Assembly: GCA_963838125.1 (NCBI GenBank)
Contig: CAWIPT010000007.1
Span: 1,060,237-1,124,236 of the forward strand
DNA: 64,000 bases
Source of the DNA: an uncultured Chloroflexia bacterium
GTDB taxonomy: Bacteria > Chloroflexota > Limnocylindria > QHBO01
Reading direction: 5' to 3'
Shown: piece by piece, positions 1 through 64,000 of the stretch
How positions within the stretch are numbered: the stretch's first letter is position 1
Layout: each line of letters begins with the position of its first letter
Position numbers and translations under genes: made by a program
Notes under the pieces: generated by a model
Told to the model about the DNA's origin: nothing
Seen by the model: only the letters and a program-made list of their open reading frames with translations
Databases searched by the model: none

Positions 1-99
1 CGCGGGTGGGATGTCCTCGAACAGCTCATCGATCGAGGCGACACCGACCGCGGCCAGCATCGCCGCACGATCGGCGTCGGTGTGCGGCGAATACGTCAT
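1..99 (-). CDS. gcvPA: glycine dehydrogenase (decarboxylating) subunit 1, N-terminal fragment; gene continues past the window start
   Basis: RC of 1-99 translates MTYSPHTDADRAAMLAAVGVASIDELFEDIPPA, a typical GcvPA N-terminus; its ATG overlaps the gcvH stop (ATGA). Confidence 0.7.
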   Translation of the reverse strand, partial: MTYSPHTDADRAAMLAAVGVASIDELFEDIPPA

Positions 100-476
100 T
101 CGAGCCCGATCAGCGCTCCGTACCCCGCCGCGTCGAGCAGGGCGTCCAGCTCCGCGGCGTCGGCAAAGGTCACCCGGCAGATCCAGCCCGCCCCGTGCGG
201 GTCGCTGTTCATGAGCTCGGGCTGGGCCCGGAGCGCCTCGTTGACCTCGACCACGGTCCCGCCCGCGGGCGCGAAGAGGTCGCTCACTGCTTTCACCGAC
301 TCGACCACGCCGAAGCTCGCGAACTGGGTCAGCGTGGCGCCCACCGCGGGAAGCTCGACGTAGACGATATCGCCCAGCTCGGTGACCGCGAACTCCGTCA
401 GGCCGATCACGCCCTCGTCGCCCTCGGGGCGGATCCACTCGTGCTCGCGCGAATAACGGCGGTCGTCGGGCACCAT
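96..476 (-). CDS. gcvH: glycine cleavage system H protein
   Basis: 126 aa; lipoyl-lysine context ESVKAVSDLFAP; sits between gcvT and gcvP. Confidence 0.9.
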   Translation of the reverse strand: MVPDDRRYSREHEWIRPEGDEGVIGLTEFAVTELGDIVYVELPAVGATLTQFASFGVVESVKAVSDLFAPAGGTVVEVNEALRAQPELMNSDPHGAGWICRVTFADAAELDALLDAAGYGALIGLE

Positions 477-1621
477 CAGGTCGGCGGTTCCTCGGCAGGG
501 CGGGGGCGTCGGTAGAAGGGCAACTGTACCCGCTCGGCTCGGCAGGGTCGGTCGCGGATCATCACCGTCAGCGGCCGCTCGCCGTCCGCGACCTCGGCGC
601 CTACCAGCGCCATGGCGATCCGCTCCCCGAGGGTGGGCGAGACGCTCCCGCTGGTCACTGCCCCCACGACATGGTCGCCGCTCCCGCCGTCCTCGGCCAG
701 CACCGGATACCCGTGGCGCGCGATCCCCTCGTCACGCATGACAAGGCCGATCAGCCGACGACGTGGCCCGACCCGCTCGATCTCGGCCAGGGCCGCCCGA
801 CCCACGAAGTCGCCCTTGTCGAGCTTCACGACGCGACCGAGGTTGGCCTCGTACGGGTTGACGTCGCGCCCGAGCTCGTTGCCATACAGCGGCATGCCGG
901 CCTCCAGCCGCAGGGTGTCGCGGCTGGCGAGCCCGCAGGGCAGGAGGCCCAGCGGTTTCCCTGCTTCGGTCACCGCGTCCCACAGCCGCACCGCGTCGCC
1001 CGCCGAGCAGAACAGCTCGAAGCCGTCTTCCCCGGTGTATCCGGTGCGGGCGACCTGGCAGGCGATGCCGGCGACCGTCCCCGGGACGGACCGGTAGTTC
1101 TTCAGCGTGGCGAGGTCGACATCGGTCAGTCCAGCCAGGACCTGGGCCGCTCGAGGCCCCTGGGGAGCGATCAGGGCGGTGGCGTCGGACTCGTCGTCGA
1201 TGATCACCCCTTCGTGTCCATCGGCGGCCAGCGCGCGCAGGTGCTCCACCACCGTCTCGCGGTTCGCCGCGTTGCAGACGACCAGGTACCGATCATCGAG
1301 CCGATAGACGATGAGGTCGTCGATGATCCCGCCATCGGCGGCGCAGACCATGGAGTACTGCGCCTGGCCCGTCTCGAGGAGCGCGGGGTCGCTGATCAAC
1401 GCTTGCCGGGCGAAGGCCAGCGCGCCGTCGCCACGGAGGCCGATCTCCCCCATGTGGGACAGGTCGAACAGCCCGATCGCGGTGCGGACCGCCCGGTGCT
1501 CCTCGAGCTCCGACGTGTACCGGACCGGCATCTCGTAACCGGCGAAGGTGATGAGCCGAGCGCCGAGCGCGCGGTGGGTCGCGTCGAGCGGGCTGTGCCG
1601 CGGCGCCGCGGCGAGCGTCAT
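476..1621 (-). CDS. gcvT: glycine cleavage system aminomethyltransferase T
   Basis: 381 aa; conserved GcvT sequence (GYEMPVRY, DLSHMGEI); its stop overlaps the gcvH start. Confidence 0.9.
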   Translation of the reverse strand: MTLAAAPRHSPLDATHRALGARLITFAGYEMPVRYTSELEEHRAVRTAIGLFDLSHMGEIGLRGDGALAFARQALISDPALLETGQAQYSMVCAADGGIIDDLIVYRLDDRYLVVCNAANRETVVEHLRALAADGHEGVIIDDESDATALIAPQGPRAAQVLAGLTDVDLATLKNYRSVPGTVAGIACQVARTGYTGEDGFELFCSAGDAVRLWDAVTEAGKPLGLLPCGLASRDTLRLEAGMPLYGNELGRDVNPYEANLGRVVKLDKGDFVGRAALAEIERVGPRRRLIGLVMRDEGIARHGYPVLAEDGGSGDHVVGAVTSGSVSPTLGERIAMALVGAEVADGERPLTVMIRDRPCRAERVQLPFYRRPRPAEEPPT

Positions 1622-2130
1622 CGGACCCGTTCGGGAGTTGCCCGTGCGGCGGTGGCCGGCGTCGCGGACTGGACGGCAGCTCCGTCGGCGGCGCCGTCAG
1701 TTGGCCCGGCCAGCAGCCCCTCGGCATGCTCGACGACGCTTCGCTCGGTCGGGTAGCTCAGGAGGCGCAACGCCTCGGGGATCACCACCCACCGCACCTC
1801 GTCGAATTCGTGGTCGTGAAGTGCGGGGTCGCCGCCGACGGCCCGCATCAGGTAGAAGTGCACGGTCTTGAAATAGCGCGTCGACCCGCGAACGAAGACG
1901 TAGCTGATGGGACCGATGGGAACCTCGATCTCGACCTCGAGGCCGGTCTCCTCGGATGTCTCGCGGAGGGCCGTCTCCTCCAACGTCTCGCCGCTGGCCG
2001 GGGTTCCCTTGGGCAGTGCCCACAGCAGCGGGGCGCGACGGTGAGCGAGCGCGATCTCCGGGCCGTCCGGGGTGTGGCGATAGACAACGCCTCCGGCCGA
2101 GGTGGCCCGCGAGTTGCGCTTGACGGCCAC
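1618..2130 (-). CDS. NUDIX hydrolase
   Basis: NUDIX box GTPASGETLEETALRETSEETGLEV; its stop overlaps the gcvT start. Confidence 0.8.
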   Translation of the reverse strand: MAVKRNSRATSAGGVVYRHTPDGPEIALAHRRAPLLWALPKGTPASGETLEETALRETSEETGLEVEIEVPIGPISYVFVRGSTRYFKTVHFYLMRAVGGDPALHDHEFDEVRWVVIPEALRLLSYPTERSVVEHAEGLLAGPTDGAADGAAVQSATPATAARATPERVR

Positions 2131-2402
2131 GCCGCGAGTCAGCCGCGAGCTAGCCGCGGTCGGCGCGGGGAAGGCCGAGCGGGAGTGAGGACCGGCGAGC
2201 CCGGTGCGATGCGAGGCGGCCGAGGTCCGGGAAGCGGAACCGGCTCGTCTGGCAACGAAGGGCGTGGACGGTGGCCGTGGTCCGCCGGTCGCGCAGCGGG
2301 TGGTGGTAGACCGTGGTCGAGTGGGTCAGGCCGTACCGGTCGCGCCGCGCCACTGCTCGATCCAGAAACCTGAACTCGGTGGACGTGGGGCGGGCGCGCA
2401 TG

Positions 2403-3672
2403 TCAGCGCATTGTAGTCGGCACGTCGTCCACCGCAACCCGATTCGCTCGGGCGGCCAGGACCTCGGTGTACAGGTCGGCAACCTCCGCGACGCGCCGCG
2501 CGGCATCGAAGCGCGACGCTCCCTCGGCGGCCCGCGCCGCCATCCGCTCCCGCCGGCGACGGTCGCCCAGGAGCTGGCCGATCTCCAGCGCCAGGCGCTC
2601 GGCCCGGGTGGTCGCCGGCTCCGCCGGGACGATCACGGCATCAACGCCCGGCCGGAGCGTCTCGGTCACCCCCGGCCCATCGACTGCCGCCACCGGCACT
2701 CCGGCCGCGAGAGCCTCGGCCAGGACCAGGCCCTGGGTCTCGGTCTGCGAGGCGAAGACGAACAGGTCGCAGGCCTTCACCAGGGACAGGGCCTCGTCCC
2801 GCGGCAGGCGGCCGGTGACGTGGACGCGATCTACCAGACCGGCGGATGCGGCGCGCCGGGCAACGTCCTCCTCGGCGGGGCCGCCACCCACCAGCAGGAG
2901 GCGGAGCTTCGGCCGTCGTCGGGCCGCGATGGCGAAAGCATCGACCAGGACGTCGACCGACTTCTCGGGTGCGACCCGGCCGAGGCTGACGAGGACAGTG
3001 TCCAGCCCGGGCCGCCAGCCGGCGAGTCGCCGGGGATGGCCCTCGGGCAGGACGGCGATGGCGGCCACGTCGACGCCGGTGGGGATAGCTCGAACCAGTG
3101 GCACCCGGCGTCGGCCGAGGGCCTCGCGGATCTCTGCTGCCAACGCCTCGGACGGCGCCACGATCGCGGCGCATCCGGCCCACCAGGCGGCCAGCCACGC
3201 CTCGGCCGCACGGCCCGAGACCGGAGCGAAGGGGCCCAGGTAATGGCCGTACTCCGCGAAACGCGTGTGGTGGGTGAACACGAGTGGGGCGCCCGCGCGA
3301 CGCGCCACCGCTCGCGCCATGAGGCCAGAGGTGAACGGCGAGTTGGCGTGCACAACGTCCGGCTCGAACGCCCGCGCCCGGCGGAGCGCGCGGGACAGGG
3401 TCGGAATGGGCGTGCGATAGCCCGGCGGCGCGGATGGGAGGTGGACCGATGGGAGCCAGGCGATCTCGGGGTCCGGGCCCGGGGCGCCGGCCACTCCGGG
3501 AGCGGCTCCCGCGCGCGGGACGCGGGACCACCAGCAGGACCTGGTGACCGAGGGCGCCAAGGCCACGGGCCAGGGTCTCGGTGGAAACGGTGACGCCCGA
3601 CAGATAGGGCAGGTACGTCTCGCCGAAGATGGCGACCCGGAGGGGGCGAAATGACCCGGACAACCTCGGCAT
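2403..3672 (-). CDS. glycosyltransferase family 4 (GT-B fold) with a frame discontinuity near 3475-3515
   Basis: The N-terminal GT4 segment (IFGETYLPYLSGVTV...LLVVPRP) is in the frame of ORF 2641..3672. The remainder (PDPEIAWLPSV...HANSPFTSG...ETQGLVLAEALAAGVPV) is in the frame of ORF 2403..3749. Confidence 0.75.
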
Positions 3673-3747
3673 TGTGACCCGGACCTCCTATGGCCTGTTG
3701 TGAAGGGGAGGTCTACACTCCGCCTTCGAGTTACGAGGAACCCGTCC

Positions 3748-4740
3748 ATGCCCGTTCAACCGTCCACGCGGCAGCTGACCGACGATCAGCTCCGCGATCT
3801 GCTCCGCCTGACGAAGGGATCGGACAGCGTCGAGCTGAAGCTGACCGTCCCGGCCTCCGGCCAGCGGTCCGCCATTCGCTCGGTCGGTATCGATCCGCTC
3901 GATGCCCAGATCAGACAGGTGTTCTTCTTCGATACGCCCGACCTGGTCCTGTACGAGGCGGGGCTGAACCTGCGCGCCAGACGGATGCAGGGCAAGGGCG
4001 AGGACTCGGTCGTCAAGATTCGGCCGGTCGAACCCGACCAGCTGGAGGCGGAATGGCGGCTGTCGCCGGCCATGAAAGTGGAGCTGGACGCGATGCCCGG
4101 CGGCTACGTGTGCTCCGCCTCACTGAAGGGCAAGCCCACCACCGGCGACACCCGCAAGGTCGCTCTCGGCGAGGAGCCCATCCGCCGCCTGTTCTCGAAG
4201 GAGCAGCGGGCATTCTTCAAGGCCCATGCGCCGGCCGGACTGACCCTCAGCGATCTCTCGGTTCTCGGACCCATCTTCGTACTGAAGCTCAACTTCACAC
4301 CCGACGGGTTCAACAAGCAGGTCACCGGTGAGATGTGGCTCTACCCCGACGGCCGCCGCCTGCTGGAGCTGTCCACCAAGTGCCCGCCGAGCGAGACCAT
4401 GCAGGCGGCCACCGAGTTCCGGCTGTTCCTCGGAGACCACGGAATCGACCTGAGCGGAACGCAGGAGACGAAGACGCGGAGTGCCCTCCAGTTCTTTGCC
4501 AAGGAGCTTCGACCCGCCGAGAAGGAGGTCCCCACCAACGGAGACGCCGACGCGTCCGACAACGGCGCGCCGGCGCCGCTCGAGGACGTATCAGGCGCGG
4601 TGACGGTGCCGGAAACCGTACTGGGGTCAGACCCGGAGGTCGTCCGGGAGCCAGGCGCTGGACCAGAAAACGGAGCCGAGCCGATGGCGGCGGTCAAGCC
4701 GTCGAGCGCGGAGCTGTCGGCCGACGCCGATCCGGACTGA
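3748..4740 (+). CDS. CYTH-like (triphosphate tunnel metalloenzyme family) domain protein with an acidic low-complexity C-terminal tail
   Basis: ATG at 3748 preceded by GAGGAA; ExExK-like motif VELKLTV near the N-terminus; RxR (LRARR) and KxK-like motifs; function inferred from motifs only. Confidence 0.55.
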   Translation: MPVQPSTRQLTDDQLRDLLRLTKGSDSVELKLTVPASGQRSAIRSVGIDPLDAQIRQVFFFDTPDLVLYEAGLNLRARRMQGKGEDSVVKIRPVEPDQLEAEWRLSPAMKVELDAMPGGYVCSASLKGKPTTGDTRKVALGEEPIRRLFSKEQRAFFKAHAPAGLTLSDLSVLGPIFVLKLNFTPDGFNKQVTGEMWLYPDGRRLLELSTKCPPSETMQAATEFRLFLGDHGIDLSGTQETKTRSALQFFAKELRPAEKEVPTNGDADASDNGAPAPLEDVSGAVTVPETVLGSDPEVVREPGAGPENGAEPMAAVKPSSAELSADADPD

Positions 4741-4746
4741 GCGAGG

Positions 4747-4823
4747 TGGTGGGCGATACTGGACTCGAACCAGTGACCTCACGGATGTGAACCGTGCACT
4801 CTAACCAGCTGAGCTAATCGCCC
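4747..4823 (-). tRNA. tRNA-Val (anticodon CAC)
   Basis: RC gives GGGCGATTAGCTCAGCTGGTTAGAGTGCACGGTTCACATCCGTGAGGTCACTGGTTCGAGTCCAGTATCGCCCACCA; cloverleaf with anticodon loop TTCACAT; CCA encoded. Confidence 0.9.
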
Positions 4824-4880
4824 GACGCGGACAGAAAGTATAGCCACGGCGCTCCGAGGCGCCGGCAAATCCGGGCAGGT

Positions 4881-5132
4881 TCAGAGCGCGTACACCACCC
4901 TTGTGATGGCCCCGAGGATGAGCATGGCGATCAGGGGCGACCAGTCGATGCCTGAGGTCGGCGGAATGATTCGACGGATCGGCGCGAGGATGGGCTCGGT
5001 GACCTGGTAGATGAAGGCGACGATGGTCCCGCCTCCCCGTGGGTTCGTCCAGCTGACGATGACGCGGGCCAGGATCAGCACCCAGAGGAGCGTGCTCAAC
5101 AGCTTGATGAACGTGATGAAGACCGCCGGCAC
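4881..5132 (-). CDS. YggT/YlmG family membrane protein
   Basis: 83 aa, two TM segments; YggT-like sequence; conserved position downstream of ftsZ and ylmE. Confidence 0.8.
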   Translation of the reverse strand: MPAVFITFIKLLSTLLWVLILARVIVSWTNPRGGGTIVAFIYQVTEPILAPIRRIIPPTSGIDWSPLIAMLILGAITRVVYAL

Positions 5133-5172
5133 GCCCGCAGCATAGCGCGCTCGAAACCGGCGACCCGAGCGA

Positions 5173-5901
5173 TCACCCTGCCTCGGGTCGATCTCCGAAC
5201 AGGGCAGTCCCGACCCGGACGAGGGTGGCGCCCTCGGTGACCGCGGCCTCCAGGTCCGAGCTCATCCCCATCGACAGCTCGGGAAGTGGATTGCCAGTCG
5301 CCTCCTGGATGTGGTCGCGGAGATGGCGCACCGTCTCGAACGCGGCGCGCGACGTGGCCGGATCGTCGGTCGCGGGTCCGATGGCCATGAGCCCCACGAC
5401 ATCCACCGACGTGAGGCTGTCGAGAACAGTACGTAACCCTTCGCGCACGGCCGCATCGGAGAGCGCCCCGACCGGGAAGCCATGCTGGGTCGCCGCCTCT
5501 GCCACGTTGACCTGGAGCAGGACACGCGGCCGGCGACCCTCCTCTCCCGCCACGCGGTCGACACGGGTCAGGACATCGGCCGAATCCACCCCCTCCAGCC
5601 AGGCGAAGGCGGCCACCGCGCGCCGGACCTTGTTCGACTGGAGGTGGCCGATGAGGTGCCACTCCGCCTCCGGCGCGCCCTCGACCTTGGCCTCGCCTTC
5701 CTGGACCTTGTTCTCCCCGAATCGGCTCAGTCCGGTGGCGAGGGCGGCTTGGACCACCTCGGGCCCGAAGCCCTTGGTGACGGCGACGACGCGGACAGCC
5801 GCCGGATCGCGATCCGCGGCGGCCGCGGCCTCCTCGATTCGTCGCCGGACGGCAGCCCACCGGGCACCGATGGCCGCGGTCAGGACCGGGTCGGCGATCA
5901 C
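5173..5901 (-). CDS. YggS/YlmE family pyridoxal-phosphate-binding protein (PLPHP)
   Basis: 242 aa; VAVTKGFGPE with the PLP lysine context; classic placement after ftsZ. Confidence 0.9.
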   Translation of the reverse strand: MIADPVLTAAIGARWAAVRRRIEEAAAAADRDPAAVRVVAVTKGFGPEVVQAALATGLSRFGENKVQEGEAKVEGAPEAEWHLIGHLQSNKVRRAVAAFAWLEGVDSADVLTRVDRVAGEEGRRPRVLLQVNVAEAATQHGFPVGALSDAAVREGLRTVLDSLTSVDVVGLMAIGPATDDPATSRAAFETVRHLRDHIQEATGNPLPELSMGMSSDLEAAVTEGATLVRVGTALFGDRPEAG

Positions 5902-5916
5902 GTGCCGGGCGTGAAC

Positions 5917-5940
5917 GAGCCCCGGCCGCAGCCGGGGCTC
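5917..5940 (-). terminator. perfect 10-bp stem / 4-nt loop hairpin (GAGCCCCGGC cgca GCCGGGGCTC) between ftsZ stop and ylmE start; no U-tract
   Basis: inverted repeat read directly from the sequence; candidate attenuating or I-shaped terminator after ftsZ. Confidence 0.35.
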
Positions 5941-5964
5941 ATCGGTCCTCCGACGCTCGGAGCG

Positions 5965-7224
5965 TCAGTCCTGCTCGCGGTTCGGCTGGCGCAGGAAGCT
6001 GGGGATGTCAAGGTCGGTGTCGCCGTAGGCCGGTCGCTCGAGCGACGTCGGCCGGGTGGCCACCGGCTCGCGGTCCACGCTGCGGGAAACCTCCGCCGGC
6101 TCAGGCTCGGCCTCGGTCGACTCGGGGGCCGGAGTCACGGTGAAGGCCGTGCGCTCGATCCGCTCGCGCTCGATCTCGGCCAGCAGCTCGCGGCTCTTCT
6201 CGTCGAGCGACGTTTCGATCCCGCCGGCGGCCTCCGCCGCGGCCGGTCGAACAGCCGGCTTGGGGCGGCTGCGGGCGGCGTCGAAGCCGGTGGCGATGAC
6301 GGTGACCTTCACCTCGTCGCGCATCCGGTCATCGATGACCGTGCCGAAGATGATGTTGGCCTCCGGATCAGCGGCCTCCTTGATCACCTCGGCCGCCTCG
6401 TTGACCTCGAACAGGCCGAGATCGCTGCCGCCGGTGACGTTGAACAGGATGCCGCGCGCGCCCTGGATGTTGATCTCCAGCAGCGGGCTCATGACCGCGG
6501 CGCGCGCGGCCTCCACGGCCCGGTTCTCGCCGGACCCGATCCCGATCCCCATCATGCTGCTCCCAGCCTCGCGCATGATCGTCTTCACGTCCGCGAAGTC
6601 CAGGTTGATGAGGCCCGGCACGGTGATCAGGTCGCTGATGCCCTGCACGCCCTGGCGCAGGACGTCGTCCACCACTCGGAACGCGTCGAGGATGGAGGTC
6701 TTCTTGTCGACGACCTCGCGCAGGCGGTCGTTGGGGATGGTGATGAGGGTGTCGACCTTGTCCTTCAAGGTCTCGGTGTACTGCTCGGCCACGAGCTTCC
6801 GGCGAGCGCCCTCGAAGCTGAACGGCTTGGTGACCACGGCCACGGTCAGGGCGCCGAGGTCCTTGGCGATCTCGGCCACGACATGGGCGGCACCAGAGCC
6901 GGTCCCTCCGCCCATCCCGGCGGTGATGAAGATCATGTCGGCGTCCTTGAGCGCCTCGTAGATCTTCTCGGAGTCCTCCTCGGCGGCGCGCTGCCCGATA
7001 GCCGGGTCGGCGCCGGCCCCGAGGCCACGGGTCATCTTGTCGCCGATGCGGATCTTGTGCGGCGCATCACTCTGGAGCAGCGCCTGGGCATCGGTGTTCA
7101 CGGCAATGAACTCGACGCCCATCATTTCGGCCCGGATCATGCGGTTGACGGCGTTGCTGCCTCCACCACCGATGCCGATGACCTTGATCAGGGCGAAGTT
7201 CTCTGCGTCGGACCGGAGCGGCAT
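5965..7224 (-). CDS. ftsZ: cell division GTPase FtsZ
   Basis: [13 protein letters not shown], tubulin signature GGGTGSG, Asp/Glu-rich C-terminal linker. Confidence 0.97.
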
Positions 7225-7418
7225 GGGACATCTCCTGGGTGCGTGCGGCTATGACCGGGCACGGGAAGGGTCCGAACCCAGAGTGAATGGGCCTGTCGCT
7301 AGTCTACCGATCGGCCCTTTCGACGGAGAACCGGTCTGTCCACAACCTCGGCCGGAGTTGTCCACAACCTCGGGACCAATGGTGGATGGCCGTGCCCGCG
7401 CTCCACATTTCGACCCTA

Positions 7419-8657
7419 TCAGCCGGGGAACAGGTTCCGGAACCAGGTCCGCGCCCGGTTCACGCCGTCGCCGACCGGCGAGCGGGTGACGTAGCCGATC
7501 GGCTCCGCGCCCACGTGGCGGGCGCCCCACAGCAGCAGGCCGAGCGAGGTCGAGAATGCCGGGTTGGCGAGCTGGTCCATGAGTCCGCCCACGCCCTGTG
7601 GGGTGGCCACCCGGACCGGAAGCTCGAGCACGTCGCGTGCGAGCTCGGCGACGCCCGCCAGTCGCGCGCCACCGCCGGTCAGCACCAGGCCCGCCGGCAA
7701 CGGGCTGCCGTGCCCCGATCGCGCGACCTCCTCGCGGATGAGCTGATACAGCTCGCGCATGCGAGCCTCGATGATCTCGCTCAGCTTCCGGCGCTGGATG
7801 GTCTGTCCCCCGCCCTCGCCCATGACCGCCACATTGATCAGCTCCTCGGGCTGGACCTCGGCCACGTTCGACGTCCCGTGGCGGATCTTCACGTCCTCGG
7901 CCAGGTTCAGGCTGGTGCGCAGCCCGATCGCGACGTCGTTGGTGACGTGGATGCCGCCGACCGGGATCACCGCCGAGTGGTGGACGGCGCCGTCCACGAA
8001 AACCGCCATGTCGGTCGTGCCGCCGCCGATATCGGCCACGATCACGCCGAGCTCCTTCTCGGTATCGGTCAGGGTCGCCTCGGCTGCCGCCAGGGAGGCG
8101 ATGACCAGCTCGTCGATCTGGACCCCGGCCGAGCTGACGCACTTGCTCAGATTCTGGAGCGAGGTGCTCGCGCCAGCCACGATGTGGGTCTCGACCTCCA
8201 GCCGCACCGCGCTCATGCCGAGCGGGTCCTTGATTCCCTCCTGGCCATCCACGATGTAGCCGCGCGGGATGACGTGGAGGATCTCGCGGTTGGAGGGCAC
8301 CTGGACCGCGCGCGCGGCCTCGGTGGCGCGGGCAATGTCCTCCTTGGAGACCTCGCGGCGATGGCCGGAGACCGCCACCACGCCGCGACTGTTCTGGGAC
8401 GAGATGTGGCCCCCGCCAACCGAGACGAACGCCGAGCCGATCTTGTAGCCGGACAGCCGCTCGGCCTTCTCGATGCTGGTCGCGATCGACTGCACCGTCT
8501 GCTCGATGTTGGCGACCATCCCCTTCTTGATCCCGATCGAGGGGGCGATCCCATAGCCCACCACGTTCACGTCGCCGGCTGGCGTGACCTCGCCGATGAG
8601 GGTCGTCACCTTGGTGCTGCCGGGATCGATGCCCACCAGGACCGTTTCTCTGTCCAA
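7419..8657 (-). CDS. ftsA: cell division protein FtsA
   Basis: 412 aa actin-fold ATPase; VGIDPGSTKV N-terminus; immediately upstream of ftsZ. Confidence 0.95.
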   Translation of the reverse strand: MDRETVLVGIDPGSTKVTTLIGEVTPAGDVNVVGYGIAPSIGIKKGMVANIEQTVQSIATSIEKAERLSGYKIGSAFVSVGGGHISSQNSRGVVAVSGHRREVSKEDIARATEAARAVQVPSNREILHVIPRGYIVDGQEGIKDPLGMSAVRLEVETHIVAGASTSLQNLSKCVSSAGVQIDELVIASLAAAEATLTDTEKELGVIVADIGGGTTDMAVFVDGAVHHSAVIPVGGIHVTNDVAIGLRTSLNLAEDVKIRHGTSNVAEVQPEELINVAVMGEGGGQTIQRRKLSEIIEARMRELYQLIREEVARSGHGSPLPAGLVLTGGGARLAGVAELARDVLELPVRVATPQGVGGLMDQLANPAFSTSLGLLLWGARHVGAEPIGYVTRSPVGDGVNRARTWFRNLFPG

Positions 8658-8685
8658 ACTCAGCCTCCCTGGAGCGCGGCCGACC

Positions 8686-9009
8686 TTACAGGAAGTGGCG
8701 GCGGATCAATGCCACGTTCTGGAAGATGCGCAGGCCGAAGGCGATGAGGGCGACGAGGTAGAGGTCGATCCCGAGCCGGTCGCCGACGAAGGTGAGGACC
8801 ACCGCCACCGCGGTGTTCGCCACGAAGCCGCTGAGGAAGATGCGGTTGTCGTACTGGCCGTCCAGCTCGGCGCGGACCGCGCCGAGGATGGAGTCCAGGC
8901 CGGCCAGGATGGCCACGGCGCTGTACCGCGCGAGCTCGGGGCTCACGCTCACGTTCAGCAAGAGGCCCAGCAGGATGCCGAGCCCCAGGCCGACGAGGGG
9001 AAGCCACAT
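8686..9009 (-). CDS. sbp: small basic membrane protein Sbp-like (DUF1290 family), start placed at the internal Met
   Basis: about 108 aa starting MWLPLVGLGLGILLG; two hydrophobic segments; between ftsQ and ftsA as B. subtilis ylxX/sbp; ATG at 9009 avoids overlap with ftsQ. Confidence 0.6.
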   Translation of the reverse strand: MWLPLVGLGLGILLGLLLNVSVSPELARYSAVAILAGLDSILGAVRAELDGQYDNRIFLSGFVANTAVAVVLTFVGDRLGIDLYLVALIAFGLRIFQNVALIRRHFL

Positions 9010-9073
9010 CCGGAGGTTCGAGGACACCGTGCCTGGTCGGATTTCGGGCGGCGCCGCCGTTCGGCGAGCGGTC

Positions 9074-10018
9074 TCAGCCCCGGGCACGGAAATATACCCT
9101 TCCCGGATTCCGGGCATCGATCCACGCCACGCTCGCCTCCGGATGGGACGCGAACAGGGTCCGGATTCCGCTCGCCTGCGATGCGACCCGGGCGGCGACC
9201 GCGTCGTGCGTATCGGCCGGGTCGAGCCCGTAGTACCCGAGCGCCGCCTGCCAGCCGGCCTGCGGCGAGGAGAGGATGAACCCGTAGGTGCCGTCCAGGG
9301 AGATGGTCAGGAAGGCCGCCTGCGACCCAAGCCGGTCGGGTTCGAGTTCGGCCAGCAGGAGCGCGGCGTCCACCTCGGGGCCCGCGATCTGGTCGCCGAC
9401 CGACAGGTCGTGCGACGCCGGCCGCACGTCATCGATCACCGGCAGATCCGCGATCGAGCCCTCGCCCGTGGCATCCCGGGCCTGGATGCCGACCACCGTC
9501 CCGTCCTCGGCCACCAGCAGCCGGGCCGCATCGGTCAGCCAGACCGCGACCGCGTCGCCCTCGATCAGCGATACCTCGGCCCGGCCGAAGAGGCCGATGT
9601 CCACCGTGGCGCTCTCCACGCCGGGGAGCTCGGCCAGCTCCTCCGCCGTCGCCGCGGCGTCCACCGTCAGCGCGCTCCGGCCGAGCAGCGGGTTGGTCAC
9701 CCGGTCGAGATCCTCGCGCGCCGTCCAGTCAGCCCCCGCATAGGTGACGGCCCGAATCCGGAGCCAGGGGCCGGCCACCAGCCAGCCGGCGCCGGCCACC
9801 AGCACCAGGCACATGAGCACGGCGGTGATCCGCGTCCAGTTGAACCGCCGCCGACGGCGACGCGGGGTCATGGCCGGCGGTGGTGTCGCGCCACGCGCCG
9901 GTCGGCCGCGGCCGCGGACCCGGGAGGTGGGGCGACGCTCGGGGTCGGTCGAGGCGGCGCCCCGGCGCCGGGGGCGTCCCGTGGGCCGGGTCGGTTCGAA
10001 CAGGCGACCGTCGCTCAT
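9074..10018 (-). CDS. ftsQ: cell division protein FtsQ/DivIB
   Basis: Arg-rich cytoplasmic N-terminus, single TM (ITAVLMCLVLVAGAGWLVAG), POTRA-like periplasmic part; dcw position. Confidence 0.8.
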   Translation of the reverse strand: MSDGRLFEPTRPTGRPRRRGAASTDPERRPTSRVRGRGRPARGATPPPAMTPRRRRRRFNWTRITAVLMCLVLVAGAGWLVAGPWLRIRAVTYAGADWTAREDLDRVTNPLLGRSALTVDAAATAEELAELPGVESATVDIGLFGRAEVSLIEGDAVAVWLTDAARLLVAEDGTVVGIQARDATGEGSIADLPVIDDVRPASHDLSVGDQIAGPEVDAALLLAELEPDRLGSQAAFLTISLDGTYGFILSSPQAGWQAALGYYGLDPADTHDAVAARVASQASGIRTLFASHPEASVAWIDARNPGRVYFRARG

Positions 10019-11124
10019 GCCGGATCCTCCTCCTCGGCCAGGGCGATGAGGCGTGCGACCAGCTCCCCGAACCCGATGCCGGACAGCTCAGCCTGCTTGG
10101 GGAACATCGACGTCGCCGTGAAGCCCGGGATGGTGTTCATCTCGGAGATGTACGTCTCGTCCGGGACGGCCAGGAAGTCCACACGGGCCATGCCGCGCGC
10201 GTCGACCGCGCGGTAGGCGGCCAATGCCAGCTGCCTGAGGCGGTCGGCCAGGGTGGGCTCGACCTCGGCCCGCGGCACGACATCGGCCAGGCCGGGTACG
10301 TACTTCGCCTCGTAGTCGTACAGCTCGTGGTGGCTGACCACCTCGCCGGGCTCGAACACGGTGGGATCCTCGTTGCCCAGTACGCCGCATTCGAACTCGC
10401 GGGCCCCTTCGAGGTAGGCCTCGACGATGACCTTCGTGTCCCAGCGGAACGCCTCTTCGAGGGCGGCCGGCAGCTCGCCCGGGTCGTGGGCCAGGCTCAT
10501 GCCGACGCTGCTCCCCAGGCGGGCCGGCTTCACCACCGACCGCGGACCGATGCGGGCAACGACCTCTTCCACCACGCGCGCCGGCTCTTTCCGCCAGCGA
10601 CGACGACTGACCGATGTGTAGTCGACGACCGGCAGCCCATGACCACGCATGAGGTCCTTGAACACGACCTTGTCCATGGCCACCGCGCTGGAGAGCACGC
10701 CGGCCCCGGTGTACGGGATCCCGGCCAGTTCGAGGAAACCCTGGAGCGTCCCGTCCTCGCCGAACGGGCCATGGACGGCGAGGAAGGCGACATCGATGGC
10801 GTCCGCCAGGGTCCGGACCGCGGCGCGGGCCTGGACCGCGGTCGCTTCGGTTGTCACCGGGAGCGCGGCCTGGCCGGCGTCCAGTCGGGCGCTGTGCTCG
10901 GAGATGGTCTCGACCCCCAGCTGTGCGGCCAGGCTGTCGCTCGGACCCAGCACCGGGGCCGGTCCGGCGGGGAGGTGCCAGCCACCGGCGGCGTCGATGT
11001 AGATGAGGTACGGCTCGAACCGCTCGCGGTCGATCTCGCGCAGGATGGCCTCGGCCGATGCGATGCTGACCTCGTGCTCGGCCGACCGCCCGCCGGCGAA
11101 GATGCCGATCCGCCGTCGGGTCAT
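10015..11124 (-). CDS. ddl: D-alanine--D-alanine ligase
   Basis: ATP-grasp Ddl sequence (IGIFAGGRSAEHEVSI...); ATG at 11124 overlaps the murB stop (ATGA). Confidence 0.9.
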   Translation of the reverse strand: MTRRRIGIFAGGRSAEHEVSIASAEAILREIDRERFEPYLIYIDAAGGWHLPAGPAPVLGPSDSLAAQLGVETISEHSARLDAGQAALPVTTEATAVQARAAVRTLADAIDVAFLAVHGPFGEDGTLQGFLELAGIPYTGAGVLSSAVAMDKVVFKDLMRGHGLPVVDYTSVSRRRWRKEPARVVEEVVARIGPRSVVKPARLGSSVGMSLAHDPGELPAALEEAFRWDTKVIVEAYLEGAREFECGVLGNEDPTVFEPGEVVSHHELYDYEAKYVPGLADVVPRAEVEPTLADRLRQLALAAYRAVDARGMARVDFLAVPDETYISEMNTIPGFTATSMFPKQAELSGIGFGELVARLIALAEEEDPA

Positions 11125-12074
11125 GCGTCCGCCTCCCATGCGCCGACGAACTCGATCTCGTACTCCAGCTGGATTCCACTCGCGCCGTGGACAGCCGCCT
11201 GCACCTGGTCGGCGAGGCCGCGGACGTCGGCCGCGCGGCCGCCGCGTTCGGTCACGATGAAGTTCGCATGGCGGGTGCTGACCGAAGCCGTCCCGACCGC
11301 CAGGCCCTTGAGGCCGGCCGCCTCGATCAGCCGGCCGGCGTAATCGCCTGGTGGGTTGCGGAACACGCTGCCCGCGTTCTGCTCCGCGAGTGGCTGGGTG
11401 GCCGCGCGGTGTGCCTGGAAGGCATCAACCCGCGCAGCGACCGCATCGGGCTCATCTGGTTCGAGCTCCACGCTGGCGGCAACCACCACCAGCCGCTCAT
11501 GCTTGAAACGCGAGTCGCGGTATCCGAAGCGGCAGGCGTCGTTGGGGATGCCGGAAACCTCGCCGCTGGCGGGGTCCCAGGCCTCGGCGCTGACCAGGCG
11601 GTCCTTCATCTCACCGCCGTGGGCACCGGCGTTGGCCCACACCGCCCCGCCCAGCGTGCCGGGCACGGCGATCCCCCACTCCAGCCCGGCCAGGCCGGCG
11701 CCCGACGCCTGTTTCACGAGCATGGCCATCGGCGTTCCGGCGTCGGCGGACAGCCGGCGGCCCTCACGCCCGATGGTGCGGGCACGGTTGCGGATCACGA
11801 GTCCGCGCACGCCGGCGTCGGCCACGACCAGGTTGCTGCCGTTCCCGATGACCAGCCACGGAACGCCCGCGGCGCGCGCCGCCTCGAGCACGCCGACGAG
11901 CTCCTCGCGGCTGCGTGGCTCGGCCAGGCGGTCGGCGGATCCGCCGACCCGCAGGGTGGTCAGCGGTCCGAGCGGGACGTCGGCACGGAGGGCGAGGCCA
12001 CCCGCCGCGGCCAGCCGGTCGAGCTCCGCGAGGGCGGCCAGCACTCGGTCGGTCGCGTTCGGCGGGGCGCTCAC
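11121..12074 (-). CDS. murB: UDP-N-acetylenolpyruvoylglucosamine reductase
   Basis: MurB FAD-binding region (PLTTLRVGGSA, WLVIGNGSNLV). The true GTG start at 12074 overlaps the murG stop (GTGA). The upstream 244 codons of the ORF are read-through of the murG region in another frame. Confidence 0.9.
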   Translation of the reverse strand: MSAPPNATDRVLAALAELDRLAAAGGLALRADVPLGPLTTLRVGGSADRLAEPRSREELVGVLEAARAAGVPWLVIGNGSNLVVADAGVRGLVIRNRARTIGREGRRLSADAGTPMAMLVKQASGAGLAGLEWGIAVPGTLGGAVWANAGAHGGEMKDRLVSAEAWDPASGEVSGIPNDACRFGYRDSRFKHERLVVVAASVELEPDEPDAVAARVDAFQAHRAATQPLAEQNAGSVFRNPPGDYAGRLIEAAGLKGLAVGTASVSTRHANFIVTERGGRAADVRGLADQVQAAVHGASGIQLEYEIEFVGAWEADA

Positions 12075-13168
12075 GCCGCCTCCGCCAGCTCGAGCAGGGC
12101 GGTGGCAACGTCCCGGGCGGCGTCCGGGCGGCCGAGGTCTTTGGCCGCGGCGGCCATGGCCCGACGCGGGCCGTCTGCGCGAAAGGCGGCCAGCTCGCTC
12201 CGCAGCCGCTCGCCGGTGAGCTCGGCATCGGGCACGGCCACAGCCGCGCCGTGATCGGCCAGCCACTCGGCGTTCGCGGCCTGGTGGCCGTGGGCATACG
12301 GATAGGGCACCAGGATGGCGGCCACGCCGACCGCGGCCACCTCGGCGCATGTCGAAGACCCCGCCCGGCCCAGGACCGCATCGGCCGCCACCAGGGCGGA
12401 CGCCATCCGATCGGTCAGGAACGGCTCGGGCCGGTATCGGTCCCGGAGCCCGACCGGCAGTCGCTCGCGCGCCACCTCCGCCGCGGCCATGCCTGCCTCG
12501 CCGGCCAGGTGGAGCACGATCCAGTCCTCGACGAGTGCCGGCAGCGACTCCTCGAGGGCGAACGTGATCCGGGCCACGGCCTGCGACCCGCCGAAGACGA
12601 GGAGCAGCCGCTCGTCGTCCCCAACGTGCATCTCGTTCCGGGCAGCCGCCCGCTCGATCCCGGCAAAGGAGCGGATGGGCGTGCCGGACACGAACGCGCG
12701 CTGGCCGAATGCCTGGGCGGTGGGCGGGAAGGCGACCGCCACCCGGGTCGCCCAGCGGCCGATGGCGCGGGTCGCGCGGCCGGGAACGACGTTTCCTTCC
12801 CACACGATGCTCGGAATTCGCCGCGCGGCTGCCGCGGCGATGAGCGGGACCGCCAGGTAGCCACCGGTCGAGAAGATGGCCTCGGGTTCGAGCCGGCCGA
12901 GGAGGCGCCAGGCCTGGGGCGTCGCCGCGGTGAGGCGGAGCGGATCGAGGATGGTGTGGGCGCTCCGCCCGGCCGAGCGCAGGGATCGGACGGTCAGCTG
13001 GTGGTACGGCATCTCGCCGGCCTCCCCCACCAGCCGGCGCTCGAAGCCGCGGACACCGCCGACGTACGCGAGCTCAACCCCGGGACGCAGCTCGCGCAGG
13101 GCGTTGGCGACGGCCAGTGCGGGGTAGATGTGCCCGCCGGTCCCGCCGCCTGAAATCACCAAGCGCAT
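12071..13168 (-). CDS. murG: undecaprenyldiphospho-muramoylpentapeptide beta-N-acetylglucosaminyltransferase
   Basis: MRLVISGGGTGGHIYPALAVA N-terminus; ATG at 13168; overlaps the ftsW 3' end by about 95 nt. Confidence 0.9.
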   Translation of the reverse strand: MRLVISGGGTGGHIYPALAVANALRELRPGVELAYVGGVRGFERRLVGEAGEMPYHQLTVRSLRSAGRSAHTILDPLRLTAATPQAWRLLGRLEPEAIFSTGGYLAVPLIAAAAARRIPSIVWEGNVVPGRATRAIGRWATRVAVAFPPTAQAFGQRAFVSGTPIRSFAGIERAAARNEMHVGDDERLLLVFGGSQAVARITFALEESLPALVEDWIVLHLAGEAGMAAAEVARERLPVGLRDRYRPEPFLTDRMASALVAADAVLGRAGSSTCAEVAAVGVAAILVPYPYAHGHQAANAEWLADHGAAVAVPDAELTGERLRSELAAFRADGPRRAMAAAAKDLGRPDAARDVATALLELAEAA

Positions 13169-14336
13169 CGAACACCGATCCTGTCTGGGCCTCACGGCTG
13201 ATCGAGAGCAGCACTCCGACCGCCACGAGGTTGATGATGAGTGCCGTCCCGCCATAGCTGATGAACGGCAGCGGGATGCCGGTGACCGGCCAGAGGGCGG
13301 TCACCACCATCATGTTGATCGCGGCCTGGACGACGAGCCAGGTCGTGATGCCGGCCGCCAGCAACCCGGAGAACGTGTCGGGGGCATGAACCGCGATGCG
13401 GTAGCCCTGCCAGGCGATGACGACGAAGAGGAGGAGGACGGTCATCGTGCCGAGGAGGCCCCACTCCTCGCCGATGATGGCGTAGATGAAGTCGGTCGAT
13501 GGCGCGGGGAGGTACAGGTATTTCTGCCGGCTGGCCCCCAGCCCCACCCCGACCAGGCCGCCCATGGCGAGGGCCATGAGCGACTGCATGGCGTTGTAGC
13601 CCGCACCCAGCGGGTCCTTCTCCGGGTCGAGGAAGGTGGTGACCCGGGCGAGCTGGTACGGCGTGCGCATCACGAACGCCACCGCCACCGCGACCACCGC
13701 ACCGCCGACCGCGAACAGGCCGACCAGGCTGGCCCCGGACATGAAGAACACCGACACCGCCGCGACCGCGTAGATGCCGGCCGTACCGAGGTCCGGCTCG
13801 AGGGCGATCAGGAGGAAGCCGGGCGCCACGAGGAGGGCAAACGGGATCAGCCCACCCCGCAGCCCGTGCGCCGCCCGACCCCGGCGATCGAGCCAATGGG
13901 CGAGGTACAGGATGATCGCAAGCTTGGCGACCTCGGCCGGCTGGAAGCGACCGATGACCGGGAGCTCCAGCCAGCGGCGCGATCCACCCGCCTCGATCCC
14001 GATGCTCGGGATCAGGACAACGGCGAGCATGACCAGCGCGGCGACGTAGGCCGGGATGGCGAAGTACCGATAGATCCGGAAGTCGATCCGGCTGACGAGC
14101 ACCATGGCCACCAGGCCGATGGCGGCGAAGATGCCCTGGGCGATGCCGTAGCGCGCCGGGTCGTCACTGACCAGCAGGGCGTTGATGCTCGAGGCGGAGT
14201 AGACCATCACCACCCCGATCGCCACGAGGGCGAGCACGGCGACCAGGAGCGGCATCGTCACGCGGCGGCGTTCGCGCTGCACGCCGCGGGTCCTCGCCGC
14301 CCGCCGGGCGTTGGAGACGGCGGCCGCGGCGGTCAT
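13074..14336 (-). CDS. ftsW: SEDS-family peptidoglycan glycosyltransferase FtsW
   Basis: 10-TM SEDS protein; the C-terminal tail runs into murG; ATG overlaps the murD stop (ATGA). Confidence 0.9.
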   Translation of the reverse strand: MTAAAAVSNARRAARTRGVQRERRRVTMPLLVAVLALVAIGVVMVYSASSINALLVSDDPARYGIAQGIFAAIGLVAMVLVSRIDFRIYRYFAIPAYVAALVMLAVVLIPSIGIEAGGSRRWLELPVIGRFQPAEVAKLAIILYLAHWLDRRGRAAHGLRGGLIPFALLVAPGFLLIALEPDLGTAGIYAVAAVSVFFMSGASLVGLFAVGGAVVAVAVAFVMRTPYQLARVTTFLDPEKDPLGAGYNAMQSLMALAMGGLVGVGLGASRQKYLYLPAPSTDFIYAIIGEEWGLLGTMTVLLLFVVIAWQGYRIAVHAPDTFSGLLAAGITTWLVVQAAINMMVVTALWPVTGIPLPFISYGGTALIINLVAVGVLLSISREAQTGSVFDALGDFRRRDRRAHLPRTGRRQRPARAASRG

Positions 14337-15769
14337 GCCCGGCCCCCGTCGGCCGTCAATCCGGCCACCGCCGCGCGGAACGCATCGCCACGCGCGGCAT
14401 AGTCCACGAACATGTCGAAGCTGGCGGCCGCCGGCGCGAGGAGAACCACGTCCCCGGGTCGGGCCGCACCCGCGGCCGCGACCACGGCCTCGTCCATCGA
14501 CCCGCCGCGGATGACCGGCAGCCGGTCGGCCAGGAGCCCCGCCAGCTCGTCGGCTGTCTCACCGATCAGCACCGCGGCCCGACAGCGCCGGACAATCGCG
14601 TCGGCGAACTCGTCGTAGGCGAGACCCTTGCCCTCGCCACCGGCGATGATCACCAGCCCGCGCTCCTCGAACGCCTCCAGCGCCGCGATGGCCGCCACCG
14701 GGATGGTCGCCTGCGAGTCGTTGACGTACTCCACACCGGCCACCGTCCCCAGCGATTCGAGCCGATGCGGGACCCCGCCGAATGCGCGAACGCCGGCCGC
14801 CACCGCGACCGAATCGGCGCCGGCCAGTCGCGCGCCCACGGCCGCGGCCAGGACGTCGCGAATCAGATGGTCGCCCCGCAGCGGGACGTCGGCGCGCGGC
14901 ATGACCCGTTCGCCGCCGACCACGATCCAGCCGTCCTCGACCCACGCATCGGCACCTGGTCGCGCCTCGAGCCCGTACCAGTGCACACGGGCGTCGGGCA
15001 GGTCGGCGGCCATGGCCACCGAAGCCGGGTCGTCCTGGTTGAGGACCAGCGCGCCCTCCGCGGCGGACAGCTCGGCCAGGCGCCGCTTCACCATGCGATA
15101 GGCCTCGACGCTGGCGTGGCGGTCGAGGTGGTCGGCGAGAATGTTGGTGTACACCGCGACGTCCGCCCCGCGGCTGATGGTCGGCAGCTGGAGCTCGGAC
15201 AGCTCGACGACGGCCCACGTCCGGCTTCCCAGCCGGTCGGCCTCCTCGATGAGCGGGGTCCCGATGTTCCCGCCCAGCACGTTCGGCACGCGGGCGGCGG
15301 ACAGGATGCCGGCGGTGAGGCTCGCGGTGGTCGTCTTTCCCTTCGTGCCGGTCACGGCCAGGATCCGTGCCCGGGTCAGCCGGAGGAACAGGTCGACCTC
15401 GCTCACGATCGGGACGGTGGCGGCGGCATCGGCCAGCGCCTCCCGGAGCCAGGTGTCGGTCGTCGGGAACGCGACGCTGATGGATGGGCTCGTGACCACC
15501 AGCTCGGCCTCGGCCAGCAGCGCCCGGACCTCGTCCGCTCCGGCGGCAAGGGCGAGGGTCACCGGTCGACCCTCGAGGGCAGCGCTGGCATCGGTCAGCT
15601 CGCCGGCGGTGCGCCGGTCGTAGACGGTCACCGACGCGCCGGCATCGGCCAGGAAGCGAGCTGCGGCGATCCCGGTCCGGGCCAGGCCGAGGACCAGCGC
15701 CCGGGTCCCGGCCAGGTCGGCGCGGCTGGTGGGGAGCGAGCGGCTGGTCGGCGGCGTCGACATCGGCAT
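14333..15769 (-). CDS. murD: UDP-N-acetylmuramoylalanine--D-glutamate ligase
   Basis: C-terminal 478 aa of ORF 14333..17170 starting MPMSTPP...; GTKGKTTT P-loop; start abuts the mraY stop (TGATG). Confidence 0.9.
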   Translation of the reverse strand: MPMSTPPTSRSLPTSRADLAGTRALVLGLARTGIAAARFLADAGASVTVYDRRTAGELTDASAALEGRPVTLALAAGADEVRALLAEAELVVTSPSISVAFPTTDTWLREALADAAATVPIVSEVDLFLRLTRARILAVTGTKGKTTTASLTAGILSAARVPNVLGGNIGTPLIEEADRLGSRTWAVVELSELQLPTISRGADVAVYTNILADHLDRHASVEAYRMVKRRLAELSAAEGALVLNQDDPASVAMAADLPDARVHWYGLEARPGADAWVEDGWIVVGGERVMPRADVPLRGDHLIRDVLAAAVGARLAGADSVAVAAGVRAFGGVPHRLESLGTVAGVEYVNDSQATIPVAAIAALEAFEERGLVIIAGGEGKGLAYDEFADAIVRRCRAAVLIGETADELAGLLADRLPVIRGGSMDEAVVAAAGAARPGDVVLLAPAAASFDMFVDYAARGDAFRAAVAGLTADGGRA

Positions 15770-16749
15770 CAGGACAGCCCCGCCGAGGCGAGGAACAGGC
15801 TGACCCCCAGCAGGGCAGCGAGGGCGGCCACGATCCAGAAGCGGAGGGTGATCTTCTCCTCGGCCCAGCCGAGGAGCTCGAAGTGAATGTGCAGCGGAGC
15901 CATCCGGAAGATCCGCTTGCCACGGAGCTGGTACGAGCCGACCTGCAGGATGACCGACACCGTCTCGGCCACGAACACGACGCCGATGATCACCAGCAGC
16001 AGCAGCTGGCCGCTGATCGTTGCCACCACCGCCAGGGTCGCCCCCAGCGAGAGGGCGCCGGCATCGCCCATGAAGATCTGGGCCGGGTGGACGTTGAACC
16101 ACAGGAACCCCATCAGGGCCCCCACCAGGAGGGCGCAGAACACCGCCAGCTCGGGCTGGCTGTCCTTCAGACCGGGGACCTCGACCAGCGCGATCAACAG
16201 GTAGGCGACGAAGCTGAAGACGAGGACTCCCGAGGCCAGGCCGTCCAGGCCGTCGGTCAGGTTCACCGCGTTCGAGGTGGCCACGATCGCGAAGGCCACG
16301 AACAGGACCACCGCCACGGCACCGACGGCCAGCTCCCCGATCAGCGGGACGTTGATGGCGGTGATGTCGAAGTGGCGCTGGATGTAGATGGCGGCCAGGA
16401 CCCCCACCACCGTCTGCCACACCAGCTTGTACCGGCCACGGACACCGAATCCACTGCGGGCGTTCACGTAGTCGTCGATCGCGCCCAGGATGCCCACCCC
16501 GACCAGGGCCAGCATGGGGGTCAAGGTGCTCTCGTCCTCCAGCCGCATGGCCATGGCCAGGAACATGACCACGACGATGATCAGCATGCCGCCCAGCGTT
16601 GGCGTGCCCGCCTTGACCGCGTGGGACTCGGGGCCCTCGACCCGGATGGTCTTGCCAAAGCCGAGGCGCTGCATGAGGCGGATGTAGATCGGCCCGAGAA
16701 GGACCACCCCGCCGAACGCGAGGAGCAGGCCCAGCAGCAGCGGCAGCAT
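15769..16749 (-). CDS. mraY: phospho-N-acetylmuramoyl-pentapeptide transferase
   Basis: 326 aa polytopic membrane protein with MraY conserved segments. Confidence 0.95.
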   Translation of the reverse strand: MLPLLLGLLLAFGGVVLLGPIYIRLMQRLGFGKTIRVEGPESHAVKAGTPTLGGMLIIVVVMFLAMAMRLEDESTLTPMLALVGVGILGAIDDYVNARSGFGVRGRYKLVWQTVVGVLAAIYIQRHFDITAINVPLIGELAVGAVAVVLFVAFAIVATSNAVNLTDGLDGLASGVLVFSFVAYLLIALVEVPGLKDSQPELAVFCALLVGALMGFLWFNVHPAQIFMGDAGALSLGATLAVVATISGQLLLLVIIGVVFVAETVSVILQVGSYQLRGKRIFRMAPLHIHFELLGWAEEKITLRFWIVAALAALLGVSLFLASAGLS

Positions 16750-16751
16750 GG

Positions 16752-18200
16752 TCAGGCGTGATCATCCGCGGGCTGACCGATGAGCGCGGCCACCAGGCGG
16801 TCGAGGGCGAGGCCACGCGACGCCTTGACCAGGAGGACGTCGCCGGCGGTTGGGCCGAGGGTCCGCTCGACGACCTCGAGGGCGCTCTCGGCGTCCGGGG
16901 CGGTGGCCACCCGCGTGAGTCCGGCGGCGCGGGCAGCATCGGCGATCCAGCGCCCACGCTCCCCGACCGCGACCAGCCCGTCGACCACGCCCGCGGCCTC
17001 CCGGCCGATGCGCTCGTGCAGTGCCCGCTCGTCGGGACCGAGCTCGAGCATGTCGCCCAGGACGGCGTACCGCTGCCCGCCGCCGATCGGTGTCTCGGCC
17101 AGGAAGGCGAGCGCGGCGGCCACCGAGACCGGGGAGGCGTTGTACGTGTCGTCGACCAGGGTCGCGCCACCGGGCATGTCCATGATCGCCATCCGATGCG
17201 GGGCGTGGCTGCCGGCCTCCAGCGCGGCCGCGACCTCGGCCAGGGGGACGGCGAAATGCTCCGCCACCGCGGCTGCGGCGAGCGCGTGGGGCACGAGATG
17301 GCGACCCGGTGACGCGCTCCGCATCCTCTGCTCGCCCCACGGTGCGGTCAGCGTGAAGGTCACGCCATCCAGGCCATCGGAGACGACGTCGGTGGCGCGG
17401 ACGTCGGCGGCATCGGTCAGGCCAAAGGTGCGCACGGTGGCCGCAGTCTGGGCGGCCATGGCCGCGACCCGTGGGTCGTCCGCGTTCAGCACGGCCAGCC
17501 CCTCGGCGGGCAGCCCACGCGGGAGCTCGGACTTCGCCTGCGCGATGTTCTCCAGGCTGCCGGCCCGCTGGAGATGGGTGGGATGGACGGCGAGCACGAC
17601 CCCGACCTCCGGCCGGCTGATCTCGACCAGGCGGGCGATCTCGCCGATGGCATACATCCCCATCTCGAGGACCGCGACCTGGTGGGTCGGCTCCAGGTGG
17701 AGGAGGGTCATGGGCAGGCCCGTCTCGGAGTTCAGGTTGCCCTCGTTGCGCAGGACATGGAGGGTGCGCGACAGGGTGTCGGCGGTGACCTCCTTGGCCA
17801 GGGTCTTGCCCGTGGAGCCGGTGATGCCCACCACCCGAACCGGGAAGCGCTCCCGCCACCGCATGGCGAGGTCCTGGAGGGCGCGAAGGCTGTCGGCCAC
17901 CCGCACGATGGCGGCGTCTGTGCCGGCAGGCAGCGTGACGTCGTGCTCGACGAGGGCGGCGACCGCGCCGGCGGCGAGGGCCTGGGCCACGTACCGGTGG
18001 CCGTCGTCACGCTCGCCGCGGAGGGCCACGAACAGGGACCCGGGTACGACACGCCGGGAGTCGACGGCGGCAAGGGTGAATGACCGAACGCTGGTCTTGG
18101 ACTGCAGCCGGCCGCCGGTGGCGGCCAGCAGGTCGTCGATGCGGATGTGCGCTGGCACGCGGTTCCCTGCGGCGGTCGGCGGGGAGTCTACCAGCCTCAT
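16752..18200 (-). CDS. murF: UDP-N-acetylmuramoyl-tripeptide--D-alanyl-D-alanine ligase
   Basis: C-terminal 482 aa of ORF 16752..20012 starting MRLVDSPPTAAG; GITGSTGKT P-loop; DDTYNASPVSVAAAL is the MurF-type motif; ATG at 18200 overlaps the ftsI stop (ATGA). Confidence 0.9.
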   Translation of the reverse strand: MRLVDSPPTAAGNRVPAHIRIDDLLAATGGRLQSKTSVRSFTLAAVDSRRVVPGSLFVALRGERDDGHRYVAQALAAGAVAALVEHDVTLPAGTDAAIVRVADSLRALQDLAMRWRERFPVRVVGITGSTGKTLAKEVTADTLSRTLHVLRNEGNLNSETGLPMTLLHLEPTHQVAVLEMGMYAIGEIARLVEISRPEVGVVLAVHPTHLQRAGSLENIAQAKSELPRGLPAEGLAVLNADDPRVAAMAAQTAATVRTFGLTDAADVRATDVVSDGLDGVTFTLTAPWGEQRMRSASPGRHLVPHALAAAAVAEHFAVPLAEVAAALEAGSHAPHRMAIMDMPGGATLVDDTYNASPVSVAAALAFLAETPIGGGQRYAVLGDMLELGPDERALHERIGREAAGVVDGLVAVGERGRWIADAARAAGLTRVATAPDAESALEVVERTLGPTAGDVLLVKASRGLALDRLVAALIGQPADDHA

Positions 18201-20012
18201 GGCCGGGCAACCCCCGGCGCCGGCCGGTCGGGCGCGATGCCGAAGTAGTCGAACACGAGCGGGGCGAGCTGGGCGAACGCGACCTCCGGCCGCTCCCCGA
18301 TGCCCGAGCTGCCGACCACCGGGCGGTGGATGAGCACCATCATCACGTAGCGCGGATTGGAGGCCGGCGCGATCCCGATGAAGCTCGAGTCCACCCAGCC
18401 CTCGATGTACGCCTGCTGGGTCTGCTCCACGTAGACCGGCTGGCCGTTGGCGTCGGTGCCATTCTGGACACGGACCTTCACCGGGCCCGCCACCTGGGCC
18501 GTGCCCGTCTTGCCCGCGATCGAGTACCCGGCCACGGCCGCCCCGTTCGCGATCCCGTCGTCGATGGCCCCGGTCAGCATCTCGAGCACGGTGGCCGAGG
18601 TGGTCGGCTCGATGACCTGCGGCGCCTCGTCGCGCCGGCCGGGGGACGAACGTGCCATCCGCCGCCGTCCAGCCGGACACGACGTGCGGCGTGACCAGGC
18701 GCCCGCCGTTGGCGATGGCCGCGTACGCCGCCGCCATCTGCACCACGGTGACGCTGATGCCCTGGCCGAAGGCGTTCTGGGCGGTGGTCAGCTCCTTCGA
18801 CGCGCCCTCGTCATCGGGATGGAGGACGACGCCGGTGGCCTCGCCGGCGAGGTCGATCCCGGTCGGCGAGCCGAACCCGAACCGGACCAGCCCGTCGTAC
18901 AGCCCGTCCCCACCGAGGGTCAACCCGATGGTGGCCGCGCCAACGTTGTTCGACAGGGCGAGCACCTCAGCCGGGGTGATGAGCCCGTGCCCACTCGGCC
19001 ACCACTGGCGATCGGCGTTGCTGATGGTGGCGTCGTAGACCTGCAGGTTGTTGTCGTCCAGGAACAGGTCCGACGGGCTGATCGCGCCCGCGTCCAGCGC
19101 GGCGGCCACGGTGACCGCCTTGAGCACCGATCCGGGCTCGTACTGGCGGCTGACGGCGGGGTTCGAGAACAGCGTCGGATCGGTGGTCGGGTACTGGTTG
19201 GCGTCGAAGGTCGGCACCGATGACAACGCCAGGATGGCGCCGGTGTTCGCGTCCATGATCAGCCCGGTCACCCCCTTCGCCCGGTTCCGGGTGAAGGTGT
19301 CGAGCATCTGGTCCTCGAGGATGTGCTGGAGGCCGGCGTCGATGGTCAGGGTCACGTCCGCGCCGTCGACCGGCGCCGACAGCTCGTGGACCGAGCCGGC
19401 GATCAGGCGGCCGGCCACGTCCTCCTGGGCCACCACCGATCCGGGCGTGCCGGCGAGGAGCGCGTCGTTGGCGCCCTCGACCCCGTACTGGCCGACCCCG
19501 TCCACGTTCACGAACCCGAGGACCTGCGACGCGAGGGTCGTCCCGGACGCCGCCCCACCCATGGTGTAGACCCGCTCGGACTCGGGGACGAGGCCGACCC
19601 CGGGCAAATCGAGGGCCCGGACGCGGGTGGCCGTCTCGACATCGACGCGACGGCTGAGCCAGATCCACGCCTCACCGCTGCCCAGGGTCGCTTCCAGATC
19701 GGCGACTTCGATGCCCAGGATCCCGCTCAGGAGCAATGCGGCCCGCGCCGGGTCCTCGATGGTGGGTGGCGTGGCGAACACCGACTCGGTGGCCATCGAG
19801 GTGGCCAGGATCAGGCCCTCGCGGTCGAGGATGAGGCCGCGCGCGGCGGGAATCTGCTGCGCGTGGGCCAGCTGGGCGAGGCCCATCTCGGCCAGGTGCT
19901 CGCGGTCGATGACCTGCCACCAGACCAGCCGATAGCCGATCACGCCTGCGACCAGCGAGGCCACCACCAGCATGACCACGGCCCGGATTCGACTGTCGGT
20001 TCTGGCAAGCAT
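18197..20012 (-). CDS. ftsI: class B penicillin-binding protein FtsI (transpeptidase) with a frame discontinuity near 18640-18650
   Basis: N-terminal and SxxK region lie in the frame of ORF 16752..20012. The KTGTAQ motif and C-terminus lie in the frame of ORF 18197..18658. The junction is at a C5/G5 homopolymer (gtcccccggcc). Confidence 0.85.
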
Positions 20013-20046
20013 GGCAGCTCCGGGTCGCGCGCCGGGCGTGCGACGG

Positions 20047-20457
20047 CTATGGGTGGTGGTCAGACGATGGGCTGGCGAATTGGACCGATGCGGGTGGAAG
20101 CGGCGTGAGGCCGAGCTCCTCGGCCCGCGCCTCGATGGTCGCGGGTGACTCGGCCTGTCCGATCTGGAGAAGGAGCGCCTGGCGTTCGGCTTCGAGGATC
20201 TCGAGCCGGGCTTCGAGCCGCTCCATCTCGTAGCCGGTGCTCGCGATCCGGCTCGACTGGGTCAGGTACAGCGACGCGAGCAGTGCGGAGACGGTGATCA
20301 CGACCAGTGCGAGCGAAAGCCCCGCCGCCCGCCGCCGGCGGGATGATGTCCGGCGGAGCCGATAGCGGCGCTCGGCCGTGCGTGGGCGCAGCGGCCGGCG
20401 GAGGCCCCAGTCGATGTCCCCCAGGACACCAGCTGGGCGAGCGCCGATGGCGGCCAT
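20047..20457 (-). CDS. ftsL: cell division protein FtsL-like (basic N-terminus, single TM, coiled coil)
   Basis: 136 aa; TM LSLALVVITVSALLASLYL followed by a heptad-rich segment; between rsmH and ftsI. Confidence 0.6.
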   Translation of the reverse strand: MAAIGARPAGVLGDIDWGLRRPLRPRTAERRYRLRRTSSRRRRAAGLSLALVVITVSALLASLYLTQSSRIASTGYEMERLEARLEILEAERQALLLQIGQAESPATIEARAEELGLTPLPPASVQFASPSSDHHP

Positions 20458-20699
20458 CGTGTTCCAGGCCGCTCAGGCGGCCGCGGAGCGACCCTGCAGA
20501 CGCAGGGTCCACGCCGGTGCCGGCTCGTCCTCGACCGGCTCTGATTCAACGACGGGGCCTTGGTACGACCACGCCTCGTGCTCGCGCTCGGCGCGCGATC
20601 GCCGCTCACGAACCTCGCGCTGGCGGACGCTGTAGGCCCGACGGCGACTTCCCTGGTGCCGGGTGCGACCTCGACTCATGTGCCCAACCCTCCTGTGCT

Positions 20700-21653
20700 T
20701 CAACTGCCCGCAGGCGCGAGCAGTTCGGCGACTCGCAGCCGCGCGCTCCGCGCGCGGCGGTTTCGTGCCACCTCCGCCTCGGACGGACGAACGATCCGTC
20801 GCGAGATGAGCCGCACCCGAGCGAGATGGCCGCAGGTGCAGACCGGAGGGAGCGGGACCTCGAGGCAGTCGCGCGCTTCACGAGCCAGGAAGCGCTTCAC
20901 GACCCGGTCCTCGAGGGAGTGGTAGCTGATGACCGCCAGGCGGCCGCCCGGGCGCAGCACACGGAGCGCGGCCTCGAGCCCGGCCTCGAGCGCCTCGAGC
21001 TCGCGGTTGACCGCCATCCGGAGGGCCTGGAATGTCCTGGTGGCCGGGTGGATCCGTCCCACGTCGGCCCCCCTGGCCGGGACGGAAGCTGCCACCACGG
21101 CCGCCAGGTCCGAGGCCGTCACGAGACGGCCCTGCGCACGCGCCGCCAGGATCGCCTTCGCGATGCGGCCTGCACGGCGTTCTTCACCAAGCGTCGCGAT
21201 GATTCGGGCGAGCTCTCGCTCCGAGGAGCGGTCGATGAGCTCGAGAGCCGAAACACCACTCGTTTCATCGAATCTCATGTCCGGCGGCGCGTCCGCCGTG
21301 AAGGCGAAGCCGCGCCGCGCATCGGCCAGCTGGTAGCTGGACAGGCCAAGGTCGAACAGCACGCCGTCGAGGGGAATGAGGCCCTCGTCGTGCGCCACAT
21401 CCTCGAGACGGCTGAAGTTCGCGTGCCGAAGGATGGCCCGCCCGCCGAAGCGGGCCAGGTTGCGAGACGCCTCGCGGACGGCCGCCGCATCGGCATCGAG
21501 GCCGAGGAGGCGGCCGTCCGGAGACACGGCCTCCAAAAGCCGCTCGGCGTGCCCACCGCCACCGACCGTGCAATCCGCGATGGAGCTGCCGGCACGGAGG
21601 GCCAACGAGGCAAGAACCTCGTCGACGAGAACCGGCAGATGCCCTTCTCCCAT
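20700..21653 (-). CDS. rsmH: 16S rRNA (cytosine1402-N4)-methyltransferase
   Basis: 317 aa from ATG 21653 (MGEGHLPVLVDEVL...); SAM motif DCTVGGGGH. The longer ORF (to 22040) is upstream read-through in a GC-rich frame. Confidence 0.9.
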   Translation of the reverse strand: MGEGHLPVLVDEVLASLALRAGSSIADCTVGGGGHAERLLEAVSPDGRLLGLDADAAAVREASRNLARFGGRAILRHANFSRLEDVAHDEGLIPLDGVLFDLGLSSYQLADARRGFAFTADAPPDMRFDETSGVSALELIDRSSERELARIIATLGEERRAGRIAKAILAARAQGRLVTASDLAAVVAASVPARGADVGRIHPATRTFQALRMAVNRELEALEAGLEAALRVLRPGGRLAVISYHSLEDRVVKRFLAREARDCLEVPLPPVCTCGHLARVRLISRRIVRPSEAEVARNRRARSARLRVAELLAPAGS

Positions 21654-21745
21654 GCGTGACTGTCCCTCGAGGGTCCGGTGACGGGCCGAGCGGCCCGGAG
21701 ACGCATCAATGGCCCGGTCGTGACGTGCGTCATGGCGCCACGGGC

Positions 21746-22195
21746 CTAGATCCCCAGGTCCTGCAACTGCTCCGCCAGTGCCTCCGGTTCGTTCTCCATC
21801 CGACCGCGGTACGGCTCCCAGGCAGACGGTGTCCAGATCTCGAGCCGGTTCAGGGCGCCGACGACGACGACCTCCCCCGTTTCGAGGCCGGCATAGGTGC
21901 GGAGGTACTGCGGGACAAGGAGGCGACCCTGTTTGTCGAGCTCCGCCTCGACGGCCCCCGACGCCATGAACCTGGCGAACTGGCGCGCCTGCGGGTTGGT
22001 CAACGGGAGGGCCCGCAGCTTCTCGGCCAGCTCCTCCCACGCGTCACGGGGATAGACGGCGATGCAGGTATCCAGCCAGCGGGTAATGGTGGCTCCCGCC
22101 GAAAGGCGTGGCCGGAAGCGCGCCGGGACCGCGACTCGGCCGCGGTCATCCAGCGCGTGGCGATACTCGCCGGTCAGGAACGGGGTCCTCTCCAA
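21746..22195 (-). CDS. mraZ: transcriptional regulator MraZ
   Basis: 149 aa; two MraZ repeats (LDDRGRVAVPARFR / LDKQGRLLVPQYLR); first gene of the dcw cluster; listed start is TTG. Confidence 0.9.
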   Translation of the reverse strand: MERTPFLTGEYRHALDDRGRVAVPARFRPRLSAGATITRWLDTCIAVYPRDAWEELAEKLRALPLTNPQARQFARFMASGAVEAELDKQGRLLVPQYLRTYAGLETGEVVVVGALNRLEIWTPSAWEPYRGRMENEPEALAEQLQDLGI

Positions 22196-22201
22196 TCAAA
22201 T

Positions 22202-22231
22202 CCCCTACCACTGTTCCCCATTTGACCCCAC
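22202..22231 (-). promoter_or_regulatory. direct TGGGG/AGGGG repeats at 11-14 bp spacing in the mraZ 5' leader (candidate MraZ boxes)
   Basis: minus strand reads AAAGTGGGGTCAAATGGGGAACAGTGGTAGGGG between the predicted -10 and the mraZ start. Confidence 0.35.
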
Positions 22232-22249
22232 TTTGGGCCACAGGGCGCC

Positions 22250-22277
22250 ATCTTACAGGGCACAGCGACCCCGTCAA
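22250..22277 (-). promoter_or_regulatory. sigma70-like promoter upstream of mraZ (Pmra candidate): -35 TTGACG, 16-nt spacer, -10 TAAGAT
   Basis: minus-strand TTGACG at 22277-22272 and TAAGAT at 22255-22250; about 55 nt upstream of the mraZ start. Confidence 0.4.
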
Positions 22278-22324
22278 GGTCAATTTCGCGGGAATCCGCG
22301 GGCCGGCGCGAGGGCTCGTCGGCG

Positions 22325-22379
22325 GGTCAGGCGGGCGGTCAGGCGGGGCGGTCAGGCGGGCGATGGCCCGCCGGTCAGG
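22325..22379. repeat. tandem direct repeats GGTCAGGCGGG(G)C x3 plus a fourth GGTCAGGT, period 12-13 bp
   Basis: gggtcaggcgggcggtcaggcggggcggtcaggcgggc ... ccggtcaggtc. Lies 130-185 nt upstream of the mraZ start and overlaps the 3' end of the upstream ORF. Confidence 0.6.
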
Positions 22380-23310
22380 TCTGGCTGGGCGGGATTACGG
22401 CGTACCGCAACGAGCCGTCCGGCCCGCGGTACACCTCCCGGATGACGGAACAGGCCGGACTCGCCGCGAATGTACGACCAGCCCGACACCTCTCCCTCGA
22501 GCACGCGCCAGTGCAGCAGGCCGTTGTCGGCTTCGACCCGATCGACGGGCGCCTGGCTCACCGCGTCGAAGAAGACGCGGTTCTGATCAATCACCTCCCC
22601 TGCGTCATTGACGCGAAAGATCTGGTTCGTGCCCGGGGCCACGGTCACCTCCCACCCGATGAATTCGTCGCCCGGTGCTGGGGTCGGATCCGGAGTGGCA
22701 CTGGGGAGGGCCGATTCGATGGCCGACTCGGATGGCTCCGCGCTCGGGCGTCACGGACGGCATGCGGGGTTGGCGTCGGATTCGTGGCCACCGCACCCGG
22801 GCCGCCGAGGAACCACCAGGCCGCCCCGCCGCCGACCAGCAGGAGCAGCACCAGGAGCACGACGGCCCATCGGCGACGGTCGCCGCCATCGGAGGGCGGC
22901 GCGGCGACCGGCCTGGGCGGGGGTGGTGGCGGGACGCGCTGCGGCGGCCGGCGCAGGGCCTCGAGCTCGTCGGTCGGGATGACCAGCACGCCGCGCAGGT
23001 AGCGCGGGCAGTTGGCGTAGCCGCGCTGGAGGCACACGTTCCGCTGCTGGTCGCCGGACACCGGCTCGGGTTCGCCAAAGGCATAGCAGCGGTGCTCGTC
23101 AGTGGCCTGGGGGTCGTAGTCCGCGCGGGCAGCGGCCAGCCCCAGGAACGGGCACACCGTTTCGGGGCGCAGGGCCAGCTTCTCGAACAGCGCCTGCCGC
23201 TCGGCGTCGGCCGTTGACGGCGGAGGCGTGCTGCCTCGCCTGAACATGCCTCCGAGGATAGCGCCCCGACCCGCGTCGCTCGACCCGGTCGAGCGAGCCG
23301 TTCGGGCCAT
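22352..23310 (-). CDS. hypothetical membrane protein: N-terminal Cys-rich (zinc-ribbon-like) cytoplasmic domain, Pro-rich linker, single TM, Pro/Thr-rich linker, extracytoplasmic domain; frame discontinuity near 22745-22760
   Basis: ORF 22645..23310 carries CPFLG..HRCYAFG..CLQRGYANCPRY plus TM WAVVLLVLLLLVGGGAAWWFLGG. The frame of ORF 22352..22648 is open and protein-like upstream of its listed start (…PSATPDPTPAPGDEFIGWEVTVAPGTNQIFRVNDAGEV…). This suggests one gene split by an indel. Confidence 0.5.
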
Positions 23311-23364
23311 GGTACGAACGCGCCATTGAGCATCCCCCTATTGGCCGCGCAGGCTCGTGATCTC

Positions 23365-23601
23365 ATGGCGGTCGAACGCATCGCCGCGCCGCAACGGACT
23401 CCGATTCCTCGCGCCGGACAGATCCGTCGCTGCAGCGTACGGCACGTGGCCATCACGCCGGTCCCCGGCGGTCGCGAGGTGCAGGTCAGCTGCCTGCTCG
23501 GCGGACGCGACTACCCGCTCCCCCTCGGCTCCTTTGCCGAAGCCAGGCCCATCTGCAACGCGTGCACGGCCAAGGGCATCTGGCGGGCCGACGAGGACTG
23601 A
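23365..23601 (+). CDS. hypothetical small Cys/His-containing protein (about 78 aa)
   Basis: MAVERIAAPQ...RRCSVRHV...VSCLLGG...PICNACTAKGIW; strong GC3 codon bias consistent with coding; no recognisable family. Confidence 0.35.
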   Translation: MAVERIAAPQRTPIPRAGQIRRCSVRHVAITPVPGGREVQVSCLLGGRDYPLPLGSFAEARPICNACTAKGIWRADED

Positions 23602-23620
23602 GCCTCCCCGCCGCCGAACG

Positions 23621-23938
23621 TCCCTGGAGCGCGGCCTGTAAGCCGAGTTCTGTCCCGGACCGAGGTCCGGGGACGGCCATCCATCTGGGCGACCTACCCG
23701 AGGGCTGAGCGAGCCACCTGCCGCGGCCCGAAGGCCGCTGCGCCCTCCTATTCGGTCTTGCTCCGGCTCGAGCTTGCCCGTTTCACTCCCGCTTGCGCGG
23801 GCATCGTCACTGTGGCGCTGGTCCTCGCCTCACGGCGGACGGGTGTTACCCGCGAGCCTGCTCTATGGAGCTCGGACTTTCCTCGAACGCCGCCTTTCGG
23901 CGATCGCGTCCGCGGCCGTCCGGCCGCCTCCAGGGAGA
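23621..23938 (-). ncRNA. rnpB: RNase P RNA, bacterial type A, compact (about 318 nt)
   Basis: minus strand contains GAGGAAAGUCCGAGCUCCAUAGAGCAGG (P4 5' strand), GGGUAACACCCG, AGUGAAACGGGCAAG, CCGGAGCAAGACCGAAUAGGAGGG, and the 3' ACAGAACUCGGCUUACAGGCC (P4 3' strand). P1 pairs UCCCUGGAGGCGGCC with GGCCGCGCUCCAGGGA. Confidence 0.85.
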
Positions 23939-23944
23939 TCGAGT

Positions 23945-24352
23945 CTAGACCGATCCCGGGCGCTCGTCGATCGCCACGTTGCTGAGCCGATCGGCGTCGA
24001 GGTTCCGCTCCCTCGGGACGTGGCCGACGGTATAGGCGGAGAAGGCGCGCAGCAGGTCCATGACCCGGGCGTGAATCGGCTTGAGGTCGGGATGCTTGAC
24101 CCGGTATCGACCGGTGATCTGGCGGGCGACCAGCTCCGAATCGGTCCGCAGGTCAACGGTCGTGGCTCCCAGCTCACGCGCGCGGAGAAGGGCGAGCTCC
24201 ACGGCCGTCCACTCCGCGTAGTTGTTGGTCCGGACCCCGAGGAACTCGGCGATTTCGGCCACGGTGTCCCCCGATTCGGCGTCGCGCAGGATCGCACCCG
24301 CGCCCGACGGGCCGGGATTTCCGCGCGCGGCGCCATCGGTATGGATCAGGAG
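23945..24352 (-). CDS. rnhA: ribonuclease HI
   Basis: C-terminal about 135 aa of ORF 23945..24937: LLIHTDGAARGNPGPSGAG...NNYAEWTAVELAL...DSELVARQ. Start placed at TTG/CTG with GAGG 6 nt upstream, so exact start is uncertain. Follows sdhB. Confidence 0.8.
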   Translation of the reverse strand, partial: LLIHTDGAARGNPGPSGAGAILRDAESGDTVAEIAEFLGVRTNNYAEWTAVELALLRARELGATTVDLRTDSELVARQITGRYRVKHPDLKPIHARVMDLLRAFSAYTVGHVPRERNLDADRLSNVAIDERPGSV

Positions 24353-24357
24353 GCGCC

Positions 24358-25059
24358 TCAAGCGGGTCGATCCTCGATGGCCTGGGTCACCTCGAGGATG
24401 GCGCGCGTGACGTTGATCCCCCGGGGGCAGGCCTCGACACAGTTGAAGACGGTGCGACATCGCCAGACACCGTCGGCGTCGGCCATCAGCTCCAGCCGCT
24501 CGGCGTGTGCGGTGTCGCGGCTGTCGAAGATGAACCGATGCGCGTTCACGATGGCGGCCGGGCCGACGTAATCCGGGTTGGTCCAGAACACCGGGCAGGC
24601 GGTGGTGCAGGCCGCGCACAGGATGCAGCGACTGGTGTCCTCGTACTTCGCCCGGTCGAACGGTGACTGACGACGCTCGAGGCCGTCTTCCGGGATCTCG
24701 TCGTTGACGAGGTAGGGCATGGCGTTGCGGTATTTGGCCCAGAACTCCTCCTGGTCGACGAGGAGGTCCTTGACCACCGGCAGCCCGCGCATCGGCTCGA
24801 CCGTGATCGTCTTCCCCGCCTCGCGTACGAGCGTCGCGCAGGCGAGCCGGTTGCGTCCGTTGATGAGCATCGCGTCCGAGCCGCACACGCCGTGGGCGCA
24901 CGACCGTCGGAAGGTCAGCGTCCCGTCCTGGTACCACTTCACCTGGTGAAGGAGGTCGAGCACCCGGTCGGTCGGATCCGCCTCCAGGTCGTATGACTCC
25001 CAGTGCGAGCCCTCCCCCGACTCGGGGTTGTAGCGGAGGATCCGGAGCTCGATGTGCAT
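24358..25059 (-). CDS. sdhB: succinate dehydrogenase / fumarate reductase iron-sulfur subunit
   Basis: 2Fe-2S (CAHGVCGSDAMLING), 4Fe-4S (CILCAACTTACP) and 3Fe-4S (CRTVFNCVEACP) cysteine motifs. Confidence 0.95.
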   Translation of the reverse strand: MHIELRILRYNPESGEGSHWESYDLEADPTDRVLDLLHQVKWYQDGTLTFRRSCAHGVCGSDAMLINGRNRLACATLVREAGKTITVEPMRGLPVVKDLLVDQEEFWAKYRNAMPYLVNDEIPEDGLERRQSPFDRAKYEDTSRCILCAACTTACPVFWTNPDYVGPAAIVNAHRFIFDSRDTAHAERLELMADADGVWRCRTVFNCVEACPRGINVTRAILEVTQAIEDRPA

Positions 25060-25062
25060 CGG

Positions 25063-26849
<1,787 letters not shown>

Positions 26850-26853
<4 letters not shown>

Positions 26854-27266
26854 GGCGCGGGATTGAAGAAGATGACGACCATGAGCCCCAGCAGGAGCCA
26901 GAGGACGGCGACGATGCCGAGCCCGGCGATGAGCAGGGCGCGGATGCCGCCACGGGGCACGAGATCGGTGATCACCACCCGGGCGCCGTTCACGCCGTGC
27001 ACCAGGGCGAGGACCAGGAGCAGCGCATCGTAGATCCGCCAGAACGGGGTTCCCCACCGGCTGGTGACGAAGGCGAAGTTCACCTCCTGACCGGCCAGCT
27101 GGACCAGGACATGCATGATCAGCATGTGGCCCAGGGCCAGGATGACGAGGGCCAGTCCACTGAGGCGCATGAACCACCACCAGAACCACTCACGGCCGGT
27201 GCCCTCCGGGGGACGGCTGCGTGGGGTCGGGGGGTTCCCGAGCCAGACGGTGCGGCCCACGCTCAT
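26850..27266 (-). CDS. sdhD: succinate dehydrogenase hydrophobic membrane anchor subunit
   Basis: about 138 aa from ATG 27266 with GGAG 10 nt upstream; three TM segments; stop overlaps the sdhA start. Confidence 0.75.
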
Positions 27267-27282
27267 GCCCGCAACTCCGGGC

Positions 27283-27681
27283 TCACCACGGCGCGAACGG
27301 AGCAAACATCACTAGAGCCAGCGGGACCATGGAGACGACCGTGGCCGTGATGACCCCGTAGGTCAGCGGTCGGTACCAGGCGGTGGCAGCCGGCACGAAG
27401 TCGATGAGGATCACCTTCAGGCCGTTGAGCGAGTGATACACGAGCGCCGCCATGAGCAGGATCTCGAGAGCGCGGATGACCGGGTTCCGGAACAAGCCAA
27501 GGGTGGTGTCGTACACCTCGGGCCCGAGCAGGACGGTCGAGGTCTCGACGATGTGCAGGAACAGGTAGAGCAGGACCCCGATCCCCGATAGCCGGTGCCC
27601 GAACCACGCCAGCTGCGCCCAACTGACCCGGTAGCGCAGGAACCGTGACTGGGCCTGGCCCACCCACCCCGAGAGGGTCAT
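27283..27681 (-). CDS. sdhC: succinate dehydrogenase cytochrome b556 subunit
   Basis: 132 aa, three TM segments; heme-ligand His context LYLFLHIVE; first gene of sdhCDAB. Confidence 0.8.
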   Translation of the reverse strand: MTLSGWVGQAQSRFLRYRVSWAQLAWFGHRLSGIGVLLYLFLHIVETSTVLLGPEVYDTTLGLFRNPVIRALEILLMAALVYHSLNGLKVILIDFVPAATAWYRPLTYGVITATVVSMVPLALVMFAPFAPW

Positions 27682-28703
27682 ACCGATGCCCCGCGCAGGG
27701 CGCGGACCCGCCCAGCCACGGCCTTCCCGTACGCCCGCGTGCCCGTCTTGCCGCCGAGGTCGGCGGTCACCTTTGCTCCCTCGCCGATGATCTCACGGAC
27801 GGCCGTTTCGACCGTCGCGCCCGCATCGGTCTCGCCGATGTGCCGCAGGAGCAGCGCGCCGGACAGGATGAGGGCGGTGGGATTGGCGCGGTCCTGCCCT
27901 GCGTACTTCGGCGCGGATCCGTGGACCGCCTCGAACACCGCCGCCTGCTCGCCGATGTTCGCGCCCGGCGCGATGCCCAGGCCGCCGACCAGCCCGGCGG
28001 CCAGGTCGCTGATGATGTCGCCGTACAGGTTGGGTGCGACGAGGACGTCGTAGGTTTCCGGCTTCTGGACGAGCTGCATGCACATGTTGTCGACGATCCG
28101 GTCCTGGAACCCGATCCGCCCCTCGTAGTCGGCGGCCACCGTCCGGCAGCACTCGAGGAACAGGCCGTCGGTCAGCTTCATGATGTTCGCCTTGTGGATG
28201 GCGGTCACCATCTGCCTGCCGTTGGCCACCGCGTACTCGAACGCGTAGCGGGCGATCCGCATCGAGGCGCCGCGGGTGATGACCTTGATGCTCTCCGCCT
28301 CGTCGTCGCTGATCGATCGCTCGATCCCCGCGTACAGGTCCTCGGTGTTCTCCCGGACGATCACCAGGTCGACGTCGGAGTAGCGGGACTCGACGCCCTG
28401 GATGCTCCGTGCGGGGCGGACGTTGGCGTACAGGTTCAGGGCCTGGCGGAGGGCCACGTTCACGCTGCGGAACCCGGTGCCGACCGGGGTCGTGATCGGC
28501 CCCTTGAGGGCCACCCGCGTGCGGCGAATGGACTCGAGGACGCGGTCCGGGAGCGGGGTCCCCTCGCTGGCGATGGTCGCTTCACCCGCAGTCTGCTCGT
28601 CCCACGCGAAGCCGAGCCCTGTGGCCTCCAGGACCTCCCGGGCAGCAGCCGCGATCTCCGGCCCGATGCCGTCGCCAGGGATGAGGGTCACCTCGAGGGT
28701 CAC
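27678..28703 (-). CDS. icd: isocitrate/homoisocitrate dehydrogenase, NAD(P)-dependent, small beta-decarboxylating dehydrogenase type
   Basis: 341 aa from GTG 28703 (VTLEVTLIPGDGIGPEI); signature ALKGPITTPVGTGFRSVNVALRQ; N/D-Y-D motif region. Confidence 0.8.
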   Translation of the reverse strand: MTLEVTLIPGDGIGPEIAAAAREVLEATGLGFAWDEQTAGEATIASEGTPLPDRVLESIRRTRVALKGPITTPVGTGFRSVNVALRQALNLYANVRPARSIQGVESRYSDVDLVIVRENTEDLYAGIERSISDDEAESIKVITRGASMRIARYAFEYAVANGRQMVTAIHKANIMKLTDGLFLECCRTVAADYEGRIGFQDRIVDNMCMQLVQKPETYDVLVAPNLYGDIISDLAAGLVGGLGIAPGANIGEQAAVFEAVHGSAPKYAGQDRANPTALILSGALLLRHIGETDAGATVETAVREIIGEGAKVTADLGGKTGTRAYGKAVAGRVRALRGASV

Positions 28704-28776
28704 GGCCCAAGTGTAGGCAGCCGCGCCGCGCCCGGTGGCCGGTCGGCCACCGGGCCGGGTCAGGTACGCTCGGGGC

Positions 28777-29922
28777 GTGAAGCTCCAGGAGTTCCGCAGC
28801 CGCGAGATCCTCGCCGGCCACGGCGTCCCAACCCTCCAGGGTGAGGTGGCGACGACCCCCGAGCAGGCGCGCCAGGCTGCTACGCGCATCGGCAGGCCGG
28901 TGGTGGTCAAGGCCCAGGTCCTGGCCGGCGGCCGGGGAAAGGCCGGCGGCGTGAAGCTGGCGGCCACCCCGGAGGAGGCCGAGGCCCGGGCCGCCGACAT
29001 CCTGGGCCTGGTCATCGGCGGCTCGGTGGTCCACGCCCTGTTCATCGTGCCCGCGGTCGACATCGCCCACGAGTACTACCTCGCCGTCGTCCTCGACCGG
29101 GCAGCCAAGGCGGTGGTCGTCATCGCCAGCGCCGAAGGCGGGGTCGAGATCGAGGAGGTCGCCCACGCCAATCCCGAGGCCGTCCTTCGCCACCCGCTGG
29201 ACCCCCTGGCCGGGCTCCGGCCCGCCGACATCGAGGCGGTCACCGCGTTCCTCGCCATCCCCGAGGTCCATCGGTCAGCCTTCCACGCCCTGATGGAGGG
29301 CCTGGTCGCCGCCTTCTTCGGGACCGATGCCGAGCTGGCCGAGATCAACCCCATGGCCGTGACCGGGGACGGCCGCCTGCTGGCACTGGACGCGAAGATG
29401 GTGGTGGACGACTCGGCGCTCCCCCGCCATCCCGACGTCGAGGTCATGCGCGACCTGGCCGAGGAGGAGCCGGCCGAGATTGCCGCGCGGGCGGCGGGCA
29501 TCAGCTACATCAAGCTGGACGGCACCATCGGCTGCATGGTGAACGGCGCAGGCCTGGCCATGACCACCATGGACCTGGTGAAGCTGGCGGGCGGAGAGCC
29601 GGCGAACTTCCTCGACATCGGCGGCGGGGCGCGCCACGAGCGGGTGGCGGCGGCCTTCGGCATCATCCTCGCCGACCCGAACGTGCGCGCGGTGCTCATC
29701 AACATCTTCGGCGGGATCACCCGCGGCGACGAGGTGGCCCACGGCATCGTCGAGGCCCGGGCGGGGCTGCATCGCGAGGTGCCGATGGTGGTCCGCATCG
29801 TGGGCACCAACGCCGACGAGGCGGCCCTCATCCTGGAGCAGGCCAACCTCCAGATCGCGTACAGCCTGGACGAGGCCGCCGAGCTGGCCGTCGCCGCCGC
29901 CGGGACCATGGGCGACCGATGA
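28777..29922 (+). CDS. sucC: succinyl-CoA synthetase beta subunit
   Basis: starts [18 protein letters not shown] at GTG 28777; ATP-grasp SCS-beta sequence; C-terminal ligase-CoA domain. Confidence 0.9.
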
Positions 29923-30794
29923 GCATCCTCGTCAACCAGGACACCCGCCTCCTGATCCAGGGCATCACCGGCCGGGAAGGCCAGTTCCACGGCCAGGCCA
30001 TGCTCGACTATGGGACGCCGGTCGTGTCCGGGGTGACGCCCGGCAAGGGCGGGCAGCGGACGTTCAACGGCCGGATCCCGGTCTTCGACACCGTGGCCGA
30101 GGCCATCCGCGAGACGGGGGCCAACACCAGCGTGATCTACGTCCCCGCCCCGTTCGCCCCGGACGCGATGTTCGAAGCCGCCTCCGCTGGCATCGATCTC
30201 ATCTTCTGCATCACCGAGGGCATCCCCGCCCTCGACATGCTGCGCGTGTACCACACCCTTCGCGGGCAGGGTGTCGGGCTGGTCGGTCCGAACTGCCCGG
30301 GCGCCACGTCCGTCGGGCAGGCGAAGGTCGGGATCATTCCGGGCAACATCCATCGTCGCGGACGGGTGGGCGTGGTCAGCCGTTCCGGCACCCTGACGTA
30401 CGAGGTCGTGCAGGCCCTGACCGATGAGGGCATCGGTCAGTCCACGTGCGTCGGGATCGGTGGCGACCCGATCGTGGGCACCAACTTCATCGAGGTCCTC
30501 GACCTGTTCGAGGCGGATCCCGATACCGAGGCGGTGGTCCTCATCGGCGAGATCGGCGGCGACGAGGAGGAGCGCGCGGCGGCGCACATCGCGGAGCACC
30601 TGTCCAAGCCGGTGACCGCGTTCATCGCCGGCCGGACCGCGCCGCCGGGCCGGCGAATGGGCCACGCGGGGGCCATCATCTCCGGCGGGGCCGGCACCGC
30701 CGAGTCGAAGCGCGAGGCGCTCCGCCAGGCCGGCGTCCGGGTCGCGGACTCTCCCCTCCAGATCCCTGCCCTGCTGCGGGGGCCGGTGGGCTAA
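29919..30794 (+). CDS. sucD: succinyl-CoA synthetase alpha subunit
   Basis: [11 protein letters not shown], phospho-His loop [10 protein letters not shown]; ATGA overlap with sucC. Confidence 0.95.
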
Positions 30795-31242
30795 GGCGCC
30801 TCGTCCCCGGCGGTCCCGTCGCGCTCGAGGAGCTCCCACAGGACCCCGTTCAGGGTCCGCGGGTGGACGAAGGCAACAGCCCCTTCGGCCCCCGGCCGGG
30901 GCGCATGGTCGATGAGCTCGGCGCCGGCGTCCTCCAGGCGCGCCAGCTCGGCGCCGAGGTCGGTGGTGCCGAAGCACACGTGATGGAGCCCCTCGCCCCG
31001 CGACGCAAGGAAGCGGGCAACCCCACTCTCGCTGTCGGTGGGCTGGATGAGCTCGATCCGCGCCGCCGGTTCAGGCCCGGTGGCCAAGAAGCAGAGGCGG
31101 ACGGCCTGGGCGGTGATGGTCTGCACCCCGTCAGACGCGGTCAGCCCGAAGAGCATGCGGTAGCGAGGCAACGCCTCGTCGATGTCGCGGACGACCACGG
31201 CGACGTGATCGATTGGTCCCAGGCCGGCGGTGGTGTTCTCGC

Positions 31243-31246
<4 letters not shown>
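30791..31246 (-). CDS. mce: methylmalonyl-CoA epimerase (VOC/glyoxalase fold)
   Basis: 151 aa; [14 protein letters not shown]...GEGLHHVCF; adjacent to the mutase. Confidence 0.8.
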
Positions 31247-32880
<1,634 letters not shown>

Positions 32881-32890
32881 GTGTCCGATT

Positions 32891-33388
32891 CTACGGTTCG
32901 GGGTCAGCGAGCCGGACGAGGAGCGTGCCGCGCGCGATCGTCTGGCCGGGCTCGACGGCAACGGCCAGCACCCTCCCGGCCCGTGGTGCGCGGATCTCGT
33001 TCTGCATCTTCATCGCCTCGATCGTGATCAGTGGCTCACCGGAGGCCACCACCTGGCCGGGCTCGACCAGGACGTGGACGACGAGTCCGGGGAGCGTGGC
33101 CAGGACGTCGGCCGGGCCGCGCCGCGGGCCGGCCAGCGAGGCGGAAGCCGCCAGCAGCTGATCTCGGCGGCTGCGGACGGTGACCACGATCCGGCGCCCG
33201 CGGATGGTGGCCACCCACTCGCTTGGACCGCCCTCCATCGCCACCAGCTCACGTACTTCTCCACGGCGAAGGACGGCGACCCCATGCTCGCGGTCGACCC
33301 AGGTCAGGGACGAGTCGACCGTCTCGGGCACCGGTTCGCCATTGACCAGCAGCTCGGCCCCGTCGGTCACCGGTCGATCCTCCCTCAC
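32891..33388 (-). CDS. biotin carboxyl carrier protein (biotin/lipoyl attachment domain)
   Basis: biotinyl-lysine motif EAMKMQNEI in the C-terminal half. Confidence 0.75.
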
Positions 33389-34941
33389 TCCTCAGTCGCC
33401 GGGCGGGCTGAAGGCCCGCGGTCGACCGCTTCCAGCCGCGCCGCCCGGCTCCACGGTCGATCCCCGTCGATGGCGAGGCGGGTCGGGGGTGCCGGCGACC
33501 CCAGCCCCCGGGTCGGCCTGGGCTCCCTCCCCTCGGCTCGAGCCACGCTGATGGCCGCGGCGGCGTCCAGCCGGTCCCGATCCTCGAGCGCTGGCCCGCC
33601 TTCCCAGGCGGTGGCGACCAGGCTGGTGTCGTACCGGCCGTCACGGAACTGGGGTTGGTCCACGAGCCATCGATGGAAGCCCAGGGTCGTGGGCAGCCCG
33701 CCGACCACCGTCTCGTCCAGCGCCCGGCGGAGCCGCGCGACGGCCATCGCACGGTCGGCCCCGTGGACCATGAGCTTGGCGAGGAGTGGGTCGTAGGCCG
33801 TGGGCAGGTCCATGTCGGCCTCGACCCCGGCGTCGATCCGGATGCCGGGACCCGCCGGCAGGTGCCAGGCCCCGATCCGCCCGCTCACCGCCCCGAAGCT
33901 GTCCCATGGGTCCTCGGCGTAGATCCGGACCTGGATGGCGTGCCCGCGTGGCTCGGACGACAGGACGTCCGGGGGTAGCGACTCGCCCGCCGCCACCCGC
34001 AGCTGCCAGGCGACGAGGTCGATCCCGGTGACCAGCTCGGTGACCCCGTGCTCCACCTGGAGCCTGGTGTTCATTTCGAGGAACCATCGCTGCTCGTTGA
34101 GGTCCACGAGGAACTCGACCGTCGCCGCGTTGTGGAAGGACACCGCCATCGCGATCCGTTTCGCGTCGTCGGCGAGACCCGCCCGCGTCTCCGGCGACAG
34201 ATGTGGCGCCGGCGATTCCTCGACCAGCTTCTGGTGGCGCCGTTGGATCGAGCAGTCGCGTTCTCCGAGCGCCGCCAGTCCGCCTGACCGGTCACCGAGC
34301 AGCTGGACCTCGACGTGCCGCGCCCCGACGATCAGCTTCTCGACGTAGACCGTCCCGTCGCCGAATGCGCCGGCCGCTTCCCGTCGGGCGTCGTCCAGCG
34401 CCGCGTCCAGCTGGTCTGCCGCATCCACCCGTCGCACCCCGCGCCCGCCGCCGCCGGCAGCGGCCTTCACCAGCAGCGGATACCCCAGGGCGTCCAGCTC
34501 GGCGGGACGCGCGTCCTCCGCCGCAACCAGGAGTCCCGGCGTCACCGCCACCCCGGCGTCCACCGCGGTGCGTCGCGCCGCAAGCTTGTTGCCAAGCCGC
34601 TCCATCGTTTCCGCCGGCGGCCCGACGAAGACAAGCCCGGCCGACTCCACCGCTCGGGCGAACGCCGCGCTCTCGCTGAGAAAGCCATACCCCGGATGGA
34701 TGGCCTCGGCACCCGTCTGACGGGCGGCGTCGAGGATCGCCTCGGTAGCGAGGTACGACTGCGCCGGCGGCGCCGGACCGATTCGCACTGCCACGTCGGC
34801 GGCCCGGACGTGCAGCGCGTCGTCATCCGCGTCGGAGTAGACCGCCACCGACTCCACGCCCAGCTCGCGGCAGGCGCGGATGACCCGGATCGCGATCTCG
34901 CCGCGGTTGGCGACCAGGATCCGTCGGAAGGGCGGGGTCAC
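33385..34941 (-). CDS. biotin carboxylase subunit of an acyl-CoA (propionyl-CoA) carboxylase
   Basis: ILVANRGEIAIRVIRA, ATP-grasp and BC C-terminal domains; 518 aa; GTG start. Confidence 0.9.
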   Translation of the reverse strand: MTPPFRRILVANRGEIAIRVIRACRELGVESVAVYSDADDDALHVRAADVAVRIGPAPPAQSYLATEAILDAARQTGAEAIHPGYGFLSESAAFARAVESAGLVFVGPPAETMERLGNKLAARRTAVDAGVAVTPGLLVAAEDARPAELDALGYPLLVKAAAGGGGRGVRRVDAADQLDAALDDARREAAGAFGDGTVYVEKLIVGARHVEVQLLGDRSGGLAALGERDCSIQRRHQKLVEESPAPHLSPETRAGLADDAKRIAMAVSFHNAATVEFLVDLNEQRWFLEMNTRLQVEHGVTELVTGIDLVAWQLRVAAGESLPPDVLSSEPRGHAIQVRIYAEDPWDSFGAVSGRIGAWHLPAGPGIRIDAGVEADMDLPTAYDPLLAKLMVHGADRAMAVARLRRALDETVVGGLPTTLGFHRWLVDQPQFRDGRYDTSLVATAWEGGPALEDRDRLDAAAAISVARAEGREPRPTRGLGSPAPPTRLAIDGDRPWSRAARLEAVDRGPSARPATEE

Positions 34942-34942
34942 T

Positions 34943-34958
34943 GTCTTTGCGCAAAGAC
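34943..34958. promoter_or_regulatory. perfect 16-bp palindrome GTCTTTGCGCAAAGAC abutting the biotin carboxylase start codon (candidate operator)
   Basis: read directly from the sequence; lies in the 31-nt gap between the pccB stop and the BC GTG start; a near-copy is at 36655-36670. Confidence 0.55.
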
Positions 34959-34972
34959 GCGCGGCATGCGCG

Positions 34973-36524
34973 TCAGAGCGGAATGTTGCCGTGCTTGCGG
35001 CGGGGGCCCGGTTGTCGCTTGCCGTCGAGCACCGCGAACGCGCCGACGACGCGGCCGCGCGTCTCGGACGGCAGGATCACCTCGTCGATGTACCCCCGCC
35101 CCGCGGCGACATACGGATTGGCAAACCGATCCTCGTACTCGGCGACCAGCGTCGACCGTTCCGCGTCCGGGTCCGCCGCGTCGGCGATCCGATCCTTGAA
35201 GACGATGTTCACCGCACCCTCGACACCCATGACCGCGATCTCTGCCGTCGGCCAGGCAAAGTTCAGATCGCCGCGGATGTGCTTGCTGCTCATGACGTCA
35301 TAGGCTCCGCCGTATGCCTTGCGGGTGATGACCGTCACTTTCGGTACCGTCGCCTCGGCATACGCGTACAGCAGCTTGGCGCCGTGTCGAATGATCCCGC
35401 GATGCTCCTGGTCTACTCCCGGCAGGAACCCCGGCACGTCGACCAGTGTCAGCAGCGGAACGTTGAAGCAGTCACAGGTCCGGACGAATCGCGCCGCCTT
35501 GTCGGAAGCATCGATGTCGAGGACGCCGGCCAACACGTCAGGCTGCTGCGCCACGACCCCAACCGCGCGACCCTCGATACGTGCGAACCCGCAGATGATG
35601 TTCCGCGCAAAACCGGCGTGCACCTCCAGAAACGAATCGGCGTCGACGATGCCGCCAATGACCTGGTGCATGTCGTAGGACTGCTGCGGCGAATCCGGAA
35701 TGACGGCATCCATTTCGTCGCCCGCCAATGCTGGCGCGGACCACTCGTCCACGCGCGCCACGGGATCGATGTTGTTCTGCGGCAGATATGCCGAGCAGCC
35801 GACGGACGAGCAGCAACGCCGCCGACTCGGATTCGGCGAGGAACTGCGCGACTCCGCTGACCTCGTTGTGGACGCGAGCGCCGCCGAGGCCCTCGAAGTC
35901 GATCTCCTCGTGGGTCACCGTCTTCACGACGTTCGGCCCGGTGACGAACATGTAGCTCGACCCATCGACCATCACCGTGAAATCAGTGATCGCCGGCGAG
36001 TAGACCGCGCCGCCGGCGCATGGACCGAGGATGACCGACAGCTGCGGCACGACGCCCGACGCCAGCGTGTTGCGCAGGAAAATCTCGGCGTACCCGCCCA
36101 GCGAATCGACCCCCTCCTGGATCCGGGCCCCGCCAGAATCGGCCAGACCGATGATCGGTGCACCGCTGGCCACCGCCAGGTCCATCACCTTGCAGATCTT
36201 CTCGGCATGCGCTTCCGACAGCGATCCGCCAAACACGGTGAAGTCCTGGGCGTAGACGAACACGATGCGACCGTCGATGGTTCCCCATCCGGTGACGACC
36301 CCATCGCCGAGGTATCGCTCGTCTTCCAGCCCGAACTCGGTCGTCCGATGGGTCACGAACGCATCCAGCTCCACGAACGAACCGTCGTCGAGCAGGATTT
36401 CCAGCCGCTCGCGAGCCGTCAGCTTGCCCCGGGCATGCTGCTGAGCCACACGGTCCTCACCGCCGCCCTGCCGCGCAGCGGTGCGGAGTTCTTCGAGGTG
36501 CCGGGCCTTGTCGGAAGTCGACAC
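34973..36524 (-). CDS. pccB: propionyl-CoA carboxylase beta chain / carboxyltransferase with a frame discontinuity near 35800-35810
   Basis: N-terminal half in ORF 35538..36524 ([22 protein letters not shown]). C-terminal half in ORF 34973..35761 ([26 protein letters not shown]). The second frame reads [10 protein letters not shown] just upstream of its listed start. Confidence 0.85.
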
Positions 36525-36543
36525 CGATCCTCCAAACGGGATG

Positions 36544-36616
36544 TGGGCCCAGCAGGGATCGAACCTGCGACCAGCCGGTTATGAGCCGGATGCTCTGACC
36601 ACTGAGCTATGGGCCC
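36544..36616 (-). tRNA. tRNA-Met (anticodon CAU)
   Basis: RC gives GGGCCCATAGCTCAGTGGTCAGAGCATCCGGCTCATAACCGGCTGGTCGCAGGTTCGATCCCTGCTGGGCCCA; anticodon loop CTCATAA; CCA not encoded. Confidence 0.9.
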
Positions 36617-36654
36617 GGGGGCTGGGCGGTGGACAACTCCGAGTATACGGGCTC

Positions 36655-36670
36655 GTCTTTGCACAAAGAC
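36655..36670. promoter_or_regulatory. near-perfect palindrome GTCTTTGCACAAAGAC (one central mismatch) between tRNA-Met/pccB and the divergent parA
   Basis: second copy of the 34943-34958 motif; 7-bp arms GTCTTTG/CAAAGAC. Confidence 0.5.
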
Positions 36671-36751
36671 ATCGACAGTCCTGGACGTTGTGGATAACCC
36701 GGGTGACCTCGGACCGGTGCCCTGCCTATCATCGACAACGGATCGCAGTTC

Positions 36752-37561
36752 GTGATTCAGCAGCCCACAACCAGTCCGCGGAAGGTGTTTGCCTTGACCA
36801 AAGTGATCTCGCTGGCGAATCAGAAAGGCGGAGTCGGCAAGACGACGTGCACCATCAACCTCGGCGGCGCGCTGGCCGAGCTCGGGTACCGCGTCCTGTG
36901 CATCGACATGGATCCACAGGCCAACTTGACCGTCGGGCTGGGTATCTCCCTGGCTGACGTCCATCGATCCATGGCGGATGTCCTGAACGAGGACCGCCTG
37001 TCCTTGGACGAGGTCATCATGGAGACGAGGGTCCCCGGCATGTCGGTCGCCCCCGCGACACTTGAGCTTGCCTCGACCGAGGTGGAGCTGTTCACGGTCA
37101 TCGGTCGGGAGATGGTTCTCCGCGATGCCATCTCGGGATCGGCCGATCGGCGCTACGACGTGGTCCTCATCGACTGCCCGCCGACCCTCGGGCTGCTGAC
37201 CATCAACTCGCTGGTCGCCTCGTCACGGGTGATCATCCCGGTCCAGACCCAGTTCTACGCGATCAAGGGCCTCACCGCCCTGATCAAGGTCATCAACACC
37301 ATCCGCCTCAAGCTGAACCACGACCTGGAGATCCTCGGCCTGCTGCCGACGTTCTACGACGGCCGCACCATCCTGGCTCGCGAGATGCTCGAGAACCTGC
37401 GCGAGCTCGGGGACCATCGGGTCTTCAACACCATGATCAAGAACACCGTGAAGCTCGGCGAGGCCCCGCTCACCGGCCGACCGGTGACCGAGTACGCGCC
37501 CAGCTCGGCGGCAGCCCACGCATTTCGCGATCTCGCCCGGGAGGTGATCGAGCTTGGCTAG
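36752..37561 (+). CDS. parA: chromosome partitioning ATPase ParA/Soj
   Basis: deviant Walker A NQKGGVGKTT; listed start is GTG and the true start is uncertain (alternative TTG/GTG downstream). Confidence 0.9.
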   Translation: MIQQPTTSPRKVFALTKVISLANQKGGVGKTTCTINLGGALAELGYRVLCIDMDPQANLTVGLGISLADVHRSMADVLNEDRLSLDEVIMETRVPGMSVAPATLELASTEVELFTVIGREMVLRDAISGSADRRYDVVLIDCPPTLGLLTINSLVASSRVIIPVQTQFYAIKGLTALIKVINTIRLKLNHDLEILGLLPTFYDGRTILAREMLENLRELGDHRVFNTMIKNTVKLGEAPLTGRPVTEYAPSSAAAHAFRDLAREVIELG

Positions 37562-38522
37562 GACACCGGTCTTCAAGGACAACATCGCCCGCCTCTTCGA
37601 CGAGGCGGCCGCCACCGAGCTGACTCCGGGCATCGTCTCGCTCATCGAGTCGAAGGGGACGCCGGCCCAGATCCGGGAGATCCCGGTGACCCGGATCCTG
37701 CCCAACCCGGCTCAGCCGCGCCTGAGCTACGAGGAGGACTCGCTGACCGAGCTGGCGGAGTCGATCCGCGAGCACGGCGTGCTGCAGGCCATCCTCGTCC
37801 GCCCGGCCGGTTCGCAGTTCGAGCTCATCGCCGGCGAACGCCGGTGGCGGGCATCACGCCTGGCCGGACTGTCCACCATCCCGGCCGTGGTCCTCGACTT
37901 CGACGAGGAGACCGCGCTCGAGGTCTCGATCATCGAGAACCTCCAGCGCGAGGACGTCTCCCCGCTCGAGGAGGCGGCGATGTATCGCAAGATGCTCGCC
38001 CTCGGCTACTCCGTCCGCCAGCTGGCGGCCAAGATCGGCAAGGACAAGGGCTACGTGGAGAACCGGCTGCGCCTGACCGATGCGCCGCCCGAGGTCCGCG
38101 AGCTGGTGGCGGGGCGGAAGGACACCATCAGCCACGCCTACGAGCTGATGAAGGTGACCGATGAGAAGACGCGAAGGAAGCTCGCCAAGCGGGTCGCCGC
38201 CGGTGAGCTGACCCTGGCCAAGCTCCGCCGGTTGACCGGCACCCGGGAGCCGAAAGAGAAGGAACCGGTCGCGCGACCGAAGCGCCGAGGGCGCACGGCA
38301 GCCGGGGTCGCGGTGGCGGCTCGGAACACCGATGACGCGCTGATGGACCTCAAGGGCCGGATGGCAACCGTGGTGGACGAGCTGGCCGATCTCCTCCGCC
38401 AGCGGGAGGTCATCGACCAGATCCCGGCCACCAACCGGGACAACCTGGCCAAGTACCTGACCATCACCAAGCTCAAGCTCGAGAACGCGATCGCCATCGT
38501 CCGCGCCACGCGCGAGGAGTAG
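37554..38522 (+). CDS. parB: chromosome partitioning protein ParB/Spo0J
   Basis: ParB box GERRWRASRLAGL, HTH, C-terminal dimerisation region; overlaps parA by 8 nt. Confidence 0.9.
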   Translation: MARTPVFKDNIARLFDEAAATELTPGIVSLIESKGTPAQIREIPVTRILPNPAQPRLSYEEDSLTELAESIREHGVLQAILVRPAGSQFELIAGERRWRASRLAGLSTIPAVVLDFDEETALEVSIIENLQREDVSPLEEAAMYRKMLALGYSVRQLAAKIGKDKGYVENRLRLTDAPPEVRELVAGRKDTISHAYELMKVTDEKTRRKLAKRVAAGELTLAKLRRLTGTREPKEKEPVARPKRRGRTAAGVAVAARNTDDALMDLKGRMATVVDELADLLRQREVIDQIPATNRDNLAKYLTITKLKLENAIAIVRATREE

Positions 38523-38548
38523 CGCCCCGGCGCCGCCGCGCCTCGCTG

Positions 38549-38567
38549 GGCCTACGGCGTGTAGGCC
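38549..38567. terminator. 7-bp stem / 5-nt loop hairpin (GGCCTAC ggcgt GTAGGCC) between convergent parB and a hypothetical gene
   Basis: inverted repeat overlaps the TAG stop of the minus-strand gene; possible bidirectional terminator; no U-tract. Confidence 0.3.
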
Positions 38568-38908
38568 ATCACCTCGCGGCCGTTGACCAGGAAGTCGACG
38601 AGCTTGGCGCGCGCATCGGGATCGGTCCTGCGCAGGCCGGCGACGGCCTTGGGCAACTCGAAGATGGGGGCGGCCAGGTCACCGGCGGTATCGATCCCGA
38701 CCACGTGATCCGGCCCACCGCCGACGAGGAAGACGCGCTGGAATCCGCGGGCGTCGAGGCCCGCGGCCCCCATGAAGGCGGCGATCGCAGTCCCCACCCC
38801 CCGGCGCTTGGCAAAGTCCATGAACAGGTCGGCGGCCCAGGTGTCGAGCTGGTCATCGGACTGGTCCGAGACCATGTCGCGGTAGGCCTTCGCCTCGGTC
38901 AGGTCCAT
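38552..38908 (-). CDS. hypothetical protein (118 aa)
   Basis: ORF with coding-like composition; no family recognised with confidence. Confidence 0.5.
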   Translation of the reverse strand: MDLTEAKAYRDMVSDQSDDQLDTWAADLFMDFAKRRGVGTAIAAFMGAAGLDARGFQRVFLVGGGPDHVVGIDTAGDLAAPIFELPKAVAGLRRTDPDARAKLVDFLVNGREVMAYTP

Positions 38909-38969
38909 GGGGCCTCCATCGGTCGGTGCGGGCGGATTCTAGCCGGACGCCGCTGCTATCCTCGGCCAC

Positions 38970-39530
38970 ATGCTGTCCCGCCACAGCGACCCGCGCACCG
39001 AAGACGTCATCTCCTACGACCTCGTCCGGACCGGGCCCGACGGCGAGGTGGTCGTGGGCTCGGCCACATTCGAGGGCGGTCGCTCCCGGGTCGACGGGCC
39101 GGAGAACGTGACCGTCGCGGTCGAGGAGCAGCTCGCCCAGCCGTTCGTCGATCGGGTCCGGGCGGATGAGCGGCCGCGCGGCTACCGCCGATCGGGCCAG
39201 GGGCAGGTCGACCGCCTCGTGCCGGGCATGGCCGAGCACTTCGTGGCCCGCATGCGTGGCCTGTGGCTGGCCTTCCCCGACGGGACGGTGGTCACCGCCC
39301 GCGAGGGCCGGATCCGGCCGGCCGCGGCCCCACCGTCAACGTCGCCGTCGCCCGAGGCCACGGAAGCCGGCCCGCCGGTGGTCGACCCCTCCGTGCGGCG
39401 CTCGACCCTGGAGCGGGCCGACAACGCGGTCAGCGCCCGGGCCCTGGTCCGGGCCGCCGATCCCGACGCCGGCACGCGGCCGGCCGGCACGGTGGCCCTG
39501 CGCCGGACCGACTGCGGATGGATCGTATGA
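38970..39530 (+). CDS. hypothetical protein (186 aa)
   Basis: ORF only; no recognisable motifs. Confidence 0.4.
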   Translation: MLSRHSDPRTEDVISYDLVRTGPDGEVVVGSATFEGGRSRVDGPENVTVAVEEQLAQPFVDRVRADERPRGYRRSGQGQVDRLVPGMAEHFVARMRGLWLAFPDGTVVTAREGRIRPAAAPPSTSPSPEATEAGPPVVDPSVRRSTLERADNAVSARALVRAADPDAGTRPAGTVALRRTDCGWIV

Positions 39531-39574
39531 GCCGGCCCGTGGGCGGGCGGGCCGATCGGTAAGATGGCCCCGTC

Positions 39575-39790
39575 ATGAGGTTGGCTCGCTACCTGTTCTT
39601 CCCGGTGCTGGTGTTCATCACCGCCGCGGTGTACTACGCCTTCAGCGAGCCCCAGGACCTGGCGGGCGCCACGATGCTCGTCTTCTTCGGGGGGGCAATG
39701 ACCTTCTTCATGTGGATCCTGGTCCCGACGTTCGACCACGAGGGAACCACCGCCCCCATCGACCCGGACTTCGAGCTGCCCGAGGACTGA
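39575..39790 (+). CDS. small two-TM membrane protein (71 aa)
   Basis: hydrophobic segments LFFPVLVFITAAVYYAF and TMLVFFGGAMTFFMWILV; acidic C-terminus. Confidence 0.45.
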   Translation: MRLARYLFFPVLVFITAAVYYAFSEPQDLAGATMLVFFGGAMTFFMWILVPTFDHEGTTAPIDPDFELPED

Positions 39791-39793
39791 TCC

Positions 39794-40450
39794 TCAGCGG
39801 ATCCCGGTGTCGTAGCTGACGGTCAACTCCGGAATCAGCATCCCCCACTCCACGGAGAACTCGATCGGCTCGGGGGTGCCCATCAGCCCTTCGACTGGCT
39901 GCGGTTCGAGGCGGTAGGCGCCGGGCGCCAGGGCGATGGCAAAGTCGCCCTCCGCATCGCTCGTTGCCCGGTCGACCTCGGTCCCGTCCAGGGTGGTGAC
40001 CACCAGCACGGCGCCCTCCACCGGCCGTTCCGCACAGCTCGGGTCAGGCGGGTCGGTGACCACCGGACAGGTCGGCCCGGCCACCACCGTTCCCCGCAGG
40101 CCAGTGTCGGTGGGCAGCGGCGCCCCGGACTCGTCCGCCAGGGTCACCTCGCCCATGGGCGAGACGGTGTAGGTCCACGTGTGCTCGCTGATGCAGCCCG
40201 CGGGACAGTCTCCCCAGCCGATGCGGATGACGACCTCCCAGCCCTCTTCGGTCTCGGTCACTTCCGACCAGGCTGCCTGACCGAGGAGGTCCGGGTCGCG
40301 GGGCTCGATCCCGGCAAACCTCGGATCCTGGGCCAGCACGAGGGCCATGGCTTCCTCCGCGCTGATCGGGGTGGCGGCCGGGCTGGGCACGCAGGCGGCC
40401 AGCAGCAGGAGCGATGTCGCGGCGACGACCGGAACGGGGCGGCTCATGAC
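39794..40450 (-). CDS. lipoprotein with a carboxypeptidase-regulatory-like beta-sandwich domain
   Basis: start at Met 38 of the ORF; signal peptide with lipobox LLAAC; SDAEGDFAIALAPGAYRL motif typical of CarboxypepD_reg-like domains. Confidence 0.6.
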   Translation of the reverse strand, partial: VMSRPVPVVAATSLLLLAACVPSPAATPISAEEAMALVLAQDPRFAGIEPRDPDLLGQAAWSEVTETEEGWEVVIRIGWGDCPAGCISEHTWTYTVSPMGEVTLADESGAPLPTDTGLRGTVVAGPTCPVVTDPPDPSCAERPVEGAVLVVTTLDGTEVDRATSDAEGDFAIALAPGAYRLEPQPVEGLMGTPEPIEFSVEWGMLIPELTVSYDTGIR

Positions 40451-40488
40451 ACCCTGACGCCGGGCGCCGGGCACGGGTTCCTGGACAT

Positions 40489-41409
40489 TCACCACGGGAG
40501 CACCTGGCGAAGCGCGAAGAGCAGGTTGGCCGGCCGCTCGGCAAGGCGGCGGACATACCACGGATACCAGTATTCGCCGTACGCGATGAGGACCCGGACC
40601 CGGTATCCCTCGTCCCGTAGCCGGCGCTGCTGGTCGACCCGGATCCCATACAGCATCTGCACCTCGAACGCCCCGCGGCCGGCGCCCATGTCTGCGCCGG
40701 CCCGGGCGATCTCCTCCACCAGCTCCACGTCGTGGGTGGCCAGGCCCAGGGTCATCCGTCCGGCAGCGGCATCGGCGAGCATCCCGATGGACAGGTCCCG
40801 GTACGCCCCGCTGACATCGGACTTGGACCGGTACGCCAGCTCCGCGGGCTCGTTGTAGGCGCCCTTGACCAGTCGAATCGACGCCCGGAGCGGGCGGAGC
40901 CGCTCGATGTCCTGCGGGGTCCGGCGCAGGTATGCCTGGATGCAGACGCCGATCCCCGGCTGGGGCGCGAGCAGGCGCTCGTAGATATCGAGCGTCCGAT
41001 CGACGTAGGACGAGTCCTCCATGTCGATCCAGAACCGCCCGCCGGCCTCGCGCGTGTGCCGAGCCACGCCCAACGCGTGCTGGAAGGTCGCCTCGGGGTC
41101 GAGATCCAGGCCCAGCTGGGTGAGCTTGGGCGACACGTCGGGTCGCAGCCCCCAGCGCGCGAACCGGTGGATGAGCTCGTGGTAGTGGGCGGCGACCTCG
41201 GCTGCCTGGCTGAGATCGGTCAGGTTCTCACCCAGGTGGGTGAGGATGGATGGGATGCCCTTCGCCTGGAGAGCGCCGGCGGCGCGGAGCGCATCGTCCA
41301 TGTCCTCGCCGGGCATGAAGCGCCGCACCGCGCGTCGCGCGCCGGGAAGGCGAGGGATATGAACGCGCAGCCACTCGTTACGGGCACACCACAGCAGGAA
41401 TCGACGCAC
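40489..41409 (-). CDS. proline dehydrogenase
   Basis: 306 aa; Pro_dh family conserved C-terminus YGEYWYPWYVRRLAERPANLLF and LVKGAY motif. Confidence 0.85.
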   Translation of the reverse strand: MRRFLLWCARNEWLRVHIPRLPGARRAVRRFMPGEDMDDALRAAGALQAKGIPSILTHLGENLTDLSQAAEVAAHYHELIHRFARWGLRPDVSPKLTQLGLDLDPEATFQHALGVARHTREAGGRFWIDMEDSSYVDRTLDIYERLLAPQPGIGVCIQAYLRRTPQDIERLRPLRASIRLVKGAYNEPAELAYRSKSDVSGAYRDLSIGMLADAAAGRMTLGLATHDVELVEEIARAGADMGAGRGAFEVQMLYGIRVDQQRRLRDEGYRVRVLIAYGEYWYPWYVRRLAERPANLLFALRQVLPW

Positions 41410-41551
41410 GGCTGGCCGATGGTAGCGCCGCGCCGGCAGCCTCCCGGCGTTTCCACGGCTCGGCTATTCCGGGTGTGTCGCGATCCACGGGTTGGACGGG
41501 CGGGCTGCGGCTCCGCCACGAGGACTAACGAGATCGAGTCTCAGATGATGT

Positions 41552-43387
41552 TCAGGGTCGGGCGGAGCCGTCGAAGTACTGCGTCGCGAGGACCCAGGCG
41601 TCCCGACCGCAGATCGCGCCGGCGCTGCGTCCTTCGAAGTCATCGGCGGAGATGTGGATCCCCATGAACAGGCGCGACAGGCCGGCCTGGTCGGCGGCGT
41701 CGTAGTAGGTCGCCCACTGGAGGGTCACGTCCTCGGCCGGCCCTTCCTCGTGCTTCAGCTCTCCGGCCGGCGTCGTCCACTCCGACAGCCCGCCCGGGAA
41801 GTAGGGGCTGCCGGTGAATGCGGTCAGCACCTCGGCCGCCGCACGGCTGAACGTGCTGTGGCCCGAGACGTATCCCGCGAATGCCGGGGTCACGAAGGTC
41901 GACCGCTGGTACGGCACCCAGTCGACCGCGCGGATCCAGCCCACGCCGCTGGTCTCGGTCTCCGGGTCGGCCGGGAAGCCGCGCCAGGCGAGGATGGCGA
42001 TCTCCCCGACATGGTCGGCGAGATGGGCGTGGCGGGCGCCGGCGGCGCTCGACTCGGGGGTGATCACCTCCACCAGGTCGTCGACCAGCGGCAGACCCTC
42101 GGGATCGTAGGACGGACCATTCGGGTCGCTCGACTGACCCAGGCCACCCATGTACCGGATCATCGAGATTGGCCGCGCCGAGTCGTAGTAGCCCTTCAGG
42201 CCCCACGCGGCGATCGCCGCGTCGTGCACCGCCCCGTTCAGCGCCAGGTACAGCTTCACGTCCCATTCGAGCCGATCCACCTCATCCCCCTCGCCGCCGA
42301 TGCGGAAGGCAAAGCCGGGCGAGTCGGAAACGGTGTTGGCCACCACGTTCCAGTGGCCGGGCGGAGTCTCCGACCGAGGCCCGTCCGCCCAGAACTCGGC
42401 GAGGGTCCGGGCGAAGTCCGCCCGAAGCGTTCGTTCTCCTCGTACGGCGCTCCGGTGGCCGGATTCTCGGCGTACCCGTCCCCGTCGTTCGAGCCCAGGG
42501 AGTTGTTGCCCATCGAGGCGGGGCCGGTGTCGATGGTCTCCCCGTCGGTCGGGTCCAGCATGCTGCTGTATCGGATGACCTCGATCGGCGGCGTCCTTGA
42601 AGGCCTCGTCCGAGGGTCCGCCGAGGGCCGGTGGCGGGCCGGGATCGATGGGCACGCCCTCGTCGTTGGGCGGCAGCGCGAACGAGGTCACGTGACCCCA
42701 GTTCGGGCCGATGAACGTCTGGACCTGGCCCGGGATGGGCAGGCCGTTCTGCGAGACCTGGCGCTCGAGCGCCAGTGGCTGCCAGCGGCTGGGATCGGCC
42801 ATCACCGTCCCCGGCTCGGCGACGATCAGCGGCTCATTGACCGGTCGGTACGAATCGTCCACGTAGCGCTGCGCCTCGAGCGCGCCGTCGGTCGCGCCAT
42901 AGGCGATCACCGCCTCGGCGATGCGGTTGCCCAGCGCCGCCGCGTTGTCGCCCTCGGTCGTGGCGTAATCGGTGCGGTAGCAGAGGGTGGCCATGGTCTC
43001 GGCCAGCTGCTCGTCGGCCTCTTCGAGCTCGGTGACCTGGAAGTACCGCCACAGCAGAATCCGGTAGGCCGCGAAGCTGATGGCCGCTTCCCGAGCAGCG
43101 GTCACGTCCGACGCGGACTGCTTCTCCGTGACGAAGTAGCCGTCGGCCTGGTCGTCATATGCCGCCCAGGCGTCCCACATGGCGGCCGAGAGGTGGAACA
43201 GGTTCCGGGCGTGCACCGTCGGCGCGGGCACGACCTGGCGAATCAGGGCGAGAAGCTGGTCGTCCCAGATTCGGGCCGCCGAGTGGCCGTCGCGCTCCGC
43301 GGGCGCGCAGTCCTCCATGACGTAGGGGAGGTCGGCCTCGCAGGCCGGGAGTGCGACCAGCAGTCCGAACAGGACGGCCAGCACCAC
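41552..43387 (-). CDS. secreted PAP2 / vanadium-haloperoxidase-like protein with two compensating frame discontinuities (about 42425 and 42560)
   Basis: signal peptide (lipobox-like LPAC); C-terminal PAP2 motifs SGHSTF and GIHISADD. The main frame has an Arg-rich junk stretch. The alternative frame (ORF 42256..42561) reads protein-like text (DPTDGETIDTGPASMGNNSLGSNDGDGYAENPATGAPYEENE). Confidence 0.7.
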   Translation of the reverse strand: MVLAVLFGLLVALPACEADLPYVMEDCAPAERDGHSAARIWDDQLLALIRQVVPAPTVHARNLFHLSAAMWDAWAAYDDQADGYFVTEKQSASDVTAAREAAISFAAYRILLWRYFQVTELEEADEQLAETMATLCYRTDYATTEGDNAAALGNRIAEAVIAYGATDGALEAQRYVDDSYRPVNEPLIVAEPGTVMADPSRWQPLALERQVSQNGLPIPGQVQTFIGPNWGHVTSFALPPNDEGVPIDPGPPPALGGPSDEAFKDAADRGHPIQQHAGPDRRGDHRHRPRLDGQQLPGLERRGRVRRESGHRSAVRGERTLRADFARTLAEFWADGPRSETPPGHWNVVANTVSDSPGFAFRIGGEGDEVDRLEWDVKLYLALNGAVHDAAIAAWGLKGYYDSARPISMIRYMGGLGQSSDPNGPSYDPEGLPLVDDLVEVITPESSAAGARHAHLADHVGEIAILAWRGFPADPETETSGVGWIRAVDWVPYQRSTFVTPAFAGYVSGHSTFSRAAAEVLTAFTGSPYFPGGLSEWTTPAGELKHEEGPAEDVTLQWATYYDAADQAGLSRLFMGIHISADDFEGRSAGAICGRDAWVLATQYFDGSARP

Positions 43388-43591
43388 CGGGCGACGTCGT
43401 GGCAGGGGGCGTCGACGATGGTTGATGGTCTCCTCCTGGGTGGCGTGGCACGGGTGTGTTGGGCCCGGGTTTCGAGCCGGGAGGATGCGGGACGGGCTAC
43501 GGCCCCGTCAACCGGAGCCGCAGCCGCCGCCCGCTGAGGACCCGAGGCGTGTCCGGCACAATTGGCGGGTGGCGATGTGGAACCTTGACCT

Positions 43592-45247
43592 ATGAGGGCC
43601 GGCCGGATCGCTGTCGGGCTGGCGGCGACGCTCCTGGCCGCGGTGATGATTGCCATCCTCGCCGCCCGCTCAACGGACGCACCGGGTGCTGCGCTGCCCG
43701 CGCCGCGGTTCGTGGACGAGGCGGCTCCGGCCGGGATTGATCACCAGTACGACGGCGAATCTGACTTCTTCGTCGGCGGTGGCGTCGCCGCATTCGACTG
43801 CAACGGCGACGGACGGGACGAGCTCTACTTCGCCGGCGGCGAGCGGCGCGCAGCCCTGTACCGCAACGACAGCCCGCCCGGCGGCGCCCTTGCCTTCACC
43901 CACCTCCCCGACGACGAGACCGATCTCGAGCGCGTGACCGGTGCGTACCCGCTCGACATGGACAGCGACGGGAACCCCGATCTCGCCGTTCTCCGCCACG
44001 GCGCGAGCGTCCTTCTCCGTGGCCTGGGTGACTGCCGCTTTGAACGCGCGAACGAGGCCTGGGGATTCGACGGCGGCGATGCGTGGACCACGGCGTTCTC
44101 GGCGACGTGGGAGTCGACCAACGCATGGCCCACGATCGCCGTCGGCAACTATCTCGAGGAGTTCTCCGCCGACAGCGGGGCCCGCTGCTCCGACCACGAG
44201 TTGATCCGACCGGCGGATGACGGGTCTGGCTTCGGGACGAGCACGGTCCTCAGGCCGGGCTGGTGCGCGCTGTCCATGCTCTTCAGCGACTGGGATCGGT
44301 CAGGGCGGCGCGACCTGCGCGTCTCGAATGACCGCCACTACTACACCGACGCCAGCGATGGCGAGGAACAGCTGTGGCGAGTGGAGGCCGGCGAGGCTCC
44401 GCGTCTCTACACCGAGGACGAGGGCTGGCAGACCGTTCGGGTATGGGGCATGGGCATCGCCACTGCCGACCTGACCGGCGACGGGATGCCGGAGTACTAC
44501 CTCACCAGCCAGGGCGACAACAAGCTCCAGGTCCTGGCCGATGGGCCATCGGAGCCACGCTACCGAGATATCGCGCTCGAGAGTGGCGCCACCGCCAACC
44601 GGCCGTACGCCGGCGACCTCACCATGCCCTCCACCGCGTGGCACGCCCAGTTCGATGACGTGAACAACGATGGCTACCTCGACCTGTTCGTGAGCAAGGG
44701 CAACGTCGAGGCCATGCCTGACTACGCTGCCCGGGACCCGAGCAACCTGCTGCTGGGGCAGGCCGATGGGACGTTCGTCGAGGGAGCCGAGGCGGCGGGC
44801 ATCGTCAGCTACGCGCGGGCACGGGGCGCCGCCCTGGCCGACCTGAACCTGGACGGTCTTCTCGACCTGGTTGTGGTGAATCGGCGTGAGAACGTGCTCC
44901 TGTGGCGCAATGTCGGCGCCGGCGATGCCGCCGAGCCTGAGCCGATGGGCCACTGGATCGCGATCCGTCTCGAGCAGCCGGCGCCCAACTCGGATGCCAT
45001 CGGCGCGTGGATCGAGGTGCGAACCGGCGAGCGCACGGCCGCGCGCGAGGTCACGATGGGCGGCGGCCACGTCGGGGGGCAGCTGGGCTGGATCCATGCT
45101 GGCCTCGGCGGCCAGGACCGTGCCGAGGTCCGGATCCAGTGGCCGGACGGCGAGATCGGTCCGTGGATGCCGGTGACCGCCGACCAGTTTGTCGTGCTGG
45201 AACGGGGCGCCACCGCGGCTCGTATGTGGGCCCCAGAGGCGGACTGA
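43592..45247 (+). CDS. CRTAC1-family protein: FG-GAP/VCBS repeats plus C-terminal ASPIC/UnbV domain
   Basis: N-terminal signal anchor; repeated D-x-D/N-x-DG calcium-binding-like loops (DMDSDGNPDL, DLTGDGMPE, DDVNNDGYLDL, DLNLDGLLDL); C-terminal GGGHVGGQLGWIHAGLG...VRIQWPDG. Confidence 0.75.
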   Translation: MRAGRIAVGLAATLLAAVMIAILAARSTDAPGAALPAPRFVDEAAPAGIDHQYDGESDFFVGGGVAAFDCNGDGRDELYFAGGERRAALYRNDSPPGGALAFTHLPDDETDLERVTGAYPLDMDSDGNPDLAVLRHGASVLLRGLGDCRFERANEAWGFDGGDAWTTAFSATWESTNAWPTIAVGNYLEEFSADSGARCSDHELIRPADDGSGFGTSTVLRPGWCALSMLFSDWDRSGRRDLRVSNDRHYYTDASDGEEQLWRVEAGEAPRLYTEDEGWQTVRVWGMGIATADLTGDGMPEYYLTSQGDNKLQVLADGPSEPRYRDIALESGATANRPYAGDLTMPSTAWHAQFDDVNNDGYLDLFVSKGNVEAMPDYAARDPSNLLLGQADGTFVEGAEAAGIVSYARARGAALADLNLDGLLDLVVVNRRENVLLWRNVGAGDAAEPEPMGHWIAIRLEQPAPNSDAIGAWIEVRTGERTAAREVTMGGGHVGGQLGWIHAGLGGQDRAEVRIQWPDGEIGPWMPVTADQFVVLERGATAARMWAPEAD

Positions 45248-45266
45248 GGCCGGCGGCGTCCGCTGC

Positions 45267-46526
45267 CTAGGCCGGCTCGGCGGCCTCCGCCCGCTCGATC
45301 GGATCCGATGGAGCGTTCTCGCGGCGGGCCAGGATCGAGAAGGGAACGACCGCGACGCTGATCACGCCGGCGATGACGTAGGACGTCGCATAGCCGTAGA
45401 CGTCGGCTGCGCGCCCGAGCAGTGGCTGGGCCACCACTCCCCCGGCGGATCCCATGAGCGCATCAAACGACAGGACCGTCGCTCGCTGCTCGGACGGGAT
45501 GATGCCGTTGATGAACGCCTGATGCATAGGCGCGGAGAAAGCGAATGCGATGGACCAGGCGGCGAGGAGGCCGAGGGCCACGATGAAGCTCGTCGACAGA
45601 CCGAGGAGGACGAGGATGATGGCCGACAGCGCGCCGGTCAGGATCAAAGCGTCGGTGCGGCGGCGGAAGAAGCGCCGGAACCAGGGAACCAGCGCCCCGC
45701 CCACGATCTGTGCGCCGGCCACAAACGCCGCCGCCAGCCCCGCGATGCCGTAGGCGTTGGGATCCCCGTACAGCTCGAGCAGGTAGGGCTGCATGGCGTA
45801 GAAGGCGTAGATGCCGACCCCGGCGCTGAACGGTGAGGCGAGCATCAGCCAGCGGACCGGCGGATTGCGCAGTCCGCCTTCCACCGCACCACTGACGACG
45901 GTCCGAACGGCGCCGATGGCACTCACGCCACGTTGCGGGGAGAAGCCGATGTCGCGCATGAACAGGAACGCGACGACCAGGGTCACCCCGAGCATGGCGG
46001 CCCGGATGATGTAGGGCACGCCGAGGTTGGTCAGCTGGGCGACGACGCCGCCCAGGACGGATCCAGCCAGCATGGCGCCGCCGGCCACCACCTGGGCGCG
46101 GGCGAACACGGACTCCAGGTCGCCGGTGAAATCCGACGCGTGGAGCGCGTCCACCAGCCAGGCCTGCGTGGCGCCCGAGAAGAACGTGAACCCAAGCCCG
46201 AGCAGCGCCGAGGCGATGGCCCATCCCCAGAACGGCGCCTCGATGCTCCACATGAGCAGGTACAGGAGGGTCGAGACGAGGAGGGTGAATGCCCCGAGGA
46301 GGAACGAGAATCGTCGCCCGCGGGTGTCGGCCACGACGCCGGTTGGCACCTCGAAGATGACCTGGCCCAGGGTGAAGGCCGCGTTGGCCGCGAACGCCTC
46401 GGTGTTGCTGAGGCCCGCGTCGAGCAGGAACAGGGTATTGATCCCCCAGATGAACGACGCGGCGAGCGTGGTCAGGAGGGTCAGAACCAGGAAGACGCGC
46501 TGCACGACGCGTGCCTGATCGGTCAC
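45267..46526 (-). CDS. MFS transporter
   Basis: 419 aa, about 12 TM segments; MFS motif region GVVADTRGRR. Confidence 0.85.
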   Translation of the reverse strand: MTDQARVVQRVFLVLTLLTTLAASFIWGINTLFLLDAGLSNTEAFAANAAFTLGQVIFEVPTGVVADTRGRRFSFLLGAFTLLVSTLLYLLMWSIEAPFWGWAIASALLGLGFTFFSGATQAWLVDALHASDFTGDLESVFARAQVVAGGAMLAGSVLGGVVAQLTNLGVPYIIRAAMLGVTLVVAFLFMRDIGFSPQRGVSAIGAVRTVVSGAVEGGLRNPPVRWLMLASPFSAGVGIYAFYAMQPYLLELYGDPNAYGIAGLAAAFVAGAQIVGGALVPWFRRFFRRRTDALILTGALSAIILVLLGLSTSFIVALGLLAAWSIAFAFSAPMHQAFINGIIPSEQRATVLSFDALMGSAGGVVAQPLLGRAADVYGYATSYVIAGVISVAVVPFSILARRENAPSDPIERAEAAEPA

Positions 46527-46666
46527 CGCGACACGGTACCCGGTTGAAACGACGGATGCGCCTGGACCCTCGTCCCGCTCCCGAAATTGTCATCCTGCCG
46601 AGTCGGTCGCGATCGATTTTCGCGGCGCGGTTTGAGCGCACGCCGCCCATGGCTTAGCGTTGCCTG

Positions 46667-47137
46667 GTGAGCCGGGAAGCCGAGGATCTGAATCGACGTC
46701 TCCTGCGCGCCCGTGACGCCATGGACCGCGCATACGCCGAGCGGCTCGACGTCCGGGCCGTGGCCGCGGTGGCACACGTCTCGCAGGCGCATTTCATCCG
46801 CAGCTTCCGCGCGGTCTTCGGAGAGACGCCGCACCGCTACCTGCAGCGCCGCAGGGTGGAGCGGTCGATGTTCCTGCTCCGTGAGACCGACCGCGCCGTC
46901 ACCGACATCTGCTTCGACGTGGGCTTTAACAGCCTGGGCACATTCAGCCGCACGTTCCGGGACATCGTGGGCGAGGCGCCGTCGGGCTACCGTAAGGGAC
47001 ACGGGCCGATGGTCGCGCCCAACTGTTTCCAAATGGCGGGAACCCGACCGTGGGCCGCGCCCCGCCGATCCCCACGGGTCGCGACGCAATCGAGCAGTTT
47101 CGGAGAAGCGGCCGAGCCCGCGGCTGCCGTAGCGTGA
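46667..47137 (+). CDS. AraC-family transcriptional regulator (HTH-only, SoxS/Rob-like size)
   Basis: two HTH_AraC units; divergent from the MFS transporter. Confidence 0.8.
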   Translation: MSREAEDLNRRLLRARDAMDRAYAERLDVRAVAAVAHVSQAHFIRSFRAVFGETPHRYLQRRRVERSMFLLRETDRAVTDICFDVGFNSLGTFSRTFRDIVGEAPSGYRKGHGPMVAPNCFQMAGTRPWAAPRRSPRVATQSSSFGEAAEPAAAVA

Positions 47138-47170
47138 CCGAAACCCCAATAGACCTCACAGGAGACCGAC

Positions 47171-47644
47171 ATGGCTGAGAAGCGGACAGCGACCAAGGCG
47201 GCGAAAAAGCCGACCAAGCGCACCAATGACGCGACCACGAAATGGACGGACGAAGAAATCGCTGCGATGCAGGAGCACGCGAAGGAACTGAAGGCAGCCA
47301 AGGGCGGCAAGTCAGACGGCGAGAGCGACCTGCTCGCGAAGATCGCCGAGATGCCGAACTCGGATCGGGTCATGGCCGAGCAGATCCATGCGCTGGTCAA
47401 GGCCAACGCCCCGGATCTCGAGCCAAGGACCTGGTACGGGATGCCCGCGTACAGCAAGGACGGCAAGGTCCTCTGCTTCTTCACACCCGCCGCCAAGTTC
47501 AAGGAGCGCTACGCGACGTTCGGCTTCAACGCCACGGCGAATCTGGACGAAGGCGAGATGTGGCCGACGTCCTGGGCGCTGAGGAAGCTGACCCCGGCCG
47601 ACGAGGCGAAGATCGCCGAGCTCGTGAAGAAGGCGGTGATCTGA
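47171..47644 (+). CDS. DUF1801 (YdhG-like) domain protein
   Basis: Lys-rich N-terminus then a conserved YdhG-like core ([17 protein letters not shown]). Confidence 0.7.
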
Positions 47645-48093
47645 TGACGACGAAGCTCGCCGTCACCTCGGTCAAGGTCCTCGACCAGGAGGAGGCGCTC
47701 GACTTCTACGTCAACAAGCTCGGGCTCGAGAAGGCCCAGGACATCAAACAGGGACCGTTCCGCTGGCTGACGGTTCGCTTTCCCGACAACCCCGACGTCG
47801 AGATCTTCCTGGAGGAGCCGGGCCCGCCCGTCCACGACGAAGCCACCGCCGCGCAGTTGCGCGAGCTGATCACCAAGGGGGCCATGGGCTCGCTCGTCTT
47901 CTACACGGACGACGCTCGCGGTCTGTACGAGACCCTTATGGAGCGTGGCGTCACCGACTTCACCCAGGAGCCCATCGAGCACGGCTACGGCACCGACATG
48001 GGCATCCGCGACCCATTCGGCAACGCGATCCGGATCCTCCAGCCGGCGAAGGCCATCCGGGAGGCGAAGACCGCCCCCTCAGCGACGGCCTGA
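47644..48093 (+). CDS. VOC family (glyoxalase / bleomycin resistance fold) protein
   Basis: 149 aa from ATG 47644 (TGATG overlap with the preceding gene); VOC beta-alpha-beta-beta-beta modules. Confidence 0.75.
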   Translation: MTTKLAVTSVKVLDQEEALDFYVNKLGLEKAQDIKQGPFRWLTVRFPDNPDVEIFLEEPGPPVHDEATAAQLRELITKGAMGSLVFYTDDARGLYETLMERGVTDFTQEPIEHGYGTDMGIRDPFGNAIRILQPAKAIREAKTAPSATA

Positions 48094-48108
48094 CCGATCC
48101 TGCCGAGA

Positions 48109-50466
<2,358 letters not shown>

Positions 50467-50546
50467 GGCGAGGTCGCTCGATCAGGAAACGAGGTAAAGG
50501 AGATCATCACGACTCACCTAACCATCACCGCGGCGGTCGGTACCCG

Positions 50547-51170
50547 ATGAACGCCCCCGCCCCAGTCACGATCACGCCAGTCTTCGTTGCCGACTTGCAC
50601 GTCGAGGGCGAGCGGATGCCGGTCTACGTGCACGTCATCGATCTTCCCGATGCTCGCGTGCTGGTCGACACCGGCATGACGGAGCTGCACCCCTGGCTGG
50701 CCGACATGGATCCCCGCCTCCGGCCACTGAGCGAGCAGGACTTCGATCTCGCCGGCATCGACATCGTCGTCAACACGCACCTTCACGGCGACCACTGCGG
50801 CGGCAACCACCTCTTCGCCGGCAAGCCGATCTACGTCCAGCGTCGGGAGCTCGACGACGCGCGCAGCGAGGACGACTACACCATTCGCGAGTGGGTCGAC
50901 GCGCCCGGCGTGCGGTACGTGCCGGTCGACGGCGAGCTGGAGCTGCTTCCCGGGCTCCGACTCGTCCCGGCGCCGGGCCACACCCGCGGCACGCAGGTGG
51001 TCGTCGTCGAGACTGGCGAGCGTCCGGTCGTCATCGGCGGCGACATGGCGGTGTGGTTCGGCGAGCTCGACGAGCCGCACACCGAAGGCCAGCTACTGGT
51101 GCGTGCGCTCGACCCCGAGCTGGTCTGGCTCGCGCACGAGCACGAGCCGTGGCGACCCCGCACTGGCTAA
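50547..51170 (+). CDS. MBL-fold metallo-hydrolase (lactonase-like)
   Basis: from ATG 50547 (MNAPAPVTITPVF); HxHxDH motif HLHGDHCGG. Confidence 0.8.
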   Translation: MNAPAPVTITPVFVADLHVEGERMPVYVHVIDLPDARVLVDTGMTELHPWLADMDPRLRPLSEQDFDLAGIDIVVNTHLHGDHCGGNHLFAGKPIYVQRRELDDARSEDDYTIREWVDAPGVRYVPVDGELELLPGLRLVPAPGHTRGTQVVVVETGERPVVIGGDMAVWFGELDEPHTEGQLLVRALDPELVWLAHEHEPWRPRTG

Positions 51171-51223
51171 TGCATCACGCCTGCTAGAAGTGAGACCGAT
51201 CAGGGTCGGACGCAGTAGGTGAG

Positions 51224-51298
51224 TGGCTCCGGCGGTAGGATTCGAACCTACGACCAAGCGGTTAACAGCCGCCCGCTCTACCACTGAGCTACGCCGGA
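51224..51298 (-). tRNA. tRNA-Asn (anticodon GUU)
   Basis: RC gives TCCGGCGTAGCTCAGTGGTAGAGCGGGCGGCTGTTAACCGCTTGGTCGTAGGTTCGAATCCTACCGCCGGAGCCA; anticodon loop CTGTTAA; CCA encoded. Confidence 0.9.
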
Positions 51299-51354
51299 AC
51301 GCCGGCGGATTATAGGCCGATGGGCAGCGCCGCCCGGAGAACCGGGCTTGGCCG

Positions 51355-51540
51355 TCATGCGGACTCGGCGTACTCCGCCGGATGGTCGGATCGGTCTTTC
51401 GCCTTGGTCCGCTCCATGATGTCGAGCGTTTCGGCCACCGAGCGGCCGTTCTCTTCGGCCGCCGCCTCGATGTCCTCGTAGCGGATGTTGTGCTCCCCCA
51501 TCTCGAGGTGAGCCTGCATGCAGCCACAGGTCAGGCACAT
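51355..51540 (-). CDS. hypothetical small protein with an N-terminal CxxCGC..H motif (61 aa)
   Basis: MCLTCGCMQAHLEMGEH...; coding-like composition; between sigA and tRNA-Asn. Confidence 0.45.
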   Translation of the reverse strand: MCLTCGCMQAHLEMGEHNIRYEDIEAAAEENGRSVAETLDIMERTKAKDRSDHPAEYAESA

Positions 51541-51655
51541 GGTCGTCGCCTCCGGGTGCGATGTACGACGGAAGGATGCGTCGCGCCTCGGATGACCATG
51601 GTTGCGACCCTCGGCCGAAGGCTTGCATCCGCCTCGCAGCGACGGGCCAGGCTGA

Positions 51656-51681
51656 GCCGGGCTGCTTGATGGCAGCCCGGC
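51656..51681 (-). terminator. perfect 10-bp stem / 6-nt loop hairpin (GCCGGGCTGC ttgatg GCAGCCCGGC) just downstream of the sigA stop; no U-tract
   Basis: inverted repeat read from the sequence. Confidence 0.35.
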
Positions 51682-51687
51682 ATCGGT

Positions 51688-53923
<2,236 letters not shown>

Positions 53924-53926
53924 CGG

Positions 53927-55742
53927 TCAGGATCCTCCTCGAGCCGGCACGGCCGGCGTCATCAGCAGCTTGGTGACCTCGGCCTTCTCGCGGCCGAGCT
54001 GGGTGATGTGCGTTTCAATTTGTTCGAGCAGCTCGCGGTCGCCGTCGCGTCCGGCATCCTCGAGCAGGTACCGCCCATCGCCGATCGCTTCCTCGATCCG
54101 CGCCTGGCGGAGTCGCAGTCGGCACACGCGAAGGGCATCGGCGGCCACCGCTGGGTCCAGCCGAGGCTGCGAGCCGGCGGCTTGGATGGCGGTGCGCGCC
54201 AGGTCGGCGGAGATCGGGTCGAGATCCGTCAGGAAGCCATCGACCTCCACCTGGCCGTTGTCCGACCGTGCGACCCAGGCCGCCCAGCCCTCGGCCAGGG
54301 CAGCCGCCTCCGGTCTCCCGAAGGGCAGCGGATTGGCGTCCAGGCCCGCAGTCAGTGCCAGGATGGCGGAACAGGAGCGCCAGGGTCTCGGTCTCCACCG
54401 GGTGAAGCGCCGGCGTTCCGGGCCCGACCGGCTCCCCCGGCGGTACGGCCTGTCGCTGGACACGCGGTCGGGCCAGGCCCTCCCGCAGGATTCGTTCGTC
54501 GACCTGGACGATGCGCGACAGCTCCTGGACGTAGAGGTCCTGGACGACCGCATCGGTCACCCGCTGGAGCTTGGCCAGGACGCGGCCCGCCATCTCACGG
54601 CGGCCTCCGACCGTGTTCAGGTCGACGCGCGCCGCCTCTCGCTCCATGAAGTAATCGATCAGCGGCTTCGCGTTGTCGATCGCCTCACGCCAGGCTCCAG
54701 GATCGGTTTGGAGCAGCTCGGCCGGGTCCTTGCCGGCGGGGATCCGAATGACGCGCAGCTTGGTGACATTCTGACTAGGACCGAGCTCGTCGAGCAGTCC
54801 CCGTTCGGTGGCGGCCTCGCCGGCCAGGTCGACGTCGTAGGCGAGGGTGATGGCATCGGCGTAGCGAGTGACGATCTCCACCTGGCCGCGCGTCAGCGCC
54901 GTCCCCATGGAGGCGACCACGTTCGTGAAGCCGGCCTGGTGAGCGGCCATGACGTCGGTGTAGCCCTCGACGATGACGGCCAGCTTCTCGCGCCGGATGG
55001 CGGTTCTCGCGAGATCGATGCCGTAGAGCGTGCGGCTCTTATCGAACAGAGCGGTAGCCGGCGAGTTGAGGTACTTGGGGCCCTCGCCATCCGGCATCAC
55101 CCGACCGCCAAGGCCGGTGGGCTTTCCGGTCGCGTCGCGGATGGGAATGATGATCCGGCGGCGGAATCGGTCCACCGGTCGTCCTCGCTGGCCCATGCTG
55201 GACAATCCGGCGGAGATCATCTCCTCGGACGAGAAGCCCCGCGATGCCAGGCGTGTGGCGAGGGCATCCCAGCTGTCGGGCGCGAAGCCGATGCCGAACT
55301 GCTCCAGCGTCTCCTCGGTGAAGCCACGCTCGGCGAGATACCGGCGGGCAGGCTCCGCCTGGTTGGCCTGCCGGAGCACATCGCGATACCAGCCGATGGC
55401 GGCCTCGAGCGCGTCACGCAGCCGCTTTCGGCGGCGGTCTTCCCGCGCACCGGCTGCGGACAGCTCCACCCCGGCGCGCTCGGCCAGGCGACCGAGGGCC
55501 TCGCGGAAGTCGATGCCGTCCCGCTTCATGACGAAGGTGAAGATGTCTCCGTGCTCTCCGCAACCGAAGCAGTGCCACGACTCCCGCTCGGGGCTCACCG
55601 TGAACGAGGGTGTCTTCTCACCGTGGAACGGGCACAGGCCCTTCCACGTGGATCCGGCCTTCTTCAGGACGACCGTCTCGCCCACGATCTCGGCGACGGG
55701 CAGGCGCGACTTGATCTCGGCGACCGAGCCGGGTGAGCTCAT
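53927..55742 (-). CDS. dnaG: DNA primase DnaG with a frame discontinuity near 54380-54390
   Basis: Zinc-binding CPFHGEKTPSF...CFGCG, TOPRIM (AVIVEGYTDV). The C-terminal helicase-binding domain is in the frame of ORF 53927..54553. Junction is LALLF / AILALTAG at ttccgcc. Confidence 0.9.
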
Positions 55743-55842
55743 TCGGGAGTCCTGCGCGCGAGTGCGGCGCGTGTCAAGTGATTTGTCAAGAGTTCTGTCA
55801 AGGGTCTGGACCCCATTTTAGTCCATTGTCAAGGGATCGGCC

Positions 55843-56442
55843 GTGAAAGGTACCCCGGGAGGGCGGCTGGAGTTCAAACGCTTCTGGGCTACCATCCGTG
55901 ACGTGGAGGAGAACTCGCGGAGCACCGACTTCGTCGAGCTGCACGCCGATCGTCTCTTCGGCTTCGCCATGATCGTGACCCTGGGGGACACGATCATCGC
56001 CGGCAAGCTCGCGGCGGAGGCGCTGGCGAAAGGCGTCGATCGCATCGAGCAGCTCCGCCATCCGGTGCGCGCCGCCGCGTGGCTGCGCGGTGCCGTCAGG
56101 AAAGCCGCTGGTCGTCCGGCCTGGGGCCACCGTCGGCCGGCCGACACCGAGCGCCGCGATGCGCTCCAGGCGCTGGGCGTGGACGCAGCGACGTACGACG
56201 CGCTGGCTAGCCTGGACGTCCGAGGCCGGGCGGCGGTGGCGGCGACGGCGGTTGAGGGGTTTTCCCCGGCGGACGTATTCGAGATCGTGGGCAGCGACGA
56301 GGAGGTGCGGAAGGCCCGTCGCGACTTCCTCACCGCCTACCTTGCCTCGTCGGCGACACGCGAGACCGCGCCTCCCGCAGGTGACCTTGCCTCTCGGGTG
56401 AAGTCAGTTGCGGCACCCGTGTTCGCTGGATCGAAGAAGTGA
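55843..56442 (+). CDS. ECF-type sigma factor (short, divergent)
   Basis: region 2-like FGFAMIVTLGDTIIAGKLAAEALAKG...AAAWLRGAV and region 4-like LDVRGRAAVAATAVEGFSPADVFEIVG; overlaps the downstream anti-sigma gene (TGATG). Confidence 0.55.
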   Translation: MKGTPGGRLEFKRFWATIRDVEENSRSTDFVELHADRLFGFAMIVTLGDTIIAGKLAAEALAKGVDRIEQLRHPVRAAAWLRGAVRKAAGRPAWGHRRPADTERRDALQALGVDAATYDALASLDVRGRAAVAATAVEGFSPADVFEIVGSDEEVRKARRDFLTAYLASSATRETAPPAGDLASRVKSVAAPVFAGSKK

Positions 56443-57368
56443 CCGATTCCCATCACCTCCTTGAAGCGTGGCTCGTGGAAGGGGCCGCGGGCGATCCGCC
56501 CCGCGAGCTGGCCGTGCACGCATCGGTCTGCGAATCCTGTGCCCGGCGCCTGGGCGCGTTCGACTCGCTGGCGGGAGTTGACGTTGCTGCGGCCGGCTCT
56601 CCCCCACCATTACCGCCACCCACGCGCGTGGCGGCAGCGCTCCTCTGGGCGCGGCTGGCGACCGCCGTGGCGGGAACGGTCGTGGCCGGCATCCTCGTCG
56701 TGTTCGGGATCTCGCAGCTCGTCGGGTTTGTCGGCTCGCTCGAGGGCAGCCCCGGTCCGTCCATCGTCGGACTGGCGACGCCGGCAGACTCCCAGAACCC
56801 GGGCGACACGCCCGGCCCGCAACCCGCGGTCGAACCCAGCCTGGCGACGGAGCCGTCCGGCACGCCTATTCCCTCGCACATCCCCCTGCCGTCACTCGCG
56901 CCGAACGAGCAACCACCCGATCCGCCGAACGCGCCCTCCCTCTCACTGAACGGGGTGGGTGCGCACTCGATCAGCATCAGATGGACTCCACGCTCCGGCG
57001 GCGGGCCGGTCCAGAAATGGGAAATCTGGCGCCGGACCGGATCCGGGGCGACCTGGATCAAGCTCGGTGAGCTGCCGACCTCCGCGCAGACCCTGACCAA
57101 CAGCGGCCTGGCCTCGGGGACCTCCTACTCGTTCCGCGTTCGGGCCGTCAATGTCGCGTGGCTCAGCTCGTTCTCGAACACCATCACGGCGACAACATCC
57201 GTGCCGCCGCCAAGCGCCACGCCGGTTCCGACGGCCACCCCAACGCCGGAGCCATCGATTCCTGAGACTCCGACCCCGGAGCCATCGATTCCTGAGACTC
57301 CGACCCCGGAGCCATCGATTCCTGAGACTCCGACCCCGGAGCCATCGATTCCACCTCCGTCGCCATAA
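56439..57368 (+). CDS. anti-sigma factor-like membrane protein: N-terminal ZAS motif, one TM, extracytoplasmic fibronectin type III domain, C-terminal (TPEPSIPE)x4 repeats
   Basis: HASVCESCARRL (H-x3-C-x2-C); TM AGTVVAGILVVFGISQLVGFV; FN3-like ISIRWTPRSGGGPVQKWEIW...SYSFRVRAVN. Confidence 0.65.
   Translation: MTDSHHLLEAWLVEGAAGDPPRELAVHASVCESCARRLGAFDSLAGVDVAAAGSPPPLPPPTRVAAALLWARLATAVAGTVVAGILVVFGISQLVGFVGSLEGSPGPSIVGLATPADSQNPGDTPGPQPAVEPSLATEPSGTPIPSHIPLPSLAPNEQPPDPPNAPSLSLNGVGAHSISIRWTPRSGGGPVQKWEIWRRTGSGATWIKLGELPTSAQTLTNSGLASGTSYSFRVRAVNVAWLSSFSNTITATTSVPPPSATPVPTATPTPEPSIPETPTPEPSIPETPTPEPSIPETPTPEPSIPPPSP
57246..57357. repeat. tandem 30-nt repeat x3.7 (ccggagccatcgattcctgagactccgacc) encoding TPEPSIPE units
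   Basis: seen directly in the sequence. Confidence 0.85.
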
Positions 57369-57450
57369 CTCCGTCGTTCGGTCGAGCGGAGGGGCGCATC
57401 GGTCGTGTAGAAGGGGCGCATCGGTATCGGTCTGTTGGTTGGAGGAACGC

Positions 57451-58593
57451 ATGGCTTTTGACATGTCCCTGGTCCAGCGCGGGGCGCGGTTGCGCCGGTC
57501 TCCGTTCTACGAGGCCGAGCAGGCCTACGGCCCGAGGGGCTACACGGTCTACAACCACATGCTGTTCCCGACCGGCTACGACGACTTCGAGGCCGAGTAC
57601 TGGCATCTCCTGAACCACGTGACGCTGTGGGACGTGGCGGTCGAACGGAACCTCGAGATCCAGGGACGGGACGGCTTCCGATTCGCGCAGCTGCTGACGC
57701 CCCGTGACCTGTCCAAGTGCTCGATCGGCCAGGGCAAATACGTGCTCATCACCGCTCCGGACGGGGGAATCGTCAACGACCCGGTCATGCTCCGCCTGGG
57801 CGAGAACCACTTCTGGTTCGCCCTGGCCAGCTCGGACGCGCTGCTCTACGCACTGGGCCTGGCCGCCAACCTGCGCTGGGACGTCCAGATCACCGAGCCT
57901 GACGTCTCACCGCTCCAGGTCCAGGGGCCACACTCCAAGGACGTGGTGGCCGCCCTGTTCGGCGAGAACATCCTTGAGCTGAAGTACTACTGGTTCCGCG
58001 AGCTGTCCCTGGACGGGATCCCGGTGGTCGTGACCCGGACCGGCTGGACGGCCGAGGTCGGATACGAGATCTATCTCCGCGACGGTCAGTACGGGACAGC
58101 GCTGTGGGAGCGGATCATGGAGGCCGGCAAGCCGTACGAGATTCGGCCCACCGGCCCGTCCGACATCCGGCGGGTGGAGGGCGGAATCCTGAACTGGGGC
58201 GCGGACATGGGCCTCGAGCACAACCCGTTCGAGGTCGGCCTCGAGCGGCTGTGTGCCCTGGACCGTGACTTCGACTTCATGGGCAAGGCATCGCTCCGTC
58301 AGATCCGCGATACCGGCTTGCGCCGCAAGCTGGTGGGCGTCGAGATCGGGGGTGACCGGCTGGAGATGAACTTCACGAAATGGCCGGTCACGGCCGATGG
58401 CGCGCCGGTGGGCCAGGTCACGTCCGCGGTGTGGTCGCCGCGCCTGGAAAGGAACATCGGGTACGCGTGGCTGCCCATCGAGCGGGCCGAAGACGGAAAC
58501 CGGGTCGCCGTGACCACCCCTGATGGCGAGCGGGAGGCCACCGTGGTGCCGATGCCGTTCATCGATCCGGGCAAGGCGATTCCCAAGTCGTGA
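57451..58593 (+). CDS. aminomethyltransferase (GcvT/DmdA/LigM-like) family folate-dependent enzyme
   Basis: 380 aa from ATG 57451 with GGAGGAA upstream; GcvT-fold N-terminal domain and C-terminal barrel; distinct from the gcvT at 476-1621. Confidence 0.8.
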   Translation: MAFDMSLVQRGARLRRSPFYEAEQAYGPRGYTVYNHMLFPTGYDDFEAEYWHLLNHVTLWDVAVERNLEIQGRDGFRFAQLLTPRDLSKCSIGQGKYVLITAPDGGIVNDPVMLRLGENHFWFALASSDALLYALGLAANLRWDVQITEPDVSPLQVQGPHSKDVVAALFGENILELKYYWFRELSLDGIPVVVTRTGWTAEVGYEIYLRDGQYGTALWERIMEAGKPYEIRPTGPSDIRRVEGGILNWGADMGLEHNPFEVGLERLCALDRDFDFMGKASLRQIRDTGLRRKLVGVEIGGDRLEMNFTKWPVTADGAPVGQVTSAVWSPRLERNIGYAWLPIERAEDGNRVAVTTPDGEREATVVPMPFIDPGKAIPKS

Positions 58594-58627
58594 CCGAGGC
58601 CCAGGGGTCGGGTTAGGAGCTCGGTCA

Positions 58628-58984
58628 ATGGCCACCGGGGAGGACGTCCGACGGATCGCGCTGTCACTGCCCGAATCGATCGAGGAGCCCGGCCGCTTTT
58701 CGTTCGCCGTTGACGGAAAGGCATTCGCCTGGGTCTGGCTCGAGCGAGTCGACCCGCGTCGTCCTCGAGTGCCGAACCCGGACGTCATCGCGGTGCGGGT
58801 GACGAACCAGCTCGAGAAGGACAGCCTCCTCGCTCTTGACCACGAGGCGTTCTTCACCGAGCCGCACTATGACGGCTATCCGGCGGTGCTGGTCAGCCTC
58901 CCAAAGATCGAGCTCGATCTGTTGACCGAGGTGCTGACCGCGGCCTGGCGGTCACGCGCGCCGAAGCGCCTGCTCACCGACTGA
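58628..58984 (+). CDS. MmcQ/YjbR-family (DUF419) protein
   Basis: 118 aa from ATG 58628; YjbR-like sequence. Confidence 0.6.
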   Translation: MATGEDVRRIALSLPESIEEPGRFSFAVDGKAFAWVWLERVDPRRPRVPNPDVIAVRVTNQLEKDSLLALDHEAFFTEPHYDGYPAVLVSLPKIELDLLTEVLTAAWRSRAPKRLLTD

Positions 58985-59003
58985 CGGATCGGCGGAACGC
59001 GGC

Positions 59004-60023
59004 TCAGGCCGCGAGGCGGGGCGGCAGGCCAAAGGTCGGGAAGTAGCGCGCCGTGTCGAGGAAGAACGTGATCCCGCTGATTCGCCCGTCGGTGATCTCC
59101 AGCACCTGGATGGACCACGGCTCCAGGACCCCGGCCTCGGCGCTCGGCTTGTACTGGCCGAAGGCCGGCGACCCGTTGGCCTGGACCGGCACCAATCGCG
59201 AGCCCTCGCAGCCGATTCCCGGGCCGAGGCACCACGCGCGGATATCGTCGTGCGTCCGGAGCCACAGGTCGTAGGGCGGCATGTTCCATGACGCGTCTTC
59301 CTGGAGGAGGGCGGTGAGCGCGTCCATGTCGTAGCGCTCGAACGCATCCACGTACCTGGCGATCAGCGCCTCAGTCCCCTCGTCGAGCGGGCCGGATTCG
59401 ACGGTCTCGAGACTGATCCGGCGTTCCGCCAACGTCGCCCGTGCGCGTTGCAGCGCGCTGTTGACCGATGCGACCGAGGTGTCGAACAGCTCCGCCACTT
59501 CCGACGCCTGCCAGCGCAGGACCTCGCGCAGGATGAGGACGGCACGCTGGCGGGGCGGGAGGTGCTGGAGCGCGGCCATGAACGCCAGTCGGATGGACTC
59601 GCGGGCCACCGCAACGTCAGCCGGATCCCCCTCCGGGACCACCCGACCGTCCGGAATGGGCTCGATCCAGACCGATTCCTCCAGCGGCGCCGGCAGGGGT
59701 GTGTCAGCCGATCGGGCGGGGCCCAGGTCCATCGGTCGTGCCCGCCGTTCTCGACCGCTCAACATGTCGAGGCACACGTTGGTCGCAATCCGGTACAGCC
59801 ACGACCGGAGCGCCGAGCGGCCCTCGAATCGGTCGATCGCGCGCCAGGCCCGGAGCAGCGTCTCCTGGACGGCGTCTTCCGCTTCGAATGTCGAGCCGAG
59901 CATGCGATAGCAGTAGCCCAGCAGCTCGGATCGATAGGCCTCCAGCTCGGGCGAGACGTCGGCTACAGCGGGACGCTCGGCCACGGCGCCGAACGCGTGC
60001 CCTTCATTTCGTGGTCCGGTCAC
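59004..60023 (-). CDS. ECF sigma factor, ECF41/SigJ-like, with a C-terminal SnoaL-like extension
   Basis: regions 2 and 4 (EDAVQETLLRAW...SWLYRIATN; RQRAVLILREVLRWQASEVAEL); C-terminal YDMDALTALLQEDASW and a conserved YVGPWE-like region. Confidence 0.85.
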   Translation of the reverse strand: MTGPRNEGHAFGAVAERPAVADVSPELEAYRSELLGYCYRMLGSTFEAEDAVQETLLRAWRAIDRFEGRSALRSWLYRIATNVCLDMLSGRERRARPMDLGPARSADTPLPAPLEESVWIEPIPDGRVVPEGDPADVAVARESIRLAFMAALQHLPPRQRAVLILREVLRWQASEVAELFDTSVASVNSALQRARATLAERRISLETVESGPLDEGTEALIARYVDAFERYDMDALTALLQEDASWNMPPYDLWLRTHDDIRAWCLGPGIGCEGSRLVPVQANGSPAFGQYKPSAEAGVLEPWSIQVLEITDGRISGITFFLDTARYFPTFGLPPRLAA

Positions 60024-60032
60024 GACGTCATC

Positions 60033-60332
60033 CTAGCCACCGTCTCCGAGATCGACCACATCGCCCGGAGCGCGCCGGACGGCCTGGAGCAGCACCTCAT
60101 CGGTCCCGACATTGCGCAGGGCGTGCGCCCGGAGCCAGGCGAGACCCAGGATGTCGCCCGCCCCGAACGTGCACGTCGCGCCTGCGCCGCACTCCACCTG
60201 GAGCGTGCCCTGTTCCACCGTCACCAGGGCATCCGACCATTCATCGGGCACGCACGCGTGCTCGCCCCCCGGGCCGATCGCGACGCGCCAGCGCTCAAAC
60301 GCAGGCCGCATGCGGGATGTTCCCGAGCCCAC
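60033..60332 (-). CDS. cupin domain protein
   Basis: 99 aa small cupin barrel; forms a typical ECF41-associated neighbourhood with the FAD oxidase. Confidence 0.55.
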   Translation of the reverse strand: MGSGTSRMRPAFERWRVAIGPGGEHACVPDEWSDALVTVEQGTLQVECGAGATCTFGAGDILGLAWLRAHALRNVGTDEVLLQAVRRAPGDVVDLGDGG

Positions 60333-60333
60333 A

Positions 60334-61710
60334 TCAGCCCGCGGGCGGCACGTTCTGGTTGCGCCGGAACAGGTTGGTCGGGTCGTACCGTGCCTTCAGC
60401 CGGGCGAGACGCTCCCAAGTCGGTCCGGGGTAGGCATCCCGGACGCGATCAGCCCCTTCGTCCCCGACGAAGTTGACGTACGCCCCGTGGTCGTCCTGGC
60501 GGATGGCGTCGGCGAACTCATCCAGCCAAGCCTGGCGCACGACTCGATCCTCGGGGCCTTCAAAGAACGCGGCGAGGTTGACCATGATCGGGCTCGTCCG
60601 GTGAGCGAATGCGGTCGCGTCACCCGGCACCCGGGCCATCGCGCCGCCGAGGACCCGAAGCTGCGCGACCCGCATCGACGCGTTCGAGGCCTCGAGGTGC
60701 CGCATGATCTCGCGCGCCACATCGAGGTCGATGCGATTCACGAACATGGTCGTGACCACGGCCGTGGGCCGGTATGACTCGTCATCGGGCGGGTAGATCT
60801 CGGGGTAGGACATGGGCTTCACCATGTCCGTGATGGGCTCGGCCAGGGCACGGAATGGGGCAATGGCCCGCTCCCCGGCCTCGGCATCGCCGGCGTAGCA
60901 GAGGATGCCGAAGATCACCAGCTGGCCCTGCGCGTCCTCGGGGATGAATGGCGCCGGTGGCGCGGGCATCACGTTGGCGATGGTCGACAGCTCCTCGGGC
61001 GCCAACAGGGCGGCCCGGATGAAGCCGGCCACCGTCTCGGCGGTGGCCGGCAGGACGAGGAAGCCGCCCACGATCCCTGGCACCTCCTGGAGCGCGAACC
61101 GGAAACGGGTGGCCACACCGAAGTTGCCGCCTCCGCCCCGGATGGCCCAGAACAGGTCCGGATCGGTCTGCTCGTCCACCTGGCGGATCTCGCCGTCAGC
61201 GGTCACGACCTCGACAGCGAGGAGCGAATCGATGGTCAGTCCGTACTTGCGGACGAGGTAGCCGACGCCGCCGCCGAGGGTGAGCCCCCCGAGACCGACC
61301 GACCCGGTGTCTCCGAATCCGACAGCCAGACCATGCTCCGCGGCAGCTGTCGTGAATTCCGCCGCGGTGAGGCCGCTCCCGGCCCACGCGGTTCGTCCCG
61401 CGGGATCGATGTCGATGCCCTTCAGGTCGCGCAGGTCGATCACCACCCCGCCCTCGGTGGTGCCATGGCCCGCGCCACTGTGGCCGCCGCTGCGGACCGC
61501 GAGCTCGAGGCCCGCATCGCGGGCAACCGCCACGACATGGGCGACATCGGCCGCATTCGCGACACGGACGATCGCGCCCGGGTGGCTGTCGTCCGTGCCG
61601 AGCATGATGATCCTCAGGGCGTCGTAGTCGGAGTCGTCGGGAGTGATGACTCGGCCGTCGAGCCCGTCACGGAGTTCAGGGATGGGGATCATGGACGAGA
61701 GAGTGGCCAT
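60334..61710 (-). CDS. FAD-linked oxidase (FAD_binding_4 / BBE-like)
   Basis: 458 aa; VRSGGHSGAGHG FAD-binding motif; BBE-like C-terminus. Confidence 0.85.
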   Translation of the reverse strand: MATLSSMIPIPELRDGLDGRVITPDDSDYDALRIIMLGTDDSHPGAIVRVANAADVAHVVAVARDAGLELAVRSGGHSGAGHGTTEGGVVIDLRDLKGIDIDPAGRTAWAGSGLTAAEFTTAAAEHGLAVGFGDTGSVGLGGLTLGGGVGYLVRKYGLTIDSLLAVEVVTADGEIRQVDEQTDPDLFWAIRGGGGNFGVATRFRFALQEVPGIVGGFLVLPATAETVAGFIRAALLAPEELSTIANVMPAPPAPFIPEDAQGQLVIFGILCYAGDAEAGERAIAPFRALAEPITDMVKPMSYPEIYPPDDESYRPTAVVTTMFVNRIDLDVAREIMRHLEASNASMRVAQLRVLGGAMARVPGDATAFAHRTSPIMVNLAAFFEGPEDRVVRQAWLDEFADAIRQDDHGAYVNFVGDEGADRVRDAYPGPTWERLARLKARYDPTNLFRRNQNVPPAG

Positions 61711-61848
61711 GCGACGCTCCTTGTCTCGGCGGGGGTGCGGGCGGGTTGCGGCTCATTCGGTATGACTGGCGATGCCGAGAGAACTCATCGGTTTGAGCGT
61801 GACGATGGGTCTCCTGGGCATGCATCGGTCTGTTCCATGGTCCTTCTT

Positions 61849-64000
<2,152 letters not shown>

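Follow-up and report, generated by a model that had tools for sequence, protein, structure and literature searches.

Single-nucleotide indels in seven conserved genes of a Limnocylindria-like Chloroflexota contig are most likely uncorrected errors of a long-read assembly

Ten single-nucleotide indels, six insertions and four deletions, break seven minus-strand genes in the analysed window, a 64,000-nucleotide stretch of DNA labelled W in the alignments; the genes encode a GT4 glycosyltransferase, FtsI, a Cys-rich membrane protein, PccB, a VHPO-like protein, SigA and DnaG. The indels are private to this contig, except for the GT4 base that also occurs in the related contig L082, and one-base edits restore conserved full-length proteins. 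Judging from the sequence comparisons, they are very probably uncorrected consensus errors of a long-read assembly, the genes of the organism itself most likely being intact. The initial annotation had likewise proposed assembly indels in place of pseudogenes, and the private nature of the events, the restoring edits, the dN/dS values and the lesions of sister contigs bear this out. All nine frame switches that it listed are present within about 30 nt or less of their predicted positions, as evident from split Pfam domains and two-frame homologue alignments. Its count was one short, since the Cys-rich gene is shifted a second time, at 22447, where no event had been listed, which brings the total to ten events in seven genes, and the density of about one per 7 kb is recounted as about one per 6.4 kb of the window. 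The affected genes do include, as had been pointed out, ftsI, dnaG and sigA, which are normally essential and single-copy. The window has a G+C content of 70% and derives from a Limnocylindria-like member of the Chloroflexota rather than from the Actinobacteria.

In the GT4 gene (about 2403-3672) the shift, predicted at 3475-3515, is due to one extra base at 3511 (coding strand CGCGCG[C]GGGAGCC). The Pfam Glyco_transf_4 domain matches HMM positions 2-57 in one frame and 33-169 in another, and with the base removed the N-terminus is colinear with the 422-aa protein of L083. In a four-way alignment the base is absent from L083 and L081 and present in the error-prone L082, in which a deletion about 40 nt further downstream compensates for it. 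The ftsI gene (18200-20012) carries one extra G at 18633 (coding strand CGGCCGGC[G]CGACGAGG) that is private to the window versus L083, L081 and L082, and its Transpeptidase HMM match changes frame between positions 3-191 and positions 201-284. The corrected FtsI has 604 residues, the same as in L083, and the conserved motif noted after the shift is found as KTG at residue 501. The shift had been placed at about 18645 in a C5/G5 run; the shift is real, but the site reads GGC[G]CGA and lies 8 nt from the C5 run, outside of it. As the old frame remains open after the shift and enters the frame of murE, a false FtsI-MurE-like fusion ORF of 1086 aa results (16752-20012, minus strand), whose Pfam domains are PBP_dimer, a Transpeptidase cut short (3-191 of 299) and Mur_ligase N, M and C.

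The gene for the Cys-rich membrane protein (22375-23310) has one extra base at 22447 (plus strand GGATGAC[G]GAACAGG), private to the window versus the JGI contig L086 and L084, and lacks one base in a Pro/Ser-rich linker at 22749-22750, where the exact site is ambiguous within about 22740-22754; the tblastn frame switch falls at 22749/50, in agreement with the predicted 22750. The frame in which the L086 protein aligns to the window changes between residues 189-288 and residues 289-311, and adding a base at 22749/50 and dropping that at 22447 yields 311 aa, equal to the L086 homologue. Six apparent private indels in this gene proved to be mostly insertions common to L081 and L082, and versus the JGI reference only two events are uncompensated. 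In the pccB/accD-type carboxyltransferase gene (34973-36524) the shift predicted at about 35805 is refined to one extra base at 35790 (coding strand CTCGGC[A]TATCTGCCG). The Carboxyl_trans HMM is matched at 1-221 and 216-493 in two frames, the homologues from L004 and L084 align over two frames of the window, and in alignment A3 the site reads GGC-TATCTG in L004 and GG-GTACCTG in L084.

The VHPO-like gene (41552-43387; DUF6851 and VCPO_2nd), earlier described as PAP2/haloperoxidase with switches at about 42425 and 42560, is missing an A at 42432 (coding strand GAGAACG[-]AACGCTT, with GAAAC in L172) and has one extra base at 42586-42588 (GCCGCC[G]ATCGAGG), as resolved by alignments in which the deletion is private to the window versus L089, L090 and L172 and the insertion versus three relatives. 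The 51 codons between the two events are out of frame, and this middle segment matches its homologues, at 80% amino acid identity, in the other frame only. The sigA gene (51688-53923), for which two switches had been predicted within 53585-53615, lacks one base at 53609 (GGCTTCC[-]CCAAGCC) in its Ala/Lys/Pro-rich N-terminal extension, where L172 and L085 have a G, and a second at 53590-53592 (about 53591, AAGGCC[-]CTGCC; position within a few nt), seen in alignment A2, where L172 stays in frame over the same stretch. A single +1 event was dropped in favour of two deletions on account of the L172 alignment and of the AKPAAKA motif of SigA homologues, which is obtained only with the two-deletion reading. 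The JGI homologues read ...GASVKAAAKPAAKT... in frame and have 734-753 residues, versus 745 in the corrected SigA. Finally, in dnaG (53927-55742) the switch predicted at about 54385 is one extra G at 54359 (coding strand CCATCCT[G]GCACTGAC), private to the window versus L172, L085 and two JGI contigs in alignment A1. DnaG homologues align over two frames that meet at 54345-54360, and the corrected protein has 604 residues, equal to the L172 gene call.

High-GC DNA yields long overlapping ORFs, of which the window holds 245 of at least 100 aa, and the 'intact 322-aa' call for the Cys-rich gene in L084 is indeed a wrong-frame ORF. That spurious ORFs simulated the discontinuities is nevertheless hardly conceivable. 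Single Pfam domains are divided between frames in ftsI, pccB and GT4, the homologues of relatives align over two frames in dnaG, pccB, the Cys-rich gene, VHPO/PAP2 and sigA, HMM coordinates and homologue alignments pass seamlessly from one frame to the other at each site, and the individual extra or missing bases are visible in nucleotide alignments.

The window was compared with short-read contigs (L083, L086 and L090 from JGI, L089 from ENA, L091 and L095), an Illumina MAG (L004) and long-read-style contigs (L081/84/85, L082 and L172). Every covered gene is intact in four short-read contigs with 83-90% nucleotide identity to the window, an identity at which even the closest short-read references represent a different strain; dnaG, sigA and part of pccB are covered by a more distant JGI contig and the Illumina MAG. 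The short-read contigs of relatives cover the same genes over about 37 kb and contain no coding frameshifts there, none of the short-read assemblies carries any of the ten events, and versus L086, L090 and L089 the uncompensated coding indels of the window are the listed ones only. Nine of the ten events are also missing from all aligned long-read relatives, the exception being GT4 3511 in L082, and the dnaG, sigA, pccB and VHPO indels are found in none of the aligned relatives. Among the frameshifted ORF products, P0027 and P0031 are confined to this contig.

The long-read sister contigs have private single-nucleotide indels of their own, about 1-2 per kb and mostly non-homopolymer as well, which within the 18 kb compared break mraW, murB, ddl, sucC, sdhA and others. 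In the four-way alignment of these 18 kb, private 1-nt insertions number 1 in the window and 1 in L083, versus 18 in L081 and 36 in L082, and the gene calls of the sister contigs are heavily fragmented at positions other than those of the window. These contigs have Flye-style names and neighbouring ENA analysis accessions (ERZ25039469, ERZ25039531, ERZ25039536), and a related MAG, L002, bears the label MFD; the MFD catalogue (Microflora Danica long-read MAGs) is reported to have been produced by Nanopore-only Flye assembly with one round of Medaka (PMC12313526).

A likely course of events would start from the long contig (1,363,430 bp) of this metagenome-assembled Limnocylindria-like Chloroflexota genome, in which a noisy long-read consensus of the Flye/Medaka type, unpolished by short reads, may have left about 1.6 single-base indels per 10 kb. 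Each would throw the frame and thereby generate truncated ORFs, the false FtsI-MurE fusion and ORFs with scrambled internal segments. Such long-read-only metagenome assemblies (Flye and Medaka, unpolished by short reads; PMC12313526) resemble the window in that 1-nt indels fragment or fuse conserved ORFs, in lesions private to a single assembly, in the denser lesions of sister contigs from apparently the same submission series, and in the Flye-style contig names and the MFD label of L002. The window differs in that its events are mostly non-homopolymer and are clustered instead of uniform.

Indels in homopolymers are the classic Nanopore and 454 signature, typical of this class of artefact although not required. 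The homopolymer flavour suggested by the initial annotation does not hold, since eight of the ten events are away from any run of four or more; only two lie within 14 nt of such a run, and one event is a contraction of A3 to A2. No common sequence or methylation motif was seen among the ten site contexts. In three pairs the two events are no more than 310 nt apart (uniform model, P=0.006), and given this clustering the errors may be concentrated where coverage is low or strains are heterogeneous. The clustering, the non-classic contexts, the frame-restoring pairs in the VHPO-like and Cys-rich genes and the references of only 83-90% identity count against an artefact, and such pairs are also expected under selection on real compensated frameshifts.

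The same clustering, together with the restoration of the downstream frame by the +1/-1 pairs (VHPO 42588/42432, Cys-rich 22750/22447) in two genes that are not obviously essential, would fit genuine, very recent frameshift mutations, either nascent pseudogenes or compensated pairs. This appears unlikely for some or all of the indels, as the essential ftsI, dnaG and sigA would lose, respectively, the KTG motif, the DnaB-binding C-terminus and the whole sigma core relative to the start, and the conserved sequence of the scrambled middle segments is still encoded, at 64-80% identity, in the other frame. The indels occur in no other assembly save the GT4 base in L082, and sister long-read contigs bear like lesions, far denser and elsewhere. 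Narrower still is the chance that the VHPO-like and Cys-rich pairs are real, recently fixed compensated frameshifts, which would leave both proteins with a scrambled stretch in their interior, or that the lineage tolerates or decodes frameshifted essential genes.

The restored proteins likewise speak for consensus errors. As the initial annotation had anticipated, 1-nt edits give continuous products, FtsI of 604, DnaG of 604, the Cys-rich protein of 311, the VHPO-like protein of 611 and SigA of 745 aa, colinear with their counterparts in relatives and with zero internal stops, and a single-base edit also repairs PccB and the N-terminus of GT4. Purifying selection downstream of the shifts is not relaxed: dN/dS there is 0.10-0.32 versus 0.03-0.21 in intact neighbouring controls, which the two short middle segments exceed slightly (VHPO middle segment, 0.18-0.32), and the upstream and downstream values are 0.077 and 0.144 in FtsI, 0.149 and 0.149 in DnaG, and 0.044 and 0.107 in PccB. 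Neither relaxed dN/dS nor stops in the corrected frames, the hallmarks of pseudogenes, were found in these genes. Pseudogenes of reductive genomes such as that of Mycobacterium leprae share with the window frameshifts in recognisable genes, but here accumulated stops and multiple lesions in the correct frames are lacking, selection is unrelaxed, essential genes are hit, and neighbours and relatives are intact.

Both halves of the broken genes being intact and conserved in different frames also recalls programmed frameshifting as in prfB (+1), dnaX (-1) and the IS3-family transposases, by which, or by transcriptional slippage, full-length proteins would be made from the sequence as written. Such recoding is exceedingly improbable for ten sites in seven unrelated genes with shifts in both directions and no common slippery motif. 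In every relative, including those 94-97% identical, one frame suffices at these positions for the same proteins, and the conservation that marks known programmed sites is thus lacking; the window contains no slippery heptamer or stimulatory element at the shifts, and a site and slippery motif conserved in relatives were not found, all of them being in frame.

Several further candidates were discarded. The 15538 site in murD agrees with JGI L083; 33483/33528 and 34746 in accC are errors of L084, the frame of the window being self-consistent and the Pfam domains complete; 56097-56187 and 56879 are errors of L085, with distant homologues aligning to the window in a single frame; at 47620 a DUF1801 gene and a glyoxalase gene genuinely adjoin; and 5373/5377 and 5432/5450 are compensated within 4-18 nt. 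A codon-usage/GC3 change-point scan was too insensitive as a survey, recovering only ftsI and VHPO, and its plus-strand hits were antisense artefacts. Positions 1-3082, 33.3-35.3 kb, 46.5-51.7 kb and 55.8-61.8 kb, which have no clean short-read reference, were judged by whether Pfam domains are complete, by the lengths of ORFs and by error-prone relatives, and may thus harbour a further silent error.

Taken at face value, the ORFs would mis-call about 12% of the genes in the window (7 of roughly 58), with products that include the spurious 1086-aa fusion of FtsI and MurE, a DnaG whose C-terminus is incorrect, a haloperoxidase-like protein containing 52 nonsense residues and a SigA without its N-terminal extension; two of the artefact products, P0027 and P0031, are already public as ordinary proteins. 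If the indels are, as appears very probable, uncorrected assembly errors, the gene calls in the window need frame correction, and for any unusual ORF, fusion, truncation or pseudogene on this contig, and more so on the sister contigs, consensus error should be excluded first. The biological interest of the indels is low, and their practical importance for annotation is high.

Same-strand phase changes are seen in GC3 frame plots within ftsI, the GT4 gene, pccB, the PAP2/vanadium-haloperoxidase-like (VHPO) gene and dnaG, and Pfam domains are split over two frames in ftsI (Transpeptidase, HMM 3-191 and 201-284), pccB (Carboxyl_trans, 1-221 and 216-493) and GT4 (Glyco_transf_4, 2-57 and 33-169). 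At the remaining sites, the proteins of relatives each need two frames to align with the window. The aligned DnaG proteins of loci L002, L003 and L095 place the dnaG switch at 54345-54360, the PccB proteins of L004 and L084 place that of pccB at 35788-35790, the 311-aa Cys-rich membrane protein of JGI locus L086 aligns in three segments, and the 51 codons in the middle of the VHPO-like gene match homologues, at 80% identity, in an alternative frame only. Indel positions were set by multiple nucleotide alignments of the window with close relatives; all affected genes lie on the minus strand, and contexts are given on the coding strand unless marked. Single bases are inserted in GT4 at 3511 (CGCGCG[C]GGG), ftsI at 18633 (GGC[G]CGA), the Cys-rich gene at 22447 (GATGAC[G]GAAC on the plus strand), pccB at 35790 (GGC[A]TATCTG), VHPO at 42586-88 (GCCGCC[G]ATC) and dnaG at 54359 (ATCCT[G]GCAC), and single bases are missing from the Pro/Ser-rich linker of the Cys-rich gene at 22749/50, from VHPO at 42432 (GAAAC to GAAC) and from sigA at about 53591 (AAGGCC[-]CTGCC) and at 53609 (GCTTCC[-]CCAAG). 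All nine frame switches listed in the initial annotation are present in these alignments, no more than 30 nt from where it had placed them; a tenth event, at 22447, had been missed.

The short-read references were JGI loci L083, L086 and L090, all from sample 3300082511, and ENA locus L089, with nucleotide identities of 83-90%. Against these, no further uncompensated coding indels were found in 3082-33317 and 40331-46542, while about 14 kb of the window lacking a clean reference were checked only for complete Pfam domains and for ORF length. Other candidate frameshifts were dismissed, being explained by comparison with relatives or as true gene boundaries.

Changing one base per event yields proteins free of internal stops. 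The corrected FtsI (604 aa) equals that of L083 and retains its KTG motif at residue 501, downstream of the indel; DnaG (604 aa) equals the gene call of L172 and the Cys-rich protein (311 aa) that of L086, the VHPO-like protein has 611 aa and SigA (51688-53923, minus strand) 745 aa, and GT4 gains an N-terminus colinear with the L083 protein of 422 aa. In all relatives these proteins are encoded in a single frame, and the ten contexts have no motif in common, which for practical purposes excludes programmed frameshifting. By pairwise Nei-Gojobori comparison with clean relatives, dN/dS upstream and downstream of the shift is 0.077 and 0.144 in FtsI, 0.149 and 0.149 in DnaG, and 0.044 and 0.107 in PccB; it is 0.10 downstream in GT4, 0.18-0.32 in the middle segment of VHPO, and 0.25 in the middle and 0.29 upstream in the Cys-rich gene, with 0.03-0.21 in 11 intact control genes. 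Since the values after the shifts are about as low as those before, drift is absent from the out-of-frame parts, and the lesions, if they are not artefacts, are extremely recent. Real inactivation is implausible because ftsI, dnaG and sigA, as had been pointed out, are normally essential and would each lose indispensable parts.

Related long-read-style contigs carry similar damage elsewhere. These are contig_4325 of ERZ25039469 (L081, L084, L085; 94-97% identical to the window), contig_35503 of ERZ25039536 (L082; 86%) and contig_82209 of ERZ25039531 (L172; 90-94%). Over the same 18 kb, the window and L083 have one private 1-nt insertion each, L081 has 18 and L082 has 36, and the gene calls of the latter two are shattered at many sites other than those of the window, including in mraW, murB, ddl, sucC, sdhA, PPDK and glycyl-tRNA synthetase. 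L172 lacks both VHPO indels of the window and has an insertion of its own, 50 nt upstream of the VHPO site affected in the window. The names of the sister contigs follow the Flye style, their ENA analysis accessions are neighbours, and L002, a further relative, carries a Microflora Danica MAG label. That catalogue is Nanopore-only, assembled with Flye and polished by one Medaka round, and its authors concede Nanopore-associated errors at low coverage (PMC12313526). The window probably derives from data of this type. Together with the one-base restoration, the dN/dS values and the essential genes affected, comparison with relatives supports the original reading of assembly indels rather than pseudogenes, and the ten indels would represent consensus error, not a biological feature.

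The homopolymer context initially proposed does not hold, as a run of at least four lies within 14 nt of just two of the ten indels and 8 nt separate the ftsI insertion from the C5 run to which it had been assigned; of the insertions private to the sister contigs, most (13 of 18 and 28 of 36) are likewise non-homopolymer. The indels are clustered, with three pairs spaced by 29, 156 and 306 nt (P=0.006 under uniform placement), and in two of the three pairs the frame is regained. Such grouping is consistent with a consensus that is poor in places, owing to coverage dips or strain bubbles. Of the features observed, it alone would also be predicted by real compensated frameshifts, and that explanation of the frame-restoring pairs is retained for this reason, albeit as a very improbable one. 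Four further 1-nt insertions, at 22502, 22547, 22563 and 22676, all within 180 nt, are common to L081 and L082 when scored relative to the window and the JGI contig (L081 being 97% and L082 86% identical to the window), which suggests a systematic error tied to the sequence context, or else an artefact of alignment.

SigA homologues of 734-753 aa begin with (V/M)ALKTPTR and carry an in-frame Ala/Lys/Pro-rich extension with the text ...GASVKAAAKPAAK..., which in the window is spread over three frames. In the corrected primary sigma factor this histone-H1-like N-terminal extension spans about 150 aa (weak Pfam HC2 match), regions 1.2 and 2 lie about 185 aa apart, and region 3 carries an insert, an architecture common to hundreds of homologues of 690-790 aa. 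A 15-nt repeat, GCTGCGAAGCCCACG, occurs in three copies near 53800-53845 and differs in copy number from L085. The Cys-rich gene (22375-23310, minus strand) encodes a conserved 311-aa protein directly upstream of mraZ, as also in L086, L084 and L082, with four cysteines (CPFLG...HRCYAFG...NVCLQRGYANCPRYLRG), a linker rich in proline, a single predicted membrane helix and, at the C-terminus, a conserved domain of some 120 aa; even its frame-corrected sequence matches nothing in Pfam. An apparently intact 322-aa call for it in L084 (2563-3531, minus strand) was rejected as a wrong-frame ORF of high-GC DNA (MATCRTLQRRICP...), and ORF length alone is therefore misleading at 70% G+C.

Among species-representative genomes, those closest by DnaG are Chloroflexota MAGs (64-69% amino acid identity), followed by Candidatus Limnocylindrales (51%), and homologues of the VHPO-like gene carry the name Candidatus Limnocylindria. 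These matches make the host a Limnocylindria-like member of the Chloroflexota and not an actinobacterium, as hinted at by the gene vocabulary of the initial annotation. Colinearity with contig_4325 (L085) is lost in the block at 47100-51200, which contains DUF1801, glyoxalase and metallo-beta-lactamase-fold genes and one for a UvrA-like double ABC ATPase of 785 aa; identity in L172 is only about 77% there, versus 90-97% in the flanks. The block looks like a segment that varies or has been exchanged.

The 64-kb window has a G+C content of about 70% and many long, overlapping ORFs. The longest of them across ftsI, of 1086 aa at 16752-20012, falsely joins FtsI to MurE. The division and cell-wall cluster (5965-22195, minus strand), laid out identically in the intact L083 contig, contains one Mur ligase only (MurE-like, 482 aa, between ftsI and mraY), lacks murF and murC, and has a DUF1290 gene between ftsQ and ftsA. 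In the public collection, proteins of the window are found on a single contig, of 1,363,430 bp. The frameshifted DnaG (P0027, 54015-55742, 575 aa) and VHPO (P0031, 41552-43387, 611 aa) ORFs are already public as ordinary proteins, P0031 forming a cluster by itself and P0027 being clustered otherwise with fragments. ORF calls in the window are to be read with frameshift-aware tools.

Follow-up and report, generated by a model that had tools for sequence, protein, structure and literature searches.

MraZ operators have been described as rows of three boxes in most bacteria and of four in some Mycoplasma (PMC12957436). At the Escherichia coli promoter Pmra (mraZ1p), MraZ binds three GTGGG direct repeats, as reported by Eraso et al. 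2014 and cited in PMC12957436 and bioRxiv 10.1101/2022.02.09.479790; read directly, the K-12 sequence runs TTGACA, 17 nt, TAAACT, cctttca (7 nt), GTGGGaaattGTGGGgcaaaGTGGG and, further on, the ATG start. In Bacillus subtilis three GTGG[A/T]G repeats, unique in the genome, are required for repression, and the DXXXR motifs of MraZ are required for DNA binding (bioRxiv 10.1101/2022.02.09.479790). Mycoplasma genitalium carries GTG(G/T) boxes separated by 6-nt spacers, with the transcription start inside box 1, and its MraZ binds cooperatively and represses, repression being lost stepwise upon mutation of the boxes (PMC12957436). An MraZ operator can accordingly be defined by at least three direct repeats with a GTGG or GTGT core at a 10-nt period, that is, a 4-nt core plus a 6-nt spacer (PMC12957436, bioRxiv 10.1101/2022.02.09.479790).

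Here we analyse the DNA upstream of mraZ in the window, by which we mean the whole 64-kb stretch of DNA under study. It is most closely related to MAGs of Candidatus Limnocylindria (Chloroflexota), whose MraZ proteins are up to 95% identical. For comparison, 126 mraZ loci were gathered from genomes and metagenomes, 118 of them with sufficient upstream sequence, and the Limnocylindria set comprised about 35 relatives with 29 distinct upstream sequences. The features discussed below are collected in Table 1.

Table 1. Features of the mraZ gene, its leader and promoter, and the adjoining upstream region, in window coordinates.
Feature	Position	Strand	Basis
mraZ CDS, 149 aa, TTG start 22195-22193	21746..22195	minus	Pfam, structure and E. 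coli matches
AGGGGA purine run, probably Shine-Dalgarno-like	22201..22206	minus	read from sequence; 6 nt before start codon
Box 5, GTGGTA	22206..22211	minus	in phase; (G/A)TGGT conserved in relatives
Box 4, ATGGGG	22216..22221	minus	in phase; TGGGG invariant in relatives
Box 3, GTGGGG	22226..22231	minus	in phase; TGGGG invariant in relatives
Box 2, GTGG	22238..22241	minus	in phase; relatives; starts 9 nt past -10
Box 1, ATGG	22248..22251	minus	in phase with boxes 2-5; overlaps last two -10 bases
-10 hexamer TAAGAT	22250..22255	minus	promoter scan and alignment of relatives
-35/-10 spacer, 16 nt	22256..22271	minus	ungapped alignment, per-column conservation
CCTTGACGGG block containing the -35 hexamer	22270..22279	minus	unchanged in all 29 distinct Limnocylindria relatives
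-35 hexamer TTGACG	22277-22272	minus	promoter scan
GAAA in conserved A-rich tract, directly upstream of -35	22284..22287	minus	alignment of relatives
Tandem array, three exact GGTCAGGCGGG units (22325, 22337, 22350), period 12-13	22325..22362	plus	TRF score 67; exact copies
GC-rich hairpin GGCGGGC-CAUC-GCCCGCC, 3' arm = first array unit	22355..22372	minus	centroid fold
Stop codon TGA of upstream gene, inside degenerate CCTGACC copy (22373-22379)	22375..22377	minus	homology; stop column aligned across relatives
Conserved upstream gene, function unassigned	22378..23247	minus	tblastn with L001 309-aa homologue

mraZ heads a complete dcw cluster

The product of the gene matches the Pfam family MraZ (PF02381) with an E value of 7.9e-34 over two domain stretches. 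MraZ proteins were recognised by the presence of two MraZ (SpoVT/AbrB-like) domains with a DXXXR motif in each, and both motifs occur in the window protein, as DDRGR (residues 16-20) and as DKQGR in the second domain; in this it resembles B. subtilis MraZ. It shares 36% identity with the MraZ of E. coli K-12 and matches solved MraZ structures by phmmer (1n0e, from M. pneumoniae, E 2e-15; 9qlg, E 2e-14), although it is only distantly related to these solved Mycoplasma MraZ chains. The start column of mraZ reads TTG, GTG or ATG among relatives. Downstream on the same strand lie rsmH, a FtsL/DivIC-like ORF, ftsI, Mur ligases, mraY, ftsW, murG, ddl, ftsA and ftsZ, forming a complete dcw cluster that reaches ftsZ at 5965. 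A search for the same strain or near relatives, made with a view to the copy number of the tandem array described below, found no gene on record with an exactly identical MraZ product, and the promoter spacer specific to the window had no exact match in metagenome contigs.

A sigma-70-like promoter upstream of mraZ

Sigma-70-type promoters were recognised by hexamers near TTGACA and TATAAT separated by 16-18 nt, and at such promoters transcription is expected to begin 6-9 nt past the -10. Between 21700 and 23400 the only such site is TTGACG-16 nt-TAAGAT, where 0.0 were expected from shuffled sequences; its hexamers agree with the -35 and -10 consensus at 9 of 12 positions, and its -10 ends 55 nt before the mraZ TTG start (22195). 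The first-pass annotation of this DNA had proposed a sigma70-like promoter on the minus strand about 55 nt upstream of the mraZ start, and the scan, with this single match in 1.7 kb, bears it out. Judged from the sequence, TTGACG-16 nt-TAAGAT appears to be the ordinary promoter of the dcw cluster, heading the genes from mraZ to ftsZ.

The alignment of the 29 distinct Limnocylindria sequences shows that the arrangement CCTTGACGGG, 16 nt, TAnnAT and boxes is near-invariant in this set. The -10 reads TATGAT, TAGAAT or TATAGT in relatives, with T1, A2 and T6 invariant. The spacer between the hexamers is fixed in length, and its columns differ greatly in conservation: the leading G forms part of the conserved CCTTGACGGG block, the following 10 nt or so vary freely, and the last 6-7 nt (GCCCTG) are again conserved. 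Directly upstream of the -35, the A-rich tract is conserved in these sequences as GAAA(A/T) and is possibly an UP-like element, and beyond it neither sequence nor length is conserved. Hexamers and boxes that hardly change, set in spacer and upstream DNA that is mostly free to vary, make up the pattern expected of a promoter combined with protein-binding sites.

Five in-phase boxes in the mraZ leader

The stretch from the edge of the -10 (22250) to the mraZ start (22195), at the dcw promoter, is occupied by five (G/A)TGG boxes, three GTGG and two ATGG, which start at 22251, 22241, 22231, 22221 and 22211 and thus follow one another with an exact 10-nt period. Allowing one mismatch and counting both strands, we found a single match to the five-box pattern in the 64-kb window (0.00 expected). 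The three-box pattern is likewise confined to this locus (0.12 expected). In the number and core of its repeats, in their 10-nt period, in their location directly upstream of mraZ and in their conservation among relatives, the row agrees on every point with the sequence definition of an MraZ operator.

The leader had been read before as a set of TGGGG/TGGGG/AGGGG direct repeats spaced by roughly one helical turn. The two TGGGG copies (22230-22226 and 22220-22216) are indeed 10 nt apart, but AGGGG (22206-22202) lies 14 nt beyond the second of them, out of phase with the boxes, and does not belong to the series. The AGGGGA run in which it stands is weakly conserved, in a stretch that varies among relatives, and is probably a ribosome-binding site rather than an MraZ box. 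The idea of an operator at this place was therefore sound, while the phasing and the number of its elements had to be revised: there are five (G/A)TGG boxes, the first of them inside the -10, and AGGGG is excluded.

The five boxes are not equally well supported. Box 1 reads GTGG in relatives L019 and L075 and ATGT in L014, and it is the least certain of the series, since the -10 by itself constrains two of its bases, A and T; its conservation could result from the overlap with the -10 and from the adjoining downstream bases alone. Similarly, the conservation of box 5 could stem in part from translation signals, since the box overlaps the ribosome-binding region. Box 2 lies at or near the expected transcription start and is the positional counterpart of the first E. 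coli repeat.

The layout of the E. coli site is reproduced closely. In both cases a sigma-70 promoter is followed by boxes of 10-nt period in the mraZ leader; E. coli boxes 1-3 correspond in position to window boxes 2-4, the first starting 8 nt past the -10 in E. coli and box 2 starting 9 nt past it in the window, and the spacers are alike (GTGGGGCAAAGTGGG in E. coli, GTGGCCCAAAGTGGGG in the window). The differences are that E. coli has three boxes and the window five, one of the additional boxes overlapping the -10 and the other lying downstream beside the ribosome-binding site, and that two of the window boxes start with A instead of G. With B. subtilis the window shares GTGG-core repeats of 10-nt period in Pmra and the uniqueness of the triple repeat, established there for the genome and here for the window, but the three B. 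subtilis boxes read GTGG[A/T]G whereas those of the window read GTGGCC, GTGGGG, ATGGGG and GTGGTA. M. genitalium offers a parallel in its GTG(G/T)-type boxes, its 6-nt spacers, a number of boxes above three and a transcription start in or next to the first box, which in the window is an expected position; it differs in having four boxes instead of five and an AT-rich genome without a recognisable -35. The features of this sequence, their statistical uniqueness, their conservation and the equivalence of their layout to the E. coli site are direct observations.

The boxes are conserved within and beyond Limnocylindria

A comparison of the TGGGG spacing upstream of mraZ in related genomes had been suggested as a check on the leader repeats. 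When it was made, boxes and phase proved near-invariant in the 29 distinct Limnocylindria sequences. A wider survey covered loci from Chloroflexota, Bacillota, Actinomycetota and other groups, and at least three in-phase boxes were found within 200 nt upstream of mraZ at 108 of the 118 loci, against none in 4212 control windows taken from the same loci. The number of boxes varies with lineage: Limnocylindria have five, Gaiellales/Thermoleophilia four, and most Bacillota as well as other Chloroflexia three. The earlier proposal that the leader repeats match the architecture of MraZ operators is upheld on three counts: the boxes are conserved in relatives, the array recurs upstream of mraZ across phyla, and E. 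coli has the same layout.

The upstream gene and the tandem array in the spacer

The gene that precedes the promoter is conserved, and no Pfam family was found for it. In the window it carries two frameshifts, near 22745 and 22445, seen as tblastn segments in frames -3, -2 and -3, and it is because of the frameshift near 22445 that an ORF appears to reach 22352. The match of the intact 309-aa homologue from L001 runs to ...IREVYRGPDGSLRYAVIPPSQT, up to 22378, and is followed by TGA. The upstream gene thus ends at TGA 22377-22375, which makes the three exact array units intergenic and removes the overlap with the 3' end of this gene that the first-pass annotation had described. The same annotation had counted three to four units with a period of 12-13 bp; three exact units are present, and the fourth is only a degenerate copy, CCTGACC at 22379-22373, 22 nt away from the array. 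A hairpin (Table 1) starts 3 nt past the real stop codon, and its energy is no better than that of shuffled sequences (z -0.52).

The array is situated 80-120 nt upstream of the promoter. Arrays with a TRF score of at least 65 are expected 0.13 times per window in shuffled sequences, and the real window contains nine. The conservation that a repeat operator should show in relatives sharing the promoter is lacking here: when the relatives were inspected, as had been proposed, the array was absent from all of about 35 Limnocylindria, including L001, whose MraZ is 95% identical, and among the 126 related loci no copy of the GGTCAGGCGGG unit was found near mraZ, two isolated single copies being present elsewhere in 488 kb. 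The spacer that separates the upstream gene from the promoter measures 43-111 nt among relatives and contains no conserved sequence or structure. This variability, together with the absence of the array from the relatives, speaks against the suggestion that it is a second candidate repeat operator. A dispersed repeat family based on GGTCAGGCGGG was also considered and rejected: with up to one mismatch the unit matches the window at 11 places, three of which belong to the array, where 5.7 were expected.

An unrelated duplication of 24 nt is present in this spacer in L018 but not in its sibling L017, which suggests that slippage recurs in GC-rich spacer DNA.

Discussion

Our analysis indicates that the minus-strand segment 22287-22195 is very probably the Pmra of the dcw cluster together with a candidate operator for MraZ autorepression. 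RNA polymerase carrying the housekeeping sigma factor would recognise TTGACG-16 nt-TAAGAT, with transcription starting near 22245-22241. MraZ, the first product of the operon, could then bind the (G/A)TGG boxes cooperatively as an oligomer; the boxes are exactly one helical turn apart, so that all of them face the same side of the DNA. As the row would extend from the -10 edge to roughly +35, MraZ bound to it could block either the binding of polymerase or its escape from the promoter, and the outcome would be negative autoregulation of mraZ-rsmH-ftsL-ftsI-mur...-ftsA-ftsZ. We infer this mechanism because cooperative binding and a stepwise loss of repression have been published for M. genitalium (PMC12957436). 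More generally, that MraZ binds here, that it represses the promoter and where transcription starts are predictions made by analogy with published studies of E. coli, B. subtilis and M. genitalium.

The operator would be of an already known kind, in a small variant in which five boxes stand where three or four are usual. Tentatively, we propose that an extended MraZ operator of five boxes, with one end inside the -10 and the other at the ribosome-binding site, may be in use throughout the class Candidatus Limnocylindria. This class-wide five-box arrangement is the only mildly new point, the rest being ordinary. If all five boxes were bound, the number of boxes would depend on lineage (3, 4 or 5), which could mean that lineages differ in how many MraZ subunits are engaged or in how the DNA wraps around the MraZ ring. 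The five in-phase boxes, and the four of Gaiellales/Thermoleophilia, thereby provide comparative data on the number of sites per MraZ oligomer that bear on recent structural work on MraZ-DNA complexes. For an uncultured lineage of Chloroflexota, Candidatus Limnocylindria, the comparison also yields a class-wide annotation of the dcw promoter and its putative MraZ operator, whose geometry is that of the E. coli site, and the tandem array upstream of it is not to be mistaken for a regulatory element.

We interpret this array as a recent, lineage-specific tandem duplication that arose by replication slippage in fast-evolving, GC-rich spacer DNA, and most likely it is neutral and without regulatory role. 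That it acts on Pmra from -80 to -120 as a further operator, be it for MraZ or for a different regulator, or forms a G-quadruplex on the plus strand, is very improbable. Its three exact copies do represent a real duplication, but one that is missing from every relative, the closest by MraZ included; the GGTCAGGCGGG units contain no GTGG box, and their 12-13-nt period would not place them on one face of the helix. The plus strand between 22290 and 22360 can be matched to a loosely defined quadruplex motif (four G3+ runs, loops of 1-12 nt), yet the window contains 29 motifs of this type and nine arrays of similar score, and the GGTCAGGCGGG motif is not enriched elsewhere in it (8 matches without the array copies, against 5.7 expected). 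A G-quadruplex has been reported in the mraZ promoter region of Staphylococcus aureus, but on the downstream side of the promoter (PMC11796246). The absence of the array from relatives may still be compatible with a lineage-specific function. It is also unlikely, if somewhat less so, that array and hairpin together serve the upstream gene as a terminator or as a stabilising stem-loop at its 3' end. The stem, of 7 GC-rich base pairs (22372-22366 with 22361-22355), begins 3 nt past the real stop, but it is not followed by a T-run, the terminator scan returned no site here, its fold energy does not improve on that of shuffles, and it does not need the extra repeat units. GC-rich hairpins occur in the spacers of L003, L002, L008 and L014 as well, whereas L010-L013, whose spacers are 43 nt long, lack any hairpin. 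An intrinsic terminator after the upstream gene was for its part tried and discarded: the GC stem is present, the T-run is missing, no site was found by the scan and no hairpin is conserved across relatives.

A different reading would have the conserved leader act as RNA, through a 5' UTR hairpin or processing site that affects translation or stability of mraZ, with the GTGG periodicity being incidental. This seems hardly probable to us. A consensus fold pairs GUGGCYC with GGGGCC(A) and forms in 18-19 of 20 distinct sequences, but no pair shows a two-sided compensatory change, the only variation being C or U against G, and the leader folds no better than shuffled sequences (z -0.53). In L017, L019 and L076 the hairpin is broken while boxes and phase are retained, and the same 10-nt array recurs across phyla in leaders that are otherwise unrelated. 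Long or processed dcw leaders have been described in other bacteria, among them Corynebacterium glutamicum (RNase III) and Rhodobacter sphaeroides (UpsM). A search of Rfam with leader and spacer gave no match at E values up to 1 other than a chance miRNA hit, and a motif scan of the minus strand of the leader found no canonical three-tetrad quadruplex. An RNA element in the leader or the spacer was consequently rejected as a candidate, single-sequence folds being at the level of shuffles, with no Rfam family and no compensatory changes. Protein-binding boxes at a promoter thus remain our preferred interpretation of the conserved leader, in which the small hairpin GUGGCYC...GGGGCC may keep a role at the RNA level as a minor alternative.

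Promoter region and spacer

The heptamer GCCCTGT occurs twice on the minus strand, at 22255-22261 and 22240-22246, the two copies lying 15 nt apart and flanking the -10 hexamer of the mraZ promoter, and both are kept in nearly all of the Limnocylindria relatives. The second copy overlaps box 2 of the (G/A)TGG operator repeats, and the first may be related to the promoter or be the site of another factor. Outside Limnocylindria, the mraZ loci of Gaiellales/Thermoleophilia and other Actinomycetota (L041-L060 and L096-L122) carry four in-phase GTGG boxes, e.g., GTGGGGgattGTGGTCTAcaGTGGGGcgaaGTGGa; this row extends from about 41 nt to about 1 nt upstream of the estimated start of mraZ, and a ribosome-binding site would hardly fit downstream of the final box.

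A tandem duplication was also found in the relative L018, in the spacer equivalent to that of the window array and independent of it: a 24-nt unit, present in 2.1 copies (TRF score 93), approximately 35-85 nt upstream of the -35 of that locus. Its sibling genome, L017, has one copy of the unit. The G-rich strand of the window array, 22290-22360 (+), matches a loose quadruplex motif (four runs of at least three G, with loops of 1-12 nt), and is one of 29 loci in the window that do so.

Upstream gene, broken frames and coding repeats

The gene upstream of mraZ is kept in synteny in most Limnocylindria loci. Its product is rich in Cys at the N-terminus (CPFLGL...HRCYAF...NVCLQ.GYANCPRY) and also contains a transmembrane segment and, at the C-terminus, a conserved domain; a Pfam search matched it to no family. 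The 309-aa homologue in L001, the locus with a MraZ 95% identical to that of the window, is intact, whereas the window gene is split into three reading frames, with shifts near 22745 and 22445. Two other regions of the window are also broken by frameshifts, all three on the minus strand (see table); in one of them, the sigma-70 ORF (51688-53490) is entered in a different frame by an Ala/Lys/Pro-rich ORF (53249-53923). The presence of several frame-broken genes suggests an indel-prone assembly or pseudogenes.

Table. Frame-broken genes and coding tandem repeats in the window
Feature	Position	Strand	Remarks
Gene upstream of mraZ	22378-23247	-	Homologues in L001-L014, L017, L018 and L036
ORF fusing truncated FtsI transpeptidase with Mur ligase	16752-20012	-	Fused via out-of-frame sequence
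Region with sigma-70 ORF and overlapping Ala/Lys/Pro-rich ORF	51688-53923	-	
Nested tandem repeats of 12, 15, 24 and 27 nt	53526-53854		Directly upstream of sigma-70 gene
Perfect 30-nt tandem repeat, 3.6 copies	57246-57352		Within ORF 56439-57368

The nested repeats encode an Ala/Lys/Pro-rich low-complexity stretch that is probably part of the sigma-70 gene, and the perfect 30-nt repeat is translated into TPTPEPSIPE repeats at the C-terminus of its ORF.

Follow-up and report, generated by a model that had tools for sequence, protein, structure and literature searches.

Palindromes beside parAB in a Candidatus Limnocylindria chromosome are probably parS sites read by a ParB of switched specificity

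What protein reads the two nearly identical long palindromes that lie on either side of a propionyl-CoA carboxylase gene in an uncultivated Chloroflexota lineage, and what for? The window, which is the whole 64-kb stretch of DNA analysed here, is a chromosome segment of this lineage, Candidatus Limnocylindria, and contains the dcw cluster, sdh, icd, sucC, mcm and rpoD; the record that includes a related locus (L001) is 2.09 Mb long and is titled 'chromosome: 1'. A sequence-only reading of the window had described a perfect 16-bp palindrome ending 1 nt before the start of the biotin carboxylase gene and a second copy with one central mismatch 1.7 kb away. Both were recovered. The first, GTCTTTGCGCAAAGAC (34943-34958), is a perfect palindrome inside an 18-bp Y...R element and lies in the 31-nt spacer that separates the pccB stop codon (TGA, 34975-34973 on the minus strand) from the GTG start of the biotin carboxylase gene (34941), its end being 1 nt short of this start. 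The second, GTCTTTGCACAAAGAC (36655-36670), has one central mismatch and is found 1,712 bp from the first, between tRNA-Met and parA. They are the sole matches at ≤3 mismatches in the 64-kb window, where 0.12 were expected, and two matches were reached in 1 of 100 shuffles. The palindromes are real and not random. That reading took them for operators of a dimeric helix-turn-helix (HTH) regulator of the TetR, GntR or MerR type controlling the carboxylase module. We consider it quite probable, from comparison of sequences, that they are instead the parS sites of a specificity-switched chromosomal ParB, that of the Candidatus Limnocylindria ParABS system. The features discussed are collected in the table.

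Table. Features of the palindrome region, in coordinates of the window
Feature	Sequence	Position	Strand	Remarks
Site 1, proposed parS	tGTCTTTGCGCAAAGACg	34942..34959	.	pccB-accC spacer
Site 2, proposed principal parS	cGTCTTTGCACAAAGACa	36654..36671	.	tRNA-Met/parA divergent intergenic region
Site 3, relic inside parB	GGCGGGGCGGAAGGAC	38105..38120	+	6 mismatches; codons V-A-G-R-K-D
parB		37554..38522	+	CTPase-type ParB with altered DNA-recognition signature; proposed palindrome reader
parA		36794..37561	+	Soj/ParA-type ATPase without N-terminal HTH; 8-nt overlap with parB start
DnaA box, perfect	TTATCCACA (TGTGGATAA on plus strand)	36689..36697	-	18 nt from site 2
Second DnaA-box-like element	TTGTCCACC (GGTGGACAA on plus strand)	36628..36636	-	Between site 2 and tRNA; invariant in 20-species alignment
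Putative -10 of tRNA-Met/pccB promoter	TATACT	36642..36647	-	Conserved; invariant GAGTATA block
Putative parA promoter	GTGACC, 18-nt spacer, TATCAT	36703..36732	+	TATCAT conserved in alignment
tRNA-Met (CAT)		36543..36616	-	Neighbour, outside mechanism
pccB (carboxyltransferase)		34973..36524	-	Neighbour; +1 base near 35785-35788 interrupts gene
accC-type biotin carboxylase		33385..34941	-	Neighbour

The palindromes were compared in about 200 related loci, using the sequence within ±10 kb of parB. The motif is kept at both positions, which goes against its possible absence from orthologous loci, an outcome that the sequence-only reading had considered damaging to its proposal. Site 2 is the identical 16-mer, CA centre included, in 68 of 80 species loci, and the more distant lineages carry one to four motif copies at its position. 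Relatives also have site 1, with 0-2 mismatches, at the pccB-accC junction. How far it lies from the pccB stop and from the accC start differs between species, and on this ground a ribosome-binding-site or coding artefact was ruled out for site 1. The conserved element is 18 bp long, with the arms YGTCTTTGC and GCAAAGACR, Y standing at -1 and R at +17 (YGTCTTTGCRCAAAGACR in the form used for sequence scanning). Although these flanking bases were outside the search pattern, Y is present in 383 and R in 385 of 386 motif instances, compared with 3 of 19 chance matches in unrelated organisms. A 16-bp palindrome with a central CG is also the format of parS.

Motif copies are clustered: about 175 loci have two to four of them in a stretch of about 5 kb with parA at its centre. 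Arrays of two and four copies occur in L124 and L166, upstream of parA. In 1.16 Mb of sequence around parB from 80 species, no other palindrome comes near the motif in frequency (94 copies at 69 loci, the next best reaching 17). In the first 80 loci and the window (1.2 Mb), a search for canonical parS that allowed ≤3 mismatches found nothing. Orphan copies of the motif were observed next to phage- or plasmid-type polymerases; a PHROGs search with the ORFs of two viral contigs carrying the 18-mer returned no matches.

The neighbouring metabolic genes are less constant companions. Eight metagenome loci (L102-104, L124, L127, L146, L148 and L198) are missing pccB and accC, and the motif is still found beside parA and inside parB; the tRNA is absent from five scanned loci (L102, L124, L127, L146 and also L166). 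The link to methylmalonyl-CoA metabolism is not fully broken, because mcm, which belongs to the same pathway, remains a neighbour of the motif in loci without pccB and accC.

A further copy of the motif lies within the parB coding sequence. In the window it is reduced to a relic, having been lost in the window's own clade, but it is intact or nearly so in most other lineages, and perfect copies occur inside parB in L100, L115, L123, L126, L129 and others. Codon usage at this place was compared with that in the rest of parB in 65 loci: AAA is used in 84% vs 3.3%, TTG in 58% vs 5.5% and CGC in 96% vs 48%. Such an extreme codon bias indicates that the parB-internal copy is kept by selection at the DNA level.

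The protein encoded 0.9 kb away is an HTH protein and the obvious cognate candidate, although the earlier reading saw no obvious regulator gene of this kind in the window. It has the Pfam domains ParB_N and HTH_ParB together with a weak KorB match, carries the CTPase boxes NPAQPR, GERRWRA and ENLQRED, and matches Spo0J and ParB structures in the PDB with E-values of 1e-35 to 1e-44. Its recognition signature, GK-D-K-GYV-E-N...S-H-A-Y, was read from alignments to the Spo0J, ParB and Noc structures and places D172, K173, E177, S201 and Y204 where the canonical residues are S, R, A, G and R (Caulobacter numbering). Among ParB orthologues, R173 and G201 were described as absolutely conserved and S172 and R204 as conserved contacts (PMC7383237). 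The DKESY signature marks a discrete ParB subfamily and was present in 130 of 130 ParBs from motif-bearing loci. A tblastn search of PLSDB plasmids with the window ParB gave only generic ParB matches below 45% identity, the best at 44%. The parA gene encodes a protein with AAA_31, CbiA and ParA Pfam domains; its start is more likely the TTG at 36794 than the GTG at 36752, and a conserved Shine-Dalgarno sequence (AGGTG) with a TTG/GTG start is seen in the parA alignment.

Does the palindrome change when ParB changes? In related Chloroflexota ParBs, each group has its own 16-bp palindrome of the form GT-N...N-AC inside parB. Those of the group with M177 are GTTTTTGCGCAAAAAC and GTTTTTACGTAAAAAC, and those of the group with Q177 are GTATTTATATAAATAC, GTATTTCCAGAAATAC and GTATTCCCAGGAATAC. 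Base 3 of the half-site tracks ParB residue 177, C going with E, T with M and A with Q, a covariation that outside the Limnocylindria group is based on about 10 loci and is phylogenetically structured. The rule that E177 goes with GTC preceded the retrieval of the SK-E-M loci, in which it then proved right: GTC is present in L241 (two copies) and in L240. Secondary sites violate the base-3 rule in L240 (GTACTT...) and L201 (GTCTTTCC...), and in the T177 group (L202) no palindrome was found with the filters used.

Several features of the locus are those of the canonical ParABS systems (parS TGTTTCACGTGAAACA), represented by B. subtilis Spo0J, T. thermophilus Spo0J and C. crescentus ParB: a 16-bp palindrome with a central CG, a parA-parB operon adjoining a small site cluster, and a ParB with the CTPase N-domain (NPxQPR, GERRxRA, ENLQRED) and the ParB HTH, the best structural relatives of the window ParB being 1vz0, 6sdk and 6t1f. 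A site copy within the parB gene is a shared feature as well, and the first parS was found as a copy inside B. subtilis spo0J. However, the window motif matches canonical parS at only 6 of 16 positions, with half-site differences at 1, 2, 5 and 6 (numbering of PMC7383237), and neither the window sites nor the window ParB, with K and S at the key positions and with D172 and Y204, match the canonical family (TGTTNCACGTGAAACA with an R173/G201 ParB). The N-terminal ParA-interaction motif of ParB is LG-R/K-GL (PMC12704722); it is unseen in the window ParB, whose N-terminus reads LARTPVFKDNIARLFDE...GIVSLIES, with no clear LGxGL and with a peptide containing a basic residue as a possible equivalent.

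Departures from canonical specificity have precedents. The Bsr-type parS of Burkholderiales secondary chromosomes and plasmids is a 16-bp palindrome with a T-rich 5' end, a 6-bp core of 2C/2G/1A/1T and a central CG (PMC5450999), and GTCTTTGCGCAAAGAC, with its core TGCGCA, fits this description exactly. Narrow cognate specificity diversifies among related Bsr-type ParBs as it does in the Chloroflexota groups; the comparison here is one of site descriptions. Bsr-type systems belong to Proteobacteria that retain canonical parS on the main chromosome and carry the Bsr type on secondary replicons and plasmids, whereas the present locus is on a main housekeeping Chloroflexota chromosome. Noc and its NBS site (TATTTCCCGGGAAATA) likewise illustrate how a few substitutions in or near the recognition helix re-program a ParB-family protein to a different 16-bp palindrome.

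Related to the window ParB in the DNA-binding domain are the ParAB systems of Chloroflexia mobile elements (the P0156 family; L201-L204 and L235-L241). They share the derived helix motif GK.KGY[VIL].NR.RL ... DT[LI].H and a 16-bp GT-N...N-AC palindrome, of which parB itself contains one copy or more, and their DNA-binding domains are 44-53% identical to that of the window ParB vs 38-42% for canonical ParBs, but their N-domains are no closer to it than canonical ParB N-domains are. These loci sit among genes for transposases, excisionase-like HTH_17 proteins, a TrwB-like coupling protein, Replic_Relax, SSB and P22 antirepressor proteins, with no conserved housekeeping context, and their palindromes differ from the window motif at base 3 and in the core. 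Taken with these comparisons, the site-ParB pair of the window is most likely a ParABS variant whose site is unlike the parS common to almost all other bacterial chromosomes.

The intergenic region around site 2 contains other conserved elements. Upstream of parA, 121 of 132 loci have a perfect DnaA box, and all 132 have one when a single mismatch is allowed; this spot accounts for 121 of the 129 perfect DnaA boxes in 1.75 Mb. Such an invariant box beside the proposed centromere suggests that the partition locus and the initiation of replication have a conserved connection. As for an oriC at the locus itself, the region has just one perfect and one near DnaA box, the window contains no dnaA, dnaN or DnaA-box cluster, and its GC skew is flat and uninformative. 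The TATACT hexamer may act as the -10 element of a tRNA-Met/pccB promoter, judging from its conservation; the promoter scan made no call there because no -35 match was found. Site 2 would cover about -35 to -20 of this putative promoter, while site 1 and the parB-internal copy are outside promoters.

These positions matter for deciding what the palindromes do. It is conceivable, but unlikely, that ParB binds them mainly as a transcription factor rather than a centromere protein, a KorB-like repressor or autoregulator whose targets would be parAB and the divergent tRNA-Met/pccB-accC-mcm operon. Two divergent promoter-like elements flank site 2, other sites occupy spacers of the pcc-mcm gene string, and the weak KorB match would agree with such a role; but sites between co-directional genes and inside parB are at non-promoter positions, a ParA partner is encoded in the overlapping operon, and arrays of two to four sites are typical of centromeres. 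Transcriptional and partition roles of ParB are compatible and not mutually exclusive, and a possible secondary regulatory effect at site 2, which overlaps the putative tRNA-Met/pccB -35 region, is a caveat to the partition reading. Much less credible is control of propionyl-CoA carboxylase and methylmalonyl-CoA metabolism by an unlinked dimeric TetR/GntR/MerR-type regulator. Every site except the parB-internal one is within or beside the mcm-bccp-accC-pccB string, and the persistence of mcm next to the motif also speaks for it. Yet no gene for a regulator of this type was found in the conserved neighbourhood, the motif follows parA without pccB, accC or the tRNA, and related palindromes occur in mobile-element parAB loci devoid of pcc genes. 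The association with one ParB helix signature, the covariation with residue 177 including the outcome predicted from the rule, the nucleotide-level selection on the parB-internal copy and the orphan copies beside polymerases are likewise not what such an operator would lead one to expect. The sequence-only reading thus holds in so far as the form of the sites fits a dimeric HTH protein; this protein is probably ParB and its function probably partition.

We also give little credence to the idea that the window ParB is a Noc-like paralogue with a non-segregation role, in nucleoid occlusion or another aspect of chromosome organisation, and that a canonical ParB-parS pair resides elsewhere in the genome. 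Its specificity residues have diverged, as they have in Noc (PMC7383237). However, Noc has no ParA partner and its sites are scattered over the chromosome, whereas the window ParB has its own ParA in an overlapping operon and, in the loci around parB, sites tightly clustered at parAB; and where Noc has Q173, K179, K184 and R201, the window ParB has K173, R179, D184 and S201. Most improbable of all is that the palindromes are an RNA-level element or generic repeat, either an mRNA processing or termination hairpin or a REP-like repeat. In its favour, site 1 falls within the transcript between pccB and accC, where a 6-bp stem is possible, but this hairpin is missing from the minimum-energy fold of site 1, site 2 folds no better than shuffles, and degenerate arms are never compensated. 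There is moreover no T-tract and no terminator call at the sites, no Rfam family there other than the tRNA, and no dispersal of the copies.

Under the partition reading, a ParB dimer made from the adjacent gene would recognise each 18-bp site, with one recognition helix for each 8-9-bp arm. ParB would then bind CTP, close as a clamp and spread over a few kilobases around parAB, and the ParA of the same operon would act on the ParB-site complex to bring about chromosome segregation. The sites would be unlike canonical parS because the base-contacting residues D172, K173, E177, S201 and Y204 of this ParB differ. ParB binding, CTP-dependent spreading and the segregation role are inferences, and ParB at site 2 might in addition affect transcription from the promoters of tRNA-Met/pccB and parA.

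A broader scenario may be put forward, tentatively and as a whole. The main-chromosome ParABS of Limnocylindria, an abundant soil and freshwater class, may use a DNA-binding module and a centromere of a Chloroflexota-specific family whose other members reside on integrative, conjugative or plasmid-like elements. Capture of a module from a mobile element, or exchange of domains with one, would have displaced the ancestral parS-ParB pair. In the same scenario, a simple natural code would relate residue 177 to half-site base 3, and the 18-mer of the host, when present on phage- or plasmid-like elements, would let them hitch-hike on its ParB.

In the literature, canonical parS and a ParB with R173 and G201 count as universal hallmarks of the main chromosome in bacteria (PMC5450999, PMC7383237). 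If the partition reading is true, a class with a different centromere and a re-programmed recognition helix at its chromosomal parAB would be a natural counter-example to this universality, and motif-based annotation of parS and origins would miss the centromere in Limnocylindria genomes. The sister ParB-palindrome pairs form a natural series in which to follow the evolution of ParB specificity and in which the rule connecting base 3 and residue 177 is directly open to a mutagenesis test, and they could enlarge the toolbox of orthogonal ParB/parS pairs for DNA labelling.

Both palindromes were found where the sequence-only reading had placed them, and they are the sole matches to the motif at up to three mismatches in the 64-kb window (0.12 expected; two were reached in 1 of 100 shuffles). 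As that reading also described, site 1 occupies most of the 31-nt spacer between pccB and accC and ends 1 base short of the GTG start. The window, at about 70% G+C, is housekeeping chromosome whose genes include the dcw cluster, sdhAB, icd, sucC, mcm, pcc, proline dehydrogenase and rpoD.

Features around the two palindromes (window coordinates)
Feature	Position	Strand	Remarks
Small biotin-carrier ORF, then methylmalonyl-CoA mutase	left of sites	minus	
accC	34941 to 33385	minus	biotin carboxylase
Site 1	34943-34958		GTCTTTGCGCAAAGAC; pccB-accC spacer
pccB	36524 to 34973	minus	
tRNA-Met	36543-36616	minus	
DnaA-box-like sequence	36628-36636		TTGTCCACC; invariant block near site 2
TATACT	site 2 region		invariant; likely -10 for the tRNA
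Site 2	36655-36670		GTCTTTGCACAAAGAC; tRNA-Met/parA intergenic region; asymmetric CA centre
Perfect DnaA box	36689-36697		TTATCCACA; invariant block near site 2
TATCAT	parA -10		invariant block; promoter scan, GTGACC-18-TATCAT
Shine-Dalgarno sequence and parA start	site 2 region		invariant block
parA, parB	right of sites	plus	8-nt overlap between the two

The pccB gene consists of two overlapping minus-strand ORFs (35538-36524 and 34973-35761) with the break at 35780-35795, a split due to one added base relative to the close relatives L001 and L005 (CTCGGC-A-TATCTGCC, minus strand); at the same indel position, pccB of locus L040 carries +1 and +2 changes that jointly preserve the frame. Either the assembly has an indel here, or pccB has recently become a pseudogene. 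An ORF of 1086 aa (16752-20012, minus) contains a PBP dimerisation domain, a truncated transpeptidase (profile positions 3-191 of 299) and a complete MurE-type Mur ligase, and is either a genuine FtsI-MurE fusion or an indel merging two dcw genes. A sub-threshold Rfam match to 'Plastid-ycf2 5UTR' (36543-36616, plus, antisense to tRNA-Met; 53 bits, gathering score 65.7) almost certainly arises artefactually from tRNA-like sequence.

Relatives of the window's ParB come from MAGs of Candidatus Limnocylindria (Chloroflexota). Scanning species-representative genomes gave 80 loci whose ParB shares 69-96% identity with that of the window; a complete 2.09-Mb chromosome holds one of these loci. Absence of the motif from orthologous loci, which the sequence-only reading had named as counting against its proposal, was looked for here: nearly all 80 loci keep the motif at both positions. 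Site 2 is unchanged, including its asymmetric centre, in 68 of the 80, and site 1 shows 0-2 mismatches. An unbiased census of palindromes of the 7+2+7 form over the 1.16 Mb of these loci ranked the motif commonest by far, with 94 perfect copies spread over 69 loci, compared with 17 for the runner-up. Canonical parS (TGTTTCACGTGAAACA) had no match at up to three mismatches in the window or any of the 80 loci.

Site 1 is a conserved island whose spacing to the pccB stop and accC start differs between species, which rules out both a ribosome-binding site and coding sequence as its origin. When one arm of site 1 decays (commonly to GTCCGTGC), the opposite arm shows no matching change. The bases flanking the 16-mer, positions that lay outside the search pattern, are Y in 383 and R in 385 of 386 pooled instances, indicating that the element is an 18-bp palindrome. 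A third copy lies inside parB, at nucleotide 552, in most loci with a ParB of at most 77% identity; it is decayed in the window's own clade and a perfect palindrome in many distant lineages. It falls in the codons V-S-[LV]-R-K-D, where AAA (Lys) is used at 84% versus 3.3% elsewhere in parB, TTG (Leu) at 58% versus 5.5% and CGC (Arg) at 96% versus 48% (65 loci, whose kinship inflates the nominal p-values). This codon bias shows that selection acts there on the DNA sequence itself.

In contigs of metagenomes, the exact perfect 16-mer was found in at least 120 loci. At least 96 of them are high-GC and contain parA/parB and/or pccB/accC/mcm; their ParBs are mostly just 45-58% identical to the window's, indicating far more distant lineages. 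Among the matches listed, 19 are low-GC, unrelated and due to chance, with the Y...R flanks in 3 of the 19, and 5 are high-GC in other contexts. Certain loci contain four sites spaced by about 1.6 kb, in the accC/mcm spacer, the pccB/accC spacer, the pccB/parA region and parB. In 121 of 132 loci, the 330 nt preceding parA include a perfect DnaA box, TTATCCACA (132 of 132 at up to one mismatch), and 121 of the 129 perfect boxes across 1.75 Mb occupy this spot. In distant lineages two convergent DnaA boxes precede the site array (L124, 8340-8400; L166, 710-760). Beyond these boxes, L124 carries a pair of perfect copies separated by 82 bp, and L166 carries four in 300 bp. The conserved box could mean that DnaA controls parAB, or that the locus is tied to the origin.

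The window's ParB combines a ParB_N CTPase fold (NPAQPR, GERRWRA, ENLQRED) with a ParB HTH, and its closest solved structures are Spo0J of T. thermophilus and B. subtilis, Noc, and ParB of M. xanthus and C. crescentus. In HMMER alignments the recognition region reads GK[SAE]Rxx[VI]AN...GH[AG]R in canonical ParBs, GKGQ..AN...RHAR in Noc and GKDKGYVEN...SHAY in the window's ParB. Its residues D172, K173, E177, S201 and Y204 (DKESY) were numbered through the Caulobacter motif GKSR...N...GHAR; the R173/G201 pair, a defining feature of canonical ParB, is missing. The motif differs from canonical parS at half-site positions 1, 2, 5 and 6. The Caulobacter ParB-parS contacts have been identified, with Q162, G170, K171, S172, N178 and R204 conserved (Jalal et al. 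2020, PMC7383237); the Noc residues are Q173, K179, K184 and R201, and half-site positions 1 and 6 are assigned to residues 173 and 201 (PMC7383237). When 1.84 billion representative proteins were searched, DKESY defined a discrete subfamily of about 25 top clusters; the clusters past these all carry the canonical xR[AST]G[RK] or the Noc-like xQARR, save two intermediates. All 130 ParB recognition regions from motif-bearing loci carry DKESY. Many next-best relatives (P0150, P0158-P0176 and others) are proteins of 450-885 aa with the Noc-type xQARR, each apparently a ParB or Noc domain with a long C-terminal region attached.

P0156, one of the two intermediates, is a member of a large Chloroflexia ParB family (Roseiflexaceae, Chloroflexales, Oscillochloridaceae) with the signature GKSKGYV.NR.RL...DT[LI].H and several sub-signatures. 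Its loci (L201-L204, L235-L241) are mobile-element-like, with transposases, HTH_17, P22 antirepressor, a TrwB-like protein, Replic_Relax, SSB and integrase. Each has its own 16-bp GT...AC palindrome, at least one copy lying in the 3' part of parB, except the T177 locus L202, where no palindrome was found; these are apparently a family of undescribed parS variants. Residue 177 is M with GTTTTTGCGCAAAAAC (L203, 3 copies) and GTTTTTACGTAAAAAC (L235, L237, L238), Q with GTATTTATATAAATAC (L239, 3 copies), GTATTTCCAGAAATAC (L201) and GTATTCCCAGGAATAC (L204), and E with the Limnocylindria motif. Half-site base 3 thus tracks residue 177 (E-C, M-T, Q-A) in a small, phylogenetically structured sample. 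GTC was predicted for the SK-E-M group ahead of retrieving its DNA, and was found in L241 (GTCCTTACGTAAGGAC, twice inside parB) and L240 (GTCCTTATATAAGGAC). Exceptions are a second L240 site, GTACTT..., and a weaker L201 site, GTCTTTCC.... The three pairings fit common amino-acid/base preferences. The recognition helix carrying residue 177 enters the major groove (PMC7383237).

Taken together, conservation, parAB linkage, the ParB signature and covariation indicate that ParB is probably the reader of the palindrome. The element is real and strongly conserved, and we consider it likely that it represents non-canonical chromosomal parS sites of a specificity-switched ParB. By analogy with canonical ParB, the protein would load at the site in a CTP-dependent manner and spread from it, and ParA would drive segregation.

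The sequence-only reading had proposed operators of a TetR/GntR/MerR-type regulator of the propionyl-CoA carboxylase module. This was not supported: pccB and accC are missing in eight loci among the matches listed (L102-104, L124, L127, L146, L148, L198), and there the motif persists both within parB and immediately before parA. A tRNA scan of L102, L124, L127, L146 and L166 found none in any of the five. Since mcm is still a neighbour in such loci, the pathway linkage is weakened, not abolished, and operators of a metabolic transcription factor are now very improbable. An RNA or repeat element is hardly credible; no terminator, Rfam family or significant RNA structure was detected at the sites. 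A mainly regulatory, KorB-like role of ParB is unlikely, and would be compatible with the parS reading; the site 2 palindrome would span about -35 to -20 of the putative tRNA promoter. There is also little chance that the window's ParB is a Noc-like paralogue without a segregation role.

Perfect copies with Y...R flanks also occur away from parAB (L192, 287-302; L099, 2950-2965; L094, L133, L149). The L192 copy immediately precedes the gene of a protein-primed family-B DNA polymerase, and that of L099 shares its contig with an NrS-1-like primase-polymerase. Twelve IMG/VR contigs of 56-70% G+C carry such copies (L206, L210, L213, L215, L217, L220, L222, L226-L229, L232), two of them 230 bp apart in L226 and L227; the tested ORFs of two viral contigs with the motif gave no PHROG match. 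These copies may belong to mobile elements using the host ParB. Phage contigs of about 53% G+C (L208, L209, L211, L214, L223, L224, L230, L234; from IMGVR_UViG_3300022864_000001, 116 kb, 3300022868_000023 and 3300035698_017410) carry many copies of AGTCTTTG[CT][GA]CAAAGACT at roughly 2-kb spacing, flanked by A...T and not Y...R, which looks like a separate phage repeat with an identical 16-mer.

The element appears parS-like but lacks the canonical consensus. Its sequence fits what has been published on Bsr-type parS (palindromes of 16 bp that have one T-rich arm and, around a central CG, a core of 2C, 2G, 1A and 1T; PMC5450999), although those sites are on Burkholderiales secondary replicons and ours is on a main chromosome in another phylum. 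None of these palindrome sequences was found in the literature searched, and Chloroflexota go unmentioned in a recent survey of the ParB fold. The DNA-binding domain of the window's ParB is 44-53% identical to that of mobile-element ParBs and 38-42% to that of canonical ParBs, whereas canonical ParBs score at least as well against its N-terminal domain. Because the two domains differ in this way, the system may have evolved by capture from a mobile element, by a swap of domains or by the reverse route. Chromosomal Par systems, 'whatever the species', are stated to have canonical parS in common (PMC5450999), a universality that the proposed non-canonical parS would contradict; the finding stays inside the ParABS paradigm, and the covariation gives a testable recognition rule.

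Follow-up and report, generated by a model that had tools for sequence, protein, structure and literature searches.

Does the locus between positions 55843 and 58593 encode a sigma factor together with its own membrane-bound anti-sigma factor, and, if so, which of its parts belong to the regulatory unit? The window (i.e., the whole stretch of 64,000 nucleotides that was analysed) comes from an uncultured member of the Chloroflexota, and this segment of it holds three ORFs, all on one strand. A preliminary description made from the DNA alone had proposed an extracytoplasmic function (ECF) sigma factor, an anti-sigma factor with an extracytoplasmic sensor, and a downstream enzyme gene as a possible target.

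Gene layout and start codons

The sigma-like gene (ORF1) occupies 55903..56442 on the plus strand and encodes 179 aa, or 199 aa if read from an alternative GTG at 55843. GTG 55903 is the likelier start because homologues are mostly 179 aa long, an orthologous locus (L004) has an in-frame TGA upstream, and in another (L001) the conserved GGCTACCAT falls in a different frame. Orthologues show no coding conservation over the 20 codons that follow GTG 55843, and the frame differences together with the in-frame stop led us to reject an N-terminal extension. Judged from these alignments, ORF1 probably begins at GTG 55903 and yields the 179-aa protein.

The anti-sigma-like gene (ORF2; 56439..57368, plus strand) encodes 309 aa, and its start codon overlaps the ORF1 stop codon by 4 nt. 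The overlapping sequence is GTGA (aag aag TGA / GTG acc) and not TGATG, as had been reported earlier. The third gene (57452..58593, plus strand; 380 aa) encodes a DmdA-like aminomethyltransferase of the GcvT family and is a neighbour outside the conserved unit. The 480-aa ORF that opens at 57151 results from the way ORFs were listed; ATG 57452 is the probable start codon of the GcvT-like gene.

ORF1 is probably a divergent homologue of ECF sigma factors

Failure to match the Pfam profiles for sigma-70 regions 2 and 4 had been named beforehand as evidence against ORF1 being a sigma factor, and the window protein indeed matched neither Sigma70_r2 nor Sigma70_r4, even at E≤1. None of 28 family members matched PF04542 (sigma-70 region 2) at E≤0.1. 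Sigma70_r4_2 (PF08281 and PF04545 tested) matched 7 of 28 relatives, with a best E of 7.5e-6, the window protein again giving no match. The best Pfam match was PhyR_sigma-like (PF22233), found in 18 of the 28. A canonical ECF sigma encoded 3 kb away in the same window matched Pfam r2 at E=1.1e-21 and r4 at 1e-15; when the ORF1 family was aligned to it with hhalign, the alignment covered no more than a part of region 4 (4.1-4.2) and was marginal, at 8.8% probability.

Other profiles did connect ORF1 to the ECF (group 4) sigmas. TIGR02983 of NCBIfam, which describes the actinobacterial SigE family, matched ORF1 at E=2e-7 with 31 bits, far below its cut-off of 141.55. The model also matched weakly (best E=3.9e-9) in each of the 28 family members tested, across both sigma2 and sigma4 and over model positions 8-138 of 162. 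Against the PDB, the ORF1 family profile retrieved Mycobacterium tuberculosis SigH (E=5e-4) and a SigH/SigE chimera (3e-3, sigma2 included), and its similarity to PhyR was about as strong as its similarity to real sigmas. At E≤1e-3 the family profile reached only 580 of 1.84 billion clusters, so the family stays apart from most ECF sigmas. Unlike them, the sigma-like proteins lie far below every curated cut-off, and they make up a small group of their own that is restricted to a single class.

The sigma2-like motif F..LH..RL.GFA..V.LGD...A, followed by LRHPxRAAAWLR, is strongly conserved in the family, as is an R-rich recognition helix, and both the region 2.1-2.3 motifs of ECF sigmas (LGD...A, W-L) and their region 4 motif (L..L....R..v.....eg.s..d) can be recognised. 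Departures from known ECF sigmas are seen in the region 4.2 recognition helix, which in the window's clade is 5 residues shorter than in the outgroup clade, where region 4.2 is full-length, and at the C-terminus, where an extra helix is conserved (G160, R165).

The AlphaFold2 (AF2) model of the 179-aa protein (pLDDT 88, pTM 0.80) is all-helical and consists of two helical domains, sigma2 and sigma4, with regions 1.1 and 3 absent. Its predicted fold matches solved ECF structures: the top 25 Foldseek matches in the PDB were all ECF sigmas or PhyR, with probabilities of about 1 and weak E-values (0.02-0.3). The best TM scores (0.5-0.6) were to anti-sigma-bound forms (i.e., SigW/RsiW, RpoE/NepR and CnrH/CnrY). 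The weak TIGR02983 matches, the SigH profile match and the predicted fold support ORF1 as a divergent homologue of ECF sigmas; the earlier reading of a short divergent ECF-type sigma stands to that extent, but finds no backing in the Pfam region 2 and 4 profiles.

Alternatively, ORF1 could be a degenerate, non-initiating sigma that serves as a decoy or adaptor, e.g., a free-standing mimic of the PhyR type (PhyR being the alphaproteobacterial general stress anti-anti-sigma) that would bind the zinc anti-sigma (ZAS) protein or some other partner; the pair would then modulate another factor, possibly the adjacent primary sigma/primase operon. The Pfam results are in keeping with such a protein, PhyR structures are among the top matches in both sequence and fold, and PhyR is likewise ECF-derived and missed by standard sigma profiles. 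The shortened region 4.2 in the window's clade points the same way. However, the sigma2-like motif and recognition helix are under strong conservation, and the outgroup clade retains a full-length region 4.2 with some members matching Sigma70_r4_2. Furthermore, the Pfam and NCBIfam results for the 179-aa protein include no receiver domain, and neither this nor any other switch domain is there to give a mimic its logic. PhyR also differs in belonging to another phylum and in having NepR, rather than a ZAS membrane protein, as its partner, and pairing with a ZAS protein is classic for genuine ECF sigmas. On balance we consider a non-initiating role unlikely.

ORF2 has a zinc anti-sigma motif and a single membrane segment

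The cytoplasmic part of ORF2 (residues 1-46; 56439..56576, plus strand) is a predicted three-helix domain with putative zinc ligands H5, H27, C31 and C34, the last three forming the motif H27-x3-C31-x2-C34 (56517-56540, plus strand). AF2 places the helices at residues 4-13, 22-30 and 32-45. None of these four residues varies among 48 homologues from databases or in another 43 N-terminal sequences, and in all 82 loci the partner protein carries the H-x3-C-x2-C motif. Among solved proteins ChrR (2q1z_B; E=0.023 with the single sequence, 0.013 with the profile) comes closest, and its ligands (H6, H31, C35 and C38) align with those of ORF2; as in the ChrR/RsrA/RsiW-type domains, a further His lies about 22 residues ahead of the motif. 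ORF2 is too diverged for Pfam zf-HC2 (PF13490), which did not match the window protein and matched 3 of 48 homologues, at a best E of 0.17.

Class I anti-sigma domains consist of a three-helix bundle and a fourth helix, and membrane-bound ZAS anti-sigmas are common, the motif being found in about 48% of membrane class I domains (PMC7406223). In the ORF2 model, the three-helix domain is followed by a further helix of 36 residues (63-98), the N-terminal portion of which might act as helix 4. A juxtamembrane helix and single transmembrane segment lie at about residues 64-103 (56628..56747, plus strand); the Kyte-Doolittle maximum of 2.37, over residues 67-103, marks the one hydrophobic region in ORF2. 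The zinc anti-sigma motif and lone membrane segment of the preliminary description are thus both borne out. The resulting single-pass topology is like that of RsiW (PMC7406223), although, compared with known ZAS proteins, ORF2 has a very short cytoplasmic domain of about 46 aa, and its putative fourth helix runs straight on into the membrane helix.

Beyond the membrane, residues 104-162 (56748..56924, plus strand) form a Pro-rich extracytoplasmic linker predicted to be disordered, with pLDDT <50 at residues 103-140. Across the family, the stretch past the membrane segment is rich in Pro (median 24%) and in P/T/S/A/G together (median 73%). In contrast to ChrR/RsrA/RsiW-type proteins, the ORF2 ectodomain is mainly Pro-rich disorder with no defined sensor domain. 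It resembles, in composition only, the RsgI-type anti-sigmas (e.g., Bacillus subtilis SigI/RsgI), which are single-pass proteins with poorly conserved, compositionally biased and disordered ectodomains, to which some paralogues append folded modules (PMC9732909). RsgI-type systems differ in their cytoplasmic anti-sigma domain and in that SigI is not an ECF sigma, and ORF2 has no evident juxtamembrane autoproteolytic domain.

The pair is conserved beside dnaG-rpoD

We compared the locus with related loci fetched from genome contigs. The sigma-like and anti-sigma-like genes are adjacent in essentially all 80 of them, and the pair is divergent from dnaG-rpoD, which encode primase and the main sigma, in about 79 of these 80 Limnocylindria loci. 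In the window itself, dnaG and rpoD carry frameshifts, at about 54356 and 53600. The 4-nt overlap is kept in about 75 of 82 loci, and natural sigma::anti-sigma fusions exist. The overlap, the synteny and the fusions speak indirectly for a physical interaction of the two products. By these data, the pair recurs in synteny across the whole class Candidatus Limnocylindria (Chloroflexota).

The interpretation that we favour, and hold to be moderately probable, is a very divergent, class-specific ECF (group 4) sigma and its cognate class I ZAS membrane anti-sigma, forming a translationally coupled module. Its sigma2+sigma4 make-up, length of about 180 aa and co-transcribed anti-sigma directly downstream are those of M. 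tuberculosis SigH, SigE and SigL, B. subtilis SigW and the TIGR02983 family. In such a module, the three-helix zinc domain and the juxtamembrane helix would clamp the sigma-like protein at the membrane. A signal acting on the extracytoplasmic part, of which only the Pro-rich disordered stretch is conserved, would release it, most plausibly through proteolysis of the anti-sigma. The freed sigma might then bind core RNA polymerase and transcribe some regulon, which is the least certain step. The position beside dnaG-rpoD is fixed, unlike that of other ECF sigmas; a core syntenic gene at this site, unlike typical accessory ECF sigmas, is also in keeping with the non-initiating alternative.

No description of this sigma-like family, or of ZAS anti-sigmas bearing a fibronectin type III (FN3) domain, was found in the literature. 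If the favoured interpretation is correct, the Limnocylindria, a class of Chloroflexota that is abundant in soil and fresh water and still uncultured, carry an undescribed and very divergent group of ECF-like sigma/ZAS pairs. Standard profiles miss the group, so where the regulatory complexity of this lineage is gauged from the number of its sigma factors (e.g., PMC13212565), that number would be too low. Universal presence and the fixed site beside dnaG-rpoD suggest a housekeeping-level stress pathway and not an accessory one.

Conserved elements between dnaG and the sigma-like gene

The dnaG/sigma-like intergenic region contains a conserved cis-module (55772..55833) in which TGTCAAG boxes at 55772, 55784, 55796 and 55827 surround the hexamer ATTTTA (55815-55820). 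On the minus strand this hexamer reads TAAAAT, a -10-like sequence facing dnaG-rpoD. The architecture TGTCAAG-N5-TGTCAAG-N11-nATTCTAn-N5-TGTCAAG recurs in 73 of 76 distinct loci, and its central hexamer is always TAnnnT on the minus strand. TGTCAAG was rejected as a -35 element: the conserved TAGAAT lies 6 nt away on the minus strand and 13-14 nt away on the plus strand, and boxes 1 and 2 have no -10 at 17 nt. Given these unsuitable spacings, we treat the boxes as candidate protein-binding sites.

Immediately upstream of ORF1 is a second element, the -10-like hexamer TACCAT (55890..55895, plus strand), which is 7 nt from GTG 55903. A TACCAT, TACACT or TAGACT is conserved 5' of the sigma-like gene in nearly all loci, at 6-9 nt before the start codon in the window's clade. 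TACCAT is likely the promoter of the sigma-like gene, and the mRNA made from it may be leaderless. The conserved element is of the housekeeping type (TAnnnT), and no ECF-type autoregulatory promoter was seen upstream of the sigma-like gene, a difference from known ECF sigmas that again suits a non-initiating protein. A scan of 55600-58800 for consensus promoters and terminators returned no canonical -35/-10 pair and no terminator-like site.

The box array raises the prospect that the sigma-like protein is an ordinary DNA-binding regulator, which would use the helix-turn-helix of sigma4 on the TGTCAAG boxes (CTTGACA on the minus strand) and so couple envelope signals to dnaG-rpoD and to its own operon. 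The array flanks a housekeeping-type -10 facing dnaG in nearly every locus, and TGTCAAG occurs only 5 times in the 64 kb, 4 of these being in the module; where a cis-element is found only beside a regulator gene, the protein that binds it is often that regulator itself. On the other hand, direct repeats of 12-bp period would suit a winged-helix response regulator no less well, and sigma4 domains on their own, away from core polymerase, are usually weak DNA binders. We regard this explanation as highly improbable. A related proposal is that a class-wide, core-genome ECF derivative, having lost ordinary promoter recognition, acts with its zinc membrane partner to feed an envelope or redox signal into the divergent dnaG-rpoD promoter that the class-conserved CTTGACA array brackets; we give this, too, very little credence.

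The FN3 domain, the neighbouring gene and the repeat tail

An extracytoplasmic FN3 domain had been proposed for ORF2, and residues 163-252 (56925..57194, plus strand) do form one. Pfam PF00041 matched at E=6.2e-11 with 42.8 bits (gathering cut-off 25), the model shows seven strands at pLDDT >95, and Foldseek matched canonical FN3 domains at E of about 1e-8 to 1e-7 with TM of ~0.75-0.85 normalised to the target. The fold of the downstream gene was likewise correctly recognised: Pfam GCV_T (E=1.2e-41) and GCV_T_C (E=2.9e-19) both matched, so that the folate-binding domain and the barrel are present. NCBIfam DmdA (NF009133), the equivalog model for DMSP demethylase, gave 387.1 bits, below its cut-off of 410. 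By these profile matches, the gene is a DmdA-like member of the GcvT family.

The functional roles assigned earlier fared less well. These had the FN3 domain as the extracytoplasmic sensor and the GcvT-fold, demethylase-like gene as the one switched on by the sigma. Consistent with this, the three genes share a strand, 83 nt separate the anti-sigma stop from the GcvT start with no terminator-like site, and the FN3 domain is well folded and conserved within the window's subclade. However, of the 85 loci fetched only 13 gave a tblastn match to FN3: 12 belong to that subclade, and the other is a weak match (36%) in a distant locus (L025). All distant members but this one lack FN3, and they retain sigma, ZAS domain and membrane helix. 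The GcvT/DmdA-like gene is confined to the window's subclade; no distant locus has it, and there ppdK comes straight after the pair. It also has its own conserved upstream sequence, and no promoter motif common to it and the sigma operon was seen. As a subclade-specific insertion, the gene has nothing to mark it as a regulated target, and we consider the sensor-and-target scheme very doubtful. We read it as having been inserted next to the pair at a later time. Rfam, scanned over 53400-59100 at E≤1, returned nothing, and a 22-nt repeat upstream of this gene matches no known riboswitch.

Residues 253-309 of ORF2 (57195-57365, plus strand) form a P/T/E-rich C-terminal tail that contains a perfect tandem repeat (57246..57352, plus strand; TRF score 214, 100% matches). 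The repeat had been described as four perfect 30-nt copies encoding TPEPSIPE. It is perfect and its unit is 30 nt, but there are 3.6 copies and the unit is the 10-aa TPTPEPSIPE rather than an 8-aa one, giving TPTPEPSIPE three times and then TPTPEPSIPP. The suggestion of recent expansion or contraction agrees with the variation among strains, in that tails differ within one 90% sigma cluster: the closest relative (L086) lacks the array, L088 has TPEP five times, and L086 and L090 carry other modules. The FN3 domain and the TPTPEPSIPE tail are thus lineage- and strain-specific decorations of the ectodomain, variable add-ons outside the core, and the FN3 domain, the repeat and the GcvT neighbour are each ordinary taken alone. 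Cys-rich modules are found among the family's ectodomains as well, and this hypervariable series, with its Pro-rich core, optional FN3, Cys-rich modules and strain-specific P/T/E repeats, would be a natural one in which to ask what anti-sigma ectodomains sense.

A divergent ECF-like sigma/putative anti-sigma pair beside dnaG and rpoD

The conserved and mildly novel core of this region is a Limnocylindria-wide, extremely divergent pair of an ECF-like sigma and a putative zinc-binding class I anti-sigma (ZAS), locked beside dnaG-rpoD. Three plus-strand genes, ORF1 (sigma-like, 55903-56442, 179 aa), ORF2 (anti-sigma-like, 56439-57368, 309 aa) and a GcvT-like gene beginning at ATG 57452, diverge from dnaG (54015-55742) and rpoD (51688-53490) on the minus strand; a 480-aa ORF from 57151 was rejected as an ORF-listing artefact. 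Nearly all homologues came from metagenome-assembled genomes of Candidatus Limnocylindria and Chloroflexota. A one-genome-per-species scan found a relative in 127 genomes, and 80 loci were fetched. Synteny is class-wide: rpoD and dnaG on the minus strand, followed by the sigma-like and anti-sigma genes on the plus strand, were seen in about 79 of 80 loci, down to approximately 36-40% identity. The pair is translationally coupled, the anti-sigma start codon overlapping the sigma stop by 4 nt at about 75 of 82 loci; in the window the overlap is GTGA, the ORF1 stop lying on the ORF2 GTG, and not the TGATG of the preliminary description.

Natural sigma::anti-sigma fusions also occur as single ORFs (homologous proteins P0205/P0296, and P0202, P0283 and P0285). 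Because two fusion proteins are 85% identical to each other, their sequences favour a real fusion specific to a lineage over an isolated gene-calling error. At three loci, a second diverged sigma-like/ZAS pair (or extra sequence) separates dnaG from the conserved pair or follows that pair (L075 2230-3974, L041 and L033), which indicates that the module may occasionally be duplicated in tandem.

The sigma-like protein

ORF1 had been described as an ECF-type sigma, but its protein lacked a Pfam Sigma70_r2 or Sigma70_r4 match even at E≤1, and its sole Pfam match was PhyR_sigma-like (1.6e-3). As an internal control, the ECF41-like sigma at 59004-60023 (minus strand), 3 kb further downstream, scored 1.1e-21 and 1.2e-15 on Sigma70_r2/r4. 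The NCBIfam ECF subfamily model TIGR02983 gave E=2e-7 and 31 bits, far under its 141.55 cut-off, and was matched by all 28 tested family members across both domains. When a profile of 28 sequences was compared with solved structures, it recovered Mycobacterium tuberculosis SigH (5e-4), a SigH/SigE chimera (3e-3, sigma2 covered), SigE and PhyR proteins (~6e-3). The AF2 model was confident and all-helical (pLDDT 88, pTM 0.80), and in Foldseek searches of the PDB ranks 1-25 were all ECF sigmas or PhyR, at modest E values of 0.02-0.8; the highest TM scores belonged to compact, anti-sigma-bound sigmas (SigW/RsiW, RpoE/NepR and CnrH/CnrY). The ORF1 protein is thus an ECF sigma homologue with the same predicted fold, too divergent to pass curated membership thresholds.

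The family alignment retains features of region 2 (F..LH..RL.GFA..V.LGD...A and an invariant LRHPxRAAAWLR) and of region 4 (L..L....RAA......VE....DV, then an R-rich helix). A sigma mimic, rather than a working sigma, is an unlikely identity for the protein; its role as an initiation factor is putative and the least secure part of our reading. Unlike standard ECF sigmas, every family member carries an additional conserved helix at the C-terminus, in which G160 and R165 are invariant, and the window’s clade is 5 residues shorter than the more distant clade where the region 4.2 recognition helix begins. An exhaustive search of the 1.84 billion cluster representatives with the family profile returned just 580 matches at E≤1e-3, of which 184 reached E≤1e-10; the family is small, discrete and separate from the mass of ECF sigmas.

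The dnaG/sigma-like intergenic region

A box array, TGTCAAG-N5-TGTCAAG-N11-nATTCTAn-N5-TGTCAAG, separates dnaG from the pair across the class (73 of 76 distinct loci). The window copy (55772-55833, 12-bp period) has an additional upstream TGTCAAG box, and just one other TGTCAAG occurs outside the array in the 64-kb window. Without exception the central hexamer has the form TAnnnT on the minus strand (TAGAAT, TAAAAT, TATAAT etc.), often with TGn before it, and reads as a housekeeping-type -10 towards dnaG-rpoD; a CTTGACA box is found 6 nt upstream of this hexamer, and two more fall at approximately +7 to +25. Direct repeats of 12-bp period resemble the sites of OmpR/PhoB-family response regulators; action of the adjacent sigma-like protein at these boxes is speculative.

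GTG 55903 is the likelier start of ORF1 than GTG 55843, because the L004 orthologue has an in-frame TGA 5’ of its start and the conserved GGCTACCAT falls in another frame in L001. The alternative start would give 199 aa, and most homologues have 179 aa; orthologue comparison found the DNA of 55843-55903 conserved at the nucleotide level and not as protein. A conserved TACCAT (55890-55895) resembling a -10 element lies 7 nt 5’ of the start codon with no Shine-Dalgarno between, and we infer a leaderless or near-leaderless ORF1 transcript. The distant clade has its equivalent, TACACT/TAGACT, ~55-100 nt ahead of the start estimated by tblastn, and this hexamer is followed by a C/A-rich leader with repeated CCGCACC. 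This difference suggests that the leader may have been lost in the window’s clade, yielding a leaderless sigma-like mRNA.

The putative zinc anti-sigma protein

Residues H5, H27, C31 and C34 of ORF2 recur without exception in 48 database homologues and in the partner proteins of the fetched loci; W11, R22, A25 and A28 are likewise invariant. Pfam zf-HC2 reached significance neither for ORF2, for which a zinc anti-sigma motif had been claimed, nor for its family. The closest solved sequence was ChrR, the prototype zinc anti-sigma, a weak match (E=0.023 with the single sequence, 0.013 with the profile) whose alignment pairs the HxxxCxxC ligands and, with the single sequence as query, the N-terminal His as well. 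AF2 predicted three short helices (residues 4-13, 22-30 and 32-45) and, past a Pro-rich break, a helix of 36 residues (63-98) holding the sole hydrophobic segment; the topology is single-pass. Beyond this helix the model has a disordered part (103-140, pLDDT <50), an FN3 sandwich of very high confidence (163-252) and a tail that is unstructured. Class I anti-sigma domains consist of a three-helix bundle and a fourth helix, and a membrane-bound ZAS is ordinary since ~48% of membrane-bound class I domains carry the zinc motif (PMC7406223).

From what is known of ECF/class I anti-sigma pairs (ChrR, RsiW and RslA; PMC7406223), we infer that the N-terminal domain and juxtamembrane helix would hold the sigma-like protein at the membrane until a signal on the anti-sigma released it. 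Release would proceed through ectodomain-initiated proteolysis, with thiol oxidation a less likely route; that the released protein would work as a sigma is the least secure step. Across the family the ectodomain (median 145 aa) is 24% proline and 73% P/T/S/A/G, and on this composition its conserved part is essentially a proline-rich disordered segment. RsgI of Bacillus subtilis provides a precedent for a disordered ectodomain as signal-receiving element (PMC9732909), the likeness to ORF2 being one of composition.

Variable parts of the locus

The preliminary label, an ECF-like sigma with a ZAS/FN3 anti-sigma, was a fair and largely correct description, but its emphasis fell on peripheral, variable parts, namely the FN3 domain, the perfect tandem repeat and the neighbouring GcvT-like gene. 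The FN3 domain itself was borne out by Pfam fn3 (above gathering score) and Foldseek; tblastn found it in 13 of 85 fetched loci, 12 in the window’s subclade and one weak and distant (L025, 36% identity). The tail 3’ of it is hypervariable, with Cys-rich CxDGxDNDxDG modules, a second FN3 or other P/T repeats. Two to six Cys-rich CxDGxDNDxDGxxD repeats follow the FN3 or Pro-rich region in L001 (~7300-7800), P0072, P0088, P0102 and P0285, with one weak Pfam match, Cu-binding_MopE; the P0073 anti-sigma has a second FN3 domain.

The tandem repeat (57246-57352, period 30, 100% matches) is genuine and goes far past what chance would give, encoding TPTPEPSIPE three times and then TPTPEPSIPP; its copy number, 3.6, carries an assembly caveat until a read check because indels are suggested in dnaG and rpoD. 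The window’s dnaG is frameshifted at ~54356, where DnaG orthologues align in frame -3 and then -1. The rpoD gene is apparently disrupted near 53600: RpoD orthologues align upstream of the ORF’s first start codon (~53490-53923), and an Ala/Lys/Pro-rich ORF (53249-53923) occupies another frame. Indel errors in a long-read assembly are the probable cause, real frameshifts in two essential genes being less likely. The TPTPEPSIPE array is absent from L086, the closest long-contig relative (87% sigma identity). Two loci with sigmas in the window’s 90% cluster carry different tails (TPEP x5 in L088 and, where the contig ends, one PTPTPAASIPET-like unit in L089), which supports the proposed recent expansion or contraction and shows the repeat to be a strain-level feature.

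For the GcvT-like gene as the sigma’s target we found no evidence, and that role is very improbable: the GcvT/DmdA-like gene is restricted to the window’s subclade (L001-L020), and ppdK directly follows the pair in distant loci. A 22-nt direct repeat (2.2 copies of TCGGTCGAGTAGAAGGGGCGCA, 57378-57425) without an Rfam match lies just 5’ of this gene, and its proximal copy and the next 40 nt are nearly identical in L086. Further downstream, the ECF41-like sigma (59004-60023, minus strand) is canonical and carries a fused SnoaL_2 domain; its neighbours, which include genes at 58523-58984 (plus) and 60334-61710 (minus), comprise a YjbR-like ORF, a small cupin and an FAD/BBE oxidase.
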